Virus record (IMG/VR): IMGVR_UViG_3300017917_000733
Span: 1-64,000 of that record
Length of the DNA: 64,000 nucleotides
Reading direction: 5' to 3' (one strand)
DNA from: a virus
Position 1 is the first letter of the stretch; each line of letters opens with the position of its first letter. Of this stretch, positions 1 to 64,000 are shown piece by piece. Both the position numbers and the translations under genes were made by a program. Under the pieces are notes generated by a model, which saw only the letters and a list, made by a program, of their open reading frames with translations, ran no database searches and was not told where the DNA came from.

Positions 1-237
1 GCCTACCAACTCGTTAGCGATAACTGTTGGCATTACACGACGGATAACTGGAAGAATAACGCGGTTTAGAGTAGCGATATTACCTGCAGTTGTTGTACCT
101 GCTGAAGATTCCTTCAATAGTGCTTTCTTAGTATTTTCTAAGATAACACCCATAGTTGAACGGCGAGTACCTTTTAAGCCTTCTAGTAGGGCTTCTTTAG
201 TCTCGTCCCAACGGCTTTCTAATAGAACTTGTGACAT
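1..237 (-). CDS. gp23: Major capsid protein, T4 gp23-like (N-terminal part; runs off the left edge)
   Basis: Manual translation from ATG at 237: MSQVLLESRWDETKEALLEGLKGTRRSTMGVILENTKK...LNRVILPVIRRVMPTVIANELVG, with the gp23-type 'LPxxRRxMPxxIAxExVG' segment. AGGAG RBS upstream; follows protease and scaffold genes. Confidence 0.9.
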   Translation of the reverse strand, partial: MSQVLLESRWDETKEALLEGLKGTRRSTMGVILENTKKALLKESSAGTTTAGNIATLNRVILPVIRRVMPTVIANELVG

Positions 238-269
238 GTTTATTTTCTCCTAAATTTATGTCTAATTTT

Positions 270-1373
270 TTATAGCCCTGCTAAACGCTTGAGTTCGATA
301 ACATTAGATGTGTCCTCGACTTCAACTTGTTGTTTGGCAGCTTGTTTATCTCCAGTAGCTTCTGTTACTTTTGATTCTGAGATTACTGCCTTTGCAGGCT
401 TCTTCTCAAGACCAGTGTTTAACACTGCTGGTAGATACTTATCGAAAGCGGCTTGTAGACGAGGTGTCTGGACGCTTTCTAGTAAGTTACGCATTGTGCT
501 TGCTTTTTCTTCATTTAATGTAGATAGCAATTCGCTCATTGTCTTCTCACGTAGATTAGACTCTTTGATAATGCGAACTTCACGTTCTTTTGATTCCACT
601 AATTTCTTAGCTTCGTTGACTTTTGCAACGGATTCAGCTAGTTGTTGATCCTTTTCTGCAAGTTGTTGCATTAGTTTGCGTGTTTCAGATTTCTCATTTA
701 AGTGAGTAACGCTGAATTCGCTAGCAAAACTTTCGAAAATACGACGACCAAAATTGTTCTCACGAGCAACTTTGATATCTTCTTTCAACTGGCTTAATTC
801 ACCCTTTAACTGGCCTGCTACAGCGGCGCTAACTCTCTTAGCACTTTCGGCAACAAATTTTGCCTTCAATGCTTCAAGTTGTTGACGACCTTCAGCAACC
901 AACTTAACCTTAGCTTCAACAACTGCTTGCTTGTCTTGTGCAAATTCTTTAATTTCACGAGCAAGAGCATGAACAATGAATTGTTCCAATTTTTCTTGGC
1001 TTTCTTTCATTGCCTTACGGTCGCTACGCAATTCTTTGATTTCTTCAGCTAGTTTAGTAACCATGAAATCATTGAACTTTGTTGCATTTTCACGTAATTT
1101 TTGTTGTGCAGCAATACGGTCTTCGTTCATCGCTTGTCTTTCAGATTGGAATTCTTCAATTTCACTCTGTAGACTATCTGTGACCATCTTGTCAAGGGCT
1201 TCTACCATTACAAGTCTGTCATGTTCATAACGTTGTGCGAATTCTTCGTGTAACTCTGCACGGACTTGCTCACGGGCTTCATTCAACTTAGACTCCCATG
1301 CTTCGTTTAAAGCCTGGGCTGTGTCTTCTTTGATTAGACCGCTTTCAAGTAATGGTTTGATAGCATCAAACAT
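270..1373 (-). CDS. Prohead core scaffolding protein (gp22-like)
   Basis: 367 aa, Glu/Lys/Ala-rich coiled coil, located between prohead protease and capsid as in T4. Confidence 0.75.
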   Translation of the reverse strand: MFDAIKPLLESGLIKEDTAQALNEAWESKLNEAREQVRAELHEEFAQRYEHDRLVMVEALDKMVTDSLQSEIEEFQSERQAMNEDRIAAQQKLRENATKFNDFMVTKLAEEIKELRSDRKAMKESQEKLEQFIVHALAREIKEFAQDKQAVVEAKVKLVAEGRQQLEALKAKFVAESAKRVSAAVAGQLKGELSQLKEDIKVARENNFGRRIFESFASEFSVTHLNEKSETRKLMQQLAEKDQQLAESVAKVNEAKKLVESKEREVRIIKESNLREKTMSELLSTLNEEKASTMRNLLESVQTPRLQAAFDKYLPAVLNTGLEKKPAKAVISESKVTEATGDKQAAKQQVEVEDTSNVIELKRLAGL

Positions 1374-1385
1374 GCTTATTCCCCT

Positions 1386-2021
1386 TTATTTGATTTTGAG
1401 ATCCTTGATGAGGCGCATTACTTCCTCTTTCAAGAACTTCTCTACTTTTTTGTCACCACTTGCTTCCTTAGCAATTTCCATTAGCTTATGACCATGTTTC
1501 ATGTTCATCATACCTTCGTATATAGCTTTTGGATATGCGTTAGGTGCGCTAGGTTGGGCAACAATATCCACAGTGACTATTTCAAAGTCACTGACTTTTC
1601 CGTCATAATCATTCACGTTTCCGCTACCACGACTACTGACGCCGAGTTTGACACCGCTCTCCAACATGGTAGTTACTAACTGACCCATTGGAGTTGGCAA
1701 AATCTTTAACTTACCATAACCATTTGCACCATCCATCCACATAGATGTAATCATATGTGATACACGGTCCAAATTGATTTTTAAGTCATCAGGGTGATCG
1801 ACTTCTCCTAATACGGAGTATCCACCTGTGATTTGTTCGTTTAGAGTATTAACGGCTGATTCGATTTCAGAAACAGGGTAAATACGCTCATTGGCGTTCT
1901 TTACCCCACCCTGAATGAAAATTCCCTTCATGTAAAGAGACTTTTCCTTACCCTCACCTGAACTTTCGACCACCATTCCTGCACGGTCAAAAGTCAGATG
2001 TTCTTTGAGATACAAAGCCAT
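1386..2021 (-). CDS. gp21: Prohead protease, T4 gp21-like
   Basis: Motifs GIFIQGGVKNANERIYP, GEVDHP, VSHMI, GVSSRGSG and DIVAQPSAPNAY. Confidence 0.93.
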   Translation of the reverse strand: MALYLKEHLTFDRAGMVVESSGEGKEKSLYMKGIFIQGGVKNANERIYPVSEIESAVNTLNEQITGGYSVLGEVDHPDDLKINLDRVSHMITSMWMDGANGYGKLKILPTPMGQLVTTMLESGVKLGVSSRGSGNVNDYDGKVSDFEIVTVDIVAQPSAPNAYPKAIYEGMMNMKHGHKLMEIAKEASGDKKVEKFLKEEVMRLIKDLKIK

Positions 2022-2036
2022 TTTCTCTCAGATTCC

Positions 2037-2852
2037 TTAAATGCGCTTCTTAGCTGTCTTTGATTCAGCTACTGGGCTCTTTGTGTTAACACCTGTAGCT
2101 TGAGTCTTAGTTGGAGCAGGAGCTTTTTCTAAGTCTTGACCAGCTTGTGCAGGAGCATTCTTGAATGATCCAGCGCCTTTAACTTGTGTCTCGCCTTTAG
2201 CATAAGCATTGCTTGGAGCTTTAGGACTTGTAGGAACTGCTTCTGCGTCACCAGAGAATTTAACTGGCTTGCTTGCCATTCCTGTTTGACCTGCGTTAGC
2301 TGCTACTGTACTTGTTGTTTGTGCGCCATTGTCACCGTGTGTTACGGAAACTTTCTTCAATGTAATTGCTTCCATGACAGACTCATCCATTTCGTCTTCT
2401 TCGTCATCGGATGCTTCCATCATATCTTCTTCATCATCAGCTTCTTCGCCTTCTTTTTCGTCAGCTTCTTCGCCGCCCATGATTTCTTCAAATTCTGCCA
2501 TTAGTTGGTCTAGCTTGTCTTCTAAATCAACAACACGGTCTTCTAAATCTTCTTCGCCTTCGCCTTCTTCGTCGTCGGCTTCAATGTCAACAACTTCGTC
2601 TTCACCGTCGTCATCATCCATAGCATCAACATCTAAATCTTCTTCTTCTGTCATGCCTTCTTCTTCAGCACCGATTTCGTCTAGTAGATCACCTACTTGA
2701 CCATGCATTCCCTCGTCCATTTCATCAGCCATCATTGACTCATAAATTTCACGGGATTTTTCAACCACGATATCGTGGAATAGTGCTTTAGCTTGTTCTT
2801 CGTTCTCATTGATAATTAGGTCAATGAGTTGTTCAAATTTTTTGTTATCCAT
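2037..2852 (-). CDS. Highly acidic head-associated/prohead core protein
   Basis: 271 aa with Asp/Glu-rich centre; own late-promoter-like motif and AGGAG RBS; lies between portal and protease. Confidence 0.6.
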   Translation of the reverse strand: MDNKKFEQLIDLIINENEEQAKALFHDIVVEKSREIYESMMADEMDEGMHGQVGDLLDEIGAEEEGMTEEEDLDVDAMDDDDGEDEVVDIEADDEEGEGEEDLEDRVVDLEDKLDQLMAEFEEIMGGEEADEKEGEEADDEEDMMEASDDEEDEMDESVMEAITLKKVSVTHGDNGAQTTSTVAANAGQTGMASKPVKFSGDAEAVPTSPKAPSNAYAKGETQVKGAGSFKNAPAQAGQDLEKAPAPTKTQATGVNTKSPVAESKTAKKRI

Positions 2853-2889
2853 TATTTTTTTCTCCTGATAGAAATGGCTTGTGTAGTAT

Positions 2890-2896
2890 TATTTAG
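2890..2896 (-). promoter_or_regulatory. Late-promoter-like motif CTAAATA for the head operon
   Basis: Variant of the T4 late promoter TATAAATA; recurs upstream of most structural genes in the window. Confidence 0.6.
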
Positions 2897-2905
2897 TGGG
2901 TAGCA

Positions 2906-2930
2906 TAAAAAAGAGCACAATAAGTGCTCA
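2906..2930 (-). terminator. Rho-independent terminator
   Basis: Minus strand GAGCAC-ttatt-GTGCTC followed by TTTTTT; a T-run also follows on the plus strand, so possibly bidirectional. Confidence 0.7.
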
Positions 2931-2966
2931 TTTTTTACGTTTTTGACTAGAATATAGAAATTTTTG

Positions 2967-3191
2967 TTACATTGCAGGCTGTTGTTCGCCTTTTGGTGCA
3001 TATTGGTCGTGAATTTTTTTCAAATATTTTTTCTTTTCGTATGTTCTAACATCCAGCATTCTACGTAGTTTACGTATCTGTCTTAGTGTTAATTTAGTTT
3101 TTCTAGACTCACGCCACTTAGGTGCCGAGTTATCAGATTCTAAATCTTGATACCCCGGTATCGCAGCGTCAAACATTTCAAATAGTTTCAT
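2967..3191 (-). CDS. Small basic hypothetical protein
   Basis: 74-aa ORF (RKTKLTLRQIRKLR), with ATAAATA at 3199-3205, 7 nt before the ATG. Confidence 0.7.
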   Translation of the reverse strand: MKLFEMFDAAIPGYQDLESDNSAPKWRESRKTKLTLRQIRKLRRMLDVRTYEKKKYLKKIHDQYAPKGEQQPAM

Positions 3192-3201
3192 AGTTTATTA
3201 T

Positions 3202-4968
3202 TTATGCCAATCCACCAGGTGTAGCCGGTGCTCCAGCAGCGCCTGGCTCAGTTCCTACTGGTCCTGCTACTTCGGGTCCTTCTTGCCCTTCAGGCGGTGG
3301 CGTTTCCATAGTATCAGCCATTTCAGCATCAGCTTCCATGTCTCCTACACTAACGCCTACGCTACGTAAGTCACTACCTTGTGGTTCGATTTCATCATCT
3401 TTGTCGTTTTCTTCACGCCATAATGTTTCGTTCTTACTGATTTCTTCTTCAGTCAAGCCCAAGAAACGTTCTAGTGCAAAACGCTTACTGATATATGGAT
3501 ACGCTTCCATAGTACTGAAAACATTAACTCGTGCACCATCAAGCTCACTTTGACGATATGCAGCAAAGTTTTGTGGGGGATTGAACTCTAATGTGAACAA
3601 TCCGCTATCGATGTTAAAACCTCTCCAGCGCAAGAATAATTTGAATTCTTCGTCTAGTTTATGAGAGATATAATTCTGTAGTCGTTCGCAATATTGATTA
3701 AAACGATATTCCTGAATTAATGCTGTTCCAACTCGTCCATCATTAACAACTCTGTCGCTATCATCGGGACCTGTGGGTAAGTATGAACTTGGGATACGCA
3801 AACCACGTGCTAATCTGTTGTTGAAATAACGCAAATCGTCAATTTCACCTAAGTTTTGTCCACCTGGTAATGTTGTAACGTCAGATCCACGACCGTCAGC
3901 AGTGACTGGGAAGAAGTAATCTTCGTTCATCGACAATGGGTTATATGTTGCATCTAATACTGATTGTCCACCTTGACTACTTGGAATACGTCTTTGGTGA
4001 ATTTCGTTCTTAATACGCTCAACAAACGCCATAGCCATATGACTTGGCATATTACCAACGTCAATTTTGAATACTCTGCGCTCAGGTGCTCGTTGTACAC
4101 GATAGATTAAGATAGCATCTTCTAATAATTCTTTTTGTTTGAAAACTTTGAAGATGTTTTCTAGGATACTTTGTCCAAAAGGCCAGAATCTGTCCAAACC
4201 TTCTGTTAAACTTAAATGAACAACGTGTTTAGCATCGACTGCACTTTCACTTTGACCTAATGTAAAACGGCTACCTGTTGTATTATATGGCATAGCAGGA
4301 ACTGTGTATGGAGTGTTAGTTCCACCACCAGAACCACCTAGACCAGTTGCAGGGTTAGCTGCAAAGTCTGTGTTTGTTTTAGTTGCAACTGTTAAGTTTT
4401 GTAAGTTAATGTTAATGTCTTTGATAACATATTGTTCAGGCTTCTTACCTTCACTTTCGTTAACAATAACTTTAATAACTTTAACCATATCGACCCAATA
4501 TAATTTGAAGTTCTCTGGGTCACGAACAAAAACCTGATCTCCGTACTTTACAGTGTTACGGAATATCTTAAAGATACGTGTGTCAAATTCATTTAGCTTG
4601 CACCATTGCTGTAATTGTGTCTTTAACAATTCGACTTCGTGCTGAGTTGGATCTTGTTTAAAGTTTAAGTTGAATGGTGTTTTATTGTGTTCATTCTTTT
4701 GTGTACAGAATTCAGCTAGAATATCTAAACATGCGTTGATTTCAGCATCAACATCCATCATTTCATACTGGTTGTATCGTTCAATACGGTTTGGGTGACC
4801 AGTATAGACTTCAGGAAGTCTGGACATATAATTCTTATAGCCAAACTCAGTGTTGTTCCAGTTATCGGATTGTCCTGGGCCTGCATTCCATGCACCGCTG
4901 TTACTATTTGCACCAGAAATAGGGCTAGATATACCAGCCTTGTTTGTAAATCTTCTTTTGTAAGTCAT
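3202..4968 (-). CDS. gp20: Portal protein, T4 gp20-like
   Basis: Motifs LEDAILIYRVQRAPERRVFKIDVGNMP, EDYFFP, TTLPGGQNLGEIDD and LRIPSSYL. CTAAATA at 4983-4989 upstream. Confidence 0.95.
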   Translation of the reverse strand: MTYKRRFTNKAGISSPISGANSNSGAWNAGPGQSDNWNNTEFGYKNYMSRLPEVYTGHPNRIERYNQYEMMDVDAEINACLDILAEFCTQKNEHNKTPFNLNFKQDPTQHEVELLKTQLQQWCKLNEFDTRIFKIFRNTVKYGDQVFVRDPENFKLYWVDMVKVIKVIVNESEGKKPEQYVIKDININLQNLTVATKTNTDFAANPATGLGGSGGGTNTPYTVPAMPYNTTGSRFTLGQSESAVDAKHVVHLSLTEGLDRFWPFGQSILENIFKVFKQKELLEDAILIYRVQRAPERRVFKIDVGNMPSHMAMAFVERIKNEIHQRRIPSSQGGQSVLDATYNPLSMNEDYFFPVTADGRGSDVTTLPGGQNLGEIDDLRYFNNRLARGLRIPSSYLPTGPDDSDRVVNDGRVGTALIQEYRFNQYCERLQNYISHKLDEEFKLFLRWRGFNIDSGLFTLEFNPPQNFAAYRQSELDGARVNVFSTMEAYPYISKRFALERFLGLTEEEISKNETLWREENDKDDEIEPQGSDLRSVGVSVGDMEADAEMADTMETPPPEGQEGPEVAGPVGTEPGAAGAPATPGGLA

Positions 4969-4991
4969 AATATTTTGTTTAGTATTTAGCG

Positions 4992-7400
4992 TTAAACACG
5001 TGAATAAGTTAATATTGATTCTTGAATATCTTTGGTTGAACTCATAATATCAATCATCTGATTAAACTTATCAGTCATAGTTTCTATCATAGATACCATA
5101 ACCTCCGACGATGCATTTGAATTAGATCCTAATGCACTTGACAACTCTGTAGGTAAACTTGTCTTAGACGGTGTTTCATAACCATCTGGTAAGGGGATAA
5201 CCATTTCTGTACCATGTAACATTGCAGGGTAACCCAAGTTTGAGCCACTAAGAATTCCACCGTATCTTGCTTCTACTATTTTACCTTGTTTAAATCCTTC
5301 AACTTTTTCCATTGCAGCAAGCATTGCTTTTCGCTGTGATTGATCCAAATCGGCTACTCTTGTATCAGGGCTTGCACCAGTTGCTGAGAGTACATTTTTT
5401 AGATAAGATAATGTATCATTTTCACCAGACGGAGCATATTTCGAAATTGCATCTGCAATTGATAACCCAGCATAACTCTTACCAAATAATAACGCTGTTC
5501 GGGCCTGATCACCTATTTCTTTAGTAGGAAATATTGCAAAACGACCGTCAGAACCAATAGCTCCTTGGCTTATAGCAAATTTTCCATACTCTATATTACC
5601 CGGGTTATTATTGCGCCATGCTCTAGTTCCTTCTCGTCGTTGCTTAGTCCCGTCGCTAGCTTCAACTACATTAAATCCTGAACCAGTTTCCAATACTTGT
5701 GCTATTGGTTTTTCAGTGCTAGATTTTCCTGTAACAGTAGGTTCACTACCAGCGCCTGGCATATCCGGTGAAAGAGATTTCAGTGCTCTACCTAAAAGTG
5801 TTTTAGATGATGCTGCGCTACGAGCGGCATCATCCTGTCCGCCACCTGAACCACTGCTTTCAGAAAAAAGACCCGGTAACATTCTTTTTAATGCATCAAC
5901 CCAATAATTTAAAACATTTCCAAATACTTCAACTGTTTTAGCGACTGCTCTTAATGCAATAGAAACGGGACCTGATGTGACTCTAACTAATTCGTCAAAT
6001 GCTTGCTTTAATTCTCTTTCAGATTCAAGTTGTGCGTTACGTAAATCTTTTGCTGCATCCCCTTGTGATTTTGCAGTGTCCAAATCTTTTTGCAATTGTT
6101 CCAAATATTTTTGCTGCTCTTCGGCTGTCATCTTTTGGAAACGTTCGTATACTAAAGCCTGTTCACGTGCTTTATTAGATATTCCAAAAATCTTTTGAAA
6201 TTCTTTACTTGCTGGTCCTAATGCATAAGCAGTTTCACCGAATTGCTTTCTGAAATTTTGTACGGCTTCATAGTTTTGCTTTAGCATTTCCATTTGAACT
6301 TTTAATGGATCTTCACCTCTACGTAACATCTCATTGATTTTTTCGTAGTTTTGACCAGTCATTGCAAGAAATGCATTGTTTTCAGTCAAAACCATACCTG
6401 ATTTATTAGTGATTGATTCTAACTTACCTATAGCAGAGGTGGCATCGTTAGTTGCTACAATGTTAGCAGCTATAATTCTAGTGCTCTTTGCTTGATTGTC
6501 TAATCGTTCAGCTTCTGCCTGTAAACTTTTTTTACGGGCCTGATCTTGTTCTTTGTTAGCTTGTCTCAACAACTCAGCACGTTCTAATTCCAAATCATTA
6601 ATAAACGCATTGACGTTTTCATTGGCTTGTGCTAATTCCAACGCTTTCTGCTGTTGTTCAACATCATTACCAGTAAGTGCAGCTAACGTTGTTAGTTGTT
6701 CAATATACGCTAATGTTTCTTTTTGTAGTTGTCTTGGTGATTTTGCCAAAGAACCACCAGTTTCGGCTATCTGTTTAACATAACGACTTTGTATTTCTGT
6801 TACTTCTTCTTGGCTGAAACCCAAATTACGTAATGATTCACGCTGTTCTCTAGATAGTGCTGCAATTTGAGCAAACGCCTTAACACCATTACCTGTTGTA
6901 TTTCCCAATATAGTAAGGCTACTACCTAAACTTCTAGCATTTTTGTACAATGATTCCAATGACTGTGAAGTATACCCTGCTTTTAGTCCCATGTTTAAAA
7001 CATCACTAGTTGATGTTCCCAATGAGGCACCAAACTTACTCAAACCGTCATATGACTTTAAGATTGCATCATTTTGCTTTAATACAGCTTCAGCTAGTTT
7101 AGTGAATGCCAATGTTCCTATTTCTACAGCTTTACCTAAGGCACCAAAAGATCCAGCAAGGGAGCCTACACTTTTCCCTACAGTGTTAACTACCCCTGAG
7201 TATTTGGACATACTATTGTCAGTTGACATAATAGTACTACCAAGTTCGGTAAGACCCTTTTTAACGGCACTAAATGATGTTCTTCTTATATCATCATTTC
7301 CCCTTTGGTCGTCAGCCATTCTTTTAAAGGCTTCGGTCGTAGCGGATAACTGCTCAGTCAGTTGTCGCAACGCTTCTTCGGTGTTTAAATTATCAGCCAT
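4992..7400 (-). CDS. Tape-measure-like protein with C-terminal lysozyme-like domain
   Basis: Long helical Ala/Gln/Leu-rich N-terminal region; C-terminal RNNNPGNIEYG...FAIF...KYAP..ENDT..Y motif of phage virion lysozyme-like domains; LHGTEMVIPL motif near the end. Confidence 0.65.
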   Translation of the reverse strand: MADNLNTEEALRQLTEQLSATTEAFKRMADDQRGNDDIRRTSFSAVKKGLTELGSTIMSTDNSMSKYSGVVNTVGKSVGSLAGSFGALGKAVEIGTLAFTKLAEAVLKQNDAILKSYDGLSKFGASLGTSTSDVLNMGLKAGYTSQSLESLYKNARSLGSSLTILGNTTGNGVKAFAQIAALSREQRESLRNLGFSQEEVTEIQSRYVKQIAETGGSLAKSPRQLQKETLAYIEQLTTLAALTGNDVEQQQKALELAQANENVNAFINDLELERAELLRQANKEQDQARKKSLQAEAERLDNQAKSTRIIAANIVATNDATSAIGKLESITNKSGMVLTENNAFLAMTGQNYEKINEMLRRGEDPLKVQMEMLKQNYEAVQNFRKQFGETAYALGPASKEFQKIFGISNKAREQALVYERFQKMTAEEQQKYLEQLQKDLDTAKSQGDAAKDLRNAQLESERELKQAFDELVRVTSGPVSIALRAVAKTVEVFGNVLNYWVDALKRMLPGLFSESSGSGGGQDDAARSAASSKTLLGRALKSLSPDMPGAGSEPTVTGKSSTEKPIAQVLETGSGFNVVEASDGTKQRREGTRAWRNNNPGNIEYGKFAISQGAIGSDGRFAIFPTKEIGDQARTALLFGKSYAGLSIADAISKYAPSGENDTLSYLKNVLSATGASPDTRVADLDQSQRKAMLAAMEKVEGFKQGKIVEARYGGILSGSNLGYPAMLHGTEMVIPLPDGYETPSKTSLPTELSSALGSNSNASSEVMVSMIETMTDKFNQMIDIMSSTKDIQESILTYSRV

Positions 7401-7409
7401 TTTTTACCC

Positions 7410-7434
7410 ACTAAATATCAGTTAAGTATTTAGT
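7410..7434. promoter_or_regulatory. Face-to-face pair of late-promoter-like motifs
   Basis: CTAAATA on + at 7411-7417 and on - at 7427-7433, between the divergent genes starting at 7400(-) and 7468(+). Confidence 0.6.
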
Positions 7435-7467
7435 ATTTCTATTAATACCACTTTTTTTGAGGATCCT

Positions 7468-8295
7468 ATGGTAAATCCAAATAACCCGTTAAAACAATTT
7501 TTCCGTAAACCAGCTGTGTATCTTAGATTACCTTCAGGAGGCAACTATGCACCTGGTGTAATTAACATGCCTGAAAACGGTGAGCTTCCTATATATCCAA
7601 TGACTGCGTTAGACGAAATCACAGTAAGAACACCTGATGCATTGTTCAACGGAGAAGCCGTATCTAGTGTTATTAGAAGTTGTGCCCCTAACGTTCTTGA
7701 TCCTTGGCGCCTTAATAATATAGATTTAGATGCTCTTTTGATATCTATACGTTCAGCTAGTGAAGGCAGTGAATTAGAAATAGACACTGTTTGTCCTAAC
7801 TGCAATGAAGAGGCCAAATATGGATTAAACTTAACTGCATGTTTAAGCCAATTGTCAATTAATGCATATCAAAATGAATTATCTTTAGGTGATTTGGCGA
7901 TTAAATTCAAGTCCTTGACTTATAAAGAAATCAACTACATAAACAATAAACAGTTTGAGATACAGAAATTATATACTCAAATTGAGAACATTCAAGATTT
8001 GGAAGAAAAATCAAAAAGAACCAAAGATATTTTTGTTCTAATCAATGAAGCTACTAACGTTGCGTTAGCAAAATCCATTGAATATATTAAAACCCCAAGT
8101 AGTGTAGTTACTGAACAAGAGTTCATACTTGAATTTCTATTAAATTGCGACAGTAATACATATGAAATTATAAAAGAGGAAAATGTATCTATTAAGAAAA
8201 ATTCAGAGATACAACCTTTAGATATCAAATGTATACATTGCCAACACGAATATAAACAACTGTTCACATTCAACATGTCTGATTTTTTCGGTTAA
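7468..8295 (+). CDS. Baseplate hub/tail assembly chaperone, T4 gp26-like
   Basis: 275 aa; LPSGG, YPMTALDE, D.LLI.IR.AS, and CPNC and CIHC zinc-type pairs. Confidence 0.7.
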   Translation: MVNPNNPLKQFFRKPAVYLRLPSGGNYAPGVINMPENGELPIYPMTALDEITVRTPDALFNGEAVSSVIRSCAPNVLDPWRLNNIDLDALLISIRSASEGSELEIDTVCPNCNEEAKYGLNLTACLSQLSINAYQNELSLGDLAIKFKSLTYKEINYINNKQFEIQKLYTQIENIQDLEEKSKRTKDIFVLINEATNVALAKSIEYIKTPSSVVTEQEFILEFLLNCDSNTYEIIKEENVSIKKNSEIQPLDIKCIHCQHEYKQLFTFNMSDFFG

Positions 8296-8331
8296 GGCTT
8301 CTATCCCTTGACCCCCAAGGGATCAAGAAGC
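8283..8331 (+). promoter_or_regulatory. Putative programmed -1 ribosomal frameshift signal
   Basis: Slippery heptamer T_TTT_TTC (8283-8289) in frame, 7-nt spacer, then a stem-loop at 8297-8331. The -1 frame is open into the ORF ending at 8519. Confidence 0.7.
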
Positions 8332-8342
8332 TAATCGATAAT

Positions 8343-8519
8343 ATGGAAAAAGAATGTTCTGATATAAAGCGCAATGCATTACAGCTTGCGTGGTACATGA
8401 GGGGAGCAGTCAGTTATACTGAAGTTTTGAATATGTCCGCAGAGGAACGAAACCATATTAATAAATTGATAGAAACTAACTTAGAAACTACTAAGAAATC
8501 AGGTCTACCATTCTTCTAA
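8343..8519 (+). CDS. Small ORF not in the supplied track; likely frameshift extension of the 7468 gene
   Basis: MEKECSDIKRNALQLAWYMRGAVSYTEVLNMSAEERNHINKLIETNLETTKKSGLPFF*; resembles gp51-like/chaperone-extension peptides; no obvious RBS of its own. Confidence 0.7.
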   Translation: MEKECSDIKRNALQLAWYMRGAVSYTEVLNMSAEERNHINKLIETNLETTKKSGLPFF

Positions 8520-8573
8520 TTAAACCCGTAACTGTTCATTTATCACTTCGGGGGAACATCTTTTTTCTTTTAA

Positions 8574-8616
8574 AGATGAACTTCGTTCATCTAGAACTTC
8601 GCTATCGCTCAGTTCT
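8574..8616 (-). other. Two adjacent hairpins (GAA triloop; GAGCGATAGCGA core)
   Basis: Minus strand AGAACT-GAGCGATAGCGA-AGTTCT immediately followed by AGATGAAC-GAA-GTTCATCT. Confidence 0.6.
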
Positions 8617-8679
8617 TATTTTTACGGTAATCTATTGTCTAGTACTTTCTTTAATTATTACATTAAGGAATACATATTG

Positions 8680-9030
8680 CCGCTTTGAAGCCATGGTAGT
8701 GCTATTCAGCACCACCAATGGTTAAGGGTACACTTGCCATGCCCGTCATCCATAGTCACTTATGCCCGTACTGTCGCCGTCTTTGCTGACACAATACGCT
8801 ACCGGTTGCTCTGTAAAGTTTATGGCCTGTAGTGTAGCCATGTATTCTCTAAGTAATACACGCTACCGCAACGCACATTCTATAACATCAAAGTGAAATA
8901 GTTATAGACTTGTTGAGTGTTCGCTTTGTCGATTGCACTCTCGGTATTCCAAGACTCTCACGAATCTCGCATACTCCAGATCCATCGGCGTTATTCACGC
9001 TTCTTCAAGGAGGTCCTGCAGCCAGGACGA
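8680..9030 (-). ncRNA. Candidate large structured non-coding RNA, family not recognised
   Basis: ORF-free, GC-richer than its flanks, at least 7 stems. Mismatches resolve to G-U wobbles on the minus strand; GUGA tetraloop; possible long-range closing helix TTGAAG/CTTCAA. Confidence 0.6.
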
Positions 9031-9048
9031 CAAATTTTTACTTTAAAA

Positions 9049-9600
9049 TTAGGTATTAATAGTTAGGGAATTTTCTGGTGTTGACATGGTGTCTGTTGTT
9101 GAATATGTTTTTAATAATTCAGTGTTGAGTTGAAAGAAACTGTCAAATTCGAAAATTATCCAGTCTCCGTATTTTTTTGAAGTGTAATATAAGAAATTAT
9201 CAGATACCCACGTTAATTTGCTTTGTACACAAACATAACGACCTTTGCGATTAAATTTCATAAACAATATGTTTACGTCATTAGGATCAGCAACATCTAA
9301 CAATTGATCTAGCCAACCGTCTAAAACTTTACATTCCCCTGTAAGTAATAGATGAAACGGGAAGTCTGCATAGAACTTGCATTCGATATTCATGTTTTTG
9401 AATGAATGTCCGGGAACAACATCGCCCTTGAATGAACGAATCTGCCCCTCATGCAATATTTCTTTGCGTACTTGATTCTTCCCGCCCACATAAGCTCCAG
9501 ATCCTGGTGCACGAATGAAAGACTCACCGTATTTTTCTGATAAAAATTTAGCTATTTCTCGTTCGTAACCCGAACCTTTTTGTTTCTGTGGACTTGGCAT
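9049..9600 (-). CDS. Holliday junction resolvase-like PD-(D/E)XK nuclease (Hjc type)
   Basis: KQKGSGYEREIAKFL, RAPGSGA, GDVV and IECK motifs. Start moved to 9600 because ATAAGTA lies at 9606-9612. Confidence 0.75.
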   Translation of the reverse strand: MPSPQKQKGSGYEREIAKFLSEKYGESFIRAPGSGAYVGGKNQVRKEILHEGQIRSFKGDVVPGHSFKNMNIECKFYADFPFHLLLTGECKVLDGWLDQLLDVADPNDVNILFMKFNRKGRYVCVQSKLTWVSDNFLYYTSKKYGDWIIFEFDSFFQLNTELLKTYSTTDTMSTPENSLTINT

Positions 9601-9635
9601 AATCATACTTATTACCTGTAGAGGAAAATCTAAAA

Positions 9636-11708
9636 TTATTCTACGTCTACCGCAGTATTATAACTTGTAAAGCCGTTTTCCTTAATGACTTTTAACACAC
9701 TAGGAACACGACCTGCAAGTTCTTCACGGTGTGATACAAGCCAAATAGATTTATGTCTACGCCGGCTCATGTCTTTGAGAATTGCTAGACTATTCTCAAC
9801 ACCCATTGTGTCAAGACCACTGTCAATCAATTCGTCAATGAATAGTGTATTGACTGGAGCATACAAGTTCTCCCAAACATCACGGAAAGCAAAACTCAAA
9901 CCAAGAATCAGTCTGTTTCGTTCACCACGACTTAAATTGTCAAAGTCAAGCTCACGACCAAGTTCAGTGATTTCAACTTGAAGGTCATTCTTAAAGATAA
10001 CATTGTGGGGAAGTCCGATTTTATCTAAGTAATGAGTTAGTCGCTGGTTGAGATAACTCAAGTTCTGGTCAATAATCTTTTTACGAACAAAACTGTCTTT
10101 GCTGGTCAATAAGTCTAGCAAGAACTTTTGATGTTCCATAGTCTTAGTGATTTCGTTAATCTTATCAAACTTTACTTCCTGCAATGCTTGACTTTCCATT
10201 TCAATAATTTGTTCTTGATATGGATCAGTTTCTCCCGCTTTGCTTTCAATCTGTAATAATAACGTCGATACCTTTGTACGATGCTCAACTGCTTGGGCTT
10301 CGGTATCATAATAAGTAGATGGACGCTTACCGAGAGTAACGCTAGGTGTGTCAAGAAGTTGTTCACTAAAGGGGTTATTCTCGCTGGATTTCTCGTCAAT
10401 CTGCTTTCTGATGTTATCAATTTCCGTTGATTGACGCACTGCCTCGGCTTCTGTCTTATAATGTGTAACAGGTTTGTCTCCTACAACAATAGGGTTAGCA
10501 ACTAATTCATCAAGTTGGAACTTTAAATCATCTAAATGACTCTTGCTAGCATTCCACAACTCAACTTTGCCATTCAAAACATTAGTGTGCTGTTCGTCAT
10601 GGAAATCTTGTCCACATGCATAACACTTGTGTTCTTTTAATGTTTCAATTTCTTGTGTGAGTTTGTCATAGTTCTTGCCTTCTTTAGCAATCTCTTTACG
10701 CAAACTTTCAACTTTACCATCATATGCTGTCTTTAGTTGAACTTGACTGTTGTAAACAGCTAGATCGGTATGAGCCTGCAATTCAGCAATAAAATCAATA
10801 TGGCTTAATTCATCCATTCTTAATTTAAGTTTTGCAATATCATTATCTTGCTTTTGCATCCAAGCAGTTTGGCGTGCAATTAATGCATCATATGTTTCTT
10901 GTTGTTGTTTTTGTTGATTCCAAACAACCAAGTCTTTGTGTGCTTGTAACTCAGCATCAATATCAATTTTGCTCAATTCATCATATTCAGATACAAGTGT
11001 AGCCAAATCTTCATCGTGCTTGCGCTGCCAAAGTGTTTGTCTACGCTTAACGCTATCAATTTGTTCTTTGACTCTTTTGTTGGCTTCTTCAACAGCCTTG
11101 ATACGAAATTCTTCCTGTTGTATATCGTCTTTACTTTGACGAATCAAATCTTTGACAACTTCTGCTTTCTCAGACAACAATGTGATACCCAATAGCTGTT
11201 CAATGATTTCACGCTGTTCATTATTTTTGAGTGCAAGGAACGGTTCGGAGTAAGTGTTCAACACAACAATGTGCTTGAACATTTCAGGAGTCATATTCAA
11301 CACACGCTCAATTGCAGCCTGTGTTTCTTTATTCTCACCCTGTTGATCCTCAGTAGCCTTTTGCTGAACATCGTTTACATAGAACTTGAGAACATTGGGC
11401 TTACGACCACGCTCAATCTTATAATCAGTACCGTTGACATTGAACTCAAGTGTAACCATCATACCTTTAGCATTGGTACGATTGACTAGGTTATCTTTAC
11501 GAATGTTATTGATTGGCTGACCAAACAGTGCATAAGAAAGACCTTGAATCAATGTGGTCTTGCCCGTACCATTACGAGCACCGTCGCCACCTAAGTCTAA
11601 GTTTTCACCTAGAATCAGTGTAATATCTTTTTTGTCAAAGTCAACTGCTTGTGTTACATTACCGATTGATAGAAAATTCCGTAGTGTAATATTCTTAATG
11701 TTAATCAT
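9636..11708 (-). CDS. gp46: Recombination endonuclease ATPase subunit (gp46/SbcC/Rad50-like)
   Basis: Walker A NGTGKTT, zinc hook CYAC, signature LSRGE, Walker B FIDELID, H-loop VSH. Confidence 0.95.
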   Translation of the reverse strand: MINIKNITLRNFLSIGNVTQAVDFDKKDITLILGENLDLGGDGARNGTGKTTLIQGLSYALFGQPINNIRKDNLVNRTNAKGMMVTLEFNVNGTDYKIERGRKPNVLKFYVNDVQQKATEDQQGENKETQAAIERVLNMTPEMFKHIVVLNTYSEPFLALKNNEQREIIEQLLGITLLSEKAEVVKDLIRQSKDDIQQEEFRIKAVEEANKRVKEQIDSVKRRQTLWQRKHDEDLATLVSEYDELSKIDIDAELQAHKDLVVWNQQKQQQETYDALIARQTAWMQKQDNDIAKLKLRMDELSHIDFIAELQAHTDLAVYNSQVQLKTAYDGKVESLRKEIAKEGKNYDKLTQEIETLKEHKCYACGQDFHDEQHTNVLNGKVELWNASKSHLDDLKFQLDELVANPIVVGDKPVTHYKTEAEAVRQSTEIDNIRKQIDEKSSENNPFSEQLLDTPSVTLGKRPSTYYDTEAQAVEHRTKVSTLLLQIESKAGETDPYQEQIIEMESQALQEVKFDKINEITKTMEHQKFLLDLLTSKDSFVRKKIIDQNLSYLNQRLTHYLDKIGLPHNVIFKNDLQVEITELGRELDFDNLSRGERNRLILGLSFAFRDVWENLYAPVNTLFIDELIDSGLDTMGVENSLAILKDMSRRRHKSIWLVSHREELAGRVPSVLKVIKENGFTSYNTAVDVE

Positions 11709-12721
11709 AGGTTGTTATAGATATCCAAAAGTAGTTTTTTATCGAAATTTTTACTTTCGATAGCATTGATTTGGTCAATGACGATTTGGTCAACAGACTC
11801 AAACTTTAATCCGTCACTGTTCTGACCTTGCTCAATACCCTCACCTTTGATAGGAATCAATGTCATTTCTCTTAGTTTATGTTCTGGTATAAATGTTTCA
11901 CGTAGGAAGTTTGCTTCCTCATACGAAATATCAATATCAAGATGTACTCTAACATGACTGTCAATTAAAAGATAGCCCTCTGGGTTCTCTAAGATTTCAC
12001 TGAGTTTATGCACACGATAGATTGGTTGACGAGGCCAGGACTTGAAAGTAGGCTCTTGACCCCATTCTAGTATCATCATACCTCGTGCATCATCACCTGC
12101 GTCTGCGTAGTTATGTGGGAAAGCATTACCTGTATACCAGACATTGCCCTTTGCTTGACGCTTGTGAAAATGACCACTGAATACTTTTTCAAAGCCAGTC
12201 ATATGTGCAACATTTAATTCACCGTGATCTGGCATTTCAACCATAGCATTCATAAAGAAGTTAGGCAGTTCGAAATGACCGAACAAATACTTTCCGCCCA
12301 TCTTTTGAAGTTTCTTGTAATCTTCTCCAACTAACCAAGGGCTAATAACTACATCACCTTCTTTGAAAAAATCATTAACAACTTTAACATTTGGTAAATG
12401 CTTTGCCCATTCAACACTGTGAATATCACGGCGGTCACGATAGTATAAATCGTGATTGCCAGGAATAAAGTATACAGTATCGAAATTAGCATTTAGTTTC
12501 TCCAGTGCTTGTAGACCAAATTGCAATGTGTGAATATTGATACTTGCACGATGATGATTCCAATCACCTAAAAAGAAACAGGTTTCACAACCTTCTTTCT
12601 TTGCTGTTTCAATAAACCAATCTACGAAATTGGCACAATCTTGGTTATGTTGTAGGCTGTTTGACTTCAATCCAAAATGAATATCTGTGAATACAGCAGC
12701 TTTTTTAAAAAGGTTACTCAT
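11705..12721 (-). CDS. gp47: Recombination endonuclease nuclease subunit (gp47/SbcD/Mre11-like)
   Basis: Metallophosphoesterase motifs DIHFG, GDW, GNHD, GHFE and SGHFH. Confidence 0.95.
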   Translation of the reverse strand: MSNLFKKAAVFTDIHFGLKSNSLQHNQDCANFVDWFIETAKKEGCETCFFLGDWNHHRASINIHTLQFGLQALEKLNANFDTVYFIPGNHDLYYRDRRDIHSVEWAKHLPNVKVVNDFFKEGDVVISPWLVGEDYKKLQKMGGKYLFGHFELPNFFMNAMVEMPDHGELNVAHMTGFEKVFSGHFHKRQAKGNVWYTGNAFPHNYADAGDDARGMMILEWGQEPTFKSWPRQPIYRVHKLSEILENPEGYLLIDSHVRVHLDIDISYEEANFLRETFIPEHKLREMTLIPIKGEGIEQGQNSDGLKFESVDQIVIDQINAIESKNFDKKLLLDIYNNL

Positions 12722-12727
12722 TCGGCT

Positions 12728-12757
12728 ATTATAATGAAAACAGAGTTACTAATGCAA
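12728..12757 (-). promoter_or_regulatory. Sigma70-like promoter for gp47-gp46
   Basis: TTGCAT-18 nt-TATAAT, ending 6 nt before the ATG at 12721. Confidence 0.6.
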
Positions 12758-12771
12758 CTTTGTTGGTTAAA

Positions 12772-13671
12772 TTATTCTTCGTATGACCCAGAACCTATAC
12801 CCTGTCGTGACCAACTTGGGTTAAGTCCATTGATTTCTAAAATGTCATCACGTATGTTTTGGCTACGCTTTTCCGTATTCAAAACACGACAGAAACTGTT
12901 TGTTATCGCAGCAGTGTAATACGCAAATGGGTTAGCTGATTTAGCTTCGTTGAATCGCAAACCAACATATGTTAATTGAAGAACTGCACTAGCTTTCATT
13001 TCATCAACATATGTATAACCACGCCAGTTGAACTTCATAGCATACTTGTCGCAAAGCATGAGATACATTTTGGCTAGCTTATTTGTAATCTTTCCATGCT
13101 CCTTGTTAAAAGTACCTGTTTCCAAATCTCCATCCCAATGACTTTTACCTACACAATATAGTGTACCGTTTTCGTCAATTTTATAATGTTGGAAAGGAGG
13201 GAAGTTAACCTTGACATGAACCATATCATCAACCTCATCTTTAGTTGTGGTATCTTCTAGGTCAGCAAAAATCTCGTCTACATCTGGTTCATCAAACTCA
13301 AAGATATCTTTTGCTGTTTTCTTTTTGACAGTTTTGCGGGGTTGTTTTGGGGCTACGGGAATATGATCCCAAGTCATTACACGAAATACTAAGTCTGTAG
13401 TTGGAATCTTTTTTGGATCTACTTTCTCACCCGTTTCTATGCTTAATCTTGCTGCTCTGACTTCTTTTGCTTCTTTGATTACAGAACTTTTTGCCGCTTG
13501 TTTTAAGCTACTTTCTATAGGATCATGCGGCATGTCTATAATCAAATCATACCTGTGATATTCAGGTTTAGTGAAATAACAATATGAATTTTTGCTTTCG
13601 TGTATTTCTTTAAGAATGTCTTTATTGTTTAGATAATTTACTGGTTTTTTGGGGGTAGGTAATAAACTCAT
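12772..13671 (-). CDS. gp55: Late transcription sigma factor, T4 gp55-like
   Basis: NYLNNKDIL, NWRGYTYVDEM, and RFNEAKSANPFAYYTAAITNSF motifs; adjacent to gp47/gp46; GGAG RBS. Confidence 0.88.
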   Translation of the reverse strand: MSLLPTPKKPVNYLNNKDILKEIHESKNSYCYFTKPEYHRYDLIIDMPHDPIESSLKQAAKSSVIKEAKEVRAARLSIETGEKVDPKKIPTTDLVFRVMTWDHIPVAPKQPRKTVKKKTAKDIFEFDEPDVDEIFADLEDTTTKDEVDDMVHVKVNFPPFQHYKIDENGTLYCVGKSHWDGDLETGTFNKEHGKITNKLAKMYLMLCDKYAMKFNWRGYTYVDEMKASAVLQLTYVGLRFNEAKSANPFAYYTAAITNSFCRVLNTEKRSQNIRDDILEINGLNPSWSRQGIGSGSYEE

Positions 13672-13696
13672 AGTTCTCCGTAGTTGTGTTGAGAAT

Positions 13697-13725
13697 ATTT
13701 TAATACTTTTGTATTAAAAATGCAA
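13697..13725 (-). promoter_or_regulatory. Sigma70-like promoter for gp55 overlapped by a 9-bp inverted repeat
   Basis: TTGCAT-17 nt-TAAAAT; TTTTAATAC-tttt-GTATTAAAA at 13698-13719. Confidence 0.55.
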
Positions 13726-13758
13726 GTGGTTCGGTAAAAAGTGATGGATTTTATAGCG

Positions 13759-13772
13759 ATAAATATATTTAG
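13759..13772. promoter_or_regulatory. Abutting late-promoter-like motifs on both strands
   Basis: ATAAATA (+, 13759-13765) and CTAAATA (-, 13766-13772); palindrome TAAATATATTTA. Confidence 0.55.
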
Positions 13773-13788
13773 CAAAGGTATAAACTCT

Positions 13789-15192
13789 ATGGCATTGGCA
13801 AACATTGATACTCTACTAGCTGAGATAGCTAGAATTAAAGAACAGATACGTTGGAGAGAGGCCAGCCTTGCCAACGTTAATCCTAATTATAAAGATAACC
13901 AAGCCTACATACAAAGATTACAAGGTGAAATTGCCTCACTTAAAGCTGATTTAGCAACACAAGAAACTGCGCTAGCATCAGCATCTACTCCTACCAAAGT
14001 TAAACCTACTAGAGCTAACACAGAAACTGCTGTTATTGCAACTCCTTATGATGATGACGGTAACTTAAATGCAGGCTGGAGAATAAATGAAGAAACAGGT
14101 GAACCTTATTATGTTGGCACAGACGTTCCAATATCTCAACCTGAAATAGATCCCGCAGAATCAGCAAGATTGGAAGCTGAACAAAGACTATTAGCACAAG
14201 AACAGCCGGATTACAATAAACCACCTGAAGTAGATCCAAATGAAGATCCAGTTGCCGCTTTAGATGAAGCAACTAGATTAGAAAGAGAACAAGAGTTATT
14301 TAGGCAGCAGTTAGCAGAACAAGAAGATCCTTTTGATGCAGGAAGTTTAAATAGACAGGGTATACCTAGCGCAACAAATAATGCCAGAGCACAAGCTAGT
14401 ACACAAGATGCTGTAAATTTCAGCCAGTTACCTGATTGGAGAGTTAGATTAGCACTCGCGCCAAATACTCCGAACATTTTATACAAAGCTGACCCGGCAG
14501 GCATATTACAACCGCTACAAGCAACAAATGGTGTTGTATTTCCATATACTCCGTCTGTACAAGTTAATTATTCCGCAAATTATGAACCATTTGATTTGGT
14601 TCATAACAACTATAAAGTTTATCAATATAAAAATAGCAGCGTAGAACAATTACAGATAACTTGTGATTTTACTGCACAAGATACAAAAGAAGCAACTTAT
14701 CTACTTGCGGTAATACATTTCTTTAGGTCAGTTACAAAAATGTTCTATGGAAAAGATCAGAACCCTAAAGCAGGAACACCCCCGCCGTTATGCTATCTTT
14801 ATGGATTAGGTGATTTTCAGTTCAACGCACATCCATTATTGATTAACAGTTTTAATTATTCTTTACCCAACAATGTTGACTATATACGAGCAGGTTCACC
14901 AACTTTAGTACCGGGTCAATCTCCTGCAGGGTATAGTAACCCTAACAATTCACAAACAGTATCAGGTGTAAGAATGAACAGTAATGGATTAAGCGCGGGT
15001 GCAAACACACCACCGCCAGTATTCTCACAACCGACTAACAAAGAGCCTACGTATGTACCAACAAAAATGCAAATAACTATATCAGCAATTCCAATTGTAA
15101 CTAGAAATGATATCAGTAACAGATTTAGTCTGCGCGATTATGCAACAGGTGGATTATTGTTAGGTAAAACTAGCAAGGGAGGAATTTGGTAA
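13789..15192 (+). CDS. Baseplate/tail-tube initiator-like protein (gp48/gp54-like fold) with N-terminal extension
   Basis: C-terminal half has GVVFPYTP, HFFRSVTKMFYG, GTPPPLCYLYGLG and FNYSLPNNVDY. Start set at ATG 13789, downstream of the late motif (track gives 13741). Confidence 0.6.
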   Translation: MALANIDTLLAEIARIKEQIRWREASLANVNPNYKDNQAYIQRLQGEIASLKADLATQETALASASTPTKVKPTRANTETAVIATPYDDDGNLNAGWRINEETGEPYYVGTDVPISQPEIDPAESARLEAEQRLLAQEQPDYNKPPEVDPNEDPVAALDEATRLEREQELFRQQLAEQEDPFDAGSLNRQGIPSATNNARAQASTQDAVNFSQLPDWRVRLALAPNTPNILYKADPAGILQPLQATNGVVFPYTPSVQVNYSANYEPFDLVHNNYKVYQYKNSSVEQLQITCDFTAQDTKEATYLLAVIHFFRSVTKMFYGKDQNPKAGTPPPLCYLYGLGDFQFNAHPLLINSFNYSLPNNVDYIRAGSPTLVPGQSPAGYSNPNNSQTVSGVRMNSNGLSAGANTPPPVFSQPTNKEPTYVPTKMQITISAIPIVTRNDISNRFSLRDYATGGLLLGKTSKGGIW

Positions 15193-15503
15193 TGGCTAGC
15201 AACGATTTATATCCAAGCACAAGTCCGTATTACAATACGGATATTGTAAATGCAAAATTTTTAGATGTTATGATGAATAGAGCCATTGTAAAAGATCCTA
15301 CAGATAGATATTGGATTATCACATCGGCATATGAATATCGTCCTGACTTATTAGCATATGATTTGTATTCAGATTCAAGATTATGGTGGGTATTTGCCCA
15401 ACGAAACCCAAATACATTAAAAGACCCGTTATTCAGTTTTACTGAGGGTACTGGTATATACTTACCTAAAAACGAAATGCTTAGACAGGTGTTAGGAATC
15501 TAA
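15192..15503 (+). CDS. Baseplate wedge protein, gp53-like (LysM-type)
   Basis: YEYRPDLLAYDLYSDSRLWWVFAQRN motif; TAATG coupling with the upstream gene. Confidence 0.8.
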   Translation: MASNDLYPSTSPYYNTDIVNAKFLDVMMNRAIVKDPTDRYWIITSAYEYRPDLLAYDLYSDSRLWWVFAQRNPNTLKDPLFSFTEGTGIYLPKNEMLRQVLGI

Positions 15504-18089
15504 ATGGCTGATACAACACAAACAGGTCAACAAAATAGTCAGTACATTGCTGGTGGAGGATCAAATGACGATAACCCCACAGTACAAAAGTTCGATGACG
15601 GGTCTAACGTACAAACATTCGATGACGGGTCTACACTAGTAACTGGCAGTGATGGAAAAGTAATATCAACCAGTGCAACATCATTTAATGTATTGGGTAC
15701 AACGGCCCCGACGGCAGCACAAGAATTACCAGGTAAAAGAACTTATAACCCATTAAGTGTTTTTAGTAGTTACAACTACCAATTAACACTGTACATGATT
15801 ACACCCGATGCATACGATGCATTTATGAATTCAGATAGAAAAAATATAAATGCCTTTGTTCAAGGTAATGCGGGTAATGTAGATCAGGGTACTGGCGGAG
15901 CATACATTGTAGCACAAAGCGGAGGCTTAGGAACTGATATTCCAAGAGCACCTGGTATGCCGTATGATTACTATATTGATAACTTAAAAATCACTTCAAT
16001 CGTAAACACAAAATCAGCAAGCACCGCAACCAATTCAACTAAAATATCTTTTAACATATATGAACCATATGGATTTTCATTCATATCTCAACTAACGAAT
16101 GCCTCAAACACTCTAATTCAAACTAGTAGATTAAAGAATATAAGTGAAGTAAAAAACGCAACTAGACAGTTTTTTATATTAGGTATTAAATTTTTGGGTT
16201 ATGACAAAGAAGGCAAAGTTATTACAGGACCTGAATTAGCACAATTAACTGGAGGCAGTACGTTTGAATTCTTTTACGACATTAAGATTAATAGTTTAAA
16301 ATTTAAACTTGACGGTAAATTAACAACATATGAAATTACTGCGGCATCACTTCCTACACAAACAGCATTTGGAACAGCTAGAGGTAGACTGAATACAGGT
16401 GTTGAAATATCAGGAAAAACCGTTGAAGAAACGTTAACAGCATTAGAAAATAAGTTAAATGTTCAACAGGAAGAAATTACTAAAACTTCTTCAGGACAAA
16501 ACAACCAAACAGTTAAAACAAAAAACATTTATAGAATTAAATATTTAGGTGACGTAGAAGATTTAAAAAAAGCTGAAACAGTTACTGACGCTGATAAAAA
16601 AGATAAATCAAAATGGCCAATGAGTCCTGTTGCAAAAACAGTACAAGCTAATGATGGATATGCAGTAAAAGCTAATCCTGATAATACTAAGAGAACATTT
16701 AGTTTTGGTAAGTCTATAACCATAATGCAGGCAATTAATTCTATAATTGCTCAAAGTACATATCTATCTGACGCATTAAAGGTTATTCAAAGTGCTGAAG
16801 TTGATAGCATGGCGGGGCCAAACGACACAATACCTAATCCAGCACCTACAAAAACACTTAGATGGTATAATTTATCAGCTAGCGTAAAATGTTTAGATTT
16901 TGATACATCTATAGGTGATTTTGTTTATGAAATTACATACTATATTCAACCATACGAAATACCATACATACAAACACCTTATGTTGATAAAACAGCAAGA
17001 TATTATGGTCCACACAAACGTTATGAATATTATTATACAGGTCAAAATAGCGAAATTATAAGTTACGAGCAAACATTGAATAACGCTTACTTTATGGCAG
17101 CAATAATACCTACAGGTAATGAGTTGTCGCAAGGTGGTCCTACAGATCAACCAACTATACCAATGGGAGAACAAAATCAGGATAAAACTGGTGGCAAGAA
17201 CACTAAAATGCAAACGCAGAATACAGTTCAAACTAGTTTGTATGATCCTTCATCATATGCTCATGCAAAAATAACTATTTTAGGAGATCCTGACTTTCTA
17301 ATGCAGGATTCACCGTCATCAGCAAATCAAATTTATAAACAATATTATGGAAGCAATGGCTACACTGTTAATCCTAATGGTGGACAGGTTTTTATCGAAA
17401 TTGATTTCAAAGAGGGTGTCGATTACAGCAATGATACTGGATTGATGACCATTAATGAGAGCATACAGTTTTGGAAGTACTCCCCTGAAATAGCTAGCAA
17501 GGTTAAAGGTGTTAGTTACATGTTAGTGACAGTAGATAGTGTGTTTTCTAATGGAAAATTTACACAAGTATTGAATGCCAAAATAACTACTTTCCCTGAT
17601 GACAAGAAAAATAATCAAAGTTCAACAAGAGAACTTAGTCCCACAACCGCAACTAATGCTAGAACAAGTTTTGCAGCTACTGACCCAAGACGCTTGGATC
17701 TCAGAACACCAACAACAGATGTTAGAACACCTACAAATAACGTGCCTGTTGCAACACCTAACTCAAATCAAACTACGTTGGGATCTGGATTTAAACAAGA
17801 TTCGGATATACCAGCAGGAACTAATTCGTCAAACAGTACAGCTCCTGATTATACAGATCCGTTTTGGCCTACGGGAGAAACACAATATACATCGCCAACT
17901 GGTGGCGGACCTGGTATAAGAGAAAACGTTGCGGGTGTAGCCCAAACTGCACCAGCTAATATAAATGTTGCGAACGATGATGCTATGGGCATTACAAATT
18001 CTTTACCAAATATTAAAAGAAGTATGCAACAGGCTGATGCAGGTAGAGAAACAGATAACCCTGACCAAACAGTAAGAAATATATCGTAA
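15504..18089 (+). CDS. Baseplate hub protein (gp27-like by position)
   Basis: 861 aa between gp53-like and gp5-like genes; EPYGFSF, ITILGDPDFL and VDSVFSNGKFTQVL segments typical of hub proteins. Confidence 0.55.
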   Translation: MADTTQTGQQNSQYIAGGGSNDDNPTVQKFDDGSNVQTFDDGSTLVTGSDGKVISTSATSFNVLGTTAPTAAQELPGKRTYNPLSVFSSYNYQLTLYMITPDAYDAFMNSDRKNINAFVQGNAGNVDQGTGGAYIVAQSGGLGTDIPRAPGMPYDYYIDNLKITSIVNTKSASTATNSTKISFNIYEPYGFSFISQLTNASNTLIQTSRLKNISEVKNATRQFFILGIKFLGYDKEGKVITGPELAQLTGGSTFEFFYDIKINSLKFKLDGKLTTYEITAASLPTQTAFGTARGRLNTGVEISGKTVEETLTALENKLNVQQEEITKTSSGQNNQTVKTKNIYRIKYLGDVEDLKKAETVTDADKKDKSKWPMSPVAKTVQANDGYAVKANPDNTKRTFSFGKSITIMQAINSIIAQSTYLSDALKVIQSAEVDSMAGPNDTIPNPAPTKTLRWYNLSASVKCLDFDTSIGDFVYEITYYIQPYEIPYIQTPYVDKTARYYGPHKRYEYYYTGQNSEIISYEQTLNNAYFMAAIIPTGNELSQGGPTDQPTIPMGEQNQDKTGGKNTKMQTQNTVQTSLYDPSSYAHAKITILGDPDFLMQDSPSSANQIYKQYYGSNGYTVNPNGGQVFIEIDFKEGVDYSNDTGLMTINESIQFWKYSPEIASKVKGVSYMLVTVDSVFSNGKFTQVLNAKITTFPDDKKNNQSSTRELSPTTATNARTSFAATDPRRLDLRTPTTDVRTPTNNVPVATPNSNQTTLGSGFKQDSDIPAGTNSSNSTAPDYTDPFWPTGETQYTSPTGGGPGIRENVAGVAQTAPANINVANDDAMGITNSLPNIKRSMQQADAGRETDNPDQTVRNIS
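15582..15633 (+). repeat. 27-nt tandem repeat, 2 copies (VQKFDDGSN/VQTFDDGST)
   Basis: GTACAAAAGTTCGATGACGGGTCTA / GTACAAACATTCGATGACGGGTCTA. Confidence 0.85.
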
Positions 18090-18101
18090 AGAGAATAGAA
18101 T

Positions 18102-21100
18102 ATGCCATATGATGATATAGTCCCAAGAGGTGCTACCAAAGGAAGTAAACCAGATGCAGGTGGTGCAGTATTACGCACGATGCCAGTGTTGGCGGTTGTC
18201 AAAGACAATATTGATCCTGTTCGTTCTGGTAGAATTCGTGTCTACGTGGGTGACTTTGGTGGACTAGACCCTAACGATAGTACAAACTGGGTAACTGTTT
18301 CATACATGACACCCTTTTATGGACGCACAACATCATCAGCACAAAAGACTGGTTACGGTGAGTTTGATAAAAACCCGCACAGCTATGGAGTCTGGAATAG
18401 CCCACCTGATATAGGCACTACTGTTATTTGTATTTTTATTAACGGTGATCCTAACTTTGGATATTATATAGGTTGTGTTCCTGAACCAGAAGCATTACAA
18501 ATGGTTCCTGCAATTGGTGGAACTGATTATGTGATTCCTAACGCAGGTGAAGCAAATAGTTTAGGCGGTGCAACTAGATTACCAGTAACAAACTTAAACA
18601 CAAACAACGACAATATTGCTGATAGCGCAAACTTTTTAAACGTACCAAAGCCAATTCATAGTTATGTTGCATCAACATTAATGCAACAGGGTTTAATTAA
18701 AGACCCTATTCGCGGTGTTATTGGTTCTAGCGCACAACGAGAAACACCTTCACGAGTTGGTTGGGGCGTCAGCACACCTGGTCGTCCTATATATGCAGGT
18801 GGTTATGACGAAAACAGTATCGCTAACGCAGCAAAATCAGGACAAGATATTTATGGATTGAATGTCCAAGCACGTAGAGGTGGTCACACATTCGTTATGG
18901 ATGACGGTGACATTTTAGGTAGAGACCAGCTAATACGTTTACGCACGGCATTGGGTCATCAAATATTAATGAGTGATGATGGACAAACATTATTCATCAT
19001 TCACGCAAATGGACAAAGTTATATTGAGTTGGGCAAAGAAGGTACAATAGATATGTACTCAACTAACTCAGTGAATATTAGAACACAGGGTGATTTAAAC
19101 TTACACGCCGATAACAATATTAATATCAACGCTAAAAAAGATTTAAACATCTTTGCGGAAAACATTACTACAAACGCTGATAAAGAAATGGCACAACGTG
19201 TAGGTGCAAACTTTTCAACATCTGTTACTGGAAACCACACTGTAAAGGTTGATGGTGGAATGAGTTTAGCAAGTGCAGGTGAAGCATCTGTTGCTAGTAA
19301 ATCCGTTACATTTATTAATGGGTCAAAGATTAATCTTAACACAGGTAGCACAGGTCTAGTACCACAAGAAGTAAAACCATTAACACAAGTGCCGCATACA
19401 GATACATTATACGATAATATTAAAGGTTGGAATGCTGCACCTGCCGCACTAAACAGTATTGTAAGTCGTGCACCTGCACATGCACCGTGGGTTGGGGCAA
19501 ACAAGGGAGTTGATGTAAAAGTATCAGGTAGTGCATCTGATGCGTTACCGGCGGCACCGAATCCTGCAGTACAATCAGCAAATACTCAAGCTAACAACAC
19601 ACCAACTACAACCCCACCTGTAACGCCTTCAGTTGCAGCAACTGTGCCCACAAACACAGCAATAAGTGCTGCTGTTGATAAGAACACTACAGCGGCAATA
19701 GTTGGACAAACAGCAGTCGCTGCTGCAACAGGTCCTGCTGCTGATGCTGTTAAAAAGGGTGCAGGAGTAGTTCAATCTGAAAACGGCCCAGTTGCAGCTA
19801 TTGGCAAAATGGCACAGTCACCAAAACAAATGGAAGACGCGCAATATCTAAAAGCTGGTTCATCAGCTAGGATTGATGCACTGATAGCTAGTGGCAAGTC
19901 AGTTGAAGAAGCAATTACACCTAACATGTTTACTGGTAAAGATGGTATCAATAACTTAGATGATTATATTAAAAGTAAAAACGCTCAAGTTTCCGCACAA
20001 GTTAATATATACCAACAAGCACAAACTAAGTTAGTACAGTCAGGTGTAATTACGGGAAGAGAATCAGGAACACAATTAGGCGGACTAATTATGTCTACTG
20101 CAACTCTTGGATTATCTAGCACAGTGAATTTTATAAAGAATTCTGCATCATCGGTGACAGGATTAGTTTCAGGTGCAGCTAATATTGTTTCAAAAACAGC
20201 AAACTCAGTATTGGGTTCTGTATCATCTATGATGAGTTTAGGTAATAAAGCAACTAACTTAGCTGCAGGTCCAATGAGTGGATTATCTTCTTTGACTACT
20301 AGCATAACGGCACTGGCTAAAAATGCTACCTCCGGCGTCACTGGTTTGTTTGATGTAACTAAAGGTTTAGCAGCATCTGCATATAGCTCAATTGTTGCAA
20401 GTCTTCCAAAACTTAAAGCTAATGAACCCAACAATGTAAAAGATATCGCTGAACAAGCTGCTGAAAAGGCACAAGCAACAGGAACAAACACTGCACAAAA
20501 AGGTCTATTAGATTCATTGTCAGGCACTGCAACTAGATTGGTAAGTGGCACAGTTGGTGCAATTACCAATGTTGTAAAAACTGCTGCAACGTCAGTCACA
20601 ACAACTGTTGGTAATATCGTAGCTGCTACTAAAACAATGGCAGGATCAGCAACAGGGCTTTCAATGCTTCCAGGATCTGATAAGGCTGTCGCTACGGTAG
20701 TCAATAACGCTAATAATGTGTCTACTGTTATACCGGGTGCTGAATCAGTTAAGAACTTAATTAATACCGCAAATATACCGGGAGCATCATCTATTGCTGC
20801 ACCTGCAAATACACTTGGTACTAACGTATTGAATGCAACAAATAATATAGGTGGAAACTTAGCTAACAATTTACAGCAATTGAAAAACGGTTCTACATCA
20901 CTAACACAAATAGCATCAGCCGGGTTACCTGCAGCGGCAGCAGCAGAACTTAATGGGGCAATAAATTCATTAACAAAAAATAGTCCTATACCTATTAGGA
21001 TGCCAGTGTTCGCATCAAATACATTTAGTAGAGATGGAATCTCTACTCAAATGAGTTCGTTATTAGGTAGTAGCAAAATACCATTGCCAAATTATAAGGG

Positions 21101-21422
21101 CAATGATGCAACAAACGGAACTACTCCCGGTGAGTCTTTACTAGAAAAACAGACACAAACATTAAGTGAAATCGCTGCCCTCACTGATAAAAACTTTGAC
21201 TTGATTAAAACTGAACGTGACGCAAGGAATGCATTATCCGAGGCTAAAAAAACACTACCTCAAGGTTCACCTGAATTAGTAACATTAGAAAATGCCTATA
21301 AGTTAGCAAAAGAAGCAGTGGTTGCAAACGAAAAACAAATAGCTTCATTGAGACAGCGAGACAACACAATAGCTAGATCCACAAATAACACAGGAGATAC
21401 CACAGGCACAGAGTCTGTATAA
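18102..21422 (+). CDS. Baseplate central spike, gp5/VgrG-like, with long C-terminal extension
   Basis: N-terminal OB fold (VVKDNIDPVRSGRIRV; PPDIGTTVICIF), GHTFVMDDG, beta-helix repeats, then about 640 aa of extension. Confidence 0.8.
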   Translation: MPYDDIVPRGATKGSKPDAGGAVLRTMPVLAVVKDNIDPVRSGRIRVYVGDFGGLDPNDSTNWVTVSYMTPFYGRTTSSAQKTGYGEFDKNPHSYGVWNSPPDIGTTVICIFINGDPNFGYYIGCVPEPEALQMVPAIGGTDYVIPNAGEANSLGGATRLPVTNLNTNNDNIADSANFLNVPKPIHSYVASTLMQQGLIKDPIRGVIGSSAQRETPSRVGWGVSTPGRPIYAGGYDENSIANAAKSGQDIYGLNVQARRGGHTFVMDDGDILGRDQLIRLRTALGHQILMSDDGQTLFIIHANGQSYIELGKEGTIDMYSTNSVNIRTQGDLNLHADNNININAKKDLNIFAENITTNADKEMAQRVGANFSTSVTGNHTVKVDGGMSLASAGEASVASKSVTFINGSKINLNTGSTGLVPQEVKPLTQVPHTDTLYDNIKGWNAAPAALNSIVSRAPAHAPWVGANKGVDVKVSGSASDALPAAPNPAVQSANTQANNTPTTTPPVTPSVAATVPTNTAISAAVDKNTTAAIVGQTAVAAATGPAADAVKKGAGVVQSENGPVAAIGKMAQSPKQMEDAQYLKAGSSARIDALIASGKSVEEAITPNMFTGKDGINNLDDYIKSKNAQVSAQVNIYQQAQTKLVQSGVITGRESGTQLGGLIMSTATLGLSSTVNFIKNSASSVTGLVSGAANIVSKTANSVLGSVSSMMSLGNKATNLAAGPMSGLSSLTTSITALAKNATSGVTGLFDVTKGLAASAYSSIVASLPKLKANEPNNVKDIAEQAAEKAQATGTNTAQKGLLDSLSGTATRLVSGTVGAITNVVKTAATSVTTTVGNIVAATKTMAGSATGLSMLPGSDKAVATVVNNANNVSTVIPGAESVKNLINTANIPGASSIAAPANTLGTNVLNATNNIGGNLANNLQQLKNGSTSLTQIASAGLPAAAAAELNGAINSLTKNSPIPIRMPVFASNTFSRDGISTQMSSLLGSSKIPLPNYKGNDATNGTTPGESLLEKQTQTLSEIAALTDKNFDLIKTERDARNALSEAKKTLPQGSPELVTLENAYKLAKEAVVANEKQIASLRQRDNTIARSTNNTGDTTGTESV

Positions 21423-21424
21423 CG

Positions 21425-21432
21425 TATAAATA
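21425..21432 (+). promoter_or_regulatory. T4-type late promoter TATAAATA
   Basis: Exact consensus, 5 nt before ATG 21438. Confidence 0.7.
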
Positions 21433-21437
21433 ACATT

Positions 21438-21887
21438 ATGCCTACATATATTGGATTCAGCACTAAAAATGCAAACAAGCCCAGAACCACAAACGCACAA
21501 ACAGGCGTAGACGGTGGTACAGGATCAACTGTAAACCCTATAAATTTTGGTAAAAAGTATAGATTGGTTGATGAAGCATTGGTCATACAGGACTTTATCA
21601 ATGCGTTGAATATTCCTCAAGGACAAAAAGTAGGTAAACCGGGTTACGGTACAACGCTTTGGTCTTTTGTCTTTGAGCCTAATACTGCGGATGTACAGTT
21701 CCAACTACAAGACGAAATACGTAGAGTCGCTAGTCAAGATCCTAGACTTATTGTTAATCTTGTTAAAGCATATCCTAAAGAGAACGGAATTTTAATAGAG
21801 ATTGAATTAGCTATAGCTCCCTTCAACAATGCTCAAATATTAAACGTTTTCTTTGATAACGCAACGAACTCAGCTAGAGTTCAATAA
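21438..21887 (+). CDS. gp25: Baseplate wedge subunit, gp25-like
   Basis: NALNIPQGQKVGKPGYGTTLWSFVFEP and DPRL motifs. Confidence 0.88.
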   Translation: MPTYIGFSTKNANKPRTTNAQTGVDGGTGSTVNPINFGKKYRLVDEALVIQDFINALNIPQGQKVGKPGYGTTLWSFVFEPNTADVQFQLQDEIRRVASQDPRLIVNLVKAYPKENGILIEIELAIAPFNNAQILNVFFDNATNSARVQ

Positions 21888-21937
21888 TCCCAAAATCCGT
21901 GTTTTTGTTTATGATAAATACATAAAAGAGAACACAT

Positions 21938-24900
21938 ATGGCTACAAGTTCAAGACAATCAGCAATCTTTGGGGTAAACGACTGGAAAGCGATTTACCAA
22001 ACATTCCGTGAAGCGGACTTTAGAAGCTACGATTATGAAACCTTACGCAAGAGTTTCATTGATTATCTACGTGCTTACTATCCCGAAACATTTAACGACT
22101 ATATCGAGTCAAGCGAATTTATCGCCCTACTCGACATTATAGCTTTTATGGGTCAAGGTCTTGCTTTCCGTAATGATTTAAATACCCGCGAAAACTTCAT
22201 CGATACTGCTGAACGCCGTGATAGTGTTGTCAAACTAGCAAACTTGGTTAGCTACACACCTAAGCGTAATATCGCTGCACAGGGTTATATCAAAGTAACA
22301 AGCATTCAAACTACAGAAGATATCACTGATATCAATGGTTTCAATTTGAGCAACATTCCTGTATTATGGAATGACCCTGCTAACCCAAACTGGTTAAACC
22401 AATACAACACAATTATCAATGCTACACTAATTAATAGTCAACGTATTGGTCGTCCTGGTAACACAGCACAGATTTTAGATGTTAAAACAGACGAATATTC
22501 TATCAATATTCCACCAAACACATTGCCTGTCGTTCCATTCAGTAGTGTAGTTGACAACCAAACAATGAACTTTGAGTTGGTAAGTGGTACTAGCTTGAAT
22601 GAAGACTATGTATATGAAATTCCTCCTGCACCATCAGGAACTTTCAATATTTTATATCGTAATGACAAGTTAGGTTACGGTAGCCCAAATACTGGTTACT
22701 TCTTCTATTTCAAACAAGGCTCATTACAGAGTTACGATTTTAACCTACAACAGCAAATTGCTAACCAAGTTGTAGATATTGACATTCAAGGTATCAACAA
22801 CACAGATACTTGGTTATATCAGTTGAATAATAACAACACAACAAACGTAACAAGAACACTTTGGAAATTAGTTGAGAATGTTTATGCCGATGCATTTTTA
22901 CAAACAGAAACCAGCGCACGTAGAATTTTCTCTGTTACCTCACGTTTCAATGACCAAGTAAGTTATGTTTTTGGTGACGGTGTTTTCAGTGAAATACCTG
23001 TTGGAACTTTCAGAGCATATGTTCGTGCAGGCAACGCATTAACATATACTATTGACCCTTCAGAAATGCAGGGTATCAGCGTAACAATTAATTATATTAG
23101 TCGTGCAGGAAGAACAGAGGCATTGACATTGGGATTAGAATTACAACTACCAGTATCTAATGCACAAGCACGTGAAACACTTGCCAATATTAAGCAACGT
23201 GCTCCTGCTCGTTATTACACACAGAATCGTATGGTTAATGGTGAAGATTACAACAATTTCCCATATACATTATACAGTTCTATCATCAAATCAAAAGCTA
23301 TCAATCGTAGTAGCATCGGTGTTTCTAAAAACTTAGATTTGTTAGATCCAACAGGAAAGTATTCAAGCATAAACAGTTTTGCAAATGATGGTGGGTTATA
23401 CCAAAATAGCAATAATGGCGCAACAATATTAACAATTAATAATCGTAGTGATATCATTACTTTCTTGACCGATACGCTTAGTGGTATATTGGATGAAACA
23501 CGTACCTATCAATATTATCTGCAAAACTTTACCAGATATGCAGCAACAAGTCCTGATGGTTTAGTATATTGGAATGAATCGACTGTTGATGCAAATAGTG
23601 TTACTGGTTATTTTTATAACTTGTCAGGCTCTATAACAACACCTTTACCAACTGGTACGTTCTCAACATATACGTTAAAGTATATTACTAAAGGTGCAAT
23701 GCTTAAATTTGTAGCACCTACTGGTTATTACTTTGATGCTAATAATAGATTAGTGTCAGGTATTCCTTCTCCTGCTGACAAAACATATTTTTGGACTACT
23801 GTATTAAATGTAGTAGGTGATGGTTACAACAATGGTGAAGGACAGTTCAGTAATGGCGTAGGTCCAATAACATTAAATGGATTCGTAACAGCTGGTTGTG
23901 TTCTTTCTACAATCATACCTGCATTTGATAACACGTTGCCCACAACAGTAAGAGATGAATGCGTAACTAAAATGGATTTGAATCAAGACTTTTCATTAGT
24001 CTTTAACAATTCATTAACAGTTGCACAAGACCGCTGGTCAGTAGAAATCTATGACGCTAATAATTGGTTTGTTAATTTCAACAGTACTGGTAATAATACG
24101 TATGAGATAACATATCGTTCATTAGCTTATTTCTTTGGAAGTGTTGCTGATACCAGATTCACATTTGACGGATCTAAATTAGTATATGATCCGTTTACTG
24201 GCATAGTTTTACAAGACCATGTAAAAGTCTTAGCAACAAATACACAATACAATTCAAACTATCCACTAAGTGGCCCAGTAACTATGAGTGTTATTGGGCA
24301 AACAGTTGAAAGTGATGGATACGTCAATGACTTTGAAGTTGAGGTTGCTAGTATTGATGTAAATGATAGAACAATTGTATCTAACCCAGATTTCTTCAAT
24401 GAAGTTACAGGATATGTTTCTGGTGAATCAAACATTGGAATCTATACATTCTTTGAATTAATTGAAGACGCTGTAAATTTAGCTAGATATCAATTGATTG
24501 AATCTTCACAAGTAGTGTACGCATACGCCACCCAGAATCAGATTCAAGTTGTAAAATATGAATATCCCGTAGGACAATTGTTCTACGCATACGGAGAGAA
24601 TAAATTCTATAAGACGGTACAAGATACAACAACTACTGTGCAGAATTATTTGTTACCAGAGCAAACAAATTATTTAATGGCACCTGGTCGCCAAGGATTG
24701 CAGTTCCAATATCGTCATAACAGTAACAATACAACACGTATTGATCCTGCTACAACTAATATTATTGATTTGTATTTGGTTACACAATCTTACTATACAG
24801 CGTATCAAAATTGGATTCAGGATACTACTGATACTATTCCTGAACCAGATAGACCTACAATTAATGAATTAAATCAAGCATATGGTACACTACAGGATTA

Positions 24901-25312
24901 CAAGATGTTAAGTGACAGTGTAATTCCAAATAGCGTAGTGTTCAAACCATTGTTTGGTGATAAAGCTGCACCTGCACTTAGAGGTACAGTTAAAGTAATT
25001 AAATCTCCTAATACTAATGCAAGTAATAGTGAGATTCGTAGTGCTGTATTAACAGCAATGAATAGTTATTTCAGTATCAACAACTGGAACTTTGGAGATA
25101 CATTCTATTTCTCTGAGTTGACTGCATACTTGCATGACCAATTAGGAGAATTAATTAGTTCAGTTGTTTTAGTTCCCAATGATCCAACACAATCATTTGG
25201 TGATCTATATGAAATAAAAGCTGCCCCATACGAAATTTTTGTTAATGGTGCAACAGCTAACAACGTAGTAGTAATTGCGGCTCTTACACCCGCCGAATTA
25301 CAAATGAGATAA
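21938..25312 (+). CDS. gp6: Baseplate wedge subunit, gp6-like
   Basis: DYETLRKSFIDYL, ENFIDTAERRDSVVKLA, FGDGVF, and ETLANIKQRAPARYYTQNRMVNGEDY. ATAAATA at 21914-21920. Confidence 0.85.
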   Translation: MATSSRQSAIFGVNDWKAIYQTFREADFRSYDYETLRKSFIDYLRAYYPETFNDYIESSEFIALLDIIAFMGQGLAFRNDLNTRENFIDTAERRDSVVKLANLVSYTPKRNIAAQGYIKVTSIQTTEDITDINGFNLSNIPVLWNDPANPNWLNQYNTIINATLINSQRIGRPGNTAQILDVKTDEYSINIPPNTLPVVPFSSVVDNQTMNFELVSGTSLNEDYVYEIPPAPSGTFNILYRNDKLGYGSPNTGYFFYFKQGSLQSYDFNLQQQIANQVVDIDIQGINNTDTWLYQLNNNNTTNVTRTLWKLVENVYADAFLQTETSARRIFSVTSRFNDQVSYVFGDGVFSEIPVGTFRAYVRAGNALTYTIDPSEMQGISVTINYISRAGRTEALTLGLELQLPVSNAQARETLANIKQRAPARYYTQNRMVNGEDYNNFPYTLYSSIIKSKAINRSSIGVSKNLDLLDPTGKYSSINSFANDGGLYQNSNNGATILTINNRSDIITFLTDTLSGILDETRTYQYYLQNFTRYAATSPDGLVYWNESTVDANSVTGYFYNLSGSITTPLPTGTFSTYTLKYITKGAMLKFVAPTGYYFDANNRLVSGIPSPADKTYFWTTVLNVVGDGYNNGEGQFSNGVGPITLNGFVTAGCVLSTIIPAFDNTLPTTVRDECVTKMDLNQDFSLVFNNSLTVAQDRWSVEIYDANNWFVNFNSTGNNTYEITYRSLAYFFGSVADTRFTFDGSKLVYDPFTGIVLQDHVKVLATNTQYNSNYPLSGPVTMSVIGQTVESDGYVNDFEVEVASIDVNDRTIVSNPDFFNEVTGYVSGESNIGIYTFFELIEDAVNLARYQLIESSQVVYAYATQNQIQVVKYEYPVGQLFYAYGENKFYKTVQDTTTTVQNYLLPEQTNYLMAPGRQGLQFQYRHNSNNTTRIDPATTNIIDLYLVTQSYYTAYQNWIQDTTDTIPEPDRPTINELNQAYGTLQDYKMLSDSVIPNSVVFKPLFGDKAAPALRGTVKVIKSPNTNASNSEIRSAVLTAMNSYFSINNWNFGDTFYFSELTAYLHDQLGELISSVVLVPNDPTQSFGDLYEIKAAPYEIFVNGATANNVVVIAALTPAELQMR

Positions 25313-25340
25313 GTAATATAATAACTTAGAGAAAAACAAG

Positions 25341-28300
25341 ATGGTAACACGCATTCGAACACTAAATTTTCTACCAGACATTTTTAAAACTACAACTAAC
25401 TCGCAGTTTTTAAATGCAACGTTAGATCAGATAGTACAGCAACCTAATACTAGAAAAATTGAAGGTTATATAGGTAGCAAATTTGGTTATGGTGTAAACG
25501 CAACAAACAAATATGTAGTTGAACCAAATAAAACAAGAACAGATTACCAATTAGATCCAGGCGTTGTCTTTTTAAAGAAAGATACTGGATTCGCACAAGA
25601 CTTTATCAGTTATCCTGGAATCATTGATGCTCTTAATCTTGCAGGTGGAGTTACCAATGATAACAGTAGAATGTTTGAAAGCCAATTCTATTCATGGGAT
25701 AGCTTTACAAACTTAGATAAAATAATTAACTTCAATCAATATTACTGGGTACCAGAAGGACCCGAAGCTGTCACAGTCTCTACAGGAATTGTTTATAAAG
25801 ACGAAAATTATGTCGTAACTGATACCCCTAACGGTTATTTAATTTCTGCTGAAGGATCATCCCTCTCTACTACAAACCCATACCTAACATTATTACGTGG
25901 TGGTACATACACGTTCACAGTGGACCAAAATACACAGTTTTGGATACAAGGTGTTCCTGGTGTAACTGGCTTTGACCCAGCACAAGTTAATGTACAAACT
26001 CGTGACGTTTTAGGTGTTGAAAATAACGGTGCTACTCAAGGCGTAATTACTTTTACTGTCCCCGAAAAAGATGCACAAAATGAATATGATGTACCTGGCA
26101 ATAACTCAGTTGATATTGTAACAACATTGCCGTTTGCTCAAGTCAATGGCGCTCTTATATCTGCGATTAATGGTCTTGACGGCATCACTTCATTAGATGG
26201 ATTAACGTTAATGTTCTATGACACAGGGGTTGAAAATGAACAAGGATTCATTCAACCTGTTTCTGGTCCTGGATATTATACCGATGTTGCTGCTACTTTT
26301 TATCAGATAACAGTTGACAACGGTCAAATAATACTAAGCGATTATGCTCCGATTCCTACGGGAGAAAAAATTACAGCTAAGTACGGTACTCAGTGGATCG
26401 GTAGAAGTTTCTTTAGAAATACGTTTGGGCAGATTACTTTAATTCCTTACTTGAGTGCAGTTTTAGATACACTCTACTATCAAGATGGTTCTTCTGAAAA
26501 CAAAGTAGGTCAATTACGTTTAATTGAAGCAAACGCAACTGATAGAATCAATATAATCGAAAATATTCTAGGAAGAAAAAATTATACTTCACCAAATGGA
26601 GTTGTTTTTACAAATGGTTTAAAAATTATTTTTGACGGTAATATATATCCAACATCTTATGAAAATACTGAATACTATGTTGAAGGTGTAGGTACAGCTA
26701 TAACGTTAATTCCAGTAGATGAAACTTTAGTACCGGAACCATTTACATTTGGATCATATATTCCTTATGACACGTTAAATTATGATATTGGAAACTATGA
26801 TGTTGGTTTATATGTACCAGTAACACCCGATTACATAACAATTGCTAGAAATGCAATTAATAAGAATGCGTGGAGTCGCAGTAATCGTTGGTTCCACATT
26901 GATGTTTTGAATGCTACAGCAGCATATAACAATAATCCTGATTTATTAAGTTTGTATACAACTAATGACAATAAAGCAAAAAGACCTATTATCGAGTTTT
27001 ATCCAAACCTAAGATTGTTTAACTCCGGTATAGTGGGTAAAGCACCAGTCAACTTTATTGACCAAAGAACAACTGATGCATTTACATATGTTGCAGGCCA
27101 AGAGAATTACTACCCTGATGTTCAAGTGTACACTGCCTACACTGCAACTATCAATGCGGCATCTGGATCAATAATTACTACAGCAACAGCTACTACCGCG
27201 AACCCAAATAACGCTATCGTTTGTACTAGTACTGCTGGATTTAGAAAAAATGATAAGGTTACATTTACTGGTACTACTTTTGGTGGAATAACAGCTAGCA
27301 CAACATATTATATTGAAAGTGTTGTAGATTCTACATCTTTCACTATAACTACCGAACAGAACGGTGACGTATTAGTACTCACTGCTGGTTCTGGTACAAT
27401 GACAGTTACCGTAAATCCTTTAACCACAACAATTGATGTTGCTACAAGCGATATTACCGGAACACTTCAAGTTGGACAATACGTAGTTGATAGTACAAAC
27501 TTGCTACCAATAAATTCTCGCATTCAAAGTATTTCATCAACAAGCGGAACAACTACTATTGTTGTATATTGGGATGATGTTCAATCTGTATCAGGAACAA
27601 CTGTTGCATCCATTATAGCCAATGATATAAACAATGATAACTATCAATTATTCGACGGTGCTAGGATCGTTTTTACTGAAGACACTAATCCTGAAGTAAG
27701 AAATAAAGTATATGTAGCACATTTTGCAACTCCAGTAACTGGTGGCGACACAGTTATCACATTGACTCTTGCTGATGATGCTACTGTATTACCCTACGAA
27801 CAGGTGGTGGCATACAGCGGTTACAATAATTTAGGAAAAACATTTTACTTTGATGGTACTCAGTGGATACAAGCACAACAAAAAAATACAGTTAACCAAC
27901 CACCGTTGTTCGATGTGTTTGACAAAGATGGTATAAGTTTTGGTAATGAAACTGTATATCAAGGTACTAGCTTTACTGGTAATAAATTATTTGCTTACGG
28001 TATAGGTTCTGGTATAGAAGATATATATCTAGGATTTCCGTTAAGATACAGTTCAGTCGATAATGTAGGTGATATTAGCTTTGATGTATCGTTAAACCTA
28101 GACACATTTAATTATGTAAACACTTTAACTAACTCTCCTGTAACTAAAAAGGTAAACACAGGATATGTTTACAACTATACTGACATAGCAACGTATGACA
28201 GAATGCTTGGATGGCAAACAGCAATTGGACCTAGTGTTCAATATCAGCTATTTGAATTCAATTACTATGCTAGCAATCCAGTAACAAGTTATACATGTGA

Positions 28301-31300
28301 TATATCCATGTTGAACTCTACTGATAGTCCATGGCCAACTATTCAAGTATTTGTCAACAACGTTTTGCAGCCTAGAACAAGTTACACAACAACAGTAACA
28401 CCTAATTCTACTATTGTTAACTTTACAGTTCCTGAACCGTTGATTGATACTGTAGTTGAAGTTGCATTACTAAGTAATCAAGTTAGCAAAATAGGTTTTT
28501 ATGGAATACCAATTAATTTAAACAATAATCCATTAAACCAAGATTTGTCAGTTGTCAATATAGGTGATATTCGCGGCCAGTATCAAAGCATATATTACAA
28601 CAATCCTAATACTGTAGGTAATGTGTTTGGTCCAAATAACTATCGTGATTTGGGTGATGTAGTTCCTTATGGAACTAGAATAATTCAGAACAGCGCAAGT
28701 CTAGTTTTACCCGGTACTTTCCTAAGACAACAGAATCATAATTTATTTGATGCGTTGATGTTCAACAGCAAAGAATATATTAATTTCAAAACACTATTGG
28801 TAAGCACAGTAAACAACACTGATTACAACGTTTATCAAACGCCTGCGTTCATGTTAGATGATGCGCTAGACCAAATTACAGCAAACAAAACTGACGGTGA
28901 TCCCTTCTTCTGGTCAGACATGCTACCTGGTAAGTCAGCATACATCACAAATACATATAGCTTTGCCAACGCATTAGATATTAGCATCTATCCGTTAAGT
29001 AAAATTTATAATTTTAACACCGCAAACTACAATGGTGTATTGGTCTATCTAACACGTAACAACATAATAACACAATTGATTAATAATGTTGATTACACTG
29101 TAAGTGTTGACGCTCCTTCACTCACGGTGACATTAGATTTGTTACCTAATGACCAAATTACTATTAAAGAATACAATCAAACATATGGTTCATATGTACC
29201 TAACACCCCAACCAAGTTAGGACTATATCCATCTACTATTCCTAGCGTTGTTTTAGATTCTAACTATAACCAGCCTACATATTTTATAGTAGGACATGAT
29301 GGATCATATAACAAATTATATGGTGATTATGTTAATGGTCAACTAGTTGACTTTAGAGATAAGGTTTTACTAGAGTTTGAAACTAGAATTTACAACAACT
29401 TAAAATTAGGTGATACTTTACCTATAAGTGAGTATGACATACTACCTGGTTTCTTCAGAGATACAGACTATTCATACGATGAAATTCTTGAAATTTATTC
29501 ATCCAATTTCTTGAATTGGGTTGGTCAAAATAGAATTGATTACAAGACACAATATTATAATGCAAATAACGAATATACTTACAACTATAACCGTAGTGGT
29601 AACAAGATAAACAATGAGCCTATACCACAGGGTTATTGGAGAGGTATATATCAATATTTCTACGATACAGCAAATCCAGACACCATGCCATGGCAAATGA
29701 TTGGCTTTACAGACAAGCCAACCTGGTGGGAAACACGCTACGGTCCTGCACCATATACAAGTGACAACTTAGTATTGTGGGGAGATTTAGCACAAGGTAT
29801 TAACTGGAACAATGGAAACCCAGTCACATTATCTCAGTTTGTAAGACCAGAATTGTTACAAGTTTTACCTGTAGATAGCAACGGTGACTTAGTTTCTCCG
29901 TTCGTCGCTATAGTTAGAAACTACACAAGCCAAACATTCATGCGTGATTGGAAAGTGGGCGATGTAGGACCTGCTGAATTCAGCTATCGTCGTAGTAGCA
30001 CATGGCCATTTGACTTAATGAAAATAATGGCTTTAACTAAGCCTGCACAATTCTTCAATTTGGGCGTTGACTTAGACAACTATAGATACAACAGCGAATT
30101 TAACCAATACTTAGTAAATGATAGAAGTCATTTGATTATCAGCGATGTTGAAATCTATGGTAATGGTACAGCAAAGACAAGTTATATTAACTGGATTGTT
30201 GACTATGAAAAACAAGTTGGTATTGATGCAACGACAAACATTACTGATTTGCTAGACAACTTAGATGTTCGTTTAGTATATCGCCTAGCTGGATTCTCAG
30301 ACAAGAATCTATTAAAGTTCTATGTTGAAAAGGGTACACCAAACAGTAATAATGCAAGCCTGTTGATCCCTGACGAAAGTTATAGCGTATTATTATATGA
30401 TAATCCACCGTTTGACCGTATCATTTATTCCGGTGTAATCATTCAAATTAGCAATGACGGTTACTTTAAAGTATATGGCAACAGCCAAACTAATGCGTAC
30501 TTCAAAGTACTAAAGCCAAAAATTAATGGTAACTATGAAACAGTAACAGTAGACAACTACAGTGTTAAATTGCCTAACGATTACTCCGATATAGAAGAAG
30601 TAATTGCATACGGAACTACATTATATAGTATCCAAGAAGTTGCAACTTTCTTAAAGAGCTATGGAAAATATTTACAAAGTCAAGGTGTATTGTTTGAGCA
30701 AGTAGAAGTTGGTATGCCGATAACTTGGGAGCAAATGGTTGCTGAATTCTTGTACTGGGCACAAAGCGGCTGGGATATCGGTAGCATAATCAATATTAAC
30801 CCTGCAGCCAAATTGATTGCAATTGACAAAGTTGATAGTGTTGTGCAACCATTGACATTACAACGTCAAAACTTTATCTTAAATCAAAACTTGTATCCAA
30901 TACAATCAGTAGATTTAAGTGTTGTTCGTGATGGCACAGCATTTACTGCACAACCATTAAATCAAGGTGATACTGTTGCATATGGTCAATTTAATATGTA
31001 CAGTTTCGAACACGGTATTGTATTTGATAACGTTACATTATTTGATGATATCATCTACAATTTAGTTACCGGATTACGTCAGAACCGCATTTATGTTCGT
31101 GGAACAAAAACTGCTGAGTGGAACGGCACAATTGATGCACAAGGTTTCATCTTAAATCAAGACAACATTATTGAATGGAGCCCTGTAACTAAGTATACGA
31201 CTGGTTCTATCGTAACATACAAAAACAAATATTGGATTGCTACAAAGATAATTCAACCCGCAATGGTTTTCCAAGAAAGAGATTGGAAAGAAACAGACTA

Positions 31301-34300
31301 TAATGAAATTCAAAAAGGTCTATTACCAAACTCTAGTACTAGAAGCTATGAGTCTACTCTTTACTATGATGTAGATAAAGCTAACTTAGAACAAGATGCT
31401 GATTTATTAAGTTTCAGCTTGATCGGATATCGCCCACGTGATTATCTAGCATTGGCTGATTTAACAGACATAACACAAATTAACGTCTACAAAAACTTAA
31501 TAAAGAACAAGGGCACACGTAACGCTACTGAAGCATTCAAGGGTGCTACACTACCGCAAGGCGGCATTGACTATGATATCTATGAAAACTGGGCTATCAA
31601 GACCAGTGAGTTCGGTGGAGTACTTAACAATAACTTTGTTGAATTTAGATTAAATCAAACAGAGTTGACAGGTAATCCTAGTATAGTCGGTTTGACAACT
31701 GGATACTACACTAACGGGGTACAACAAGAAGTACCTTTATATAACCTATACAATTATGGAAGACCAGTAACTGATCCTAATGTATTGCCAGTAGTGCCAG
31801 CAGAAGAACCTTCAAAGTTATTCCCCGACGCTGGATATGTTAACTTCAATGATGTTAAGATTTCGTCTTACTTCTACTCAGGATTAATTAATAACACAGT
31901 ACCGTTAAGCAATTTATACGTAGGTGACTATGTTTGGTTAGCTAACTATCAAGGTACATGGAATGTAATGACACCTGTAAGTCAGGGTGAAGTAGTCTTG
32001 GCTAGAAGTATAGGAACAGATGTAGTTTCACTAACATTTGATAAACCACATAGCCTAACACAATACACACCTTTTGCTTTGATTAATTTCAATAGCAATT
32101 TAGATGGTTACTATATTGCTAATAGCATCGTTGATCCTTATACTATAACTATTACTATACCTAATTTAGGAACACCTTTCTTAACAGCAATTACAGGTAA
32201 TGGTATAGTTGTTACATTCCAATCAAATCGTGTAAGAAAAACCTCAGACATTACAAATCTACCATTACTAAACAATGAGTTTGTAAAAGACAAAGTTTGG
32301 GTTGATACTGCATCAAACGGCTCTTGGGCTGTATACCGCAAATCACTAAACTACCAGTATAGCAAAGAATTTACAAACGATGGTTCTTTAAACTACGGTA
32401 GCGCAGTAGCATACGCTGATTCATTTGGATACTTGATTGGAGATAACGAGTTAGGTGAAGTCTACAGATATGTTTACAACCCATTAAGAAATCGTTATGA
32501 TTTAGTGCAAACACTAACAGGTGATAGTTCATTTGGTTCGACAATTTCATACTCAGGTAATATTGTTGCTATTTCTCAGCCTACAGGTGCTACTGCATCT
32601 GATAGAAAAGTTAGAATTTATGAATATGTTTCTAACAATTTAGTTGATGAATTACAACTACTACAAACCATAGATGCACCTGATAGCTTGATTACTTCTT
32701 GGGGTAGTGCATTAGCTGTATCCGGTGACCTAAATTGGTTATATGTTTCTGACACCGCAAACAATACTGTTTATGTCTATCGTAAATCATTAGTTGACGG
32801 ACTATATGCATACTCTACTGTATTGCCAAGTGTATCAGGTTTAGTATCTGGTGACAATTTTGGTAGCTCACTGTCAACAAATTATTACGGCGATACTGTA
32901 ACGGTTGGAGCACCAAACATTGATGTTGGCGCATTAGCTGACGTTGGATATGCTTATGCGTTTGATAGACTATATCAAAACTTTGAAGCAGCAACCACAA
33001 GTATTCCGTTTGTTCCATTAACGTTTAACCTAGCAGTTACTGTAAGTACAACGTCTAAAACTGCAACAAATACTTCTGAAGGTGGTTTTGCGGATTACAT
33101 TAAGGTTACTAGTGGATTGACAGGTGTGTCAATAGATGATCCTGTAGTGTTCTCTGGCACAATATTATCTGCTGGCGCATTACAAGAAAATAGAATCTAT
33201 TATGTTGTTGATATATCAGGCTCAAGATTCAAAGTAAGCACAACTCGCGGCGGCGCTCCTGTAACATTGTCCACTGATACTGGAACAATGACATGCACAT
33301 TCCAAACTGAACCAGTGTTTGTCAGCGTTAACGGAACTACGCTTTCTGATGACAATTATTTTGTTGTAGGATCTGTATTAAGTGTTATAAGCACAATTAA
33401 CGCAGGTGATATTATCAATGTAAGCACATCTACATTCGTGTTATCACAAACATTTGCATCAGAAGATACTACAAGGGTAGGTCCTGAATTTGGTACTAGC
33501 GTTGCAAATAATAGCTATGCTACTGAAATATTAGTTGGCGCACCTTTTGAAATACGTGAAACAACCGGTGAAGGTGCAATTTATAGGTACACTAATAGCG
33601 GTGGAAAGTATGGCTACATCATTGGTACAGGTACCGTAGCCATTTCAGCTCCAACTACTATTTTGATTAATGGTTATGCAGTGTCATTAGTTGCGGGCGA
33701 TGCTACTAGTGTCGCAAACGCTATATTGGCAGCTAACATAACAAACGTAACCGCTAGTGCTGTTGACGGCAAATTAACAATTGCATTACTTAATACATCA
33801 TTGGCAACAGTAAATGATAAGTTAAATCTTGCAGTATTGAACGATTCAGATTGGGCTGAATTAGGAATTGACCTATACACAAGAACAGAAGTCATAACAT
33901 GCCCTCATACACAAGGCGCAACTCAATTCGGTACAGTTATTAAATTCAACGAGTATCAATCATTTGTAGCGAGTGCTGTATCTGGAAACAGATATGTTGG
34001 AACAACATTTGATAGCACTGATGACGAAAACTTTGACAACGACACTATATTTGACAACAACGCTACACAATTTGTAGATGTGTTCAAGAATGCAGGTGCT
34101 GTTTACATGTTTGATTACCTAGAGAATTATAATGAAACTTTATTAAATGTTGGTAAATTTGTTTATGCACAAAGCACAAATTCATTAAACACTGAGTATG
34201 GTAATCAACCTTTATATGGTAAGGCACTTGATTTTAATAACTATACAGTTGTTGTGGGTTCTCCTAACTTTGAATTTGACGGAAACTATGGTCAGGTTAT

Positions 34301-37300
34301 ATCTTATGTAAACGATATAAACGAGTCTGATTGGTTTATTTACAGAAATTCATCCAGTATTGTTGATATCAACAAAATTCAAAATGCACAATTGTTTAGT
34401 GCCGAAAATAACCAAACATTGGTTAACTTAGATTATATTGATCCACTACAAGGTAAAATTCTAGGGTCTGTAAGACAAAACATTGATATAGTGTCTAATA
34501 CTGATCCTGCTAATTACAACTCACCAAACGCTACTAACAAGGGAAGCATTGTTTGGGGACCTGAACAAGTAGGTCAAGTGTGGTTCAACACAAACAACGT
34601 AAGATTTGTTAACTATCATCAAAATGATGATGTAGAATATAATAGTCAATATTGGGGACAAGTTTTCCCGGGAAGTGATGTTGCTGTATATTCTTGGATA
34701 GCAAGCAATGAATTACCTGTCAACTATCAAGGTCCGGGAACACCGCATGATTTGGATTCATATGTAGTATTCAATACTCAAGATACGCGCGGTATGTTTG
34801 TTCCAGTATATTACTATTGGGTAAGAAACACAAATATCGTATTCACAAAGAGAGGAAAAACTCTTTCTGATACTATCATTGAATCTTATATTACTAATCC
34901 AAAGAACTCTGGAATAAGTTACTTTGCTCCATTGCTACCAAATGTATTTGGATTATACAACACAGATGAGTATGTAAACAATACTGATACTGTTTTCCAT
35001 GTAGGATTTAGTACAGGAACTAACGATGATGTAGCTCATGCTGAATACTCATTGATTCGTGCAAACTATGCTGACGATTTCTTACCTGGATTACCAATAA
35101 ACAATAATCAATCTCCAATATCTTTATATGATAGATTGTTAGATAGTTTATCTGGTGTTGATGAGACTGGCGCAGTTGTACCGGATCCATTCTTACCTAA
35201 AGCTGTTCAAAGTGGTATCTATGCTCGCCCAAGACAAAGTTTCTTTGTAAACCGTTTTGGTGCATTAAAGAATTACTTGACTTATGCAAATGAAATAATT
35301 GCACAGTATCCTATAACCGAAACTAAGAATGAATTAACGTTCTTGTTCAAAGTAGGTGATATTAATCCTTCTACTGGATTGCCGTTCTATGATACACAGA
35401 ATTTCTGGAACTATATTAACTGGTGGGCAACTGGATATGATAACAATACTAAATCTGTCTTGCAAGTACCTTTATACGCTGATTTGTCAGCATTAAGCGT
35501 ACCAGCAGGAACTATTGTTACTGTTGCTCAAAACAATAATGGTAATTCTGAAACTTATGTATTGCAAACTACAGGTACATGGGAGCGTATTGGATTACAA
35601 AATGGTACAATAGAATTCAAATCTACATTATGGGATTACAACGAAGGTAAGTTTGGATTTGGTGGTAGCTTCTATGATACTACAGTTTACGATGAGTATC
35701 CATCAGAAGAAACAAGATATATTATTCGTGCAATAAACGAACAAATATTTACAGACGAGTTATTAATTCACAGAAACAAAGGCTTGATTCTATTGTTTGA
35801 GTACATTCAATCTGAAACAATCGAATCACAAAACTATTTACCGTGGTTAAACAAAACTTCTCTAGTAGACGTATCACATACCATTCGTGAACTACGTCCA
35901 ATTGAAGTATTCCAGTCAGATAATCAACAATTCTTGTCTAGTTATTTGAATGAAGCAAAACCATATCACGTAGTAATTAAAGATTTCTTATTCAAGTATA
36001 CAGGTACAGATGTGTTTGAAGGTGATATAACTGATTTTGATTTACCTGCGAAATTCAATTTTGAAACAAATCAATTTATTACACCTGAATTAGTTTACAG
36101 CAGCCCATCTACTGTAAACCAGTATCTACCTACTGATTCAATCTGGCAAACAACAGATTACTCTCAGTGGTTCAATAATTATGGATTGAGTATTACAGGT
36201 GTTGATAATTATCAAATTACTGTATTGTCATCTTATATTGCTCTCAACTCTCAAACTATTGTTGTAGATAACGTAAGTGGCTTTCCTGTTAATGGAGTAA
36301 TACGTATTGGTGATGAACAAATAGGATATTCTGATGTTGATAGAAGTACGAACACACTATTTGGTTTAACTAGAGGTGTTAACGAAACAGCTATCACTAC
36401 ACATATACCAGGTGAAAACATCTATATCAATTTACCAGCAGCATTGTTATTAAACGCCGGTAGAGGATATGTAAATCCACCTAGAATAACAGCCTATATT
36501 GATACTTCAATATACCCTGAACCAAGGCAAGCTGCTATTTTAGAACCTGTAATGAATTTGGATAAAATTCTAAGCATTAACGTTATTAATCCTGGTGATG
36601 GTTACGCAGTTCTTCCTGAAATTATTATTGACCCATCAATAACAGTAAGTGTTAACTCTGATGATGTAAGTACCACAGAAAACACTATTCGCTTGTTGCA
36701 ACCTTTATTACAAACAGGTGACCTTGTCCGTTATACTGTCGGAGCCGACACAACAGCAATCGGCGGATTAGATAATGGTCAATATTATTATGTAAATGTT
36801 CTAGATACAACTCCATCATTTATCATAGCATTGTATACCACATATTCAAATGCAGTAAATGACGTAGACCGTGTAACTCTTTACTCAACAGGGTCAGGTT
36901 CAAACAACAACCTAAGCGTAAGTGCTAAGGCATCTTGCGTTACTAACTCACAGCCTATCAGAGAAAATCAAATTACTTTAAGATTTGACAGAACTTCTTA
37001 TAATTCTGAAATTACTGAATGGCAATCAGGCGAATTCTATGGTTCGTTCTATGCAGGTTTGTATAATAATAGCGAAACTATTTCTAGTTCTAGCATTGGA
37101 TTGTACGCAACGCAACCACCGATAGACACTATATTAGCTAGCTTTAGAGGTGCACCATTCCAAATTTCTAACGTTACTGATGACTTATCATTAACATGGT
37201 CATCCCGTACACGTAACGTAGTTTCTACTACATCTGGAACAAATGTAATTACTATCGAGCCTTCTGAAGGCGGTGCACCTGATATGGGATCAGTTAGCCC

Positions 37301-40300
37301 AACTACTGGTTTCTATGTTGGAATGCCGATAAAATTTGTTGGCTCTGTAGGTACTTCTGGATTATCTGACAGTACAACCTATTATGTTAATAACATAGTT
37401 AACGGTACTGATTTTACAGTATCTGCATCTAGCACTCTAACACCTACTGTTGCTCTAAACACCACAACAATAGGAACAGCTGGCTTATTAAGCTATATTG
37501 GTCAAGTGGTAGATACAACTATTATTACTATTGATTATCCTGGTATTAGAAACGTATCTGCAACAGCAGCTACAACCAACGCACTAACTGTAGATTTAAC
37601 ATTTAGTGGTCAAGGTGGCACATCTAGATTCTACCCAGGACTACCTATATCGTTTGTAGGAAATGTATTTGGGTCAGTCATCGAAAATGAAATATATTAT
37701 GTTACTACAATCATTGACGATCAGACCTTTACTATGTCAACTAACTCTGATCCAGAGTTGATTAACGTAACAGCAACCAATTCTTCTGGTAACATTATTA
37801 CTTGTGAAAGTACTTTAGGATTAAGCGTAAACGATCCAGTCATATTCAACAATATGACTATTAGTGGGTCTACAGTAAGTAGTTTTGGTGGCATCACAAG
37901 CGGAATTATCTATTACGTAGCAACTGTATTATCACCAACCACATTTACTATTGCAACCGCACCAAACAGTTCTGCAATTAGTTTAACCACACAAGCTGCT
38001 GGAACTGGTACAGGCTGTATTGTCACAAATCAAAAAGATACAGCACAACTTTCAACTGCTACTGGTAATATGACGTTGAACGTTGGACTTCCATTAAGCC
38101 CAGGGCAGGTCAATGGTCAAAGGTTTACATTGTACCAGTCAGTGCCTGAATTTGGGAATACAACACCGTACACTAATATAACTGGAACAACTGGTGACTT
38201 ACTAACATATACTATAACACACACTGTCTCTGCAGGAGATGAAATCATCTTATTCACAAGCGGAGGAAGCATTTTTAGTAATATGTATGTAAACATGCCG
38301 TTCCGAGTAGCATCAAACATTGGTAACTTGACAACAGGTACAACATATTATATTACTGATTTTGGTAATGTAACAACAACTGTTACAGGAACAGCTACAC
38401 CAAGCAACATATTAACGTGTAATTCGACTGATGGTTTTTATGTTGACATGCCAGTAAAGTTCTCAGGAACATCATTGGGTGGAATAGATTTAAACACTAC
38501 ATATTTTATTGTTAATATCAATAGTTCAACTGAATTCGAAATTAGCACTACTATGGGCGGAAGTAGTTTTGCTGTATACGCTGATGCTGGAACAATGACA
38601 GTTACAGGTTCACCCTATATTACAGCGTCTACATCTATAGGTGGTTTAAATGTTACACTATCCGATGCAACAGGTAACGTGACAGCAACACAATATGTAA
38701 CAGGCACACCTATATTTGATATAGGATATACATTGGGCGGTTACTATGTTGATAACATAGTAGATGCTGGTTCAGGTTTCGCAGTAACCAATACTATTAC
38801 TATTTTGGGTAGCGATGTAGGTGGAGTAGATGGGGTCAATGATTTAACTATTATGGTCAATACAGTTGATACACAAGGTGAAATATTGACAACAATCGTA
38901 GAAGGTACACCTCCAGGCACAGTCAGTTATTATTACTTGAAAGTAATTTCTGAAACTCAATGTGAAGTTTACTATGACCCATTGATGCAAATACCTGTAC
39001 CTATCAACGACTTTGTATACGTTCAAGGTGATTACGCATTATTACCAGAACCATTCTACTTTAACCAAAGTATTGTGAAATATGGTAATAATGTTTATCA
39101 GTGTATTGTAAGTAACAACGACACTGAATTCATTCCTGGTAAATGGTTATTATTGGATAGTGGCAGTAGAGAATTAAACGCATTAGATAGAATCATCGGC
39201 TACTACAAACCAGAAAAGTCTAACGACCTAGCATGGCAAAATTATATCAACATGCCTGGCTTGGATTTAACTCAATTAGTAAGAGGTATCGTATATCCTA
39301 ACAGCACTTACTTAGGAAATGCATTTGCACCAGATGAAGAATTCCCGTTAGATGTAATCTTACAGGATCAACCTTTCACACCTAGTAATGTTGATATCAA
39401 AGCAGTAATTTACGATGGTTCTGCATATTATGCACCTGCTGTTATTATTGATGACTACTCAGCGTTATTAGTAAGTCAAGACGGTGTAACTTGGAATATT
39501 GAAAAACTTGCAGAGCAACCTATCGATTTCACGGATATGATATACGCTAACTCTAGATACTTGATAGCATCAGATAATAATGCTATATCATTGTTATTTG
39601 GATACACTGGAACTATATATTCACCGATAGTCACAGGTGCTCAATTAAATAGCATAGCGTACAATAACGGAACATTTGTCACTGCAGGCAACAAGATAAT
39701 AAGGTCTACTGATTTAGAAGTATGGACTGACGTTTATACATTTACAAATGGCTATAATAATACAATTAACAGTGTATCTTATGTTGATGTAGCATTCTTT
39801 ACTGGTTTCATTGCTGTAGGTAAAACTGTTATTCCTGGAGGCTCAGGACAATATGGAATTATTTTAACCAGTATTGACGGTGTAGTATGGACACAATCAG
39901 CGTTCACACTTGCTGATTATGGATTAAATTCTGTTGCAGCAAATTCTGACTACATTGTAGCTGTAGGTGAAAATGGATCTATCATATCATCTACTAATGC
40001 ATCTAACTGGGTACAAGAAGTTTCTGGTACTACTGAAACATTGAACAATATTGTTTGGGGATATGATAAATTTGTAGTTGTAGGTGGAAACACTACAGGT
40101 ACTATAATAACAGCACCTAGCACACCAACTACATGGACATTACAAACATCAGGTACAACTGAGTTGTTAAATGATGTTGTATATAATTCATTAGGTGATG
40201 AGTATATTGTAGTAGGTGAAAATAATACTATCCTACAAAGCTCAGATGCTATTACTTGGGTAAACCAATCTAAAATTTTACTTGAGCCAACAAAATACAA

Positions 40301-43300
40301 CATTCAAGGTTCACCGTTCTTATCAGGATATGGACCTGAAGAATTAGTTCCTGGAGTGGTTTCTGATAACTTGACAATGATTGTCAATACACGTCCTGGC
40401 ACAAACTGGGATGAAACTATATACCAACATGTTGGGTATAGCGTAGTTACACGTGAAATTACACAAACAGTAGGAACACAATCAGAATTTAGTTTTGATG
40501 ACATGGTTGAAGTACCTTCTCAAATTGCAGTATACCTAGTTGATTCTTCTACTGGTTTAGGAACAAGATTGTATGAAATAAATGATTACACATCTAATTG
40601 GTTAACTAAGACTATAACATTAACAACTGCACCTTCAATTGGTGACAAGATTATGATATGCGTCTACGATGTTGGTAACGGAGACCAGTTAGTTAAATCA
40701 TCTACTGATTACAATCCTATACAAGTAAATGATACAACTGGATTCTGTGAGATTCAATTAGATTGTAACTACACTGGAACTAGAAGCAGCGGTTCTGGTG
40801 TAATGAGACCAACTACTACTCCTATAAATGTAACAGTAATATCAACTAGTTCAGTAGATAACTCTATATTATGTGAGTCAGTGGATGAATTTGTAATTAA
40901 TAGCCAAATCACATTCCAGGGTTCATTATTTGGTGGGATAACTGCTGATACTCCTTATTATGTTAAAACAAGAAGCTACGCAAGTAACAGGATAACAATC
41001 TCTAACAGCATTATAGATGGCGTTGCAGGACCTGTATTTAACCTAACAACTGCATCTGGTCCTTCTATGACAGCAATAGTTCAAACAGGTAATGGTTTAG
41101 TTTGGACAGATCCTATCGTTTATCATAATGGATCAACATTGATATTGGGAACAACCTTGTTCTTAACAAATACTAGTGGAGATACAAATACAATCTATTG
41201 TAATACAACTGGTGGTATTGCTGCAAACGATCCAATTGTGTTTAGTGACACGATGTTTGGAGATGTAATTGTTCCGCAAACAGTTTATTACGTAAAACAA
41301 GTTATTGACGGTAATGAATTCACTATTTCTGAAACATTAGGTGGGCCAACGTTAGCATTAACTACTGCTGCAGGTGGTGCAATAGCTATAACAAATGACT
41401 ATGCATTTATTATGGCATCTAATAGTTTAACAGCAAACATGATATTTGCATCTCAGTATAATAATACTACAGATTTTATCTCTTATACTATACTTGGAGA
41501 AACTTATCCTGAACAATATCGCTTTACTATTCCGCAATTACAAACATTTGTTGCTGACGGATCTACAACAGTATTCAACTTGACAAACTATGTTTCAGGT
41601 TCCAATCCAGAAAATGCAGTTGTCGAAGTTAATGGTGTTCGTTTGTCTGACGTAGACTACGTTATAGATGGTTCATTAGATACATTGACCATGCTTTATG
41701 GAACTCCTGCATCAGACGATGTAGTAGCAATAACTAGCTATAACTCTACAACTCGTCAGTATTTCAACACACAGTACGACATTACTGGAAATATTGTTTC
41801 TAACATAGTTAATATCAGTAATGATATTAGTGTGCCTATAGCAACATCATCTTGTACAAGCACAAGTAGCGTTACAAACGAAATTACATGTGCGGATACA
41901 ACAGGTTTTGTAGTAGATCAGACAGTAGAGTTTAAAGCACCTTCTTCAACATTTGGTGGAATTGTTGCTGGTACAATTTACTATATTGAGTCTGTAACCA
42001 GTTCAACAACGTTCAAGATTTCTACCACACAAGGCGGTAGTGCTATGACATTGACTACTGATTCAGGTGTTATGGTTGCTTATGTTGGTGGACAACCTGC
42101 TGTTCGTGTAACTACTGGAATAACCAACGGATTTACTGACGGTGATTTAGTCAGACTAGATGGAGTTGTTGGACCTACACAATTAAACAACCAAGTATTC
42201 TATGCAAGAATAATAAGTTCTACCCAGTTTGATCTTTACAATCAACCTTACGATTCATCTTATAATGCTATAAATGATCCTGTTACAGGAACCACTATGA
42301 ATGCTTATATATCCGGAGGCTATGTATGGAAAGATCAGACATATATATTACAGACAACCAGAGCAACTGCTACTGATTCGTCAAACAATATAACTGTCAA
42401 TTCAGTCGATGACCTTGTGTTGAATACTCCAATCGTCTTTACTGGAACTACATTTGGTAATATTGTTGAAGGAACAGTTTACTATATTATTGACATTAAT
42501 ATTGCTGTAAACACTATAAAGATTTCTGAAACACATCAAGGCCCAGTGTTCGTCCTCTCAGTTGATACGGGTGATATGGCCGTGACTCAATGGAAGCAAG
42601 ATAATGTTGATAGACTATGGGTCACTGTCAATGGATATCGCGTTCCAAGTAGTTCGTTGTTTATTAATGATGGAGTAAACATCAGCATATTGACAACAAT
42701 CACAGCAGGTGACACTGTAACTATTACTAGCATGATTCCTAGCGAAACACCAAATCAAGTTACATATATTCAAAATGTAGGTAAGACTGGTATACCTAGT
42801 GTTTATCGCGCTGATCCTCCAACTACTACATGGTTAACACAACCGTTGTACGTTACAAACGATACAATTTATGTAAATGATGCATCTAAATTGGTGACAA
42901 CAAATACGTTTGTTGTAACGGTCGACAGTGTACCATTTTCTGTTCAGTTAGGAGATGATAAGAACTCTATCAGTAACATAACTGTATACAATAAAACTAC
43001 TTCTACTGAATTATCATCTAACGATTTCCATCTAGAAATACAGGATACAGCTCCTGTATTGGTGATAGAAAGTTCTATAAGTATTGGAAATGAAGTAGAA
43101 ATTACGGTAGTTTCTGGTAATTTACTCTATGTAAACGGAGAACAAATTAAGTTCTCATCAATAGATTTTACAACAAATTCAATATCTGGATTACAACGCG
43201 GTGCGAATGGTACCGGAGTCAATATAGAGATTTCGATATATTCACGTGTGTACGGTATATTGTCATCACATAAAATGGCTGATCCAGATTATTACGTGAC

Positions 43301-43394
43301 TTGGAATTCATATGTTTACAACACTGTTGAGGGTGACCCATTACAAATCAGTGATACTAACCCTGCAATATTCTTGAGAACGGACATACCTTAA
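25341..43394 (+). CDS. Giant 6017-aa virion protein (baseplate wedge gp7-like/adhesin) with repeated beta modules and two propeller regions
   Basis: Uninterrupted ORF after gp6; EAKPYHVVIK motif; about a dozen ~70-aa 'FGGI...YY...F.IS' modules; FG-GAP-like and Asp-box-like repeats. ATAAGTA at 25309-25315. Confidence 0.75.
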   Translation: MVTRIRTLNFLPDIFKTTTNSQFLNATLDQIVQQPNTRKIEGYIGSKFGYGVNATNKYVVEPNKTRTDYQLDPGVVFLKKDTGFAQDFISYPGIIDALNLAGGVTNDNSRMFESQFYSWDSFTNLDKIINFNQYYWVPEGPEAVTVSTGIVYKDENYVVTDTPNGYLISAEGSSLSTTNPYLTLLRGGTYTFTVDQNTQFWIQGVPGVTGFDPAQVNVQTRDVLGVENNGATQGVITFTVPEKDAQNEYDVPGNNSVDIVTTLPFAQVNGALISAINGLDGITSLDGLTLMFYDTGVENEQGFIQPVSGPGYYTDVAATFYQITVDNGQIILSDYAPIPTGEKITAKYGTQWIGRSFFRNTFGQITLIPYLSAVLDTLYYQDGSSENKVGQLRLIEANATDRINIIENILGRKNYTSPNGVVFTNGLKIIFDGNIYPTSYENTEYYVEGVGTAITLIPVDETLVPEPFTFGSYIPYDTLNYDIGNYDVGLYVPVTPDYITIARNAINKNAWSRSNRWFHIDVLNATAAYNNNPDLLSLYTTNDNKAKRPIIEFYPNLRLFNSGIVGKAPVNFIDQRTTDAFTYVAGQENYYPDVQVYTAYTATINAASGSIITTATATTANPNNAIVCTSTAGFRKNDKVTFTGTTFGGITASTTYYIESVVDSTSFTITTEQNGDVLVLTAGSGTMTVTVNPLTTTIDVATSDITGTLQVGQYVVDSTNLLPINSRIQSISSTSGTTTIVVYWDDVQSVSGTTVASIIANDINNDNYQLFDGARIVFTEDTNPEVRNKVYVAHFATPVTGGDTVITLTLADDATVLPYEQVVAYSGYNNLGKTFYFDGTQWIQAQQKNTVNQPPLFDVFDKDGISFGNETVYQGTSFTGNKLFAYGIGSGIEDIYLGFPLRYSSVDNVGDISFDVSLNLDTFNYVNTLTNSPVTKKVNTGYVYNYTDIATYDRMLGWQTAIGPSVQYQLFEFNYYASNPVTSYTCDISMLNSTDSPWPTIQVFVNNVLQPRTSYTTTVTPNSTIVNFTVPEPLIDTVVEVALLSNQVSKIGFYGIPINLNNNPLNQDLSVVNIGDIRGQYQSIYYNNPNTVGNVFGPNNYRDLGDVVPYGTRIIQNSASLVLPGTFLRQQNHNLFDALMFNSKEYINFKTLLVSTVNNTDYNVYQTPAFMLDDALDQITANKTDGDPFFWSDMLPGKSAYITNTYSFANALDISIYPLSKIYNFNTANYNGVLVYLTRNNIITQLINNVDYTVSVDAPSLTVTLDLLPNDQITIKEYNQTYGSYVPNTPTKLGLYPSTIPSVVLDSNYNQPTYFIVGHDGSYNKLYGDYVNGQLVDFRDKVLLEFETRIYNNLKLGDTLPISEYDILPGFFRDTDYSYDEILEIYSSNFLNWVGQNRIDYKTQYYNANNEYTYNYNRSGNKINNEPIPQGYWRGIYQYFYDTANPDTMPWQMIGFTDKPTWWETRYGPAPYTSDNLVLWGDLAQGINWNNGNPVTLSQFVRPELLQVLPVDSNGDLVSPFVAIVRNYTSQTFMRDWKVGDVGPAEFSYRRSSTWPFDLMKIMALTKPAQFFNLGVDLDNYRYNSEFNQYLVNDRSHLIISDVEIYGNGTAKTSYINWIVDYEKQVGIDATTNITDLLDNLDVRLVYRLAGFSDKNLLKFYVEKGTPNSNNASLLIPDESYSVLLYDNPPFDRIIYSGVIIQISNDGYFKVYGNSQTNAYFKVLKPKINGNYETVTVDNYSVKLPNDYSDIEEVIAYGTTLYSIQEVATFLKSYGKYLQSQGVLFEQVEVGMPITWEQMVAEFLYWAQSGWDIGSIININPAAKLIAIDKVDSVVQPLTLQRQNFILNQNLYPIQSVDLSVVRDGTAFTAQPLNQGDTVAYGQFNMYSFEHGIVFDNVTLFDDIIYNLVTGLRQNRIYVRGTKTAEWNGTIDAQGFILNQDNIIEWSPVTKYTTGSIVTYKNKYWIATKIIQPAMVFQERDWKETDYNEIQKGLLPNSSTRSYESTLYYDVDKANLEQDADLLSFSLIGYRPRDYLALADLTDITQINVYKNLIKNKGTRNATEAFKGATLPQGGIDYDIYENWAIKTSEFGGVLNNNFVEFRLNQTELTGNPSIVGLTTGYYTNGVQQEVPLYNLYNYGRPVTDPNVLPVVPAEEPSKLFPDAGYVNFNDVKISSYFYSGLINNTVPLSNLYVGDYVWLANYQGTWNVMTPVSQGEVVLARSIGTDVVSLTFDKPHSLTQYTPFALINFNSNLDGYYIANSIVDPYTITITIPNLGTPFLTAITGNGIVVTFQSNRVRKTSDITNLPLLNNEFVKDKVWVDTASNGSWAVYRKSLNYQYSKEFTNDGSLNYGSAVAYADSFGYLIGDNELGEVYRYVYNPLRNRYDLVQTLTGDSSFGSTISYSGNIVAISQPTGATASDRKVRIYEYVSNNLVDELQLLQTIDAPDSLITSWGSALAVSGDLNWLYVSDTANNTVYVYRKSLVDGLYAYSTVLPSVSGLVSGDNFGSSLSTNYYGDTVTVGAPNIDVGALADVGYAYAFDRLYQNFEAATTSIPFVPLTFNLAVTVSTTSKTATNTSEGGFADYIKVTSGLTGVSIDDPVVFSGTILSAGALQENRIYYVVDISGSRFKVSTTRGGAPVTLSTDTGTMTCTFQTEPVFVSVNGTTLSDDNYFVVGSVLSVISTINAGDIINVSTSTFVLSQTFASEDTTRVGPEFGTSVANNSYATEILVGAPFEIRETTGEGAIYRYTNSGGKYGYIIGTGTVAISAPTTILINGYAVSLVAGDATSVANAILAANITNVTASAVDGKLTIALLNTSLATVNDKLNLAVLNDSDWAELGIDLYTRTEVITCPHTQGATQFGTVIKFNEYQSFVASAVSGNRYVGTTFDSTDDENFDNDTIFDNNATQFVDVFKNAGAVYMFDYLENYNETLLNVGKFVYAQSTNSLNTEYGNQPLYGKALDFNNYTVVVGSPNFEFDGNYGQVISYVNDINESDWFIYRNSSSIVDINKIQNAQLFSAENNQTLVNLDYIDPLQGKILGSVRQNIDIVSNTDPANYNSPNATNKGSIVWGPEQVGQVWFNTNNVRFVNYHQNDDVEYNSQYWGQVFPGSDVAVYSWIASNELPVNYQGPGTPHDLDSYVVFNTQDTRGMFVPVYYYWVRNTNIVFTKRGKTLSDTIIESYITNPKNSGISYFAPLLPNVFGLYNTDEYVNNTDTVFHVGFSTGTNDDVAHAEYSLIRANYADDFLPGLPINNNQSPISLYDRLLDSLSGVDETGAVVPDPFLPKAVQSGIYARPRQSFFVNRFGALKNYLTYANEIIAQYPITETKNELTFLFKVGDINPSTGLPFYDTQNFWNYINWWATGYDNNTKSVLQVPLYADLSALSVPAGTIVTVAQNNNGNSETYVLQTTGTWERIGLQNGTIEFKSTLWDYNEGKFGFGGSFYDTTVYDEYPSEETRYIIRAINEQIFTDELLIHRNKGLILLFEYIQSETIESQNYLPWLNKTSLVDVSHTIRELRPIEVFQSDNQQFLSSYLNEAKPYHVVIKDFLFKYTGTDVFEGDITDFDLPAKFNFETNQFITPELVYSSPSTVNQYLPTDSIWQTTDYSQWFNNYGLSITGVDNYQITVLSSYIALNSQTIVVDNVSGFPVNGVIRIGDEQIGYSDVDRSTNTLFGLTRGVNETAITTHIPGENIYINLPAALLLNAGRGYVNPPRITAYIDTSIYPEPRQAAILEPVMNLDKILSINVINPGDGYAVLPEIIIDPSITVSVNSDDVSTTENTIRLLQPLLQTGDLVRYTVGADTTAIGGLDNGQYYYVNVLDTTPSFIIALYTTYSNAVNDVDRVTLYSTGSGSNNNLSVSAKASCVTNSQPIRENQITLRFDRTSYNSEITEWQSGEFYGSFYAGLYNNSETISSSSIGLYATQPPIDTILASFRGAPFQISNVTDDLSLTWSSRTRNVVSTTSGTNVITIEPSEGGAPDMGSVSPTTGFYVGMPIKFVGSVGTSGLSDSTTYYVNNIVNGTDFTVSASSTLTPTVALNTTTIGTAGLLSYIGQVVDTTIITIDYPGIRNVSATAATTNALTVDLTFSGQGGTSRFYPGLPISFVGNVFGSVIENEIYYVTTIIDDQTFTMSTNSDPELINVTATNSSGNIITCESTLGLSVNDPVIFNNMTISGSTVSSFGGITSGIIYYVATVLSPTTFTIATAPNSSAISLTTQAAGTGTGCIVTNQKDTAQLSTATGNMTLNVGLPLSPGQVNGQRFTLYQSVPEFGNTTPYTNITGTTGDLLTYTITHTVSAGDEIILFTSGGSIFSNMYVNMPFRVASNIGNLTTGTTYYITDFGNVTTTVTGTATPSNILTCNSTDGFYVDMPVKFSGTSLGGIDLNTTYFIVNINSSTEFEISTTMGGSSFAVYADAGTMTVTGSPYITASTSIGGLNVTLSDATGNVTATQYVTGTPIFDIGYTLGGYYVDNIVDAGSGFAVTNTITILGSDVGGVDGVNDLTIMVNTVDTQGEILTTIVEGTPPGTVSYYYLKVISETQCEVYYDPLMQIPVPINDFVYVQGDYALLPEPFYFNQSIVKYGNNVYQCIVSNNDTEFIPGKWLLLDSGSRELNALDRIIGYYKPEKSNDLAWQNYINMPGLDLTQLVRGIVYPNSTYLGNAFAPDEEFPLDVILQDQPFTPSNVDIKAVIYDGSAYYAPAVIIDDYSALLVSQDGVTWNIEKLAEQPIDFTDMIYANSRYLIASDNNAISLLFGYTGTIYSPIVTGAQLNSIAYNNGTFVTAGNKIIRSTDLEVWTDVYTFTNGYNNTINSVSYVDVAFFTGFIAVGKTVIPGGSGQYGIILTSIDGVVWTQSAFTLADYGLNSVAANSDYIVAVGENGSIISSTNASNWVQEVSGTTETLNNIVWGYDKFVVVGGNTTGTIITAPSTPTTWTLQTSGTTELLNDVVYNSLGDEYIVVGENNTILQSSDAITWVNQSKILLEPTKYNIQGSPFLSGYGPEELVPGVVSDNLTMIVNTRPGTNWDETIYQHVGYSVVTREITQTVGTQSEFSFDDMVEVPSQIAVYLVDSSTGLGTRLYEINDYTSNWLTKTITLTTAPSIGDKIMICVYDVGNGDQLVKSSTDYNPIQVNDTTGFCEIQLDCNYTGTRSSGSGVMRPTTTPINVTVISTSSVDNSILCESVDEFVINSQITFQGSLFGGITADTPYYVKTRSYASNRITISNSIIDGVAGPVFNLTTASGPSMTAIVQTGNGLVWTDPIVYHNGSTLILGTTLFLTNTSGDTNTIYCNTTGGIAANDPIVFSDTMFGDVIVPQTVYYVKQVIDGNEFTISETLGGPTLALTTAAGGAIAITNDYAFIMASNSLTANMIFASQYNNTTDFISYTILGETYPEQYRFTIPQLQTFVADGSTTVFNLTNYVSGSNPENAVVEVNGVRLSDVDYVIDGSLDTLTMLYGTPASDDVVAITSYNSTTRQYFNTQYDITGNIVSNIVNISNDISVPIATSSCTSTSSVTNEITCADTTGFVVDQTVEFKAPSSTFGGIVAGTIYYIESVTSSTTFKISTTQGGSAMTLTTDSGVMVAYVGGQPAVRVTTGITNGFTDGDLVRLDGVVGPTQLNNQVFYARIISSTQFDLYNQPYDSSYNAINDPVTGTTMNAYISGGYVWKDQTYILQTTRATATDSSNNITVNSVDDLVLNTPIVFTGTTFGNIVEGTVYYIIDINIAVNTIKISETHQGPVFVLSVDTGDMAVTQWKQDNVDRLWVTVNGYRVPSSSLFINDGVNISILTTITAGDTVTITSMIPSETPNQVTYIQNVGKTGIPSVYRADPPTTTWLTQPLYVTNDTIYVNDASKLVTTNTFVVTVDSVPFSVQLGDDKNSISNITVYNKTTSTELSSNDFHLEIQDTAPVLVIESSISIGNEVEITVVSGNLLYVNGEQIKFSSIDFTTNSISGLQRGANGTGVNIEISIYSRVYGILSSHKMADPDYYVTWNSYVYNTVEGDPLQISDTNPAIFLRTDIP

Positions 43395-43409
43395 AAGATA
43401 AATAAATAT

Positions 43410-43565
43410 ATGAATAATTTTACGGAAAAAAGTCAAGACCCGCAAAAACAAGAGGCTCCTGAAAAGAAGCCCAACGAAAACGCGGGTTATTACTTTTCTT
43501 CTCATATCAAGATATTTGATCCGAACACGAAAGAAATATTAGTCCAAAAACGAGGCGATAACTAA
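43410..43565 (+). CDS. Small hypothetical protein (51 aa) not in the supplied track
   Basis: MNNFTEKSQDPQKQEAPEKKPNENAGYYFSSHIKIFDPNTKEILVQKRGDN*; ATAAATA 5 nt upstream; TAATG overlap with the next gene. Confidence 0.7.
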   Translation: MNNFTEKSQDPQKQEAPEKKPNENAGYYFSSHIKIFDPNTKEILVQKRGDN

Positions 43566-44191
43566 TGTCATTAATCAATCTGTCATATAAAGTTGAGGGT
43601 TTTCTAAAGATTTACGACCCTAATAATGGGGAAATCTTTGTAGATAAAAAGAACGCCATTAACTATGAAAACATGTCGCAAGCTATTGCGTACTCACTAA
43701 GCGCCCGCGCACAAGGCCAGGGCCAAATCTATCAAATGGCTTTTGGTAATGGCGGTGCAAGTGTTGACGAAACAGGTGTTATTACTTATCTACCACCAAA
43801 TACCACTGGTCAAAATGCTGCGTTGTACAACCAAACATATGCAAAAATTGTTAACGACAATAGCGTTTTTAACCTAGACCCTACACGTAACAAAATGACA
43901 GTATTGCATACTACAGGCAAGTTCTATACTGACATTTTGGTACAATGTTTATTAGATTACGGTGAGCCTGCAGGCCAGGCTGCGTTTGATAACAGTACAC
44001 AGACTGATTCCAGCTATATTTTCGATGAATTGGGATTACTAGCGAATTGGGGTACAGATACTGAAGGAAATGTAATTACAAGGTTGTTGACACACGTTGT
44101 TTTTCACCCTGTTCAAAAATCTTTGAATAGACAAATTCAGATAGATTACACAGTTAGAATACAAAGTTTGACAAACTTGATAACAATTTAA
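43565..44191 (+). CDS. Putative baseplate/tail-fibre attachment protein
   Basis: 208 aa; MAFGNGG, FDELGL, THVVFHPVQKS and IDYTVRI; structural context. Confidence 0.6.
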   Translation: MSLINLSYKVEGFLKIYDPNNGEIFVDKKNAINYENMSQAIAYSLSARAQGQGQIYQMAFGNGGASVDETGVITYLPPNTTGQNAALYNQTYAKIVNDNSVFNLDPTRNKMTVLHTTGKFYTDILVQCLLDYGEPAGQAAFDNSTQTDSSYIFDELGLLANWGTDTEGNVITRLLTHVVFHPVQKSLNRQIQIDYTVRIQSLTNLITI

Positions 44192-44227
44192 AGATAAATA
44201 GTCAAGAATATCGGAGTGATTTTTTAA

Positions 44228-45430
44228 ATGGCATATACGATTATAAAAAGTGATGGAACAGTCTTAACAACCATTGCTGATGGAACAATCAATACTACAA
44301 GTACATCACTGGGCCTACCCGGTAGGAATTATTCAGGATATGGACAAGCGTTAGACACTAACTTTGTACATATTACTGAAAATTTTGCTGACACCACACC
44401 ACCTGTTAACCCTCTAAGAGGTCAGTTATGGTATGATACCAATGCTGGTTCTCTTAAAGTTTGTCCTGCTGACGGTACAAGTAACGCTAATGCTTGGTTA
44501 ACACTAACAACAACTTCTTCAGGTGGCACAACAACATTTGGTCAAGTTACAGTAACTGGTAACTTGCAAGCAAACAATGTAACAGTCACAAATGCTACTT
44601 CAAGTGATATAATTACTGTTCGTTTGGCAACTGTAACAGCAAATGCCACAATCGCAAACGCTATTGTCACTACAGCTAACGTCAGCACATTGAATACAGC
44701 AGTTATTTCTACTGGTGCAAATACAACAACTGGCTCACTAACTGGTACATGGACTGCTAACGGTGGCGCAAGCGGTAACACTCTAATCGTTACAAACGGT
44801 AATATTGTTGCAGTTACAGGTATTAAAACAGACAATTACTATTATGCAAACGGTACCCCATTCAACCCAACAGGGTCATATAATAACGGTAACGTATTTG
44901 ATTACTTGACTGGTTCTAATGCTGTTGTTCAGTTTAGCGGAAACATTGCTCCTACAAAAGTCACAACTACTGCAATTGCAGGTGGCGGAACAGTTACTGG
45001 TATTTGGACATTAGCAGTTGGTGCAAGATGGCAAGCAAGTTACGCTGACTTAGCCGAACGCTTTGAAGCTGATGCACTATACGAGCCAGGTACTGTTGTT
45101 GAATTAGGCGGTGATAAAGAAATCACTGCTGTTCAATATGAACTATCTGACGATGTATTTGGCGTTATATCAACTACTGCTGGTTACTTAATGAATGCTA
45201 TGGCAGGTGATGATGACACGCACCCTGCTATTGCTGTTGGAGGCCGTGTACAAGTTAAAGTTATCGGTAAAGTCAAAAAAGGTCAACGTTTAGTTAGCGC
45301 TGGCAAGGGTATTGCTAGAGCAGCTAAGAAAGAAGAATTAACCGCTTTCAACGTTATCGGTAGAGCACTAGCAAACAAAACAGACGACGGTTTGGGCACA
45401 GTAGAAGCTGTAGTCACAATTAGTAAGTAA
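44228..45430 (+). CDS. Tail fibre/spike-like protein with C-terminal intramolecular chaperone (auto-cleaving type)
   Basis: N-terminal GRNYSGYG...ENFA...GQLWYD, Thr/Asn-rich beta body, C-terminal YADLAERF...YEPGTVV...GRVQVKV. ATAAATA at 44194-44200. Confidence 0.75.
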   Translation: MAYTIIKSDGTVLTTIADGTINTTSTSLGLPGRNYSGYGQALDTNFVHITENFADTTPPVNPLRGQLWYDTNAGSLKVCPADGTSNANAWLTLTTTSSGGTTTFGQVTVTGNLQANNVTVTNATSSDIITVRLATVTANATIANAIVTTANVSTLNTAVISTGANTTTGSLTGTWTANGGASGNTLIVTNGNIVAVTGIKTDNYYYANGTPFNPTGSYNNGNVFDYLTGSNAVVQFSGNIAPTKVTTTAIAGGGTVTGIWTLAVGARWQASYADLAERFEADALYEPGTVVELGGDKEITAVQYELSDDVFGVISTTAGYLMNAMAGDDDTHPAIAVGGRVQVKVIGKVKKGQRLVSAGKGIARAAKKEELTAFNVIGRALANKTDDGLGTVEAVVTISK

Positions 45431-45440
45431 GGATTAAAGA

Positions 45441-46394
45441 ATGACATACGCACAGTTTGGTACTATTGCCGCAAGTGATTACAATAATTTAGTGGGTGGT
45501 GATCCAGTAACTACTTCAGGAAAGTTGAATACTGTATGGGCAACCGGTGGAACAAATGCTGGGTATGGTCAACCAGCTTTAGCAAACGTTGCTGTTGGTA
45601 ACACAGTCGGTGCTAGTGAATGGGCTAATTTAGTTAATAGAACAGCTAACTCAGCTTCTCATCAAGGGAGTTCTATTACTAGTGTAACTGCACCCACAGT
45701 GGGTGGCACAGTGACATATTTGTCTGCTATTCCTACTAACTTAACTACAATTTATACTAATAGATTAAACGCGCAAACACAAGGTGCGACTACATCTAAT
45801 GCAGCGTCTAGAGGAACATCTTGGAGTTCTGCGCTAACATTTACGCACACCGTTACATTTGCTAACGGTGATGCTGCTCGTTATTTCTTTAACTCAGGTG
45901 GACAGTTAAAAATTACTTGTTCACATGCTAACACAGCAACATCAATTAACCAGTTGTACAATCAACTAGCAAGTAATATTGGCACTGTTGTTATGAGTGC
46001 TCCTAGTTCTGGTACGATCACTATAACCGGAACAACATATAGCGGTATAAGTAAAATAGGTGGCGGCGGTAACACACCGACTATAGACGCTAATAAGGGA
46101 TATTTTGCACAAACAACGTCAAACGCAAACGTATTCACGCAAACAGCAAGTACTGGTCCTTCAGGTTATTTGGGTTCTTTCATCCGTGTAATTACAAAGA
46201 GCAATGGAACACAAGGTTCAAACGGTGACGCTGGTTCTGTCATTACTATCTACACAGTTTGGGATGAAGTTCCAGACGGATTAGTAGTAGGTTCAGGATC
46301 AACTACTACAGTGGTCGCGCAAGCTCCAGAAACTACATATCTAGCAAACACCTGGGGCACAATTACTATTTCAGGAACCGTTACTGGTGCATAA
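45441..46394 (+). CDS. Virion structural protein (Thr/Gly/Ser-rich)
   Basis: 317 aa; GYGQ and ARYFFNSGGQL motifs; AGGA RBS. Confidence 0.6.
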   Translation: MTYAQFGTIAASDYNNLVGGDPVTTSGKLNTVWATGGTNAGYGQPALANVAVGNTVGASEWANLVNRTANSASHQGSSITSVTAPTVGGTVTYLSAIPTNLTTIYTNRLNAQTQGATTSNAASRGTSWSSALTFTHTVTFANGDAARYFFNSGGQLKITCSHANTATSINQLYNQLASNIGTVVMSAPSSGTITITGTTYSGISKIGGGGNTPTIDANKGYFAQTTSNANVFTQTASTGPSGYLGSFIRVITKSNGTQGSNGDAGSVITIYTVWDEVPDGLVVGSGSTTTVVAQAPETTYLANTWGTITISGTVTGA

Positions 46395-46431
46395 TTTTTA
46401 AAATTGTCTTTGTATCCATCTAAATAATGAC

Positions 46432-46737
46432 ATGGATACAAAGACCTTAATAGCGGACGCAAAAGCCCGTTTCAATCACAACTCAGCAAAAGCACACTTA
46501 AAAGACAAATACGAAGCCAAACTTGTCGTGGCTGACCAAGGTGGACTTTGGAAAGCGACACCTGAACTTATTGGGTTTCTCGCATCTAGCACAGACGAAT
46601 ATGTAATTTTAATAGACACCTTTGACAATCCAGTACTAGTAAACCGCATTACGTTGCATGATGTGTTGTATAAAGCATATAACGATGCTATGCAATTGTG
46701 GTTCGCAGAATGGAAAGAATTGGAAAGTAAACGATGA
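46432..46737 (+). CDS. Hypothetical protein, first gene of the modification operon
   Basis: 101 aa; CTAAATA at 46420-46426, 5 nt before the ATG; overlaps the next gene (ATGA). Confidence 0.7.
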   Translation: MDTKTLIADAKARFNHNSAKAHLKDKYEAKLVVADQGGLWKATPELIGFLASSTDEYVILIDTFDNPVLVNRITLHDVLYKAYNDAMQLWFAEWKELESKR

Positions 46738-47537
46738 GTAGGGGCGCATTATTATTTGCGTTTAACTCACCTAAGTACAATTATTATGATATGGCGGTGG
46801 CTACAGCTAAACGCATCAATCATTTTTTAGACATGCCAGTAACTGTTGTTACTGATGAAGAATCACTACCTAAAAATACAAGCTACACATTTGATAATGT
46901 AGTTATAACTACACCTGATAAAAATAACAAACGTGACTGGGGTATGTGGATAAACAAAGGTAGATATCAAGCATTTGAGTTTAGTCCATATGATGAAACT
47001 ATATTGTTAGACACTGATTATATGGTAAATTCAAATAAGTTGCTAAAGACATTTGAATTACCTACTGATTTTTGCTGTCACGATACTACTACATTTTTAA
47101 TGCAGCCTGGCTTGCCACAAGAATATTTGAGTGTATACAGCGATAAAACATTATGGGCAACAGTCGTTCGATTCAATAAAACTAAACGATCAAAACAAAT
47201 ATTTGATTGTTTAGAAATGATTCAGAAAAACTTTGAGCATTATGCTAACATTCATGGTTTTATCTCAGCCACATTTAGAAATGACTACGCATTGACACTA
47301 GCAACAAGATTAGTAAACGGTCACATGAAAGACAAGGCTGATGTAATTCCTTGGGACCTATTACACGTTGGTAAAAATACAATTGTGCATAGAAACAATG
47401 ATGAAGAATTAAACACAGAATATACAGCTATGTTTGATAACTGGCAACGAGGCAAAATTCGTAAAGAATATATAACAATCAAAGATTTAGATTTTCATGT
47501 GATGAACAAAGAAAACTTTTTGGAACTTATAAAATGA
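46734..47537 (+). CDS. Glycosyltransferase-like protein (GT-A, DxD)
   Basis: SPYDETILLDTDY and FRNDYA motifs. Confidence 0.65.
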   Translation: MSRGALLFAFNSPKYNYYDMAVATAKRINHFLDMPVTVVTDEESLPKNTSYTFDNVVITTPDKNNKRDWGMWINKGRYQAFEFSPYDETILLDTDYMVNSNKLLKTFELPTDFCCHDTTTFLMQPGLPQEYLSVYSDKTLWATVVRFNKTKRSKQIFDCLEMIQKNFEHYANIHGFISATFRNDYALTLATRLVNGHMKDKADVIPWDLLHVGKNTIVHRNNDEELNTEYTAMFDNWQRGKIRKEYITIKDLDFHVMNKENFLELIK

Positions 47538-48280
47538 ACAAAGGTTTCGTAATAATGGCACAAAATACTGACAAAGTAGATTATGTGCATTGTGCTAAAG
47601 TTTTAGAAAAAAGCATAAAAAGAGTTATGCCTAATGCTAATGTAACAATTGTGACAACCGAAATGTTACCACATGGTGACAAAGGTGGATACGCAAACGA
47701 TTGGCAAGTATATGAAGTTAGTCCATACGACTTAACAATAAAATTAGAAGCTGACATGTATATTCCTAGAAACATTGAACACTGGTTTGATGTAATGAGT
47801 CAGCAAGATGTTGTAGTATGTGATAAGATTAGAAACTTTAAAGGTGAAATTTCTGATGTTAGAGTTTATCGTAGATTTATAGATGACAATTTACTACCCG
47901 ATGTTTATAACGCAATAACATTTTTCAAAAAGTCGGACACAGCAAAACAGTTTTTTGAAATGGTTCGTGATGTATTTGAAAATTGGGAAGAATACAGAGC
48001 TATATTAAAATGTAAATCAGACGAGCCTGTATCAACTGATTGGGCATATGCTATAGCATGTCACATTATGGGAGTTGAAAAAACAACCATGCCATTCAAC
48101 GAACTATCAATGGTTCATATGAAACAGTTTATCAATGGTACACAAACTGAGAACTGGACTGATACACTAATTTACGAATGTTTGTCAGACCACATTCGTG
48201 TAAATACATATCCTCAGTTATATCCTTTTCACTATCATGTGAAAAACTTTGGTGATAAAATATTACAAGGACTAACATGA
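47534..48280 (+). CDS. Glycosyltransferase-like protein, paralog of the previous gene
   Basis: SPYDLTIKLEADM, STDWAYAIA and HYH motifs. Confidence 0.6.
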   Translation: MNKGFVIMAQNTDKVDYVHCAKVLEKSIKRVMPNANVTIVTTEMLPHGDKGGYANDWQVYEVSPYDLTIKLEADMYIPRNIEHWFDVMSQQDVVVCDKIRNFKGEISDVRVYRRFIDDNLLPDVYNAITFFKKSDTAKQFFEMVRDVFENWEEYRAILKCKSDEPVSTDWAYAIACHIMGVEKTTMPFNELSMVHMKQFINGTQTENWTDTLIYECLSDHIRVNTYPQLYPFHYHVKNFGDKILQGLT

Positions 48281-48618
48281 ACACAGAAGATGATTATGTC
48301 ATATTATGGGAAGCTCCTAAGATTGAAACACCCGAGTTTAGACTGTACTATGATGACAACGGAAAAGTTATAGGTTATTGCGGTGATAAGTCAATGACAG
48401 GAAATTATATCGTTATTGACAAACAAACCTTCTTAGAAGGAAGAATGGATGTAAGAATCATAGATGGTGTAATTTCTAGAGCAGCACCCAATGCTGTTGT
48501 TTATAAATTGATGCCTAGCAATGAAGGAATTAGTTGCTATAAAAATGATGTAAGTATTATCGTCAACGACGATTCTATTGAAACTACTAAATGGAAAATT
48601 GTAACATATGAGCTATGA
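48277..48618 (+). CDS. Hypothetical protein
   Basis: 113 aa; overlaps genes on both sides. Confidence 0.7.
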   Translation: MNTEDDYVILWEAPKIETPEFRLYYDDNGKVIGYCGDKSMTGNYIVIDKQTFLEGRMDVRIIDGVISRAAPNAVVYKLMPSNEGISCYKNDVSIIVNDDSIETTKWKIVTYEL

Positions 48619-49561
48619 GGATATCGTTGACGTTGCTGATTTAGATTGCATATATCTAAGTTATGATGAACCACAAAAAGAAGAATTTTGGCTCAAGATT
48701 AAGAACATGATACCTTGGGCTAAACGAGTCGATGGTGTTAAGGGGTCTGACGCTGCACATAAAGCTGCGGGAAAAGCAAGTGAAACTGAGCGTTTCATTT
48801 TGATTGACGGGGATAACATGCCCGATGAAAACTTTTTCAACATGCAGTTAGACTTTACTGGGTTAGATCCTATCTACAAGAAAGCACAGTTTCGTTGGAA
48901 AGCAATTAATCATATCAACGGTTTACGTTATGGTAATGGTGGATTAAGTAGCTGGACTAAAGAATATGTATCAAAAATGAAAACGCATGAGGCACAAAAT
49001 GAAGGTGATGTGACACGTATTGCTGATTTTTGTATGGACAGTTCTGATAACATATACTGGGCTATGTGGGACTGTTATTCAACTACATATCCTAACTATA
49101 CCCCTTTCCAAGCATGGCGCGCAGGTTTTCGTGAGGGTGTTAAGATGGTACTAAGCAGAGGTGCTGTCCCATCAATAGACGAATTTAAAGAAACAGTCGC
49201 TACCAGAAATCTTAACAATCTCACAATTTGGCACAATGTAGGTGCCGATGTTGAAAATGGAATGTGGGCTATATATGGCGCACGCCTAGGTACATATATG
49301 ACATTGCTCACTGATTGGAATTCACAAAACGTTCAATGGTTCGATAATTACATTCAAATGTGGGAAGAACAAGAACATCGTAATCCATTGGTTGAAGCAG
49401 AAAGCATTGGTAAAGTTCTAAAAGACAAGTTAGGATTACCTATGTGTATTCTTGATGAAGAACAAAGCCTGTTCTTCAAGCGACATTACCAAGCCGATAA
49501 ATATAACTTGGGTCCATTGGTGAAAGAAATGGATGTAATAAGAAAGATTGAAGGTTGGTAA
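48608..49561 (+). CDS. Glycosyltransferase-like protein
   Basis: LSYDEP, RVDGVKGSDAAHKAA, FILIDGDN, YGNGG and AWRAGFREGVKM motifs. Confidence 0.6.
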   Translation: MSYEDIVDVADLDCIYLSYDEPQKEEFWLKIKNMIPWAKRVDGVKGSDAAHKAAGKASETERFILIDGDNMPDENFFNMQLDFTGLDPIYKKAQFRWKAINHINGLRYGNGGLSSWTKEYVSKMKTHEAQNEGDVTRIADFCMDSSDNIYWAMWDCYSTTYPNYTPFQAWRAGFREGVKMVLSRGAVPSIDEFKETVATRNLNNLTIWHNVGADVENGMWAIYGARLGTYMTLLTDWNSQNVQWFDNYIQMWEEQEHRNPLVEAESIGKVLKDKLGLPMCILDEEQSLFFKRHYQADKYNLGPLVKEMDVIRKIEGW

Positions 49562-50514
49562 TGGAACACAAATATATTAAATTAGTGCACAGCAATCCTA
49601 CACATGAAGATTGGTTCGTTGTCAACTGGTGTTTGGGTAATACTTGTAATTTTGCCTGTAGTTATTGTCCTAGCGAACTACATGACGGGTCCAAACCATG
49701 GCCATCACTTGATGATATCAAAGCATTTATAACTAAGACAGTAGAACAAACTTATCCTAGAAAAGTCTATTTTGAATTCACCGGTGGTGAAGTAACATTG
49801 TATCGTCACTTTATTGAAATATGTCAACACTGTACTGATTTAGGTGCTAAAGTTGGATTAATTAGTAATGGATCACGTACATTGCGCTGGTGGGAAGAAA
49901 ACAAAAAGTATTTTGACCATGTGTGTTTAAGTTTTCACCCGCAATTTGCTGACGCCGATCATTTCATTGAGGTAGTCAAGTTGTTACATGATGATATAAG
50001 AACGCATGTTAACATTATGATGGATCCTGATAAGTTTGATTATTGTTATGCAATTGCTAACAAGATTAAAAACTTAGGTAATTTGAGCATGGCATTACAG
50101 CCACTCATACACGATTTTGGAGATACATTGTATGACTATACTCCTTCTCAGAAAAATATCTTTGATAAGCAACATGAATTGATTACTAGACATATTAAGT
50201 TTACAAAGTCTTTTGATTATTACAGAGGTGCGATGCGACTAATATATCCCGATGGTACATCAGAAATTAGTAGCGCACATCGTTTTATTAGTTTTAAAAC
50301 TAACGACTGGAGTGGTTGGAAATGTTATTCAGGTGTTGAGCAGGTTATCGTTGATATGGACGGCAGCATTTGGCGCGGCTGGTGCAGAGTAGGTGGACCA
50401 ATTGGTTACATACACGATGCAAATTTAGAGATACCTACAGATCCTATAATATGTAATAAAACAATGTGTCATTGTAATTTTGATATTATGAGCACAAAGG
50501 AAAATAATGTCTGA
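49561..50514 (+). CDS. Radical SAM protein with C-terminal Cys-rich (SPASM/twitch-like) domain
   Basis: CNFACSYC, TGGE, SNGSR; C-terminal C..G...C...CNKTMCHC. Start taken at the TAATG overlap. Confidence 0.9.
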   Translation: MEHKYIKLVHSNPTHEDWFVVNWCLGNTCNFACSYCPSELHDGSKPWPSLDDIKAFITKTVEQTYPRKVYFEFTGGEVTLYRHFIEICQHCTDLGAKVGLISNGSRTLRWWEENKKYFDHVCLSFHPQFADADHFIEVVKLLHDDIRTHVNIMMDPDKFDYCYAIANKIKNLGNLSMALQPLIHDFGDTLYDYTPSQKNIFDKQHELITRHIKFTKSFDYYRGAMRLIYPDGTSEISSAHRFISFKTNDWSGWKCYSGVEQVIVDMDGSIWRGWCRVGGPIGYIHDANLEIPTDPIICNKTMCHCNFDIMSTKENNV

Positions 50515-51880
50515 TTCATTGAAAACAATTTGCGATTTGAAATGGAATTATCCTATATTTGGAATGGATAGAGGAGAGTTTCGTAGCTGCTGTAGAACAC
50601 CCACTAATCTTGTAACAGAAGCTGAATTGCAAGAATTTGGTATTGATGCATTTTTAAATTCACCTAAACAAAAACAAGAACGACTCGATTTAATTCAAGG
50701 TGTTAGAACAGAAGCATGTACAAGCTGCTGGAGACTAGAAGATTCCGGGATACAAAGTCCCCGACACCATCCTAAACAAATGTGGTGGCAACTTATCAAA
50801 TCAGAACAAGTTAAACCCAGTGAATACACAGAAGAAAAATTAAAGCTAGAACTAAGCAAAATCAATGATATAAACCATCCTGCATTAAACAGCTACAAGC
50901 CCTACATGCTAGAAATCAGTATGGGAAATACTTGCGATTTGAAATGCATGTATTGCAGTCATCACTATTCTACACAATGGGCTACGGAACGTATCAAGTA
51001 TTTTGAGATAACACAAGAACAATACGACAGAGAATTCCCCAAAGCACCGCCTAGCTTTGACGGTAAATTTTGGGAATGGTTTAATGAATACGGTCGTTAT
51101 AGTATCACACGTTTAGGATTGATCGGTGGTGAGCCACTTATCATGCCCGAGTTTTACACATTCATGGACAAAGTAATTGCTAGTGTTGAAGAAATTAATG
51201 ACCAACGTAAAGAAAAGATTACGTTGTGGATCGTTAGCAACTTAAATACACCATCAAATTACTTGCAACGTGTAATGCAATATCTACCTAAGATTGCTAA
51301 AGTGTTTAACTTAGAAATTTTAGGTAGTATGGAAAGTGTAGGTGAAAAGGCTGAGTATATTCGTAACGGGGTAAGTTGGGAAAGATTTACTAAGAATGTT
51401 GACACTATATTGTCTAATAAAGAACTAGAATTTGATTTTGGTTTTATTATGAGCGTTAACGCTTTGAACATTACCAGCTTAAAAGATTTCATCTCTTATA
51501 CAAAACAATTATATGAGAAACACGGCAGACCAGTAACATTAAAACAAAATTTGATTAGTTTCCCTAGTTGGCAAAGTCCTATGATATTATCACAGGATTT
51601 TATTCCATACTTAAAAGATACTATTAATTATCTAAATGACAACGCGGAATCTATGCCAGTAGTAAAAGATCCATTAGGGTCATGGTCTGCCTACGCTAAG
51701 TTCTTACAAACAATCATAGACGGCATTAACAATCCAAATATAGATAGAGTAGCCGACAGGCGCAAATTTGCTGAGTGGTTCGCTACTTATGATGAACGCA
51801 GGCAATTAGTACAAGCAGATGTTTTTCCAGAGTACCGAGAGTTTCAACGTATGTGCAAGGAATTGTTAGATGCTAAGTAA
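50507..51880 (+). CDS. Radical SAM protein with N-terminal Cys-rich domain
   Basis: CDLKCMYC, IGGEP; N-terminal C...CC...CTSCW. Confidence 0.9.
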   Translation: MSDSLKTICDLKWNYPIFGMDRGEFRSCCRTPTNLVTEAELQEFGIDAFLNSPKQKQERLDLIQGVRTEACTSCWRLEDSGIQSPRHHPKQMWWQLIKSEQVKPSEYTEEKLKLELSKINDINHPALNSYKPYMLEISMGNTCDLKCMYCSHHYSTQWATERIKYFEITQEQYDREFPKAPPSFDGKFWEWFNEYGRYSITRLGLIGGEPLIMPEFYTFMDKVIASVEEINDQRKEKITLWIVSNLNTPSNYLQRVMQYLPKIAKVFNLEILGSMESVGEKAEYIRNGVSWERFTKNVDTILSNKELEFDFGFIMSVNALNITSLKDFISYTKQLYEKHGRPVTLKQNLISFPSWQSPMILSQDFIPYLKDTINYLNDNAESMPVVKDPLGSWSAYAKFLQTIIDGINNPNIDRVADRRKFAEWFATYDERRQLVQADVFPEYREFQRMCKELLDAK

Positions 51881-53240
51881 AGCCAAATTTATACCTATAT
51901 TAGCAGAGAGCAGCGAAAAGGTTGTGCTTGCTAGAAACGTTGCCGCTAAATTGGATGAAGAGTACAACACAGATTTAAAATCGGTTGTCTACGGAACAGG
52001 TGATTGGACTGAACGTCTGCGAGAAAGAGTTCCCGACAATTTTTGCTTGTATCCATTCATACACTTTCAACTAGATCCTGACGGTAGAGCAAGACCTTGC
52101 TGTAAATACAAAGTCGGTGATGCATCTTGGCAAGAAAATGTTCCTAAATTACCAGAATCTAATATAGGTGAATTATGGGATCAACAGGAATTTCAAGAAT
52201 TACGTGATAAATTTTTGCGTAATGAAAGACCTAGTGGTTGTAAAGCATGTTGGGATGAAGAGGATGCTGGCATTAAGAGCATGAGGTTGCAGCGTGAGGC
52301 AGCAGGCAAAGAGCACCCGTTCGCTACATTCTTTCATCATATTCCAAGAACATATCCTAAGACTTTAGATTTAAAACTTAGCAATCTATGTAATTTAAAA
52401 TGCAGAATATGCACTCCTTTTTTAAGTAGTCAATGGATGAAAGAAATTAAGGATTTAAATGTCATCGACATGGGCACACATGAAAGTTTTGTTAATAACT
52501 CTAGGGAAAAGTTTAGCGCCAATCCTGAGAATGAAGAAATATTAAAACAGTGGGCACCCTCAGTTACATTTTTAGAATTTTACGGTGGTGAGCCATTAAT
52601 GCAGCAAGAGCATGATAAAATTCTGAAAATATTCCACGAATATGGTAACCCGTCTGAAACAGGTTTATATTATAATACTAATTCAACTATATGTGATGAA
52701 GAATTCTTTAAACTTTGGGCTCCATTTAAAGAAGTAATCATTAATTTCAGTATTGATGATGTGGGTGATAGATTTGAGTATGAAAGAAAAAATGCTAAAT
52801 GGGCTGAGACATTACGCAATATTGAATTGTACAAGGAATACGGTTTAAAATATAATGTCAATTTACAATTGAAGTTTTATACTACGGTGGGAATTCTAAA
52901 TGTGTTTTACTTGAAAGAGTTTTTTGAGTTTGCTAAACCATACAATATCCCTATTATGTTAAACATGGTTCACTATCCACATCATTACTCAATTGTAAAC
53001 TTACCAACAGAAGTTAAAGACAGTATTAAAGAGAAACTAATATCAATTGATACAGCTGGTACTCTTGATCCATGGTCTCCTACAATAGATAATATTATAA
53101 ATTTCATGTATGGTAATGAATGTAATTATGAACTATTAAAGATGCTCTTTGCAAAAGTTAGAATGCATGATGGATATCGAAATGAATCTTTTGAAAAGAC
53201 GTTTCCTGAATTTTATGAAATGATTCGTAAATATGAATAA
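51870..53240 (+). CDS. Radical SAM protein with N-terminal SPASM/twitch-like domain
   Basis: CNLKCRIC, YGGEP; N-terminal CLYPF...PCC...CKACW. Confidence 0.9.
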   Translation: MLSKAKFIPILAESSEKVVLARNVAAKLDEEYNTDLKSVVYGTGDWTERLRERVPDNFCLYPFIHFQLDPDGRARPCCKYKVGDASWQENVPKLPESNIGELWDQQEFQELRDKFLRNERPSGCKACWDEEDAGIKSMRLQREAAGKEHPFATFFHHIPRTYPKTLDLKLSNLCNLKCRICTPFLSSQWMKEIKDLNVIDMGTHESFVNNSREKFSANPENEEILKQWAPSVTFLEFYGGEPLMQQEHDKILKIFHEYGNPSETGLYYNTNSTICDEEFFKLWAPFKEVIINFSIDDVGDRFEYERKNAKWAETLRNIELYKEYGLKYNVNLQLKFYTTVGILNVFYLKEFFEFAKPYNIPIMLNMVHYPHHYSIVNLPTEVKDSIKEKLISIDTAGTLDPWSPTIDNIINFMYGNECNYELLKMLFAKVRMHDGYRNESFEKTFPEFYEMIRKYE

Positions 53241-54402
53241 AACTTTTTGTCCTATGCCGTGGATAAATTTGTCTACGGATGTTAATGGATCACTAAGACC
53301 TTGTTGTAAATTTGCACAACCTAGTCCTGACAACGAATATCAATTACCTAATATGAAAGATGGTAGTTTAGATGTAGTATGGAATGATGTTAAGTTTCAA
53401 AACTTACGACAAGCATTCTTAGATGGAAAGAAACCTAAAGAATGTCAAAGTTGTTGGGACGAAGAGGCTGCCGGAGTACAAAGTTTTAGGGTTCAATTTG
53501 CACAACATAAAAAAATCGATTTGTCTAAAGTTGAATTTACACCGTTTGCTAAAAACGGACCTATGGCATTAGATTTGAAACTAAACAATGTATGCAATCT
53601 TAAATGTAGAATTTGCGGAGCACAAGCTAGCTCTACTTTCTTGAAAGAATACCAAGAACGATTCAATATTAAAATTGAAGACGGTGCGTATTGGCTTTCT
53701 AATAAAATTCTAGGCACTCAAAACGAACAAGTGTTATCTGAATGGGCTAAGGATTTAGTTCATTTAGAAGTAACGGGAGGCGAGCCAATGGCTAGTCCTG
53801 AAAACATTAAAGTGTTAGAGTTATTGATAAATTCTGGACGAGCATCTGAGATTACTATACTGTTGAACACAAATGGTACACTGTATAACAAAAAGTTTAT
53901 AGACCTATTACTAAATTTCAAGTCAGTTACGTTATGCATTTCAATTGATGATTTATATGGACGTTTGGAATATGAGAGATATCCTACTGAGTGGGATGAA
54001 ATTCAAACCAATCTACAAAAATTCTTAAAATTGCGTAGTGAAAACAAAAATGTATTTTTAACATTGTGTCCTACAGTAAGTAATTTTAATGTTTACTATT
54101 TGCCTGAATATCTTGAATGGTCTAAAGAGTTAGATATACATACTTACTATAACATATTACATTATGCACCCAGTCATAGTATAAAAAATTTACCTGATAA
54201 GTTAAAAGATATTGTAGCAGAAAGATTAACAGCAACTGAGTTTACTGAAGTTAAACGTTTTCTTTTGCTTAAAAGAGAAAATGATAGTTTGATTCAGGAG
54301 TTCATTTCAACAACTATTGAATTGGATGATTTTAGACAACAAAACTTTGAAGAAACATTTGGTATTTGGGGTCAACTAGTCATGGAATATAAAAATGGAT
54401 AA
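53233..54402 (+). CDS. Radical SAM protein with N-terminal SPASM/twitch-like domain
   Basis: CNLKCRIC, TGGEP, NTNGT; N-terminal CPMPW...PCC...CQSCW. Confidence 0.9.
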   Translation: MNKTFCPMPWINLSTDVNGSLRPCCKFAQPSPDNEYQLPNMKDGSLDVVWNDVKFQNLRQAFLDGKKPKECQSCWDEEAAGVQSFRVQFAQHKKIDLSKVEFTPFAKNGPMALDLKLNNVCNLKCRICGAQASSTFLKEYQERFNIKIEDGAYWLSNKILGTQNEQVLSEWAKDLVHLEVTGGEPMASPENIKVLELLINSGRASEITILLNTNGTLYNKKFIDLLLNFKSVTLCISIDDLYGRLEYERYPTEWDEIQTNLQKFLKLRSENKNVFLTLCPTVSNFNVYYLPEYLEWSKELDIHTYYNILHYAPSHSIKNLPDKLKDIVAERLTATEFTEVKRFLLLKRENDSLIQEFISTTIELDDFRQQNFEETFGIWGQLVMEYKNG

Positions 54403-55570
54403 TAAATTAACAATAGAACAAATCGAAGAATATAATCAAAAACGTAGAGACTTTGATAAATCCAGAAATATTAACACAATAAGCCCTTGCGTTGCTCCGT
54501 ACAATAACATGTACTTCACCACCGAAGGACATGTTGCACCGTGTTGGTTATTAGTAGGTCAACTAGAGAAATGGGGCCCTGATAATTCTATTAAAGATAT
54601 ATGGACAAGTAAAACGTTTCAAACATATAGAGAAAATTTAAAGAATGGAATTTTTGAAAACAAATGCGGAGTATGCAAACAAAAAATAGAAGCAAATACT
54701 TGGCCACTCGCACTTGCATACGATGGTTTCAGTGTCAAAGAATATCCTACGTGTTTAGAATTGGAATTAAGTAATCAATGTAATTTAGAGTGTATCATGT
54801 GTGAGGGTAGACTAAGTTCCGGTATCAGAAAAAACCGTGATAAACTACCACCGATGCCAAATATATACGATGATAGTTTTGTTGAACAATTAAAAGAATT
54901 TATTCCTCATTTAGAAGAACTGCGATTCAATGGCGGCGAGCCATTTGCACAAAAAATTGTTTATGATATTTGTATGTTAGTGGCAAAACTCAAACCAGAA
55001 TTGCGTATCAATATTGCAACTAATGGCACAGTATATAATAAACAAGTTAGAGAAATGTTAGATAAATGTAATATTCATTTGAATATCAGTATTGATAGTT
55101 TGGACAAAGAAAACTATGAATCAATTAGGATAAACGGTGACTTTGATATACTCATGGATAACTTCCAAACATTTAAAAAATACTGTCACGAAAATCAACG
55201 CGGGCTAAGTGTTATGGTTAATCCGATGAGAAACAATTGGTGGGAAATGCCTGAGTTTGTTAGATTTGCTACTTCAAATAAAGTACATTTGTGGTATAAT
55301 ACTATTCATCATCCAGACCATTTAGGCATTTGGAATTTACCTAGTGATAAGTTAAAAGAAATATTAGATACCCTTAATCCAAAAGTAGAAGAACTACGAC
55401 CACCTGAAGTTTCTGATAACTTTACAGCATATGGTAATTGGGAAAAACTAAAACATTTTGTTCAGAATCAAATTCAAAATTGGTATAATAAACAACTTGC
55501 ACGTGAATCAGAGAATAAACAGAGAATAATAAATATTGCAAGTGCGAATAGTTATAGAGGAATTTCGTGA
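54395..55570 (+). CDS. Radical SAM protein with N-terminal SPASM/twitch-like domain
   Basis: CNLECIMC, NGGEP, ATNGT; N-terminal CVAPY...PCW...CGVC. Confidence 0.9.
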   Translation: MDNKLTIEQIEEYNQKRRDFDKSRNINTISPCVAPYNNMYFTTEGHVAPCWLLVGQLEKWGPDNSIKDIWTSKTFQTYRENLKNGIFENKCGVCKQKIEANTWPLALAYDGFSVKEYPTCLELELSNQCNLECIMCEGRLSSGIRKNRDKLPPMPNIYDDSFVEQLKEFIPHLEELRFNGGEPFAQKIVYDICMLVAKLKPELRINIATNGTVYNKQVREMLDKCNIHLNISIDSLDKENYESIRINGDFDILMDNFQTFKKYCHENQRGLSVMVNPMRNNWWEMPEFVRFATSNKVHLWYNTIHHPDHLGIWNLPSDKLKEILDTLNPKVEELRPPEVSDNFTAYGNWEKLKHFVQNQIQNWYNKQLARESENKQRIINIASANSYRGIS

Positions 55571-56436
55571 AAAAAATATTACTTAATGGTTGCAGTTTTG
55601 TAGCAGGCGATGCTATTTCTTGGAACAAGTATTATCCTGATATTGATTGGATAAAGTATGTCTATTTAAGAAAATTACATCCCACTTATTCATCTAAACA
55701 AATTGAATCAAAATTTTTTCTGTACACCACTAAGTTACGTCCACATGATAATTTGTCCGGTAAATTAAGAACTAAACTGGGTACTGAGGTACTTGATATT
55801 TCTATAGATGGAAATACAAACGATTATATCACAAACTCTACTATTGATTATCTTCAAACGCTGTCACCTGAAGAACGAAAAAACTACCATGTGTGCATCG
55901 GTTGGACTGAATATACCCGTCGCCTACGATGGATTATAGAACAAAATCATTTTTTCAATTTACACCATTCTCATTTATCAGATGATAATTTTATAAATGA
56001 AAAAGATTTCATAAAAGAAGTAATAGTAAATTCTGCTGAATTTGACCATTTATTTAATTATTACAACAATATATTATTGTTAGAAAATTACTTAAAAATT
56101 AACGGTATAACATATACATTTTGGCGTTCACTTGGCTATGAAATATTAAAAGAAACGCAGAGGGTAATCAATCAACCTAATAAAGTACTAGTGCCGTATA
56201 ATAGGCCATATAAAGCTACAGTGTTTTTCCATAATAATATTATGGATAGCAGCAAATGGATTAAATTTGTTGAAGACGATATGCCTTGGGCACGTAAGTC
56301 ATGGGGCAATAATGTGTATGAAAGAAAACTACATGTAGCGGCTAATAATCTTCACCCCAACAGTCAAGCTGTCGAAGAATTATCGGATTTGATTGTGGAC
56401 ATGTTAAAAACCTCAGGCTCTCTCAATCACAATTAA
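55567..56436 (+). CDS. SGNH/GDSL-like hydrolase or acyltransferase
   Basis: N-terminal NGCSFVAGD and C-terminal LHPN; GTG start overlapping the upstream stop. Confidence 0.65.
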   Translation: MKKILLNGCSFVAGDAISWNKYYPDIDWIKYVYLRKLHPTYSSKQIESKFFLYTTKLRPHDNLSGKLRTKLGTEVLDISIDGNTNDYITNSTIDYLQTLSPEERKNYHVCIGWTEYTRRLRWIIEQNHFFNLHHSHLSDDNFINEKDFIKEVIVNSAEFDHLFNYYNNILLLENYLKINGITYTFWRSLGYEILKETQRVINQPNKVLVPYNRPYKATVFFHNNIMDSSKWIKFVEDDMPWARKSWGNNVYERKLHVAANNLHPNSQAVEELSDLIVDMLKTSGSLNHN

Positions 56437-58986
56437 ACTCTCGACTTGTTCTGTTATTTTCCATTCATCATTTATAAATTTATCAACTCCGGTAGTAACT
56501 GCATCGTCCAACTTATACATATGAACTAATATTTTTCCAGTATCAACTAGTGTATTAGAGAAAAAATGTAACGCCTCAAGTAACCTATCAGTATCACCTA
56601 CTGATAATAAAATCATATTTATTTTTTTAGGGAATAAATGATACGTGGGTGAACTATACTCGTGCATTAGAGAAATATTTGTATATTTTTCAACAACTAA
56701 ATTTCGTGCAGTAATTCCTGTATTGTCCTTTTCGAATGATTCTAATAATGGTTTTAAAATTTCTAATGATTTCTCTTCGGATAATTTTAGATTTTTTCCA
56801 GCATCTATTAACTGTTCGTGTAGCCACTTTTGGTTTAGTTCTTCTCTCCAATGATTCATCCCAAAAGAGTTAAACGGATCTGCTGATATAACTTTAAGAG
56901 TTTTATTAGCATTTGCAATAATAACAGGTCTTCCTCCTAAGTTAGGACCTATATCAATTACTACCCCTCCTGTAGGTAAGTTCCTAGCGATATTATGCAA
57001 CGCGATTCTTTCAGGCACACTCATTGATGACAGACAGCTTTCTAAAGGAAGTTCTCTAGGACGTTGGTCAGATTCTATATAAAATATTTTTCTAGTTTTT
57101 GTTTTCTTAATATCAGTCCATTTACCAGAAGTTTCATATACATATTCAAAATCGGTTAATTCTGTCGCTGATTCAATATAGTTAACAAACTTGTATGTGT
57201 TAAGTATTTGGTAATTCCCACTATCATCGATTTTGAATCTTATTTTTGATGTGTAGGAATACATTGACGGTTCTACAACAAAAATGAAATCTTTGCGATC
57301 CAACTCATCATTAAAATCTATTGTTATTTCATACCCGCCTTTGACTCTCCATAACAACCTTAAAAATCCAAAAACTTCATTCATTAAGCTATCAGCAAAA
57401 TCACCATGCTCTGACTTAATTAAGTTGTAGTCAAAGTCTTCATACTCTACTTCGGAGGATACTTTTTCACTATCAAAATCTACAGTAAAATGTTCAGTTA
57501 TATCACCTATGCTATGTACATTAGTAAGTGTCCCCCCAAATGTTTTACACAAGTGCAACCAAATATGCATTAACTTGATTCTTATCATTCTATGCAGTCT
57601 AGTATTTTTAAGGTCTAGTGTATACCAACCTCCTAAAAGCTGGTGATCCCTAGGATTCATATTATACTTTTCGCGGTTATCATAATCTGAACCTAAGTTG
57701 TCACCTAAACCCGGGCCTGGACTAACTGCTAGAATTCTCATTCTATGATTCCACAACATGTTCATGCTATGTGAGAAAGCCTCAATGTCTTCACCAGGAG
57801 CACCAATTACCCAACATGCTGATACTTGCATTCCTACTTTGTGACTGTCAATTAAGTTTTGATTAATTTCTGCTACAGTGTTCTTTTTATTAATTGCTTT
57901 TAAAACCTTATCGCTACCGGATTCAATGCCATAGTTAAATCCTTGGGCGCCAGCAGCCTTCATTAATTTATAGAATTCAAGATCCATTCTGCCGTCTGCT
58001 CTCGCATATCCCCACCAATTGATACCTAAATCTCGTTCAATTAACCCTTCACAAAATTTTCTGAATTCTTTTAAGTTACCATTCATTAGGCTATCAACAA
58101 ATGAAACAAAGTTAATACCGTATTTTTTAACCTGATACTCTAATTCATCAATAACATTAGAGGAACCCCTGTCTCTAAATTTCCAGTAATATACTTCAGT
58201 ACAATAACTACACTTGGCAATACAACCTCTACTTATTTCAGCACAAATAGAATTTTTACCCCAGTATTTTTCTAAATCAAAATCAGAGTAATCAGGATAT
58301 GGCAAACTATCAATGTCTATACGTGTATCACTGTATAAACTACCTATAGAAATTTGTTCTGGTTTAATATCATTTTCCCAGTTGTTTAAAAAGTCTAAAA
58401 CGTTTTGTTCACTCTCGCCTATGAAATAATAATCAGATTCTTTGGGCATAACAAAATTTCTTTCGTTACACTGTGGTCCACCCATAATTATGGTAACATT
58501 AGGTTTGCGTTTTCTTAACTCTCGTATCATCCATAATGTAGGTTCAAGATTTGTATAATACGTACTGAACCCTACGATATCACTTTCTTCTTCTAGTATC
58601 TTATTCAAATATGATTCCAGTATAGGCTCATATGTAGGATGAATTCTAGTAAAGTATTCTGTACCTTGCCACCACCAATAATTAGCACCGTTCCATGCAT
58701 CAGCTAGGTCTGGGTTTGCTTCTTTGAGTGCATAATGTGATTCTACATTGAAATCAAAGACTCGTGTAGTATACCCAGCTTCGCGGGTTAATGCTGACAA
58801 TCTTGCAAGGTTGTACGGTGGCATATAGATAGCCCAACTACCCATTACACATAATGTTATTTTTGTTTTTCTAGAGGCAGTGAATACTTCTACTCCCTTG
58901 ACGTTCAAACGTAATTTTCTCGCATTGGGTGCAGTATTTTTAGGGAATACATTTTCTGCTAACCACGTGTCTTTATCTACAGCCAT
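56413..58986 (-). CDS. Cobalamin-binding radical SAM enzyme fused to a class I methyltransferase-like domain
   Basis: PPYNLARL, VGFSTY and MGGPQ (B12 domain); SRGCIAKCSYC, GIESGS; C-terminal VIDIGPNLGG. Confidence 0.85.
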   Translation of the reverse strand: MAVDKDTWLAENVFPKNTAPNARKLRLNVKGVEVFTASRKTKITLCVMGSWAIYMPPYNLARLSALTREAGYTTRVFDFNVESHYALKEANPDLADAWNGANYWWWQGTEYFTRIHPTYEPILESYLNKILEEESDIVGFSTYYTNLEPTLWMIRELRKRKPNVTIIMGGPQCNERNFVMPKESDYYFIGESEQNVLDFLNNWENDIKPEQISIGSLYSDTRIDIDSLPYPDYSDFDLEKYWGKNSICAEISRGCIAKCSYCTEVYYWKFRDRGSSNVIDELEYQVKKYGINFVSFVDSLMNGNLKEFRKFCEGLIERDLGINWWGYARADGRMDLEFYKLMKAAGAQGFNYGIESGSDKVLKAINKKNTVAEINQNLIDSHKVGMQVSACWVIGAPGEDIEAFSHSMNMLWNHRMRILAVSPGPGLGDNLGSDYDNREKYNMNPRDHQLLGGWYTLDLKNTRLHRMIRIKLMHIWLHLCKTFGGTLTNVHSIGDITEHFTVDFDSEKVSSEVEYEDFDYNLIKSEHGDFADSLMNEVFGFLRLLWRVKGGYEITIDFNDELDRKDFIFVVEPSMYSYTSKIRFKIDDSGNYQILNTYKFVNYIESATELTDFEYVYETSGKWTDIKKTKTRKIFYIESDQRPRELPLESCLSSMSVPERIALHNIARNLPTGGVVIDIGPNLGGRPVIIANANKTLKVISADPFNSFGMNHWREELNQKWLHEQLIDAGKNLKLSEEKSLEILKPLLESFEKDNTGITARNLVVEKYTNISLMHEYSSPTYHLFPKKINMILLSVGDTDRLLEALHFFSNTLVDTGKILVHMYKLDDAVTTGVDKFINDEWKITEQVESLIVIERA

Positions 58987-58989
58987 AAT

Positions 58990-60057
58990 TTACTTCCTAT
59001 CACCGAATAGTATATAATCTTCTTGTTTGTAACCTTCCATGATTTCAGATCCTGAGCCAGAGTCTGGCGCACTATTTTTGTTATTAAGACTACCGCGAAT
59101 AGGAACAATAGCCCACGTGCAGTAATCTTTAAAGTGTGGTAGATTTTTTAATTCTTCTTCTAAGCTAAGTGTTTCTTCAACATTGTGTGGAGCCATCATA
59201 AATTTAACTTCTAAATGCCCAACACCTACATTTTTATGTTCAGCCTTTTCTTTTGCCACAGCTTCAACGACCTTAACGAACTTTGCCCTGTCATAAAACT
59301 CATAGTGTACTGATAGATTTAAATCACCATAGTGAATAATTTCTTGGTAGTAGTCAGGTTTGCGACTACCGTTGCTGTGTAAGCTAACGTGATGTCCGCA
59401 TGCATTCAAATAACGTAACCAATCTAAGAAATCTTTGTTAACAGTTGGTTCGCCACCTGAAATAATGAAATTAACACTCTCACCCTTCGTAAACTTGCTT
59501 TCAATCAAATGTGTAGCTCTCATTAATTCTTCTAATGACTTATGTGGGTCAGTGTTATTATGTATCCAGGGCCAGCAATAGCTACAATCGTAGTTACAAC
59601 GACGACCTATTTCCCAATAGATTTGCTTCTGCGTACTAGCGTGAGTTCTTTCCATACTGACGAAATCAGTTAGTTCAGTGTCAAGTAACTCAGGTTGTGC
59701 TGGTAAATTTTGACCTTTACGTAATGTAGGTATAAATTCTATCTTGCTTGCTTTAGGTATAAACAAGTCAGCACCGCAACTACACACGTTCTTAGTACAG
59801 TCTATCCAGTCATCGGGAACAGAAAAATCATCCCAAACACTGCCCAACTTACCACCAACCCTGCAGCTTGCTGTCCAAACTCCACCATCCATATCAATAA
59901 ACAAACTATCAACACCTGCGCCGCACTTCCAACCTGTTAAGTAATTTAATCTTGCCCCTACTAATTCATCAGTAGACCAATCTCTCCAATTACCATTTTG
60001 GTTATATGTTCTGATAGGCTTACCAGGTGTAAATTCGTAATTTGTTCTGTCTGTCAT
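58990..60057 (-). CDS. Radical SAM protein with the Cys-rich domain placed N-terminally
   Basis: CNYDCSYC, SGGEP, SNGSR; N-terminal WKCGAG...CRVGG...CTKNVCSC. Confidence 0.9.
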   Translation of the reverse strand: MTDRTNYEFTPGKPIRTYNQNGNWRDWSTDELVGARLNYLTGWKCGAGVDSLFIDMDGGVWTASCRVGGKLGSVWDDFSVPDDWIDCTKNVCSCGADLFIPKASKIEFIPTLRKGQNLPAQPELLDTELTDFVSMERTHASTQKQIYWEIGRRCNYDCSYCWPWIHNNTDPHKSLEELMRATHLIESKFTKGESVNFIISGGEPTVNKDFLDWLRYLNACGHHVSLHSNGSRKPDYYQEIIHYGDLNLSVHYEFYDRAKFVKVVEAVAKEKAEHKNVGVGHLEVKFMMAPHNVEETLSLEEELKNLPHFKDYCTWAIVPIRGSLNNKNSAPDSGSGSEIMEGYKQEDYILFGDRK

Positions 60058-61409
60058 TTAATCTCTCCGCACTGTATGTAGAACTCTTTGAGTTCGGGGA
60101 ATGTTTCTGTAAAATTTAGTCCGCGTAATTCATCGAAATCTTTGAACCAAGCATGAAATTGTTGTCTCAAAATACTTTGATCGGAGTTGTTATTCTTAAT
60201 ACTGTCTCTTAGATTTATTAAGAAATCAGTATAAGCACCCCATCTACCATATCGGTCACTGAAGTCAGGCATAGATGATTGAACAGATTGTATCCATTCA
60301 ATTGCATCTGATAAGTTATCAGCAAAATTTGGTGTCAAAACAAAAGGTGTGTGACTATTAGGCCACGTTACTATGTTTTGCTTCAACATCGCAGGTTTAC
60401 CTGTATCCTGACTTACTTTATATACCCATTGTAAAAACTTCTTATATCTTGGGATGCTAAGTGCTGTAATGCTAGGTAAAAATCCTAACGTAACTCTGTC
60501 ATTGTCTTTTGTCATGTTGAATAACTTATAGACATTACTTTCAAATCGTTTCCAATCTAACCCGTTACGAATGTATTCAGCCTGTTCTTCTGTGCTTTCC
60601 ATACTTATTAGAATTTCTAGTTTGAACTTTTCATTCAACTTAGGTAGATAATTCATAAGTTTATTGAAATAGCTTTCAGGAGTATTCAAGTTAGTGACTA
60701 TCCATATAGTAGTGTTGTCGTTTTCAACATCTTTGTAAACATTTAACAACTTATCAATGAATGGATAAAAGTCGGGTGTAATCAACGGCTCGCCGCCGAT
60801 AATACCTATTCTATCTAAACTATGTTTTGCTTCGGTATCAACCCATCGCCAGAACAAATCAATAAACTTTTGATTAGGAGATCCGTTGACTTCTTCATAA
60901 ATCTGATATGAAATTTTACCATTCTTAACGCTCTCACTGGCCCATTGACTACTATAAACGTGATTGCAATACATGCACTTTAAGTCGCATGTATTTCCTA
61001 AACTCACTTCTAGCATGAAAGGCTTGTGACTTCTTAGAAACTTTGAGTCAAGGCTAACTTGTTCAGAAATAACATTAAGGTCGTCTGTTTGAAATTCTTC
61101 AAACATGTTTCTATGATAAGCAAAATCAATAAACCCCTGAGGACTATTGCCTCGTAAGCTGACCGCGCCTTGATCTTCAATTTGCCAACATTGATTACAA
61201 TCACTATGACGCTCTCCCTTTACCATTTCAAATCTGCGATTTATTTGATAATCAGTATTTAGGAATAAGTTAATATCATAAGTGTTTAAATCCTTCTCAG
61301 TTACTGTCTGAAAGGGAGTTTTACAGCATGTTCGTATCTCATTCCTAGTTAAACTGATGTTTGGATAACCCCAGCGCAAATGGCATAGGCTTTTTTCGTT
61401 TGAGGGCAT
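60054..61409 (-). CDS. Radical SAM protein, paralog of 50507..51880
   Basis: GNTCDLKCMYC, IGGEPLI, and N-terminal C.L.W.YP...CC.TP. Confidence 0.9.
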   Translation of the reverse strand: MPSNEKSLCHLRWGYPNISLTRNEIRTCCKTPFQTVTEKDLNTYDINLFLNTDYQINRRFEMVKGERHSDCNQCWQIEDQGAVSLRGNSPQGFIDFAYHRNMFEEFQTDDLNVISEQVSLDSKFLRSHKPFMLEVSLGNTCDLKCMYCNHVYSSQWASESVKNGKISYQIYEEVNGSPNQKFIDLFWRWVDTEAKHSLDRIGIIGGEPLITPDFYPFIDKLLNVYKDVENDNTTIWIVTNLNTPESYFNKLMNYLPKLNEKFKLEILISMESTEEQAEYIRNGLDWKRFESNVYKLFNMTKDNDRVTLGFLPSITALSIPRYKKFLQWVYKVSQDTGKPAMLKQNIVTWPNSHTPFVLTPNFADNLSDAIEWIQSVQSSMPDFSDRYGRWGAYTDFLINLRDSIKNNNSDQSILRQQFHAWFKDFDELRGLNFTETFPELKEFYIQCGEIK

Positions 61410-61419
61410 AATGGATTTT

Positions 61420-61436
61420 TATAAATAACTATTTAG
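61420..61436. promoter_or_regulatory. Face-to-face late-promoter-like pair
   Basis: TATAAATA (+, 61420-61427) and CTAAATA (-, 61430-61436) between the divergent enzyme operons. Confidence 0.65.
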
Positions 61437-61448
61437 TGAGATTGGTTT

Positions 61449-61547
61449 ATGAAATTTTTAAAAAACTGGATATTGAGTATCATCCGTGAGTATAGGTACA
61501 GAAAAAAATTAAAACAACTTAAAAAACGAGACCCTTTCATATATTAA
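61449..61547 (+). CDS. 32-aa basic peptide ending in RDPFIY (not in the supplied track)
   Basis: MKFLKNWILSIIREYRYRKKLKQLKKRDPFIY*; stop abuts the carbamoyltransferase ATG. Confidence 0.7.
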   Translation: MKFLKNWILSIIREYRYRKKLKQLKKRDPFIY

Positions 61548-63023
61548 ATGAATTACTTAGGCATATCATCCGGCTTCCATGATGCATCGGCTACCTTAAT
61601 TGATTTCGAAGGTAATATCTTATTTGCTGGTCATAGTGAACGATACAGTAAAAATAAGCATGACAAATACTTAGATATTGACCTATTGAGAGATGTAACT
61701 AAATATCAAACGGATGCTTTGGAAATCCATTATTACGAAAGACCTTGGCTAAAGTCGTTAAGAGAAATACGAGCAGGCCAACCAATTTCACATCTAACAG
61801 CTAAAAGTGCTATAGGACAACAGTTCGTGTCATTTTTAGATAATCCAAAAATTCATACATATAATCATCATTTAAGTCATGCTGCTGGCGGATTTCAAAC
61901 TAGTCCTTTCGAAGATGCAACTGTCGTTGTTATAGACGCAATAGGTGAGTTTGATACTATAACAATATGGGACGCTAGATACGATAATAATGGATTTGCA
62001 AAGTACAAAAAACTATACAGCAAAAAGTATCCAAACAGTATTGGTTTATTTTACTCAGCAATGACTCAACGAGTAGGTCTTAGACCTTTAGACGAAGAAT
62101 ACATTCTTATGGGAATGGCCGCATACGGTGAGCCTGTGCATCTACATGATATGATGGCACTTTTCAATAATGTATCAGATATAAATTTTAAAGAAAATTT
62201 ACACATAGGTGTTCCTGAAGATTTTTTAAATAATGCGAATCCTATGGATATCGCTAATAGCGCACAGCATTTGGTAGAATGGATGATTAAGCAAGTTGTA
62301 AGTAAAGCTAGGTATTTAGGGTCAAGCAAAAATTTAGTATATAGCGGTGGCGTTGCACTAAACTGTTTAGCTAACAGACTATTAGGAGATTATTTTGAAA
62401 ACATTTGGATCATGCCTAATCCAGGTGATGCAGGAAGTAGTCTCGGAGCGGCTGCTCTTGGTTATGGCAGAAAACTTAATTGGATTAATGCTTTTCTTGG
62501 GCATGACATTGCCGGTACTTATCCCACTAACAATATACTTGACCATCTACTTACCGATCGTATTGTTGGTGTGGCTAGTGGTAGGGCAGAATTTGGACCA
62601 AGAGCCTTAGGAAATAGAAGTCTGCTTGCAGACCCAAGAGGAAACGAAGTAAAGGATCTAGTAAATGAAATCAAACGCAGACAAAAATTTCGACCATTTG
62701 CGCCAGTCATTCTGGAAGAGTATGTTGATGATTATTTTGATATGCCTGCTGGGTTCAGTAATAGTAGGTATATGCAAGTCATCGCTCCTTGCAGGCATCC
62801 TGACTTATTTCCTGCTATCGTTCATTATGATGGTACCAGTCGTGTCCAAACAGTGTCAAAAGATGGAACAGGCATTAGAGAACTCCTCGAAAAATGGTAC
62901 GTACTAACAGGCTGTCCTATGCTATTGAATACGTCATTGAACATTCGAGGCGAACCCATGGTCAACGATAGAAATGATGCAGCCCGTTTTGAGAATCTGT
63001 ATGGAGTCAAAGTTTTATCATAA
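61548..63023 (+). CDS. O-carbamoyltransferase, NodU/CmcH family
   Basis: HDASA, ERYS, HHLSHAA, DAIGE, MGMAAYG, GGVALN, PGDAG, EFGPRALGNRS, RPFAP and LNTSLN motifs. Confidence 0.93.
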   Translation: MNYLGISSGFHDASATLIDFEGNILFAGHSERYSKNKHDKYLDIDLLRDVTKYQTDALEIHYYERPWLKSLREIRAGQPISHLTAKSAIGQQFVSFLDNPKIHTYNHHLSHAAGGFQTSPFEDATVVVIDAIGEFDTITIWDARYDNNGFAKYKKLYSKKYPNSIGLFYSAMTQRVGLRPLDEEYILMGMAAYGEPVHLHDMMALFNNVSDINFKENLHIGVPEDFLNNANPMDIANSAQHLVEWMIKQVVSKARYLGSSKNLVYSGGVALNCLANRLLGDYFENIWIMPNPGDAGSSLGAAALGYGRKLNWINAFLGHDIAGTYPTNNILDHLLTDRIVGVASGRAEFGPRALGNRSLLADPRGNEVKDLVNEIKRRQKFRPFAPVILEEYVDDYFDMPAGFSNSRYMQVIAPCRHPDLFPAIVHYDGTSRVQTVSKDGTGIRELLEKWYVLTGCPMLLNTSLNIRGEPMVNDRNDAARFENLYGVKVLS

Positions 63024-63031
63024 GTAATTAA

Positions 63032-64000
63032 ATGCTAAGAGATGTATTTTATTACGGAAAAAAGCCAAACGCACACCCTAGAGAAAAGTTCGCAGTAAAC
63101 CTAGCTGACGCTAGACAACAATGCACAACAGAACACTTTTGGATAATTAATGAATACTGTGATTATCGTGGGTTCGATTGGGATTTTGATTTTGAATTTT
63201 TACCCGACGAAGATGTTTGGGCAGAAAACCATAACAACGTATGGCCTAGTCAACATCAAAAAGATAGTGGCACGTGGTTATGCTCTAAAGAACACAGCGA
63301 TATTATAATATATCGTGCTGACGTAGATCCTGTAAAAAGAAGAAATGAAATAAACGAACACTGGGTTCTTTTGAAAAATGTAGATACAGAAAAATTTGAT
63401 TTTAGCTGGCATCCTGATCCAACCGAACCTCCCTATATCTATGTATTTGGAAATCAATGGTATGATGTAAGTTTAGAACCCACACTAGAATATCATGTTT
63501 CGGGTGCAACTGATAAGAAATACATGACAGATATAATAGCGCATACAAAACCTGATATGGACAATTGGGTTACTACTTATCAAGTGGAAGATTTTGACTA
63601 TAGCTGGCGCCCTCACCCACACAATCCTCCTATGATATATCAGTTCGGAACATTACTGGATGATATACACTTAAAGGATGGTCCTGTATATAACGCTCCG
63701 GGAAATGATGGTACAATCGTCTACCTTGATAATAAACTTGCTACAAAATCTAAAGTTTCATATCCTAAGTATTATATTAACAATACACTAGATGAGTTAA
63801 TACAAGACCATCCTAACGAAATATTTTGGGCCTTGCGTAAAAATATTAACTACGATAATTTTGATTTTAGTTGGACACCGACCAAAGAAAACGTTTTTCA
63901 TATAAACGTATTCGGATCTCCTGATAGTGAAACTACGCAAACTTATTTTGTTAATTCGGAAATGATAAGTCGCGGATTCAAAAGTTTCAATTTTATAGAA
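63032..64000 (+). CDS. Repeat-containing protein, partial (runs off the right edge)
   Basis: MLRDVFYYGKKPNAHPREKF...; repeated FD(F/Y)SW.P....Y.FG units; ATAAGTA 5 nt before the ATG. Confidence 0.7.
   Translation, partial: MLRDVFYYGKKPNAHPREKFAVNLADARQQCTTEHFWIINEYCDYRGFDWDFDFEFLPDEDVWAENHNNVWPSQHQKDSGTWLCSKEHSDIIIYRADVDPVKRRNEINEHWVLLKNVDTEKFDFSWHPDPTEPPYIYVFGNQWYDVSLEPTLEYHVSGATDKKYMTDIIAHTKPDMDNWVTTYQVEDFDYSWRPHPHNPPMIYQFGTLLDDIHLKDGPVYNAPGNDGTIVYLDNKLATKSKVSYPKYYINNTLDELIQDHPNEIFWALRKNINYDNFDFSWTPTKENVFHINVFGSPDSETTQTYFVNSEMISRGFKSFNFIE

Follow-up and report, generated by a model that had tools for sequence, protein, structure and literature searches.

A predicted non-coding RNA gene with two pseudoknots and twin boxes in uncultured aquatic jumbo phages of a T4-related lineage

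By its sequence, the region 8675–9032 on the minus strand of the window (the whole 64,000-nt stretch analysed, positions 1 to 64,000 of the IMG/VR virus record IMGVR_UViG_3300017917_000733) is the core of a free-standing non-coding RNA gene of about 358 nt. The core is conserved in 133 distinct sequences with 60–91% identity and has no match in Rfam. Its predicted fold consists of 12 helices together with the long-range helices A and B and a pair of pseudoknots, and the RNA carries two short boxes whose letters are held identical to each other. RNA positions are numbered from 9032 (position 1), so that the window coordinate is 9033 minus the position; all parts of the RNA lie on the minus strand.

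The first-pass annotation had singled out this region as the largest gap without open reading frames in the window. This is correct: the gap extends from the end of the nuclease ORF at 9049 to 8519, the end of a small plus-strand ORF (8343–8519) which is the closest plausible gene across the gap. The annotation had also placed here a structured RNA, co-oriented with the nuclease gene and starting about 20 nt past its stop, and strong covariation bears this out. Its choice of the minus strand agrees with the folding energies of both strands. The minus strand folds with -110.5 kcal/mol, compared with -96.1 ± 4.8 for shuffled sequences (z -2.98; none of 100 shuffles as good), whereas for the plus strand z is -0.98 and 15 of 100 shuffles are as good. 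This asymmetry favours the minus strand. Protein coding, including a gene that uses another code, was rejected because all six frames hold 12–18 stops and the substitutions show no three-base periodicity. The entropy by codon phase across the RNA is 0.781/0.773/0.775, which gives no coding signal, and a length divisible by three is seen in just 169 of 1579 indel runs. Read with table 11, the late genes surrounding the RNA are open. In nucleotide sequence the RNA element and the nuclease gene are equally conserved (medians of 72.3% and 72.7%, respectively, in 155 loci). Part of the stretch is contained in 20 sequencing runs, all of which are DNA or probably DNA; four of these gave contig pieces only.

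Covariation among relatives, a check proposed with the first annotation, was analysed and found to be strong. In 49 diverse relatives 92.2% of the paired cells are indeed paired, compared with 77.0% in shuffles, and none of 500 shuffles reached this value; once the partners are slid it drops to 31–43%. Double changes were found in 72 of the 100 pairs in these relatives, and RNAalifold identified a compensatory change in 56 of 90 pairs. The long-range helices A and B are predicted to be stacked on each other. In addition, dozens of unpaired letters across the RNA are invariant.

The 5' part starts with hairpin Ha (5–10/15–20; 9013–9028), in which five of the six pairs show two-sided changes. 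The adjoining region (8974–9012) forms helix Hb (CUCC at 21–24 with GGAG at 56–59) around hairpin Hc (29–49). Hb is paired in 100% of cases and three of its four pairs are invariant; in Hc double changes occur in four of the five outer pairs and also in the sixth pair. The invariant CCUCCUU at positions 20–26 resembles the 3' end of 16S rRNA, as an anti-Shine–Dalgarno mimic would, but in the predicted fold it pairs with GGAG of the RNA itself. Hairpin Hd (64–71/76–83; 8950–8969) has double changes in all eight pairs. The 5' strand of helix A (UACCG, 87–91; 8942–8946) has its partner at 8800–8804; this helix is 99.2% paired, with double changes in three of five pairs. Hairpin He (93–97/114–118 plus 101–103/110–112; 8915–8940) is 100% paired, with double changes in six of eight pairs and invariant internal-loop letters, and hairpin Hf (120–122/156–158 plus 125–132/147–154; 8875–8913) is 99.6% paired, with double changes in 10 of 11 pairs. 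The loop of Hf (137–142; 8891–8896) constitutes the 5' strand of pseudoknot PK1, whose 3' strand is situated at 272–277 (8756–8761). PK1 is supported by mutual information, is 100% paired in 49 sequences and shows double changes in five of its six pairs.

The 5' strand of helix B (GUUGC and one further letter, 161–166; 8867–8872) pairs with 8805–8810, the helix being 95.9% paired with double changes in three of six pairs. Downstream of this strand lies hairpin Hg (167–199; 8834–8866), which is variable in length and sequence and aligns poorly; it is 66–68% paired, and 10 of its 11 pairs show double changes. The stretch 8800–8826 comprises the 5' strand of pseudoknot PK2 (207–209; 8824–8826), a conserved single strand and the 3' strands of B and A (223–233). 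Hairpin Hh (236–265) is 96.9% paired, with double changes in nine of ten pairs, and is directly followed by the 3' strand of PK2 (267–269), the two together occupying 8764–8797; PK2 itself is 96.6% paired and all three of its pairs show double changes. Positions 216, 87 and 233 form a candidate base triple. Position 87 pairs with 233, and the letter at 216 equals that at 87 in 115 of 133 sequences (TT 84, CC 19, AA 12; the other combinations are CT 14, TC 2, GT 1 and AT 1). The 3' part contains the small hairpin Hi (284–286/292–294, 92.5% paired), which together with box 1 occupies 8734–8749, and hairpin Hj (8691–8721), which has 13 pairs and a near-invariant sequence. Hj is 95.6% paired; six of the 13 pairs are invariant and four vary on one side only. 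This hairpin was used as the search motif.

All eight hairpins drawn in the first-pass annotation (Ha, Hc, Hd, He, Hf, Hg, Hh and Hj) lie within the covariation-supported fold. One of its two long-range pairs, GTTGC/GCAAC, is helix B. The other, TTGAAG/CTTCAA, was discarded as a closing helix; it lacks covariation support, its letters are near-constant and position 347 toggles between A and T facing an invariant U. The loop of the GAGATTC hairpin, described as GNRA, varies, and relatives carry CGAT, CAAT or TAAT. Helix A (UACCG/CGGUA), Hb, Hi, both pseudoknots, the candidate base triple and the twin boxes had been overlooked.

The comparison with Rfam that had been suggested was carried out, and no family of Rfam 15 matches the core. 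With the gathering thresholds none of the 4227 models matched the whole 64-kb window, and at E up to 10 none matched 8660–9045. Four weak matches were obtained for 8300–9150, all of them at 8513–8625 and thus outside the core; the best was RAGATH-30 with 20.3 bits against a threshold of 59.5. The loci of nine relatives (64,860 bases) yielded one weak match, outside the RNA. The earlier statement that no tRNA, tmRNA, RNase P or group I/II intron is present was confirmed with ARAGORN, which found no tRNA or tmRNA gene in the window, and with Rfam. There was no Rfam match to bacterial RNase P, whose RNA is recognised by its P4 pseudoknot and by the conserved regions CR-I to CR-V; presumably the helix order of our RNA gives no P1–P4 layout either. 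The Polynucleobacter-1 motif (RF01718) had no match in the window (E up to 10) or in the loci of the nine relatives (E up to 5). In the passage of PMC2864571 dealing with this motif, it is listed for Burkholderiales and for fresh water and estuary.

HEARO/omega RNAs and TnpB reRNAs are similar in that a large structured RNA adjoins a small nuclease gene. In contrast, the nuclease here is of the PD-(D/E)XK resolvase type and is also encoded by cultured phages that lack the RNA, the locus has no transposon around it, no Rfam model matches, and the poorly conserved stretch past the core is an A/T-rich spacer with no obvious guide. In the literature we found no paper describing the RNA family. It is not described in the text of PMC10690425, which reports more than ten thousand candidate phage RNAs, as far as the accessible part of that paper goes; its supplementary tables might include it. 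The RNA family is new in that it is absent from Rfam 15.

The 133 distinct full-length copies were gathered from contigs of uncultured aquatic jumbo phages. Each of five complete genomes (352–525 kb) holds exactly one copy, and the 121-kb record containing the window has one strong match to the RNA model. As judged from these contigs and genomes, the RNA occurs once per genome and belongs to aquatic, uncultured jumbo phages of a T4-related lineage. Its placement is constant, with the nuclease gene on one side and convergent baseplate-hub genes on the other. The upstream neighbour (9049–9606, minus strand) encodes a 185-aa PD-(D/E)XK resolvase-like nuclease (Pfam PDDEXK_15, E 9.3e-25; PHROG 244). 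Its ORF is complete (Pfam positions 2–162 of 164), and it precedes the RNA in 94 of 94 motif-anchored loci. The nuclease family is widespread, and one listed record is annotated "D14 protein/putative resolvase". The genes around the RNA serve recombination and replication (resolvase, SbcC-like and SbcD-like).

The initial suggestion that the RNA could be a partner of this nuclease is weakened by the wide distribution of the resolvase family and by the phages SCTP-2, PA5oct and Phosso, which carry the nuclease without the RNA. These phages have the closest cultured nuclease homologues (Salicola SCTP-2, 50%; PA5oct, 41%; Phosso, 39%), and in all three a different gene directly follows the nuclease. 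With a model of the central domain (R1) no copy of the RNA was found in them, PA5oct and Phosso giving no match at E up to 1. R1 had a single weak partial match in SCTP-2 (E 0.82, 12.8 bits, model positions 82–137 of 149) and, with filters off, a weak match inside a hub gene of PA5oct (14.2 bits, E 0.027); both were taken as noise. A blastn search with 8400–9060 against 50,697 phage records gave no match. In the bacterial and archaeal species-representative genomes the hairpin motif matched two GC-rich stretches (Chitinophaga and Massilia), neither of which matches the core profile.

Just upstream of hairpin Ha the near-invariant A-rich box TAAAAAT is situated (9034–9040, minus strand). In 95 of 124 sequences this box lies 25–30 nt upstream of CUCC, and it may be a promoter element or part of a 5' leader. 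It differs from the CTAAATA motif preceding the late genes, which is absent upstream of the RNA. No sigma-70-like site was found on the minus strand upstream of the RNA or at the TAAAAAT box, and there is no terminator between the nuclease stop and the start of the RNA. Past the core follows a poorly conserved A/T-rich spacer (8616–8674, minus strand); the median A+T content of the first 50 nt is 0.76 compared with 0.56 in the core. Conservation extends further, as far as two hairpins (8594–8615 and 8574–8592, minus strand) which show compensatory changes. The hairpin at 8574–8592 has a GAA triloop closed by C-G. Among 124 sequences the strongest hairpin past the spacer has the loop C-GAA-G in 84 and C-GNA-G in 98, and C-GAA-G is kept even where the stem changes. 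GAA triloops closed by C-G form very stable DNA mini-hairpins. On the plus strand the first hairpin of the pair is followed by TATTTTTAC, a T-run. The two hairpins could be the 3' end of the RNA, a terminator for the convergent plus-strand genes, or structures of a displaced DNA strand.

The most unusual feature of the RNA is a pair of twin boxes. Box 1 (K-C-A-U-G-G-C-A-A, 291–299) is located at the foot of hairpin Hi, and box 2 (K-C-G-G-C-A-A, 350–356; 8677–8683) lies 59 nt further on in the 3' tail. Positions 291 and 350 agree in 118 of the 133 sequences (GG 82, TT 31, CC 3, AA 2), so that all four letters occur. On the RNA tree we counted 19 changes at position 291 and 21 at position 350, and only 23 when the two were counted jointly. 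The two positions have therefore flipped together many times. The identity reaches further positions as well, rare variants such as GGTAA, AGTAA, GATAA, AGCAA and GGCATG each being shared by the two boxes of the sequence in which they occur.

We searched for a complementary partner of the boxes. None was found within the RNA or in its flanks (60 nt upstream, 220 nt downstream). Across 131 loci there were 52 matches, unclustered, where about 64 are expected by chance, and the 121-kb record containing the window showed no enrichment either, with 5 and 8 matches compared with 7.4 expected. As the boxes are identical and not complementary, each is able to base-pair with the complement of its twin. 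A strand of this kind exists only as the gene's own template DNA or as antisense RNA. The pattern of identity says that a putative nucleic-acid partner reads both boxes; it would be accounted for just as well by a third partner, encoded by the host or at a more distant site of the phage genome. Identical short repeats permit template jumping in RNAs of the retron/DRT type. Template jumping by a reverse transcriptase was rejected, since PF00078 is found in none of the five complete RNA-carrying genomes (control genomes 3 of 14) and the 59-nt unit between the boxes carries stops.

As each box could pair with the complement of the other, our best guess, held with low confidence, is that the RNA would take hold of the template DNA of its own gene and so form an R-loop primer. 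The upstream segment that this would call for is present, box 1 being complementary to the template at box 2. A replication primer was one of four functions named in the first-pass annotation, and it appears to fit the twin-box pattern best. Slightly more doubtful is the fuller version of this proposal, a structured pre-primer of a giant phage in which box 1 would seize the template at box 2, lock an R-loop by the A/T-rich stretch and start replication. In our main proposal the folded body of the RNA would present box 1 at the foot of Hi. When the RNA polymerase passes box 2, the upstream RNA would grip the template strand, and this grip would stabilise an RNA–DNA hybrid (R-loop) at the margin of the following A/T-rich stretch. 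The displaced strand could fold into the GAA-triloop hairpins, and the hybrid would open the DNA or prime DNA synthesis, for which the phage T4 origins oriF/oriG and ColE1 RNA II are possible precedents.

According to the parts of PMC4412123 that treat these systems, a stretch of rG in the ColE1 transcript must contact a stretch of dC of the template strand for a persistent hybrid to form, and T4 oriF/oriG consist of a middle-mode promoter together with an unwinding element downstream of it, where a persistent hybrid primes the leading strand; no structured RNA is mentioned in this description of the T4 origins. Like ColE1 RNA II, the RNA described here is a folded RNA of several hundred nt, and a contact between an upstream stretch and the template would explain its identical boxes. 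There is, however, no sequence or model similarity, ColE1 is a plasmid and not a phage, and its contact is a homopolymer of rG-dC whereas here it would be a mixed 7-mer. Nor is our RNA known to have a counterpart of the antisense RNA I or of the RNase H site; the likeness would be one of working and not of homology. With T4 oriF/oriG our case has in common that the phage is of the T4 type and that the transcript would run into an A/T-rich stretch, which here is preceded by a conserved 358-nt fold.

Several points count against a grip on the template. The T4 origins, as described in those parts of the source, call for no 360-nt doubly pseudoknotted RNA. The pairing between box and template would comprise just 7 base pairs, with box 1 needing a 2-nt bulge, and a replication fork starting at the RNA would meet the hub genes head-on. 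In the one complete relative analysed in this way (G002, 364 kb), which carries the RNA gene at 293.7 kb, there is no turning point of the GC skew at the RNA: the cumulative skew has its maximum at 192.9 kb and its lowest value after the peak near 330 kb. This lack of an origin signal counts against an origin, although the skew in the window tracks the direction of transcription, which makes it a weak origin test. The many unpaired letters that never vary hint at catalysis or at binding of a protein or ligand, and the downstream hairpins may be mere terminators for the convergent genes.

We considered five alternatives to the template grip. First, the RNA could be the scaffold of a ribonucleoprotein that binds phage or host proteins, with the boxes as sites for the halves of a dimer, and could act in trans, for instance as a regulator or decoy, with no contact to DNA. 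Many unpaired letters are invariant, the 13 pairs of Hj are near-invariant on either strand (6 of 13 never vary), a dimer would be well served by two identical sites spaced by 59 nt, and the adjoining gene encodes a resolvase-type nuclease. Resolvase-type nucleases act as dimers. Nevertheless, we regard this alternative as rather unlikely. Among close relatives the variable letter has switched between G and U some 20 times, always in both boxes; a protein reading it would need to adapt at every switch, and a protein blind to it would not impose identity. Moreover, the nuclease family is present in cultured phages without the RNA.

Second, the RNA could be a ribozyme, self-processing or acting on other RNA, in which one guide or active site reads the two boxes in turn. 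Its size, the two pseudoknots, the candidate base triple and the invariant junction letters recall large catalytic RNAs. Group I introns have a core of P3–P9 with a J8/7 strand and a guanosine-binding P7. They are similar in size, and the order of A 5', hairpins, PK2 5', A 3', Hh and PK2 3', in which helix A spans hairpins and PK2 brackets Hh, is in our estimation like the group I P3–P8–P7 knot. However, Hh abuts PK2 with nothing unpaired between Hh and PK2 3', the place of the essential J8/7 strand in group I introns, and helix B is an extra helix between the PK2 strand and A 3'. A group I intron was rejected, as there is no Rfam match (RF00028) and flanking exons are absent: on one side lies an intact nuclease ORF, on the other a convergent gene. 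No ribozyme or intron model of Rfam matches at E up to 10, and a guide complementary to the boxes was not found. On balance a ribozyme seems improbable.

Third, the RNA could assemble with itself in the manner of GOLLD and ROOL by pairing of loops and strands, PK1 or PK2 possibly being intermolecular. Covariation is blind to the difference between pairing within and between molecules. Large ornate phage-carried RNAs form homo-oligomers, as is stated in the relevant part of PMC12286853. GOLLD and ROOL share with our RNA that they are large, intricate and pseudoknotted phage RNAs without an assigned biochemical job which were found by comparative genomics in environmental DNA. We give little credence to such an assembly: the RNA has no sequence similarity to GOLLD or ROOL and matches neither Rfam model, and the identity of the boxes would be left unexplained. 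The present RNA is also smaller, about 360 nt, and has a fixed site beside replication and recombination genes, whereas GOLLD and ROOL are about 600–800 nt long and typically lie near tRNA genes. We know of no twin boxes described for them.

Fourth, the decisive parts could act as DNA, namely as an origin or as a site of packaging or recombination; the RNA-like covariation seen in the 5' two-thirds would then be that of a separate RNA. Direct repeats (the boxes), an inverted repeat (Hj), an A/T-rich stretch and hairpins are all present, and direct repeats with an inverted repeat and an A/T-rich stretch are a common origin layout. Hj is almost unvarying, there is one copy per genome, and the GAA triloops are closed by C-G. 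Yet Hj and its neighbours accept G-U and not A-C (AU 44/GU 5; CG 37/UG 8), which points to RNA or to one single strand; PK1 links the 3' region (272–277) to the 5' body, and the GC skew gives no origin signal. We therefore hold this alternative, too, to be improbable. Least probable is the fifth alternative, a 3' untranslated element of the sigma factor/SbcD/SbcC/nuclease operon that serves only mRNA protection or transcription end: the RNA does start 21 nt past the nuclease stop with no terminator between, but a stabiliser has no need of a length near 360 nt, of two pseudoknots or of dozens of unpaired letters that never vary, and in nucleotide conservation the element equals the nuclease gene.

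Large intricate non-coding RNAs are rare, and most of those that are understood do fundamental jobs (ribosome, RNase P, introns, guide RNAs). The RNA described here is strictly single-copy at a fixed locus in genomes of 350–525 kb and is thus well suited to study; 133 distinct sequences suffice to define the predicted fold, its two pseudoknots and a likely base triple without experiment. We have met no earlier description of boxes held identical, and not complementary, through some twenty independent changes. These twin boxes are a direct and cheap experimental handle. If their partner is not the gene's own template, another partner exists to be found. If it is the template strand, we would learn by what means a giant phage designates and activates an origin of replication, and a template grip would amount to a ColE1-like mechanism, with a sequence-specific grip encoded in the RNA, in a T4-related virus.

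The 121-kb viral record to which the window contributes the first 64 kb was rated 24% complete by CheckV and is thus a piece of a jumbo phage. The genes around the RNA locus are T4-type and include a portal gene (3202–4968, minus strand), a baseplate hub gene (7468–8295, plus strand), a gene for a PD-(D/E)XK nuclease of 185 aa (Pfam PDDEXK_15; 9049–9606, minus strand), SbcC-like and SbcD-like genes (9636–11708 and 11705–12721, respectively) and a late sigma factor gene (12772–13671). The nuclease and hub genes are convergent, and the sole plausible gene in between is a small plus-strand ORF of 58 aa following the hub gene (8343–8519). This ORF is kept with 50–77% identity in all 163 loci with enough flanking sequence and is therefore a real gene or part of a gene. 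The adjoining region 8520–9048 is the largest gene-free gap of the window, as the first-pass annotation had noted for the ORF-free stretch 8680–9030. Elsewhere, a single ORF of 6017 codons lies among tail and baseplate genes (25341–43394). Outside the window ARAGORN located a permuted tmRNA with the tag ANDEQFALAA (G000:C1:66567–66955, G000 being the 121-kb record) and a tRNA with the anticodon CUA, of the amber suppressor type (G000:C1:69374–69446).

The minus strand of 8680–9030 folds with –110.5 kcal/mol compared with –96.1 ± 4.8 kcal/mol in dinucleotide-shuffled controls (z –2.98; 0 of 100 equally good); for the plus strand z is –0.98. All six frames across the region are rich in stops. 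No sign of coding was found in the column entropy, which is equal across the phases (0.781/0.773/0.775), or in the indel runs, merely 169 of 1579 of which are multiples of three. No Rfam 15 family matches anywhere in the window at the family thresholds, and none matches the RNA core (8675–9032, minus strand, 358 nt; RNA positions count from 9032), where a search of 8660–9045 gave nothing at E up to 10. The wider stretch 8300–9150 gave four weak matches, all within 8513–8625. The Polynucleobacter-1 motif gave no match at the locus (E up to 10) or in the loci of nine relatives (E up to 5). Neither a tRNA nor a tmRNA is found in the window by ARAGORN, in agreement with the earlier reading.

When viral contigs were searched with the nuclease protein, 284 related places were confirmed, the best 80 of which were retained. 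By blastn the downstream element is present in 79 of these best 80 loci; in the 80th, L067, the sequence stops 66 nt into the element. A degenerate motif based on the best-conserved hairpin led to at least 120 further stretches. The best 80 of the 284 nuclease loci and these stretches together yielded 133 distinct full-length sequences with 60–91% identity to the window's copy. A profile search recovered the element in 201 of 201 loci, as expected given how the loci were gathered. Among the matches listed, 94 of 94 loci that the RNA motif alone had revealed and that carry enough flank have a co-oriented nuclease gene upstream, and in 85 of 85 the small ORF and the hub gene follow downstream in convergent orientation; with all loci pooled these counts are 171 of 171 and 163 of 163. 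In nucleotide conservation the element equals the nuclease gene (median identity 72.3% versus 72.7% over 155 loci, the RNA being the better conserved in 59 of them).

A covariance model of the central domain of the RNA detected one strong copy in the window's record and exactly one copy per genome in five complete relatives of 352–525 kb. It detected no copy in Salicola SCTP-2, Pseudomonas PA5oct and Sinorhizobium Phosso, the cultured phages with the most similar nucleases. A blastn search of 50,697 phage records gave no match, and in species-representative bacterial and archaeal genomes the hairpin motif gave two chance matches and no others. DNA of the RNA stretch is present in pond, estuary and unlabelled metagenome runs, with smaller shares in freshwater and other runs. 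As far as these searches reach, the RNA family belongs to uncultured aquatic jumbo phages. In the complete 364-kb relative G002 the cumulative GC and AT skews both peak at about 192.9 kb, at most 30 bases apart and far from the RNA gene, marking a sharp strand-bias switch.

RNAalifold, applied to 66 sequences, gave 90 predicted pairs, of which 56 show one or more compensatory double changes. Mutual information between every two columns of the 133-sequence alignment again yielded the hairpins and further revealed the long-range helices A (87–91 with 229–233) and B (161–166 with 223–228), whose 3′ strands are contiguous, and two pseudoknots, PK1 between the loop of hairpin Hf (137–142) and 272–277 and PK2 between 207–209 and 267–269. 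For a test of the full structure, 49 sequences with pairwise identities below 88% were aligned independently with MAFFT. Standard pairs are formed in 92.2% of the cells compared with 77.0% after shuffling (0 of 500 reach it) and 31–43% in a control with slid partners; the covariation score is 0.441 versus 0.170 for shuffled data, and in 72 of 100 pairs both partners have changed. Pairing is complete in PK1 (100% of the cells; 5 of 6 pairs doubly changed) and reaches 96.6% in PK2 (3 of 3) and 99.2% in helix A. The weakest parts are the variable hairpin Hg, which aligns poorly and is 66–68% paired, and helix Hb (CUCC/GGAG), which is always paired and hardly varies. An invariant CCUCCUU at 9007–9013 (RNA positions 20–26) pairs with an equally invariant GGAG at 8974–8977; it resembles the anti-Shine-Dalgarno end of 16S rRNA. 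Position 216 has the same letter as position 87, the partner of 233 (TT 84, CC 19, AA 12, CT 14, TC 2, GT 1 and AT 1 in 133 sequences), and we read 216 with 87 and 233 as a candidate base triple. All eight hairpins listed in the first-pass annotation are part of the covariation-tested structure, and its GTTGC/GCAAC pairing is helix B. Its TTGAAG/CTTCAA pairing receives no support from the variation, and its GNRA loop lacks conservation.

Eighth in strength among the mutual-information signals is one that is not a base pair: positions 291 and 350 carry the same letter (GG 82, TT 31, CC 3, AA 2, GA 8, CA 5, gap 2; n = 133). Each belongs to a short word that occurs twice, as K-C-A-U-G-G-C-A-A at the base of hairpin Hi (box 1, 291–299) and as K-C-G-G-C-A-A in the 3′ tail (box 2, 350–356). 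Mapped onto a tree of the remaining RNA, the two columns undergo 19 and 21 changes, but only 23 when counted jointly, hence they flip together repeatedly. Rare variants of the word (GGTAA, AGTAA, GATAA, AGCAA, GGCATG, an extra C) are likewise shared by both boxes within one sequence. Hairpin Hj lies between the boxes, and its loop shows no tight linkage to them, so that the boxes' identity is not simply that of a block inherited together. No complementary partner for the boxes was found within the RNA, in the 60 nt upstream or in the 220 nt downstream. Elsewhere in 131 loci there were 52 unclustered exact matches compared with about 64 expected, and the 121-kb record showed no enrichment.

The 50 nt following box 2 are poorly conserved, with a median A+T content of 0.76 versus 0.56 in the core. 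Further 3′ lie two adjacent conserved hairpins with compensatory changes (8594–8615 and 8574–8592), both of which contain CGAAG. The strongest downstream hairpin retains its loop despite differences in the stem, as C-GAA-G in 84 and as C-GNA-G in 98 of 124 sequences. A C-G-closed GAA triloop kept despite stem change is unusual for a plain terminator. One downstream hairpin is followed by a T-run on the plus strand and may therefore be no more than the terminator of the convergent genes. In 95 of 124 sequences a TAAAAAT box precedes the core at constant spacing. It is distinct from CTAAATA, which precedes late and structural genes by 15–45 nt (at 2852, 4968, 7400, 7468, 46432 and 61409), looks like this phage's late-promoter word and is not present upstream of the RNA.

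The most specific pointer to function is that the boxes are kept identical, and a nucleic-acid partner explains this pattern. Apart from the complementary strand of the other box, that is the template DNA strand or an antisense RNA, no partner would change automatically whenever a box does. Our best guess from these sequence patterns, and a tentative one, is that the RNA might hold an R-loop via its own template strand. In this scheme, box 1 of the folded RNA would be offered to the template strand where box 2 lies; this contact would hold the R-loop at the edge of the A/T-rich stretch, and the displaced strand could fold into GAA-triloop hairpins. There are precedents in ColE1, where a dC stretch of the template has to be contacted by an rG stretch lying upstream in RNA II, and in T4 oriF and oriG, which consist of a promoter and an unwinding element (PMC4412123). 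Against the R-loop reading, the fold greatly exceeds in complexity what the T4 origins as described there would call for, the GC skew of one complete relative has no turning point at the RNA locus, and the downstream hairpins may be plain terminators.

Somewhat less probable is that the RNA serves as a protein scaffold: a protein reading the variable letter would have had to adapt about twenty times, and one indifferent to it would not keep the boxes alike. We consider it unlikely, to the same degree in each case, that the RNA is a ribozyme, that it forms an RNA-only assembly or that the locus acts as an element at the DNA level, and very improbable that it is a 3′-UTR stabiliser. Template jumping by a reverse transcriptase would also explain identical boxes but lacks its enzyme, a reverse transcriptase gene being present in 0 of 5 complete genomes.

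We conclude that the locus is a genuine gene and that its RNA, large and with two pseudoknots, represents a new family; the first-pass annotation, which had proposed an unrecognised multi-stem RNA of about 350 nt downstream of the nuclease gene, stands in its observation and main interpretation. Group I introns possess a P3-P8-P7 knot, which the helix order loosely resembles, but the RNA here is without exons. Nearest in kind are GOLLD and ROOL, large ornate phage RNAs whose job is not known, and by any test applied here they are unrelated to it. No description of the RNA came to light in literature searches or in a term search of a large survey of structured phage RNAs (PMC10690425), whose supplementary tables might list it. 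The twin boxes give a sharp experimental handle on the function of this RNA.

Follow-up and report, generated by a model that had tools for sequence, protein, structure and literature searches.

An island of three close-packed gene blocks lies immediately after the tail-fibre genes in the ORF layout of the window (the 64-kb stretch analysed here, out of a 121-kb contig with a completeness rating of 24%), and our tentative reading is that it forms a late-transcribed, cytoplasmic module that builds and tailors a glycan, most likely on a virion protein. The source is an uncultured giant (jumbo) T4-like phage. From 46432 to 64000 the island encodes eight proteins with one CX3CX2C motif each, a carbamoyltransferase, an SGNH-fold protein, three GT-A-like proteins and a repeat protein (Table 1), the last of which runs beyond the window end. 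The highest 19-residue hydropathy among the island proteins is 1.36, a membrane-like segment is present in none, and family searches revealed no initiating polyprenyl-phosphate transferase, flippase or exporter in the island. Because the contig covers just 24% of the genome, partner genes not seen here may lie elsewhere in it. Elsewhere on the contig, a second sugar cluster (83374-86458) encodes an SDR dehydratase, a small radical SAM protein and a DegT aminotransferase, with a thymidylate-synthase-family gene and DHFR beside it at ~82 kb.

Table 1 Coordinates of the island, its genes and associated motifs
Feature	Position	Strand	Remarks
Virus contig window	1-64,000 of IMGVR_UViG_3300017917_000733		64,000 nt; one strand shown
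Genes with CTAAATA ≤60 nt upstream	portal; 2037-2852; 4992-7400; 7468; 46432; 61409 (-)
Three fibre-like structural genes	43565-44191; 44228-45430; 45441-46394	+	Directly upstream of island
CTAAATA late-type motif	46420-46426	+	Heads first + block
First + block	46432-56436	+	11 ORFs, stops and starts overlapping or abutting
101-aa protein	46432-46737	+	First gene of block; homologues: L005/L007 65%, L091 38%
GT8-like (GT-A) putative glycosyltransferase	46734-47537	+	24% identical to paralogue 47534-48280
Second GT8-like putative glycosyltransferase	47534-48280	+	RsoM2USA gene 352 31% identical
113-aa protein	48277-48618	+	L005/L007 homologues 54-59% identical
GT-A-fold glycosyltransferase-like protein	48608-49561	+	Large family outside Pfam coverage
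Small radical SAM	49555-50514	+	N-terminal core, C-terminal 5-Cys domain; Pfam 45.5 bits; CX3CX2C at residue 31
NF033640 radical SAM	50507-51880	+	248.6 bits; subfamily in common with 60054-61409
NF033640 radical SAM, second subfamily	51870-53240	+	330.7 bits
NF033640 radical SAM, third subfamily	53233-54402	+	312.3 bits
N-terminal-twitch-like radical SAM, fourth subfamily	54395-55570	+	NF033640 163 bits, just below cut-off
SGNH-fold protein, putative O-acyl esterase or transferase	55567-56436	+	Fastest-evolving island gene
Second block	61409-56413	-	3 ORFs; 24-nt overlap with end of + block
B12-binding radical SAM (class B methylase-like)	56413-58986	-	Pfam B12-binding 36.4, Radical_SAM 48.7 bits
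Small radical SAM	58990-60057	-	5-Cys domain N-terminal; circularly permuted paralogue of 49555-50514
NF033640 radical SAM	60054-61409	-	240.6 bits; 38% identical to 50507-51880
Divergent promoter region	61420-61436	.	TATAAATA (+, 61420-61427); CTAAATA (-, 61430-61436)
Third block	61449 onward	+	32-aa micro-ORF, then 61548-63023, then 63032 onward
Conserved 32-aa micro-ORF	61449-61547	+	Ends ...KKRDPFIY; abuts carbamoyltransferase gene
NodU/CmcH/TobZ-type carbamoyltransferase	61548-63023	+	Pfam Carbam_trans_C 164.1, Carbam_trans_N 117.8 bits, far above cut-off
Repeat protein, 912 aa	63032-64000 in window	+	Contig end 65770; C-terminal GT-A-like domain

The eight CxxxCxxC enzymes named in the earlier note are borne out, with exactly one intact motif per ORF, Pfam Radical_SAM scores above cut-off for six and, for the remaining two (50507 and 60054), passing scores for NF033640 (NCBIfam "twitch domain-containing radical SAM protein", N_Twi_rSAM; cut-off 170 bits). 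They fall into five members of the N-terminal-twitch family NF033640, four of them above cut-off, two small, twitch-like paralogues that are circularly permuted, and one B12-binding enzyme. The NF033640-passing proteins share four invariant N-terminal Cys, CX3CX2C and GGEP, and the profile's N-terminal domain matches the auxiliary-cluster (twitch) domain of BtrN (residues 166-238, E 8e-7). Text searches of the literature gave no paper on this family. The five N-terminal-twitch enzymes appear to represent at least four old subfamilies. In the tree, 50507-51880 forms a clade with Bdellovibrionota members, 53233-54402 sits in a starred 15-row clade of which 12 members are bacterial, and 54395-55570, whose best bacterial match is 51% identical, also belongs to a starred clade. 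The 51870-53240 enzyme has 1107 metagenome relatives at E<=1e-10, and the homologue of 60054-61409 lies on the opposite strand in locus L007 and was not found in the L009 stretch. For the types outside NF033640, the closest solved relatives are the sugar-acting AprD4 (E 2.6e-6, best for the B12-binding enzyme) and BlsE (E 1.3e-3), with weak similarity in both cases. The ~400-aa C-terminal extension of the B12-binding enzyme is conserved in relatives and belongs to no clear family, its C-terminal 260 aa giving only a weak methyltransferase match (E 0.01).

SPASM/twitch radical SAM enzymes very often act on peptides and are best known as peptide maturases. The island enzymes might likewise cross-link, epimerise or methylate a peptide or virion protein, with the micro-ORF or another small ORF as precursor, and many of their sub-threshold NCBIfam matches are indeed RiPP maturases. 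The micro-ORF is strongly conserved, above all at its C-terminus, in nine phage-type loci (the window, RsoM2USA, L007, L009, L039, L042, L043, L050 and L064), where it spans 32-35 aa and ends in ...RDPFIY(K); a 6017-aa protein and the fibre genes lie adjacent. However, the NCBIfam searches found neither a RiPP recognition element nor a known precursor family, the micro-ORF itself matches no NCBIfam family, and a pattern search did not find it in chromosomal bacterial arrays, which rules it out as a general partner of the radical SAMs. The recurrent neighbours of the arrays encode sugar enzymes. We consider peptide maturation improbable. Of the other small products, the 101-aa protein has no match above threshold in Pfam, PHROG and NCBIfam profile searches, and the 113-aa protein has no family match in profile searches.

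Evidence for sugar transfer differs among the three GT-like proteins that had been proposed. For 48608-49561, structure prediction yields a GT-A domain (pLDDT 90.9) and the DxD is near-invariant in its family. Support for the two GT8-like proteins is weaker: in the family profile, glycogenin-1 (GT8) is the sole target in the top 17 rows (E ~0.02), and for 46734-47537 the Atlas leads to GT8/Nucleotid_trans clusters and the D-x-D region is conserved, which weakly suggests a GT8 assignment for both. All three lack Pfam and NCBIfam matches. The repeat protein, also described earlier, carries three [FY]D[FY]SWxP copies by pattern, with further degenerate copies read by eye, and its residues ~687-911 form a second copy of the 48608-type domain, the fourth GT-A-like domain of the island. 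Both Pfam carbamoyltransferase domains confirm the NodU/CmcH enzyme, which we take to be of the TobZ/NodU/CmcH type; it is 46% identical to an RsoM2USA protein, and its homologues occur in 141 phage records, chiefly marine T4-like cyanophages. As a NodU orthologue it was rejected (131 bits against a cut-off of 1000). The SGNH protein of the earlier note is recovered as an SGNH fold in a low-confidence model (pLDDT 60.5), with fold matches that include phage fibre SGNH domains such as that of G7C gp63.1.

We favour the building and tailoring of a glycan because the enzyme families, folds and gene neighbourhood support it. In this scheme, the four GT-A-type transferases (two GT8-like, the 48608-type and the repeat-protein C-terminal domain) would attach sugars to an acceptor, and the eight radical SAMs would then functionalise unactivated C-H positions of the attached sugars, possibly through oxidation to a keto sugar, epimerisation, deoxygenation or C-methylation. 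The carbamoyltransferase would O-carbamoylate a hydroxyl, and the SGNH protein would add or remove an O-acyl group. The most likely acceptor would be a virion protein, and the neighbouring fibre genes encode the first candidates; the particle would thereby gain a lineage-specific sugar coat. Mycobacteriophages offer a precedent for phage glycosyltransferases that glycosylate virions (Freeman 2023, as cited in PMC12619734).

Transcription of the island is probably late, as judged from its promoter-type motifs. The window contains 12 copies of CTAAATA where chance alone predicts 20, and hence shows no overall enrichment; six of the 12 copies fall no more than 60 nt ahead of a gene start on the same strand, and the first-gene homologues in L005 and L007 also have CTAAATA upstream. 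The first 66.5 kb of the contig contain three copies of TATAAATA, all directly upstream of a + gene. The late motif that had been assigned to each block resolves into CTAAATA before 46432 and 61409(-) and TATAAATA, in its copy at 61420, before the third block. The phage also encodes a gp55-like late sigma factor (12772-13671).

Comparison with related phages indicates that the island travels with structural genes. The fibre-like genes, which encode a PHROG virion structural protein N-terminus and a weak Peptidase_G2 intramolecular-chaperone domain (E 5e-5), are linked to it in each of the related phages compared (L005, L007, L091 and RsoM2USA). Among related metagenomic phage contigs, L005 and L007 keep the giant protein, three fibre-like genes, small ORF, two GT8-like genes, GT-A gene and radical SAMs, and the same gene order recurs in a third lineage (portal 65% identical). 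The cultured Ralstonia phage RsoM2USA carries a reduced form next to its fibre-like gene 355, near ORF356 and the tail sheath ORF359, both of which mass spectrometry detected in virions. Between lineages the transferase core is constant and the radical SAM set varies, a pattern that would be expected for surface-glycan diversification, although the fibre-gene linkage may be mere conserved gene order of the late region. The earlier proposal of an unusual glycan on the virion is partly supported: its building and tailoring gain real support from the GT-A and SGNH folds, the carbamoyltransferase, the BtrN-like twitch domain and bacterial neighbourhoods, and its placement on the virion is inferred from fibre-gene linkage, late-type motifs and the absence of membrane segments.

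A cytoplasmic location for all island proteins would suit DNA hypermodification, in which a modified sugar or carbamoyl group placed on phage bases would protect the DNA from restriction. Known precedents are phage glycosyltransferases that attach diverse glycans to DNA as hypermodifications (Pyle 2024, as cited in PMC12619734), and the second sugar cluster has the thymidylate-synthase-family gene and DHFR as neighbours. The thymidylate-synthase-family gene nevertheless encodes LPPCH and PFNI, which are motifs of canonical ThyA and include the dUMP-specifying Asn. The 121 kb (24% of the genome) revealed neither a hydroxymethylase nor a base-exchange enzyme, and the island has late-type motifs and sits amid structural genes, leaving this explanation very improbable.

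Arrays of the same type are found in bacterial chromosomes; these arrays, the conserved micro-ORF and the continuation of the island past the window end were not part of the earlier reading. Among genome_contigs loci, 47 of 79 hold 2-8 NF033640-like genes. Neighbours were scanned at 22 loci, hand-chosen rather than random, and several loci labelled bacterial are misbinned phage contigs. The scan revealed GT2/GT4 (L012, L020, L058), carbamoyltransferase (L015, L032, L033) and GDSL genes (L019, L037, L049, L058), ABC or ABC-2 exporter parts (L031, L049, L058), a sulfotransferase (L049; the APS kinase lies in phage-like L050), UDP-glucose dehydrogenase, SDR dehydratases and methyltransferases.

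The exporters beside bacterial arrays suggest that the glycan is secreted or part of the envelope and not protein-bound. With glycosyltransferases typical of envelope polysaccharide pathways, they point to host-envelope remodelling, in which, late in infection, the enzymes would alter the host's LPS, capsule or other surface polysaccharide, for instance to block superinfection or free progeny from debris. The cyanophage distribution of the carbamoyltransferase is consistent with such a role, as are the gp63.1-type fold matches and the divergence of the SGNH gene, far faster than its neighbours, as expected when tracking a variable host surface. Yet the island holds no membrane-anchored transferase, flippase, exporter or hydrophobic segment, late expression leaves little time for remodelling to pay off, and the genes to which the island is tightly linked are those of fibres rather than lysis or early genes; we regard remodelling as unlikely. 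Bacterial arrays also adjoin genes for PhyH and WelO5-like oxygenases, a P450, an AMP-binding enzyme and an SxtJ-like protein, a set that would fit a small natural product just as well. This could be a soluble aminoglycoside- or nucleoside-like pseudo-oligosaccharide or other secondary metabolite, directed for example against competing phages or cells, and the nearest characterised analogues (the BtrN twitch domain, AprD4, BlsE) do come from antibiotic pathways; the TobZ/NodU/CmcH type of the carbamoyltransferase and the second sugar cluster point the same way. Those similarities, however, are remote and below every NCBIfam equivalog cut-off, no scaffold-forming enzyme (cyclitol synthase, NRPS, PKS) was seen on the 121 kb, and a metabolite cluster would not usually keep a conserved place among the late structural genes, making such a product quite unlikely.

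A T4-like phage unusually rich in radical SAM genes has been described before, in the form of a marine environmental viral genome with 12 of them (Nishimura et al. 2017, PMC5332604); in an excerpt of that paper, the count appears in the context of Fe-S cluster metabolism, without a function, gene order, family assignment or glycan interpretation. Within NF033640, four island proteins reach 241-331 bits, whereas 54395-55570 remains below the cut-off, and the family is without an assigned reaction. BtrN (2-deoxy-scyllo-inosamine dehydrogenase, butirosin biosynthesis) similarly combines a radical SAM core with one auxiliary-cluster domain, but its twitch is C-terminal and that of the island enzymes N-terminal, and the NF033640 core is no closer to BtrN than to viperin. 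In the class B methylases and relatives (GenK, Fom3, PhpK, AprD4 group), as in 56413-58986, a B12-binding domain precedes a radical SAM core; the island protein differs in its long C-terminal extension and in falling below all equivalog cut-offs, its best NCBIfam match being PhpK (114 bits versus 600). The carbamoyltransferase resembles NodU/CmcH/TobZ and the 'Nol-like' enzymes of marine T4-like phages in both Pfam domains and in its PHROG match ('Nol-like carbamoyltransferase', E 8.6e-99), and differs in the conserved micro-ORF that precedes it. To our knowledge, the virion-glycosylating modules of mycobacteriophages and the PBCV-1 capsid glycosylation enzymes (A64R) comprise transferases with or without simple sugar enzymes and no radical SAM. 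In contrast to these mycobacteriophage and chlorovirus modules, eight radical SAMs here outnumber the transferases, and virion glycosylation is proposed from the genes.

Inspection of the ORF map reproduces the coordinates of the earlier note and its arrangement of the island in three gene blocks. The plus block holds eleven ORFs whose stops and starts overlap or abut, the minus block holds three and overlaps the end of the plus block by 24 nt, and the third block begins where a micro-ORF starts. The last ORF of the window continues beyond its end and reaches 912 aa on the contig; it carries repeats of an FDFSWxPDP-type motif, and its C-terminal part is a second copy of the GT-A-like domain of ORF 48608 (ORFs are named by their lower coordinate). 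At this full length the island reaches ~65770, or 66493 when the next gene is counted, a class I glutamine amidotransferase that could be a further member, for example as a nitrogen donor. The source is a linear IMG/VR virus contig of 121,144 bp, of which the window is the first 64 kb; it is rated 24% complete, which implies a genome of ~500 kb. T4-type genes lie 5' of the island (prohead protease, portal, gp46/47-like nuclease, baseplate wedge and hub genes), and the portal shares 50-57% identity with its counterparts in jumbo phages Phosso, Atu_ph07, PA5oct and XaC1. A megablast search of 50,697 phage records with the island as query returned no DNA-level match. The giant ORF ahead of the island is nearly free of family matches (one sub-threshold match to E1_FCCH), has a counterpart of 31-50% identity in a third phage lineage (L091), and is directly followed by three fibre-like genes. 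Beyond the window, a run of host-like metabolic genes encodes an SbtA-family Na+/bicarbonate transporter (367 bits), a peroxiredoxin, a DOPA 4,5-dioxygenase family protein, a class II aldolase, TerC and a CMD-family protein; next come a MoxR-like AAA ATPase and a VWA/metallopeptidase pair.

Features of the contig, in contig positions (identical to window positions up to 64,000); L001-L003 are stretches of the same contig
Feature	Position	Strand	L-stretch	Remark
gp55-like late sigma factor	12772-13671			upstream of island
Giant ORF, 6017 aa	25341-43394			between baseplate wedge gene and fibre-like genes
Plus block	46432-56436	+
Likely GT8 transferase	46734-47537	+
Likely GT8 transferase	47534-48280	+
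Predicted GT-A transferase	48608-49561	+
Small radical SAM enzyme	49555-50514	+
NF033640 radical SAM protein	from 50507	+		248.6 bits, above cut-off
NF033640 radical SAM protein	51870-53240	+		330.7 bits, above cut-off
NF033640 radical SAM protein	from 53233	+		312.3 bits, above cut-off
Predicted SGNH protein	55567-56436	+
Minus block	61409-56413	-
B12-binding radical SAM protein	56413-58986	-
Small radical SAM enzyme	58990-60057	-
NF033640 radical SAM protein	60054	-		240.6 bits, above cut-off
Third block	from 61449	+
Micro-ORF, 32 aa, ...YRKKLKQLKKRDPFIY	61449-61547	+		stop abuts carbamoyltransferase start
Carbamoyltransferase	61548-63023	+
Class I glutamine amidotransferase	65774-66493		L001:3774-4493	directly after repeat protein; preceded by TATAAATA
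Host-like metabolic genes	71125-75339		L001:9125-13339
Second sugar cluster	83374-86458		L002:1374-4458
Small radical SAM enzyme of second cluster	84441-85400
DUF4422 protein	108052-108789		L003:6052-6789

Eight radical SAM enzymes had been claimed for the island, and exactly one CX3CX2C motif, the binding site of the [4Fe-4S] cluster that cleaves SAM, is indeed present in each of eight ORFs; the motif is invariant in an alignment of five paralogues with five relatives. Six of the eight pass the Pfam PF04055 cut-off of 29.5 bits (35.7-56.4 bits). The two that score below it, 50507 (25.4) and 60054 (23.1), both pass NF033640 at 241-249 bits, where membership in this NCBIfam family of N-terminal-twitch radical SAM proteins means a full-length model score of 170 bits or more. 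ORF 54395 falls under that cut-off at 163.0 bits; the tree nonetheless puts it inside the family. Inspection of the NF033640-type island proteins reveals invariant auxiliary-cluster cysteines (C59, C77, C124 and C127) on the N-terminal side of C174, C178 and C181, and Pfam SPASM matches lie at the N-terminus in three island proteins. The N-terminal domain of NF033640 matches the auxiliary-cluster domain of BtrN (E 8e-7). In BtrN, a sugar dehydrogenase type that acts on an aminocyclitol and has a C-terminal twitch, the domain order is the reverse of that in NF033640, and the likeness is confined to this one domain; lacking a C-terminal twitch, the NF033640 proteins were not classed as BtrN-type.

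To place these paralogues, 197 NF033640-like proteins were arranged in a midpoint-rooted FastTree phylogeny, in which several long branches were flagged and each window paralogue groups with bacterial members in a separate, well-supported clade. The five are 36-51% identical to their best bacterial matches versus 22-38% to one another, so that the set spans four or more old subfamilies, whose reactions presumably differ. One of them, 51870, has more than 1100 metagenome relatives at E<=1e-10. A KVP40 radical SAM homologue (22% identical) was dropped from the comparison, as its surroundings, with a QueC-like gene next to it, are unrelated.

The remaining radical SAM enzymes are of other architectures. 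ORFs 49555 and 58990 are small paralogues that are circular permutations of each other, with a 5-Cys auxiliary domain at the C-terminus of one and the N-terminus of the other; Bdellovibrionales chromosomes carry the two forms as neighbours (47-58% identity). ORF 56413 combines an N-terminal B12-binding domain (PF02310, 36.4 bits, cut-off 32.1) with a radical SAM core (PF04055, 48.7 bits), the architecture of class B cobalamin-dependent enzymes, and bears a long conserved C-terminal extension of no clear family. Its assignment to a characterised equivalog (PhpK, BchE, HpnR, AprD4 and others) was rejected, the best score being 114.3 bits against a cut-off of 600. A third paralogue of the permuted pair, 33% identical to 49555, is encoded outside the island in a second sugar cluster, between an SDR 4,6-dehydratase-like gene and a DegT-type aminotransferase gene. 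This cluster directly follows DHFR and canonical ThyA genes, and a class I methyltransferase gene lies ~3.6 kb downstream.

All gene assignments of the earlier note stand, two of them by fold alone and two on weak grounds. ORF 48608 is predicted to adopt a GT-A fold, with D67 and D69 forming a DxD, the motif that binds metal and nucleotide sugar, which is near-invariant in 51 sequences. Its family has no Pfam model and comprises 1129 representative clusters at E<=1e-3 and more than 100 at ~80% identity, and seven of the 15 long members scanned carry an N-terminal GT-B domain. Profile searches of this family against solved structures gave nothing usable, and hhalign against four GT2 proteins gave no match. 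The paralogues 46734 and 47534 have no Pfam match; the top 17 PDB rows for their profile are all glycogenin-1 (GT8) at weak E-values of 0.019-0.046, an Atlas lead also points toward GT8 (score 0.96), and the pair likely belongs to that family. Far from the island, the contig also encodes a DUF4422 protein (108 bits), of a glycosyltransferase-like family known from polysaccharide loci. The carbamoyltransferase scores 117.8 bits for Carbam_trans_N and 164.1 bits for Carbam_trans_C, against cut-offs of 24 and 27; as a NodU equivalog it was rejected (131 bits against a cut-off of 1000).

ORF 55567 is modelled with an SGNH fold. Ser10 (GCSF, block I) and His263 (NxHP, block V), in the catalytic positions, are invariant in six of six sequences, and the Asp of DxxH is replaced by Asn261. 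The protein has no match to Pfam Lipase_GDSL and related models at E<=10 and no entry in Atlas; profile searches of its family against solved structures gave nothing usable, and hhalign against five bacterial GDSL proteins aligned block I alone (probability 1.6%). Among the phage relatives L005-L009 this gene is 29-39% identical versus 54-88% for the flanking genes, which points to much faster evolution than in the rest of the island, on a comparison made at the protein level, synonymous sites being saturated at 60-88% protein identity.

The micro-ORF is strongly conserved in eight further phage-type loci, among them that of the cultured Ralstonia phage RsoM2USA, was not found in chromosomal bacterial arrays, and matched no known family or precursor family. 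Possible roles are those of regulatory leader, small subunit or peptide substrate. Pfam and NCBIfam scans of the island contain no RiPP recognition-element domain, and direct modification of a peptide or protein is, in our judgement, a very unlikely account of the island.

The earlier note gave no sequence for the late motif that it placed before island and structural genes alike. CTAAATA is not enriched in the window, with 12 copies versus 20 expected, but half of the copies, six, lie no more than 60 nt ahead of a gene start on the same strand; such stretches make up ~2% of oriented positions (37 genes x 60 nt, our own arithmetic). One of the six stands before the portal gene, three before other structural genes, and the remaining two before the first island gene (46420) and the minus block (61430). 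The longer TATAAATA, the T4 late consensus, has three copies within the first 66.5 kb, all immediately preceding a plus-strand gene; the one at 61420 precedes the third block. The motif upstream of the first island gene is retained before its homologue in two related phages. Judged from these motifs, island expression would fit gp55-dependent late transcription; no RNA data set containing the sequence turned up among sequencing runs.

Comparison among phages indicates that the transferase core is fixed beside the fibre genes and that the tailoring set varies. Five IMG/VR contigs carry the island in the same order at 54-88% protein identity. In one relative a methyltransferase and two other NF033640 genes replace two window genes, and another has extra inserts. 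The third lineage, on a contig binned into a bacterial MAG and with a portal 65% identical to that of the window, has in order the giant protein, three fibre-like genes, a small ORF, two GT8-like genes, the GT-A gene, five NF033640 genes, the micro-ORF, the carbamoyltransferase and the repeat protein; the stretch seen contains neither the small permuted enzymes nor the B12 enzyme nor the SGNH gene. RsoM2USA holds a reduced island (fibre-like 355, GT8-like 353 and 352, GT-A 350, NF033640 349, GT-A-like 348) and, in genes 199-204, a separate carbamoyltransferase-radical SAM group. The accessible part of its published description reports ORF356 and the tail sheath ORF359, both near the reduced island, in virions by mass spectrometry.

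The earlier note had proposed a virion-glycan pathway. Summed over every reading with such a substrate, a sugar or glycan is probably what the enzymes act on, and the island would encode a late, cytoplasmic pathway that builds and tailors a glycan. A virion acceptor is favoured by fibre-gene linkage in four phage lineages, by the late-type motifs, and by island proteins among which no membrane segment, initiating transferase, flippase or exporter was found. We hold the full statement, a late cytoplasmic glycan pathway with a virion protein as the likeliest acceptor, tentatively and at somewhat below an even chance; remodelling of the host envelope we regard as unlikely. DNA hypermodification is the least probable of the rivals; against it, the sole thymidylate-synthase-family gene on the contig, which covers 24% of the genome, has canonical ThyA motifs.

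To learn where else such arrays occur, bacterial genomes were scanned at one per species, giving 79 loci with NF033640-like genes, 47 of which hold 2-8 such genes within 8 kb either side. Many arrays are clearly chromosomal, on contigs of up to 4.3 Mb or near genes for tRNA synthetase, LspA, Lgt, Obg or NADH dehydrogenase. In 22 hand-picked, non-random loci, the array neighbours include GT2/GT4 transferases, carbamoyltransferases, GDSL proteins, methyltransferases, a sulfotransferase, UDP-glucose dehydrogenase, SDR dehydratases, YdjC and ABC or ABC-2 exporter parts. The theme that recurs in these neighbourhoods is the assembly, tailoring and export of carbohydrates. They also contain PhyH and WelO5-like oxygenases, a P450, an AMP-binding enzyme and an SxtJ-like protein, which leaves some room for a secondary-metabolite reading; a small-molecule product of the island is quite unlikely in our estimate. 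Six loci (L039, L042, L043, L045, L050 and L064) were not counted as bacterial, all holding high-identity island genes. In G001, a MAG labelled Haliscomenobacter, a portal 65% identical lies on the island contigs L039 and L042 (183 kb and 148 kb); in G002, labelled Legionellales and the source of L050, a portal 62% identical lies on a contig other than L050. These portal-bearing contigs probably derive from jumbo phages and were binned with bacteria. A fibre-like protein with an intramolecular-chaperone domain beside the bacterial array L019 was set aside, being absent from the other 78 loci.

It is possible, though in our view doubtful, that NF033640 arrays with the permuted enzymes, carbamoyltransferase, SGNH protein and methyltransferases form an unrecognised glycan-editing machinery that performs several C-H functionalisations on an assembled sugar chain and is common to bacterial chromosomes (Bdellovibrionota, Bacteroidota, Actinomycetota) and jumbo phages. 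In the phage it would yield a radical-SAM-tailored, carbamoylated glycan on tail fibres or another virion protein, differing by lineage. If this glycan-editing reading is true, the product would be the first known case of a virion glycan that depends on radical chemistry. A product on the virion would matter for host recognition, the stability of the phage and its evasion of immunity or defence; a metabolite or DNA mark would be no less new for phages.

There are published cases of DNA glycosylation and of virion glycosylation by phage transferases (both as cited in PMC12619734), and the 12 radical SAM genes of a T4-like environmental genome appeared in 2017 as a count within Fe-S metabolism (accessible part of PMC5332604). 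The available text of the RsoM2USA paper makes no mention of radical or carbamoyl enzymes, nor that of the 'moraphage' paper of radical SAM. Our text searches of the literature, where supplementary tables might still list such genes, returned nothing on NF033640 or a jumbo-phage radical SAM and glycosyltransferase island, nothing combining jumbo bacteriophage, radical SAM and carbamoyltransferase, and nothing on 'N-terminal twitch' radical SAM; by title and abstract, the papers that contain 'twitch domain-containing radical SAM' concern subjects other than NF033640.

The island is a conserved phage module with many metagenome relatives, in which eight radical SAM enzymes serve apparent sugar tailoring. 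We know of no reaction assigned to NF033640, and since its arrays, of up to eight genes, also occur in bacterial chromosomes, solving one member would annotate thousands of genes. The cultured RsoM2USA has its reduced module beside tail genes, so the question is open to bench test now. Phage-encoded glycosylation is, to our knowledge, known only with ordinary transferases; what we rate as new here is a phage glycosylation module enlarged by a radical SAM array of a kind that bacteria also carry.
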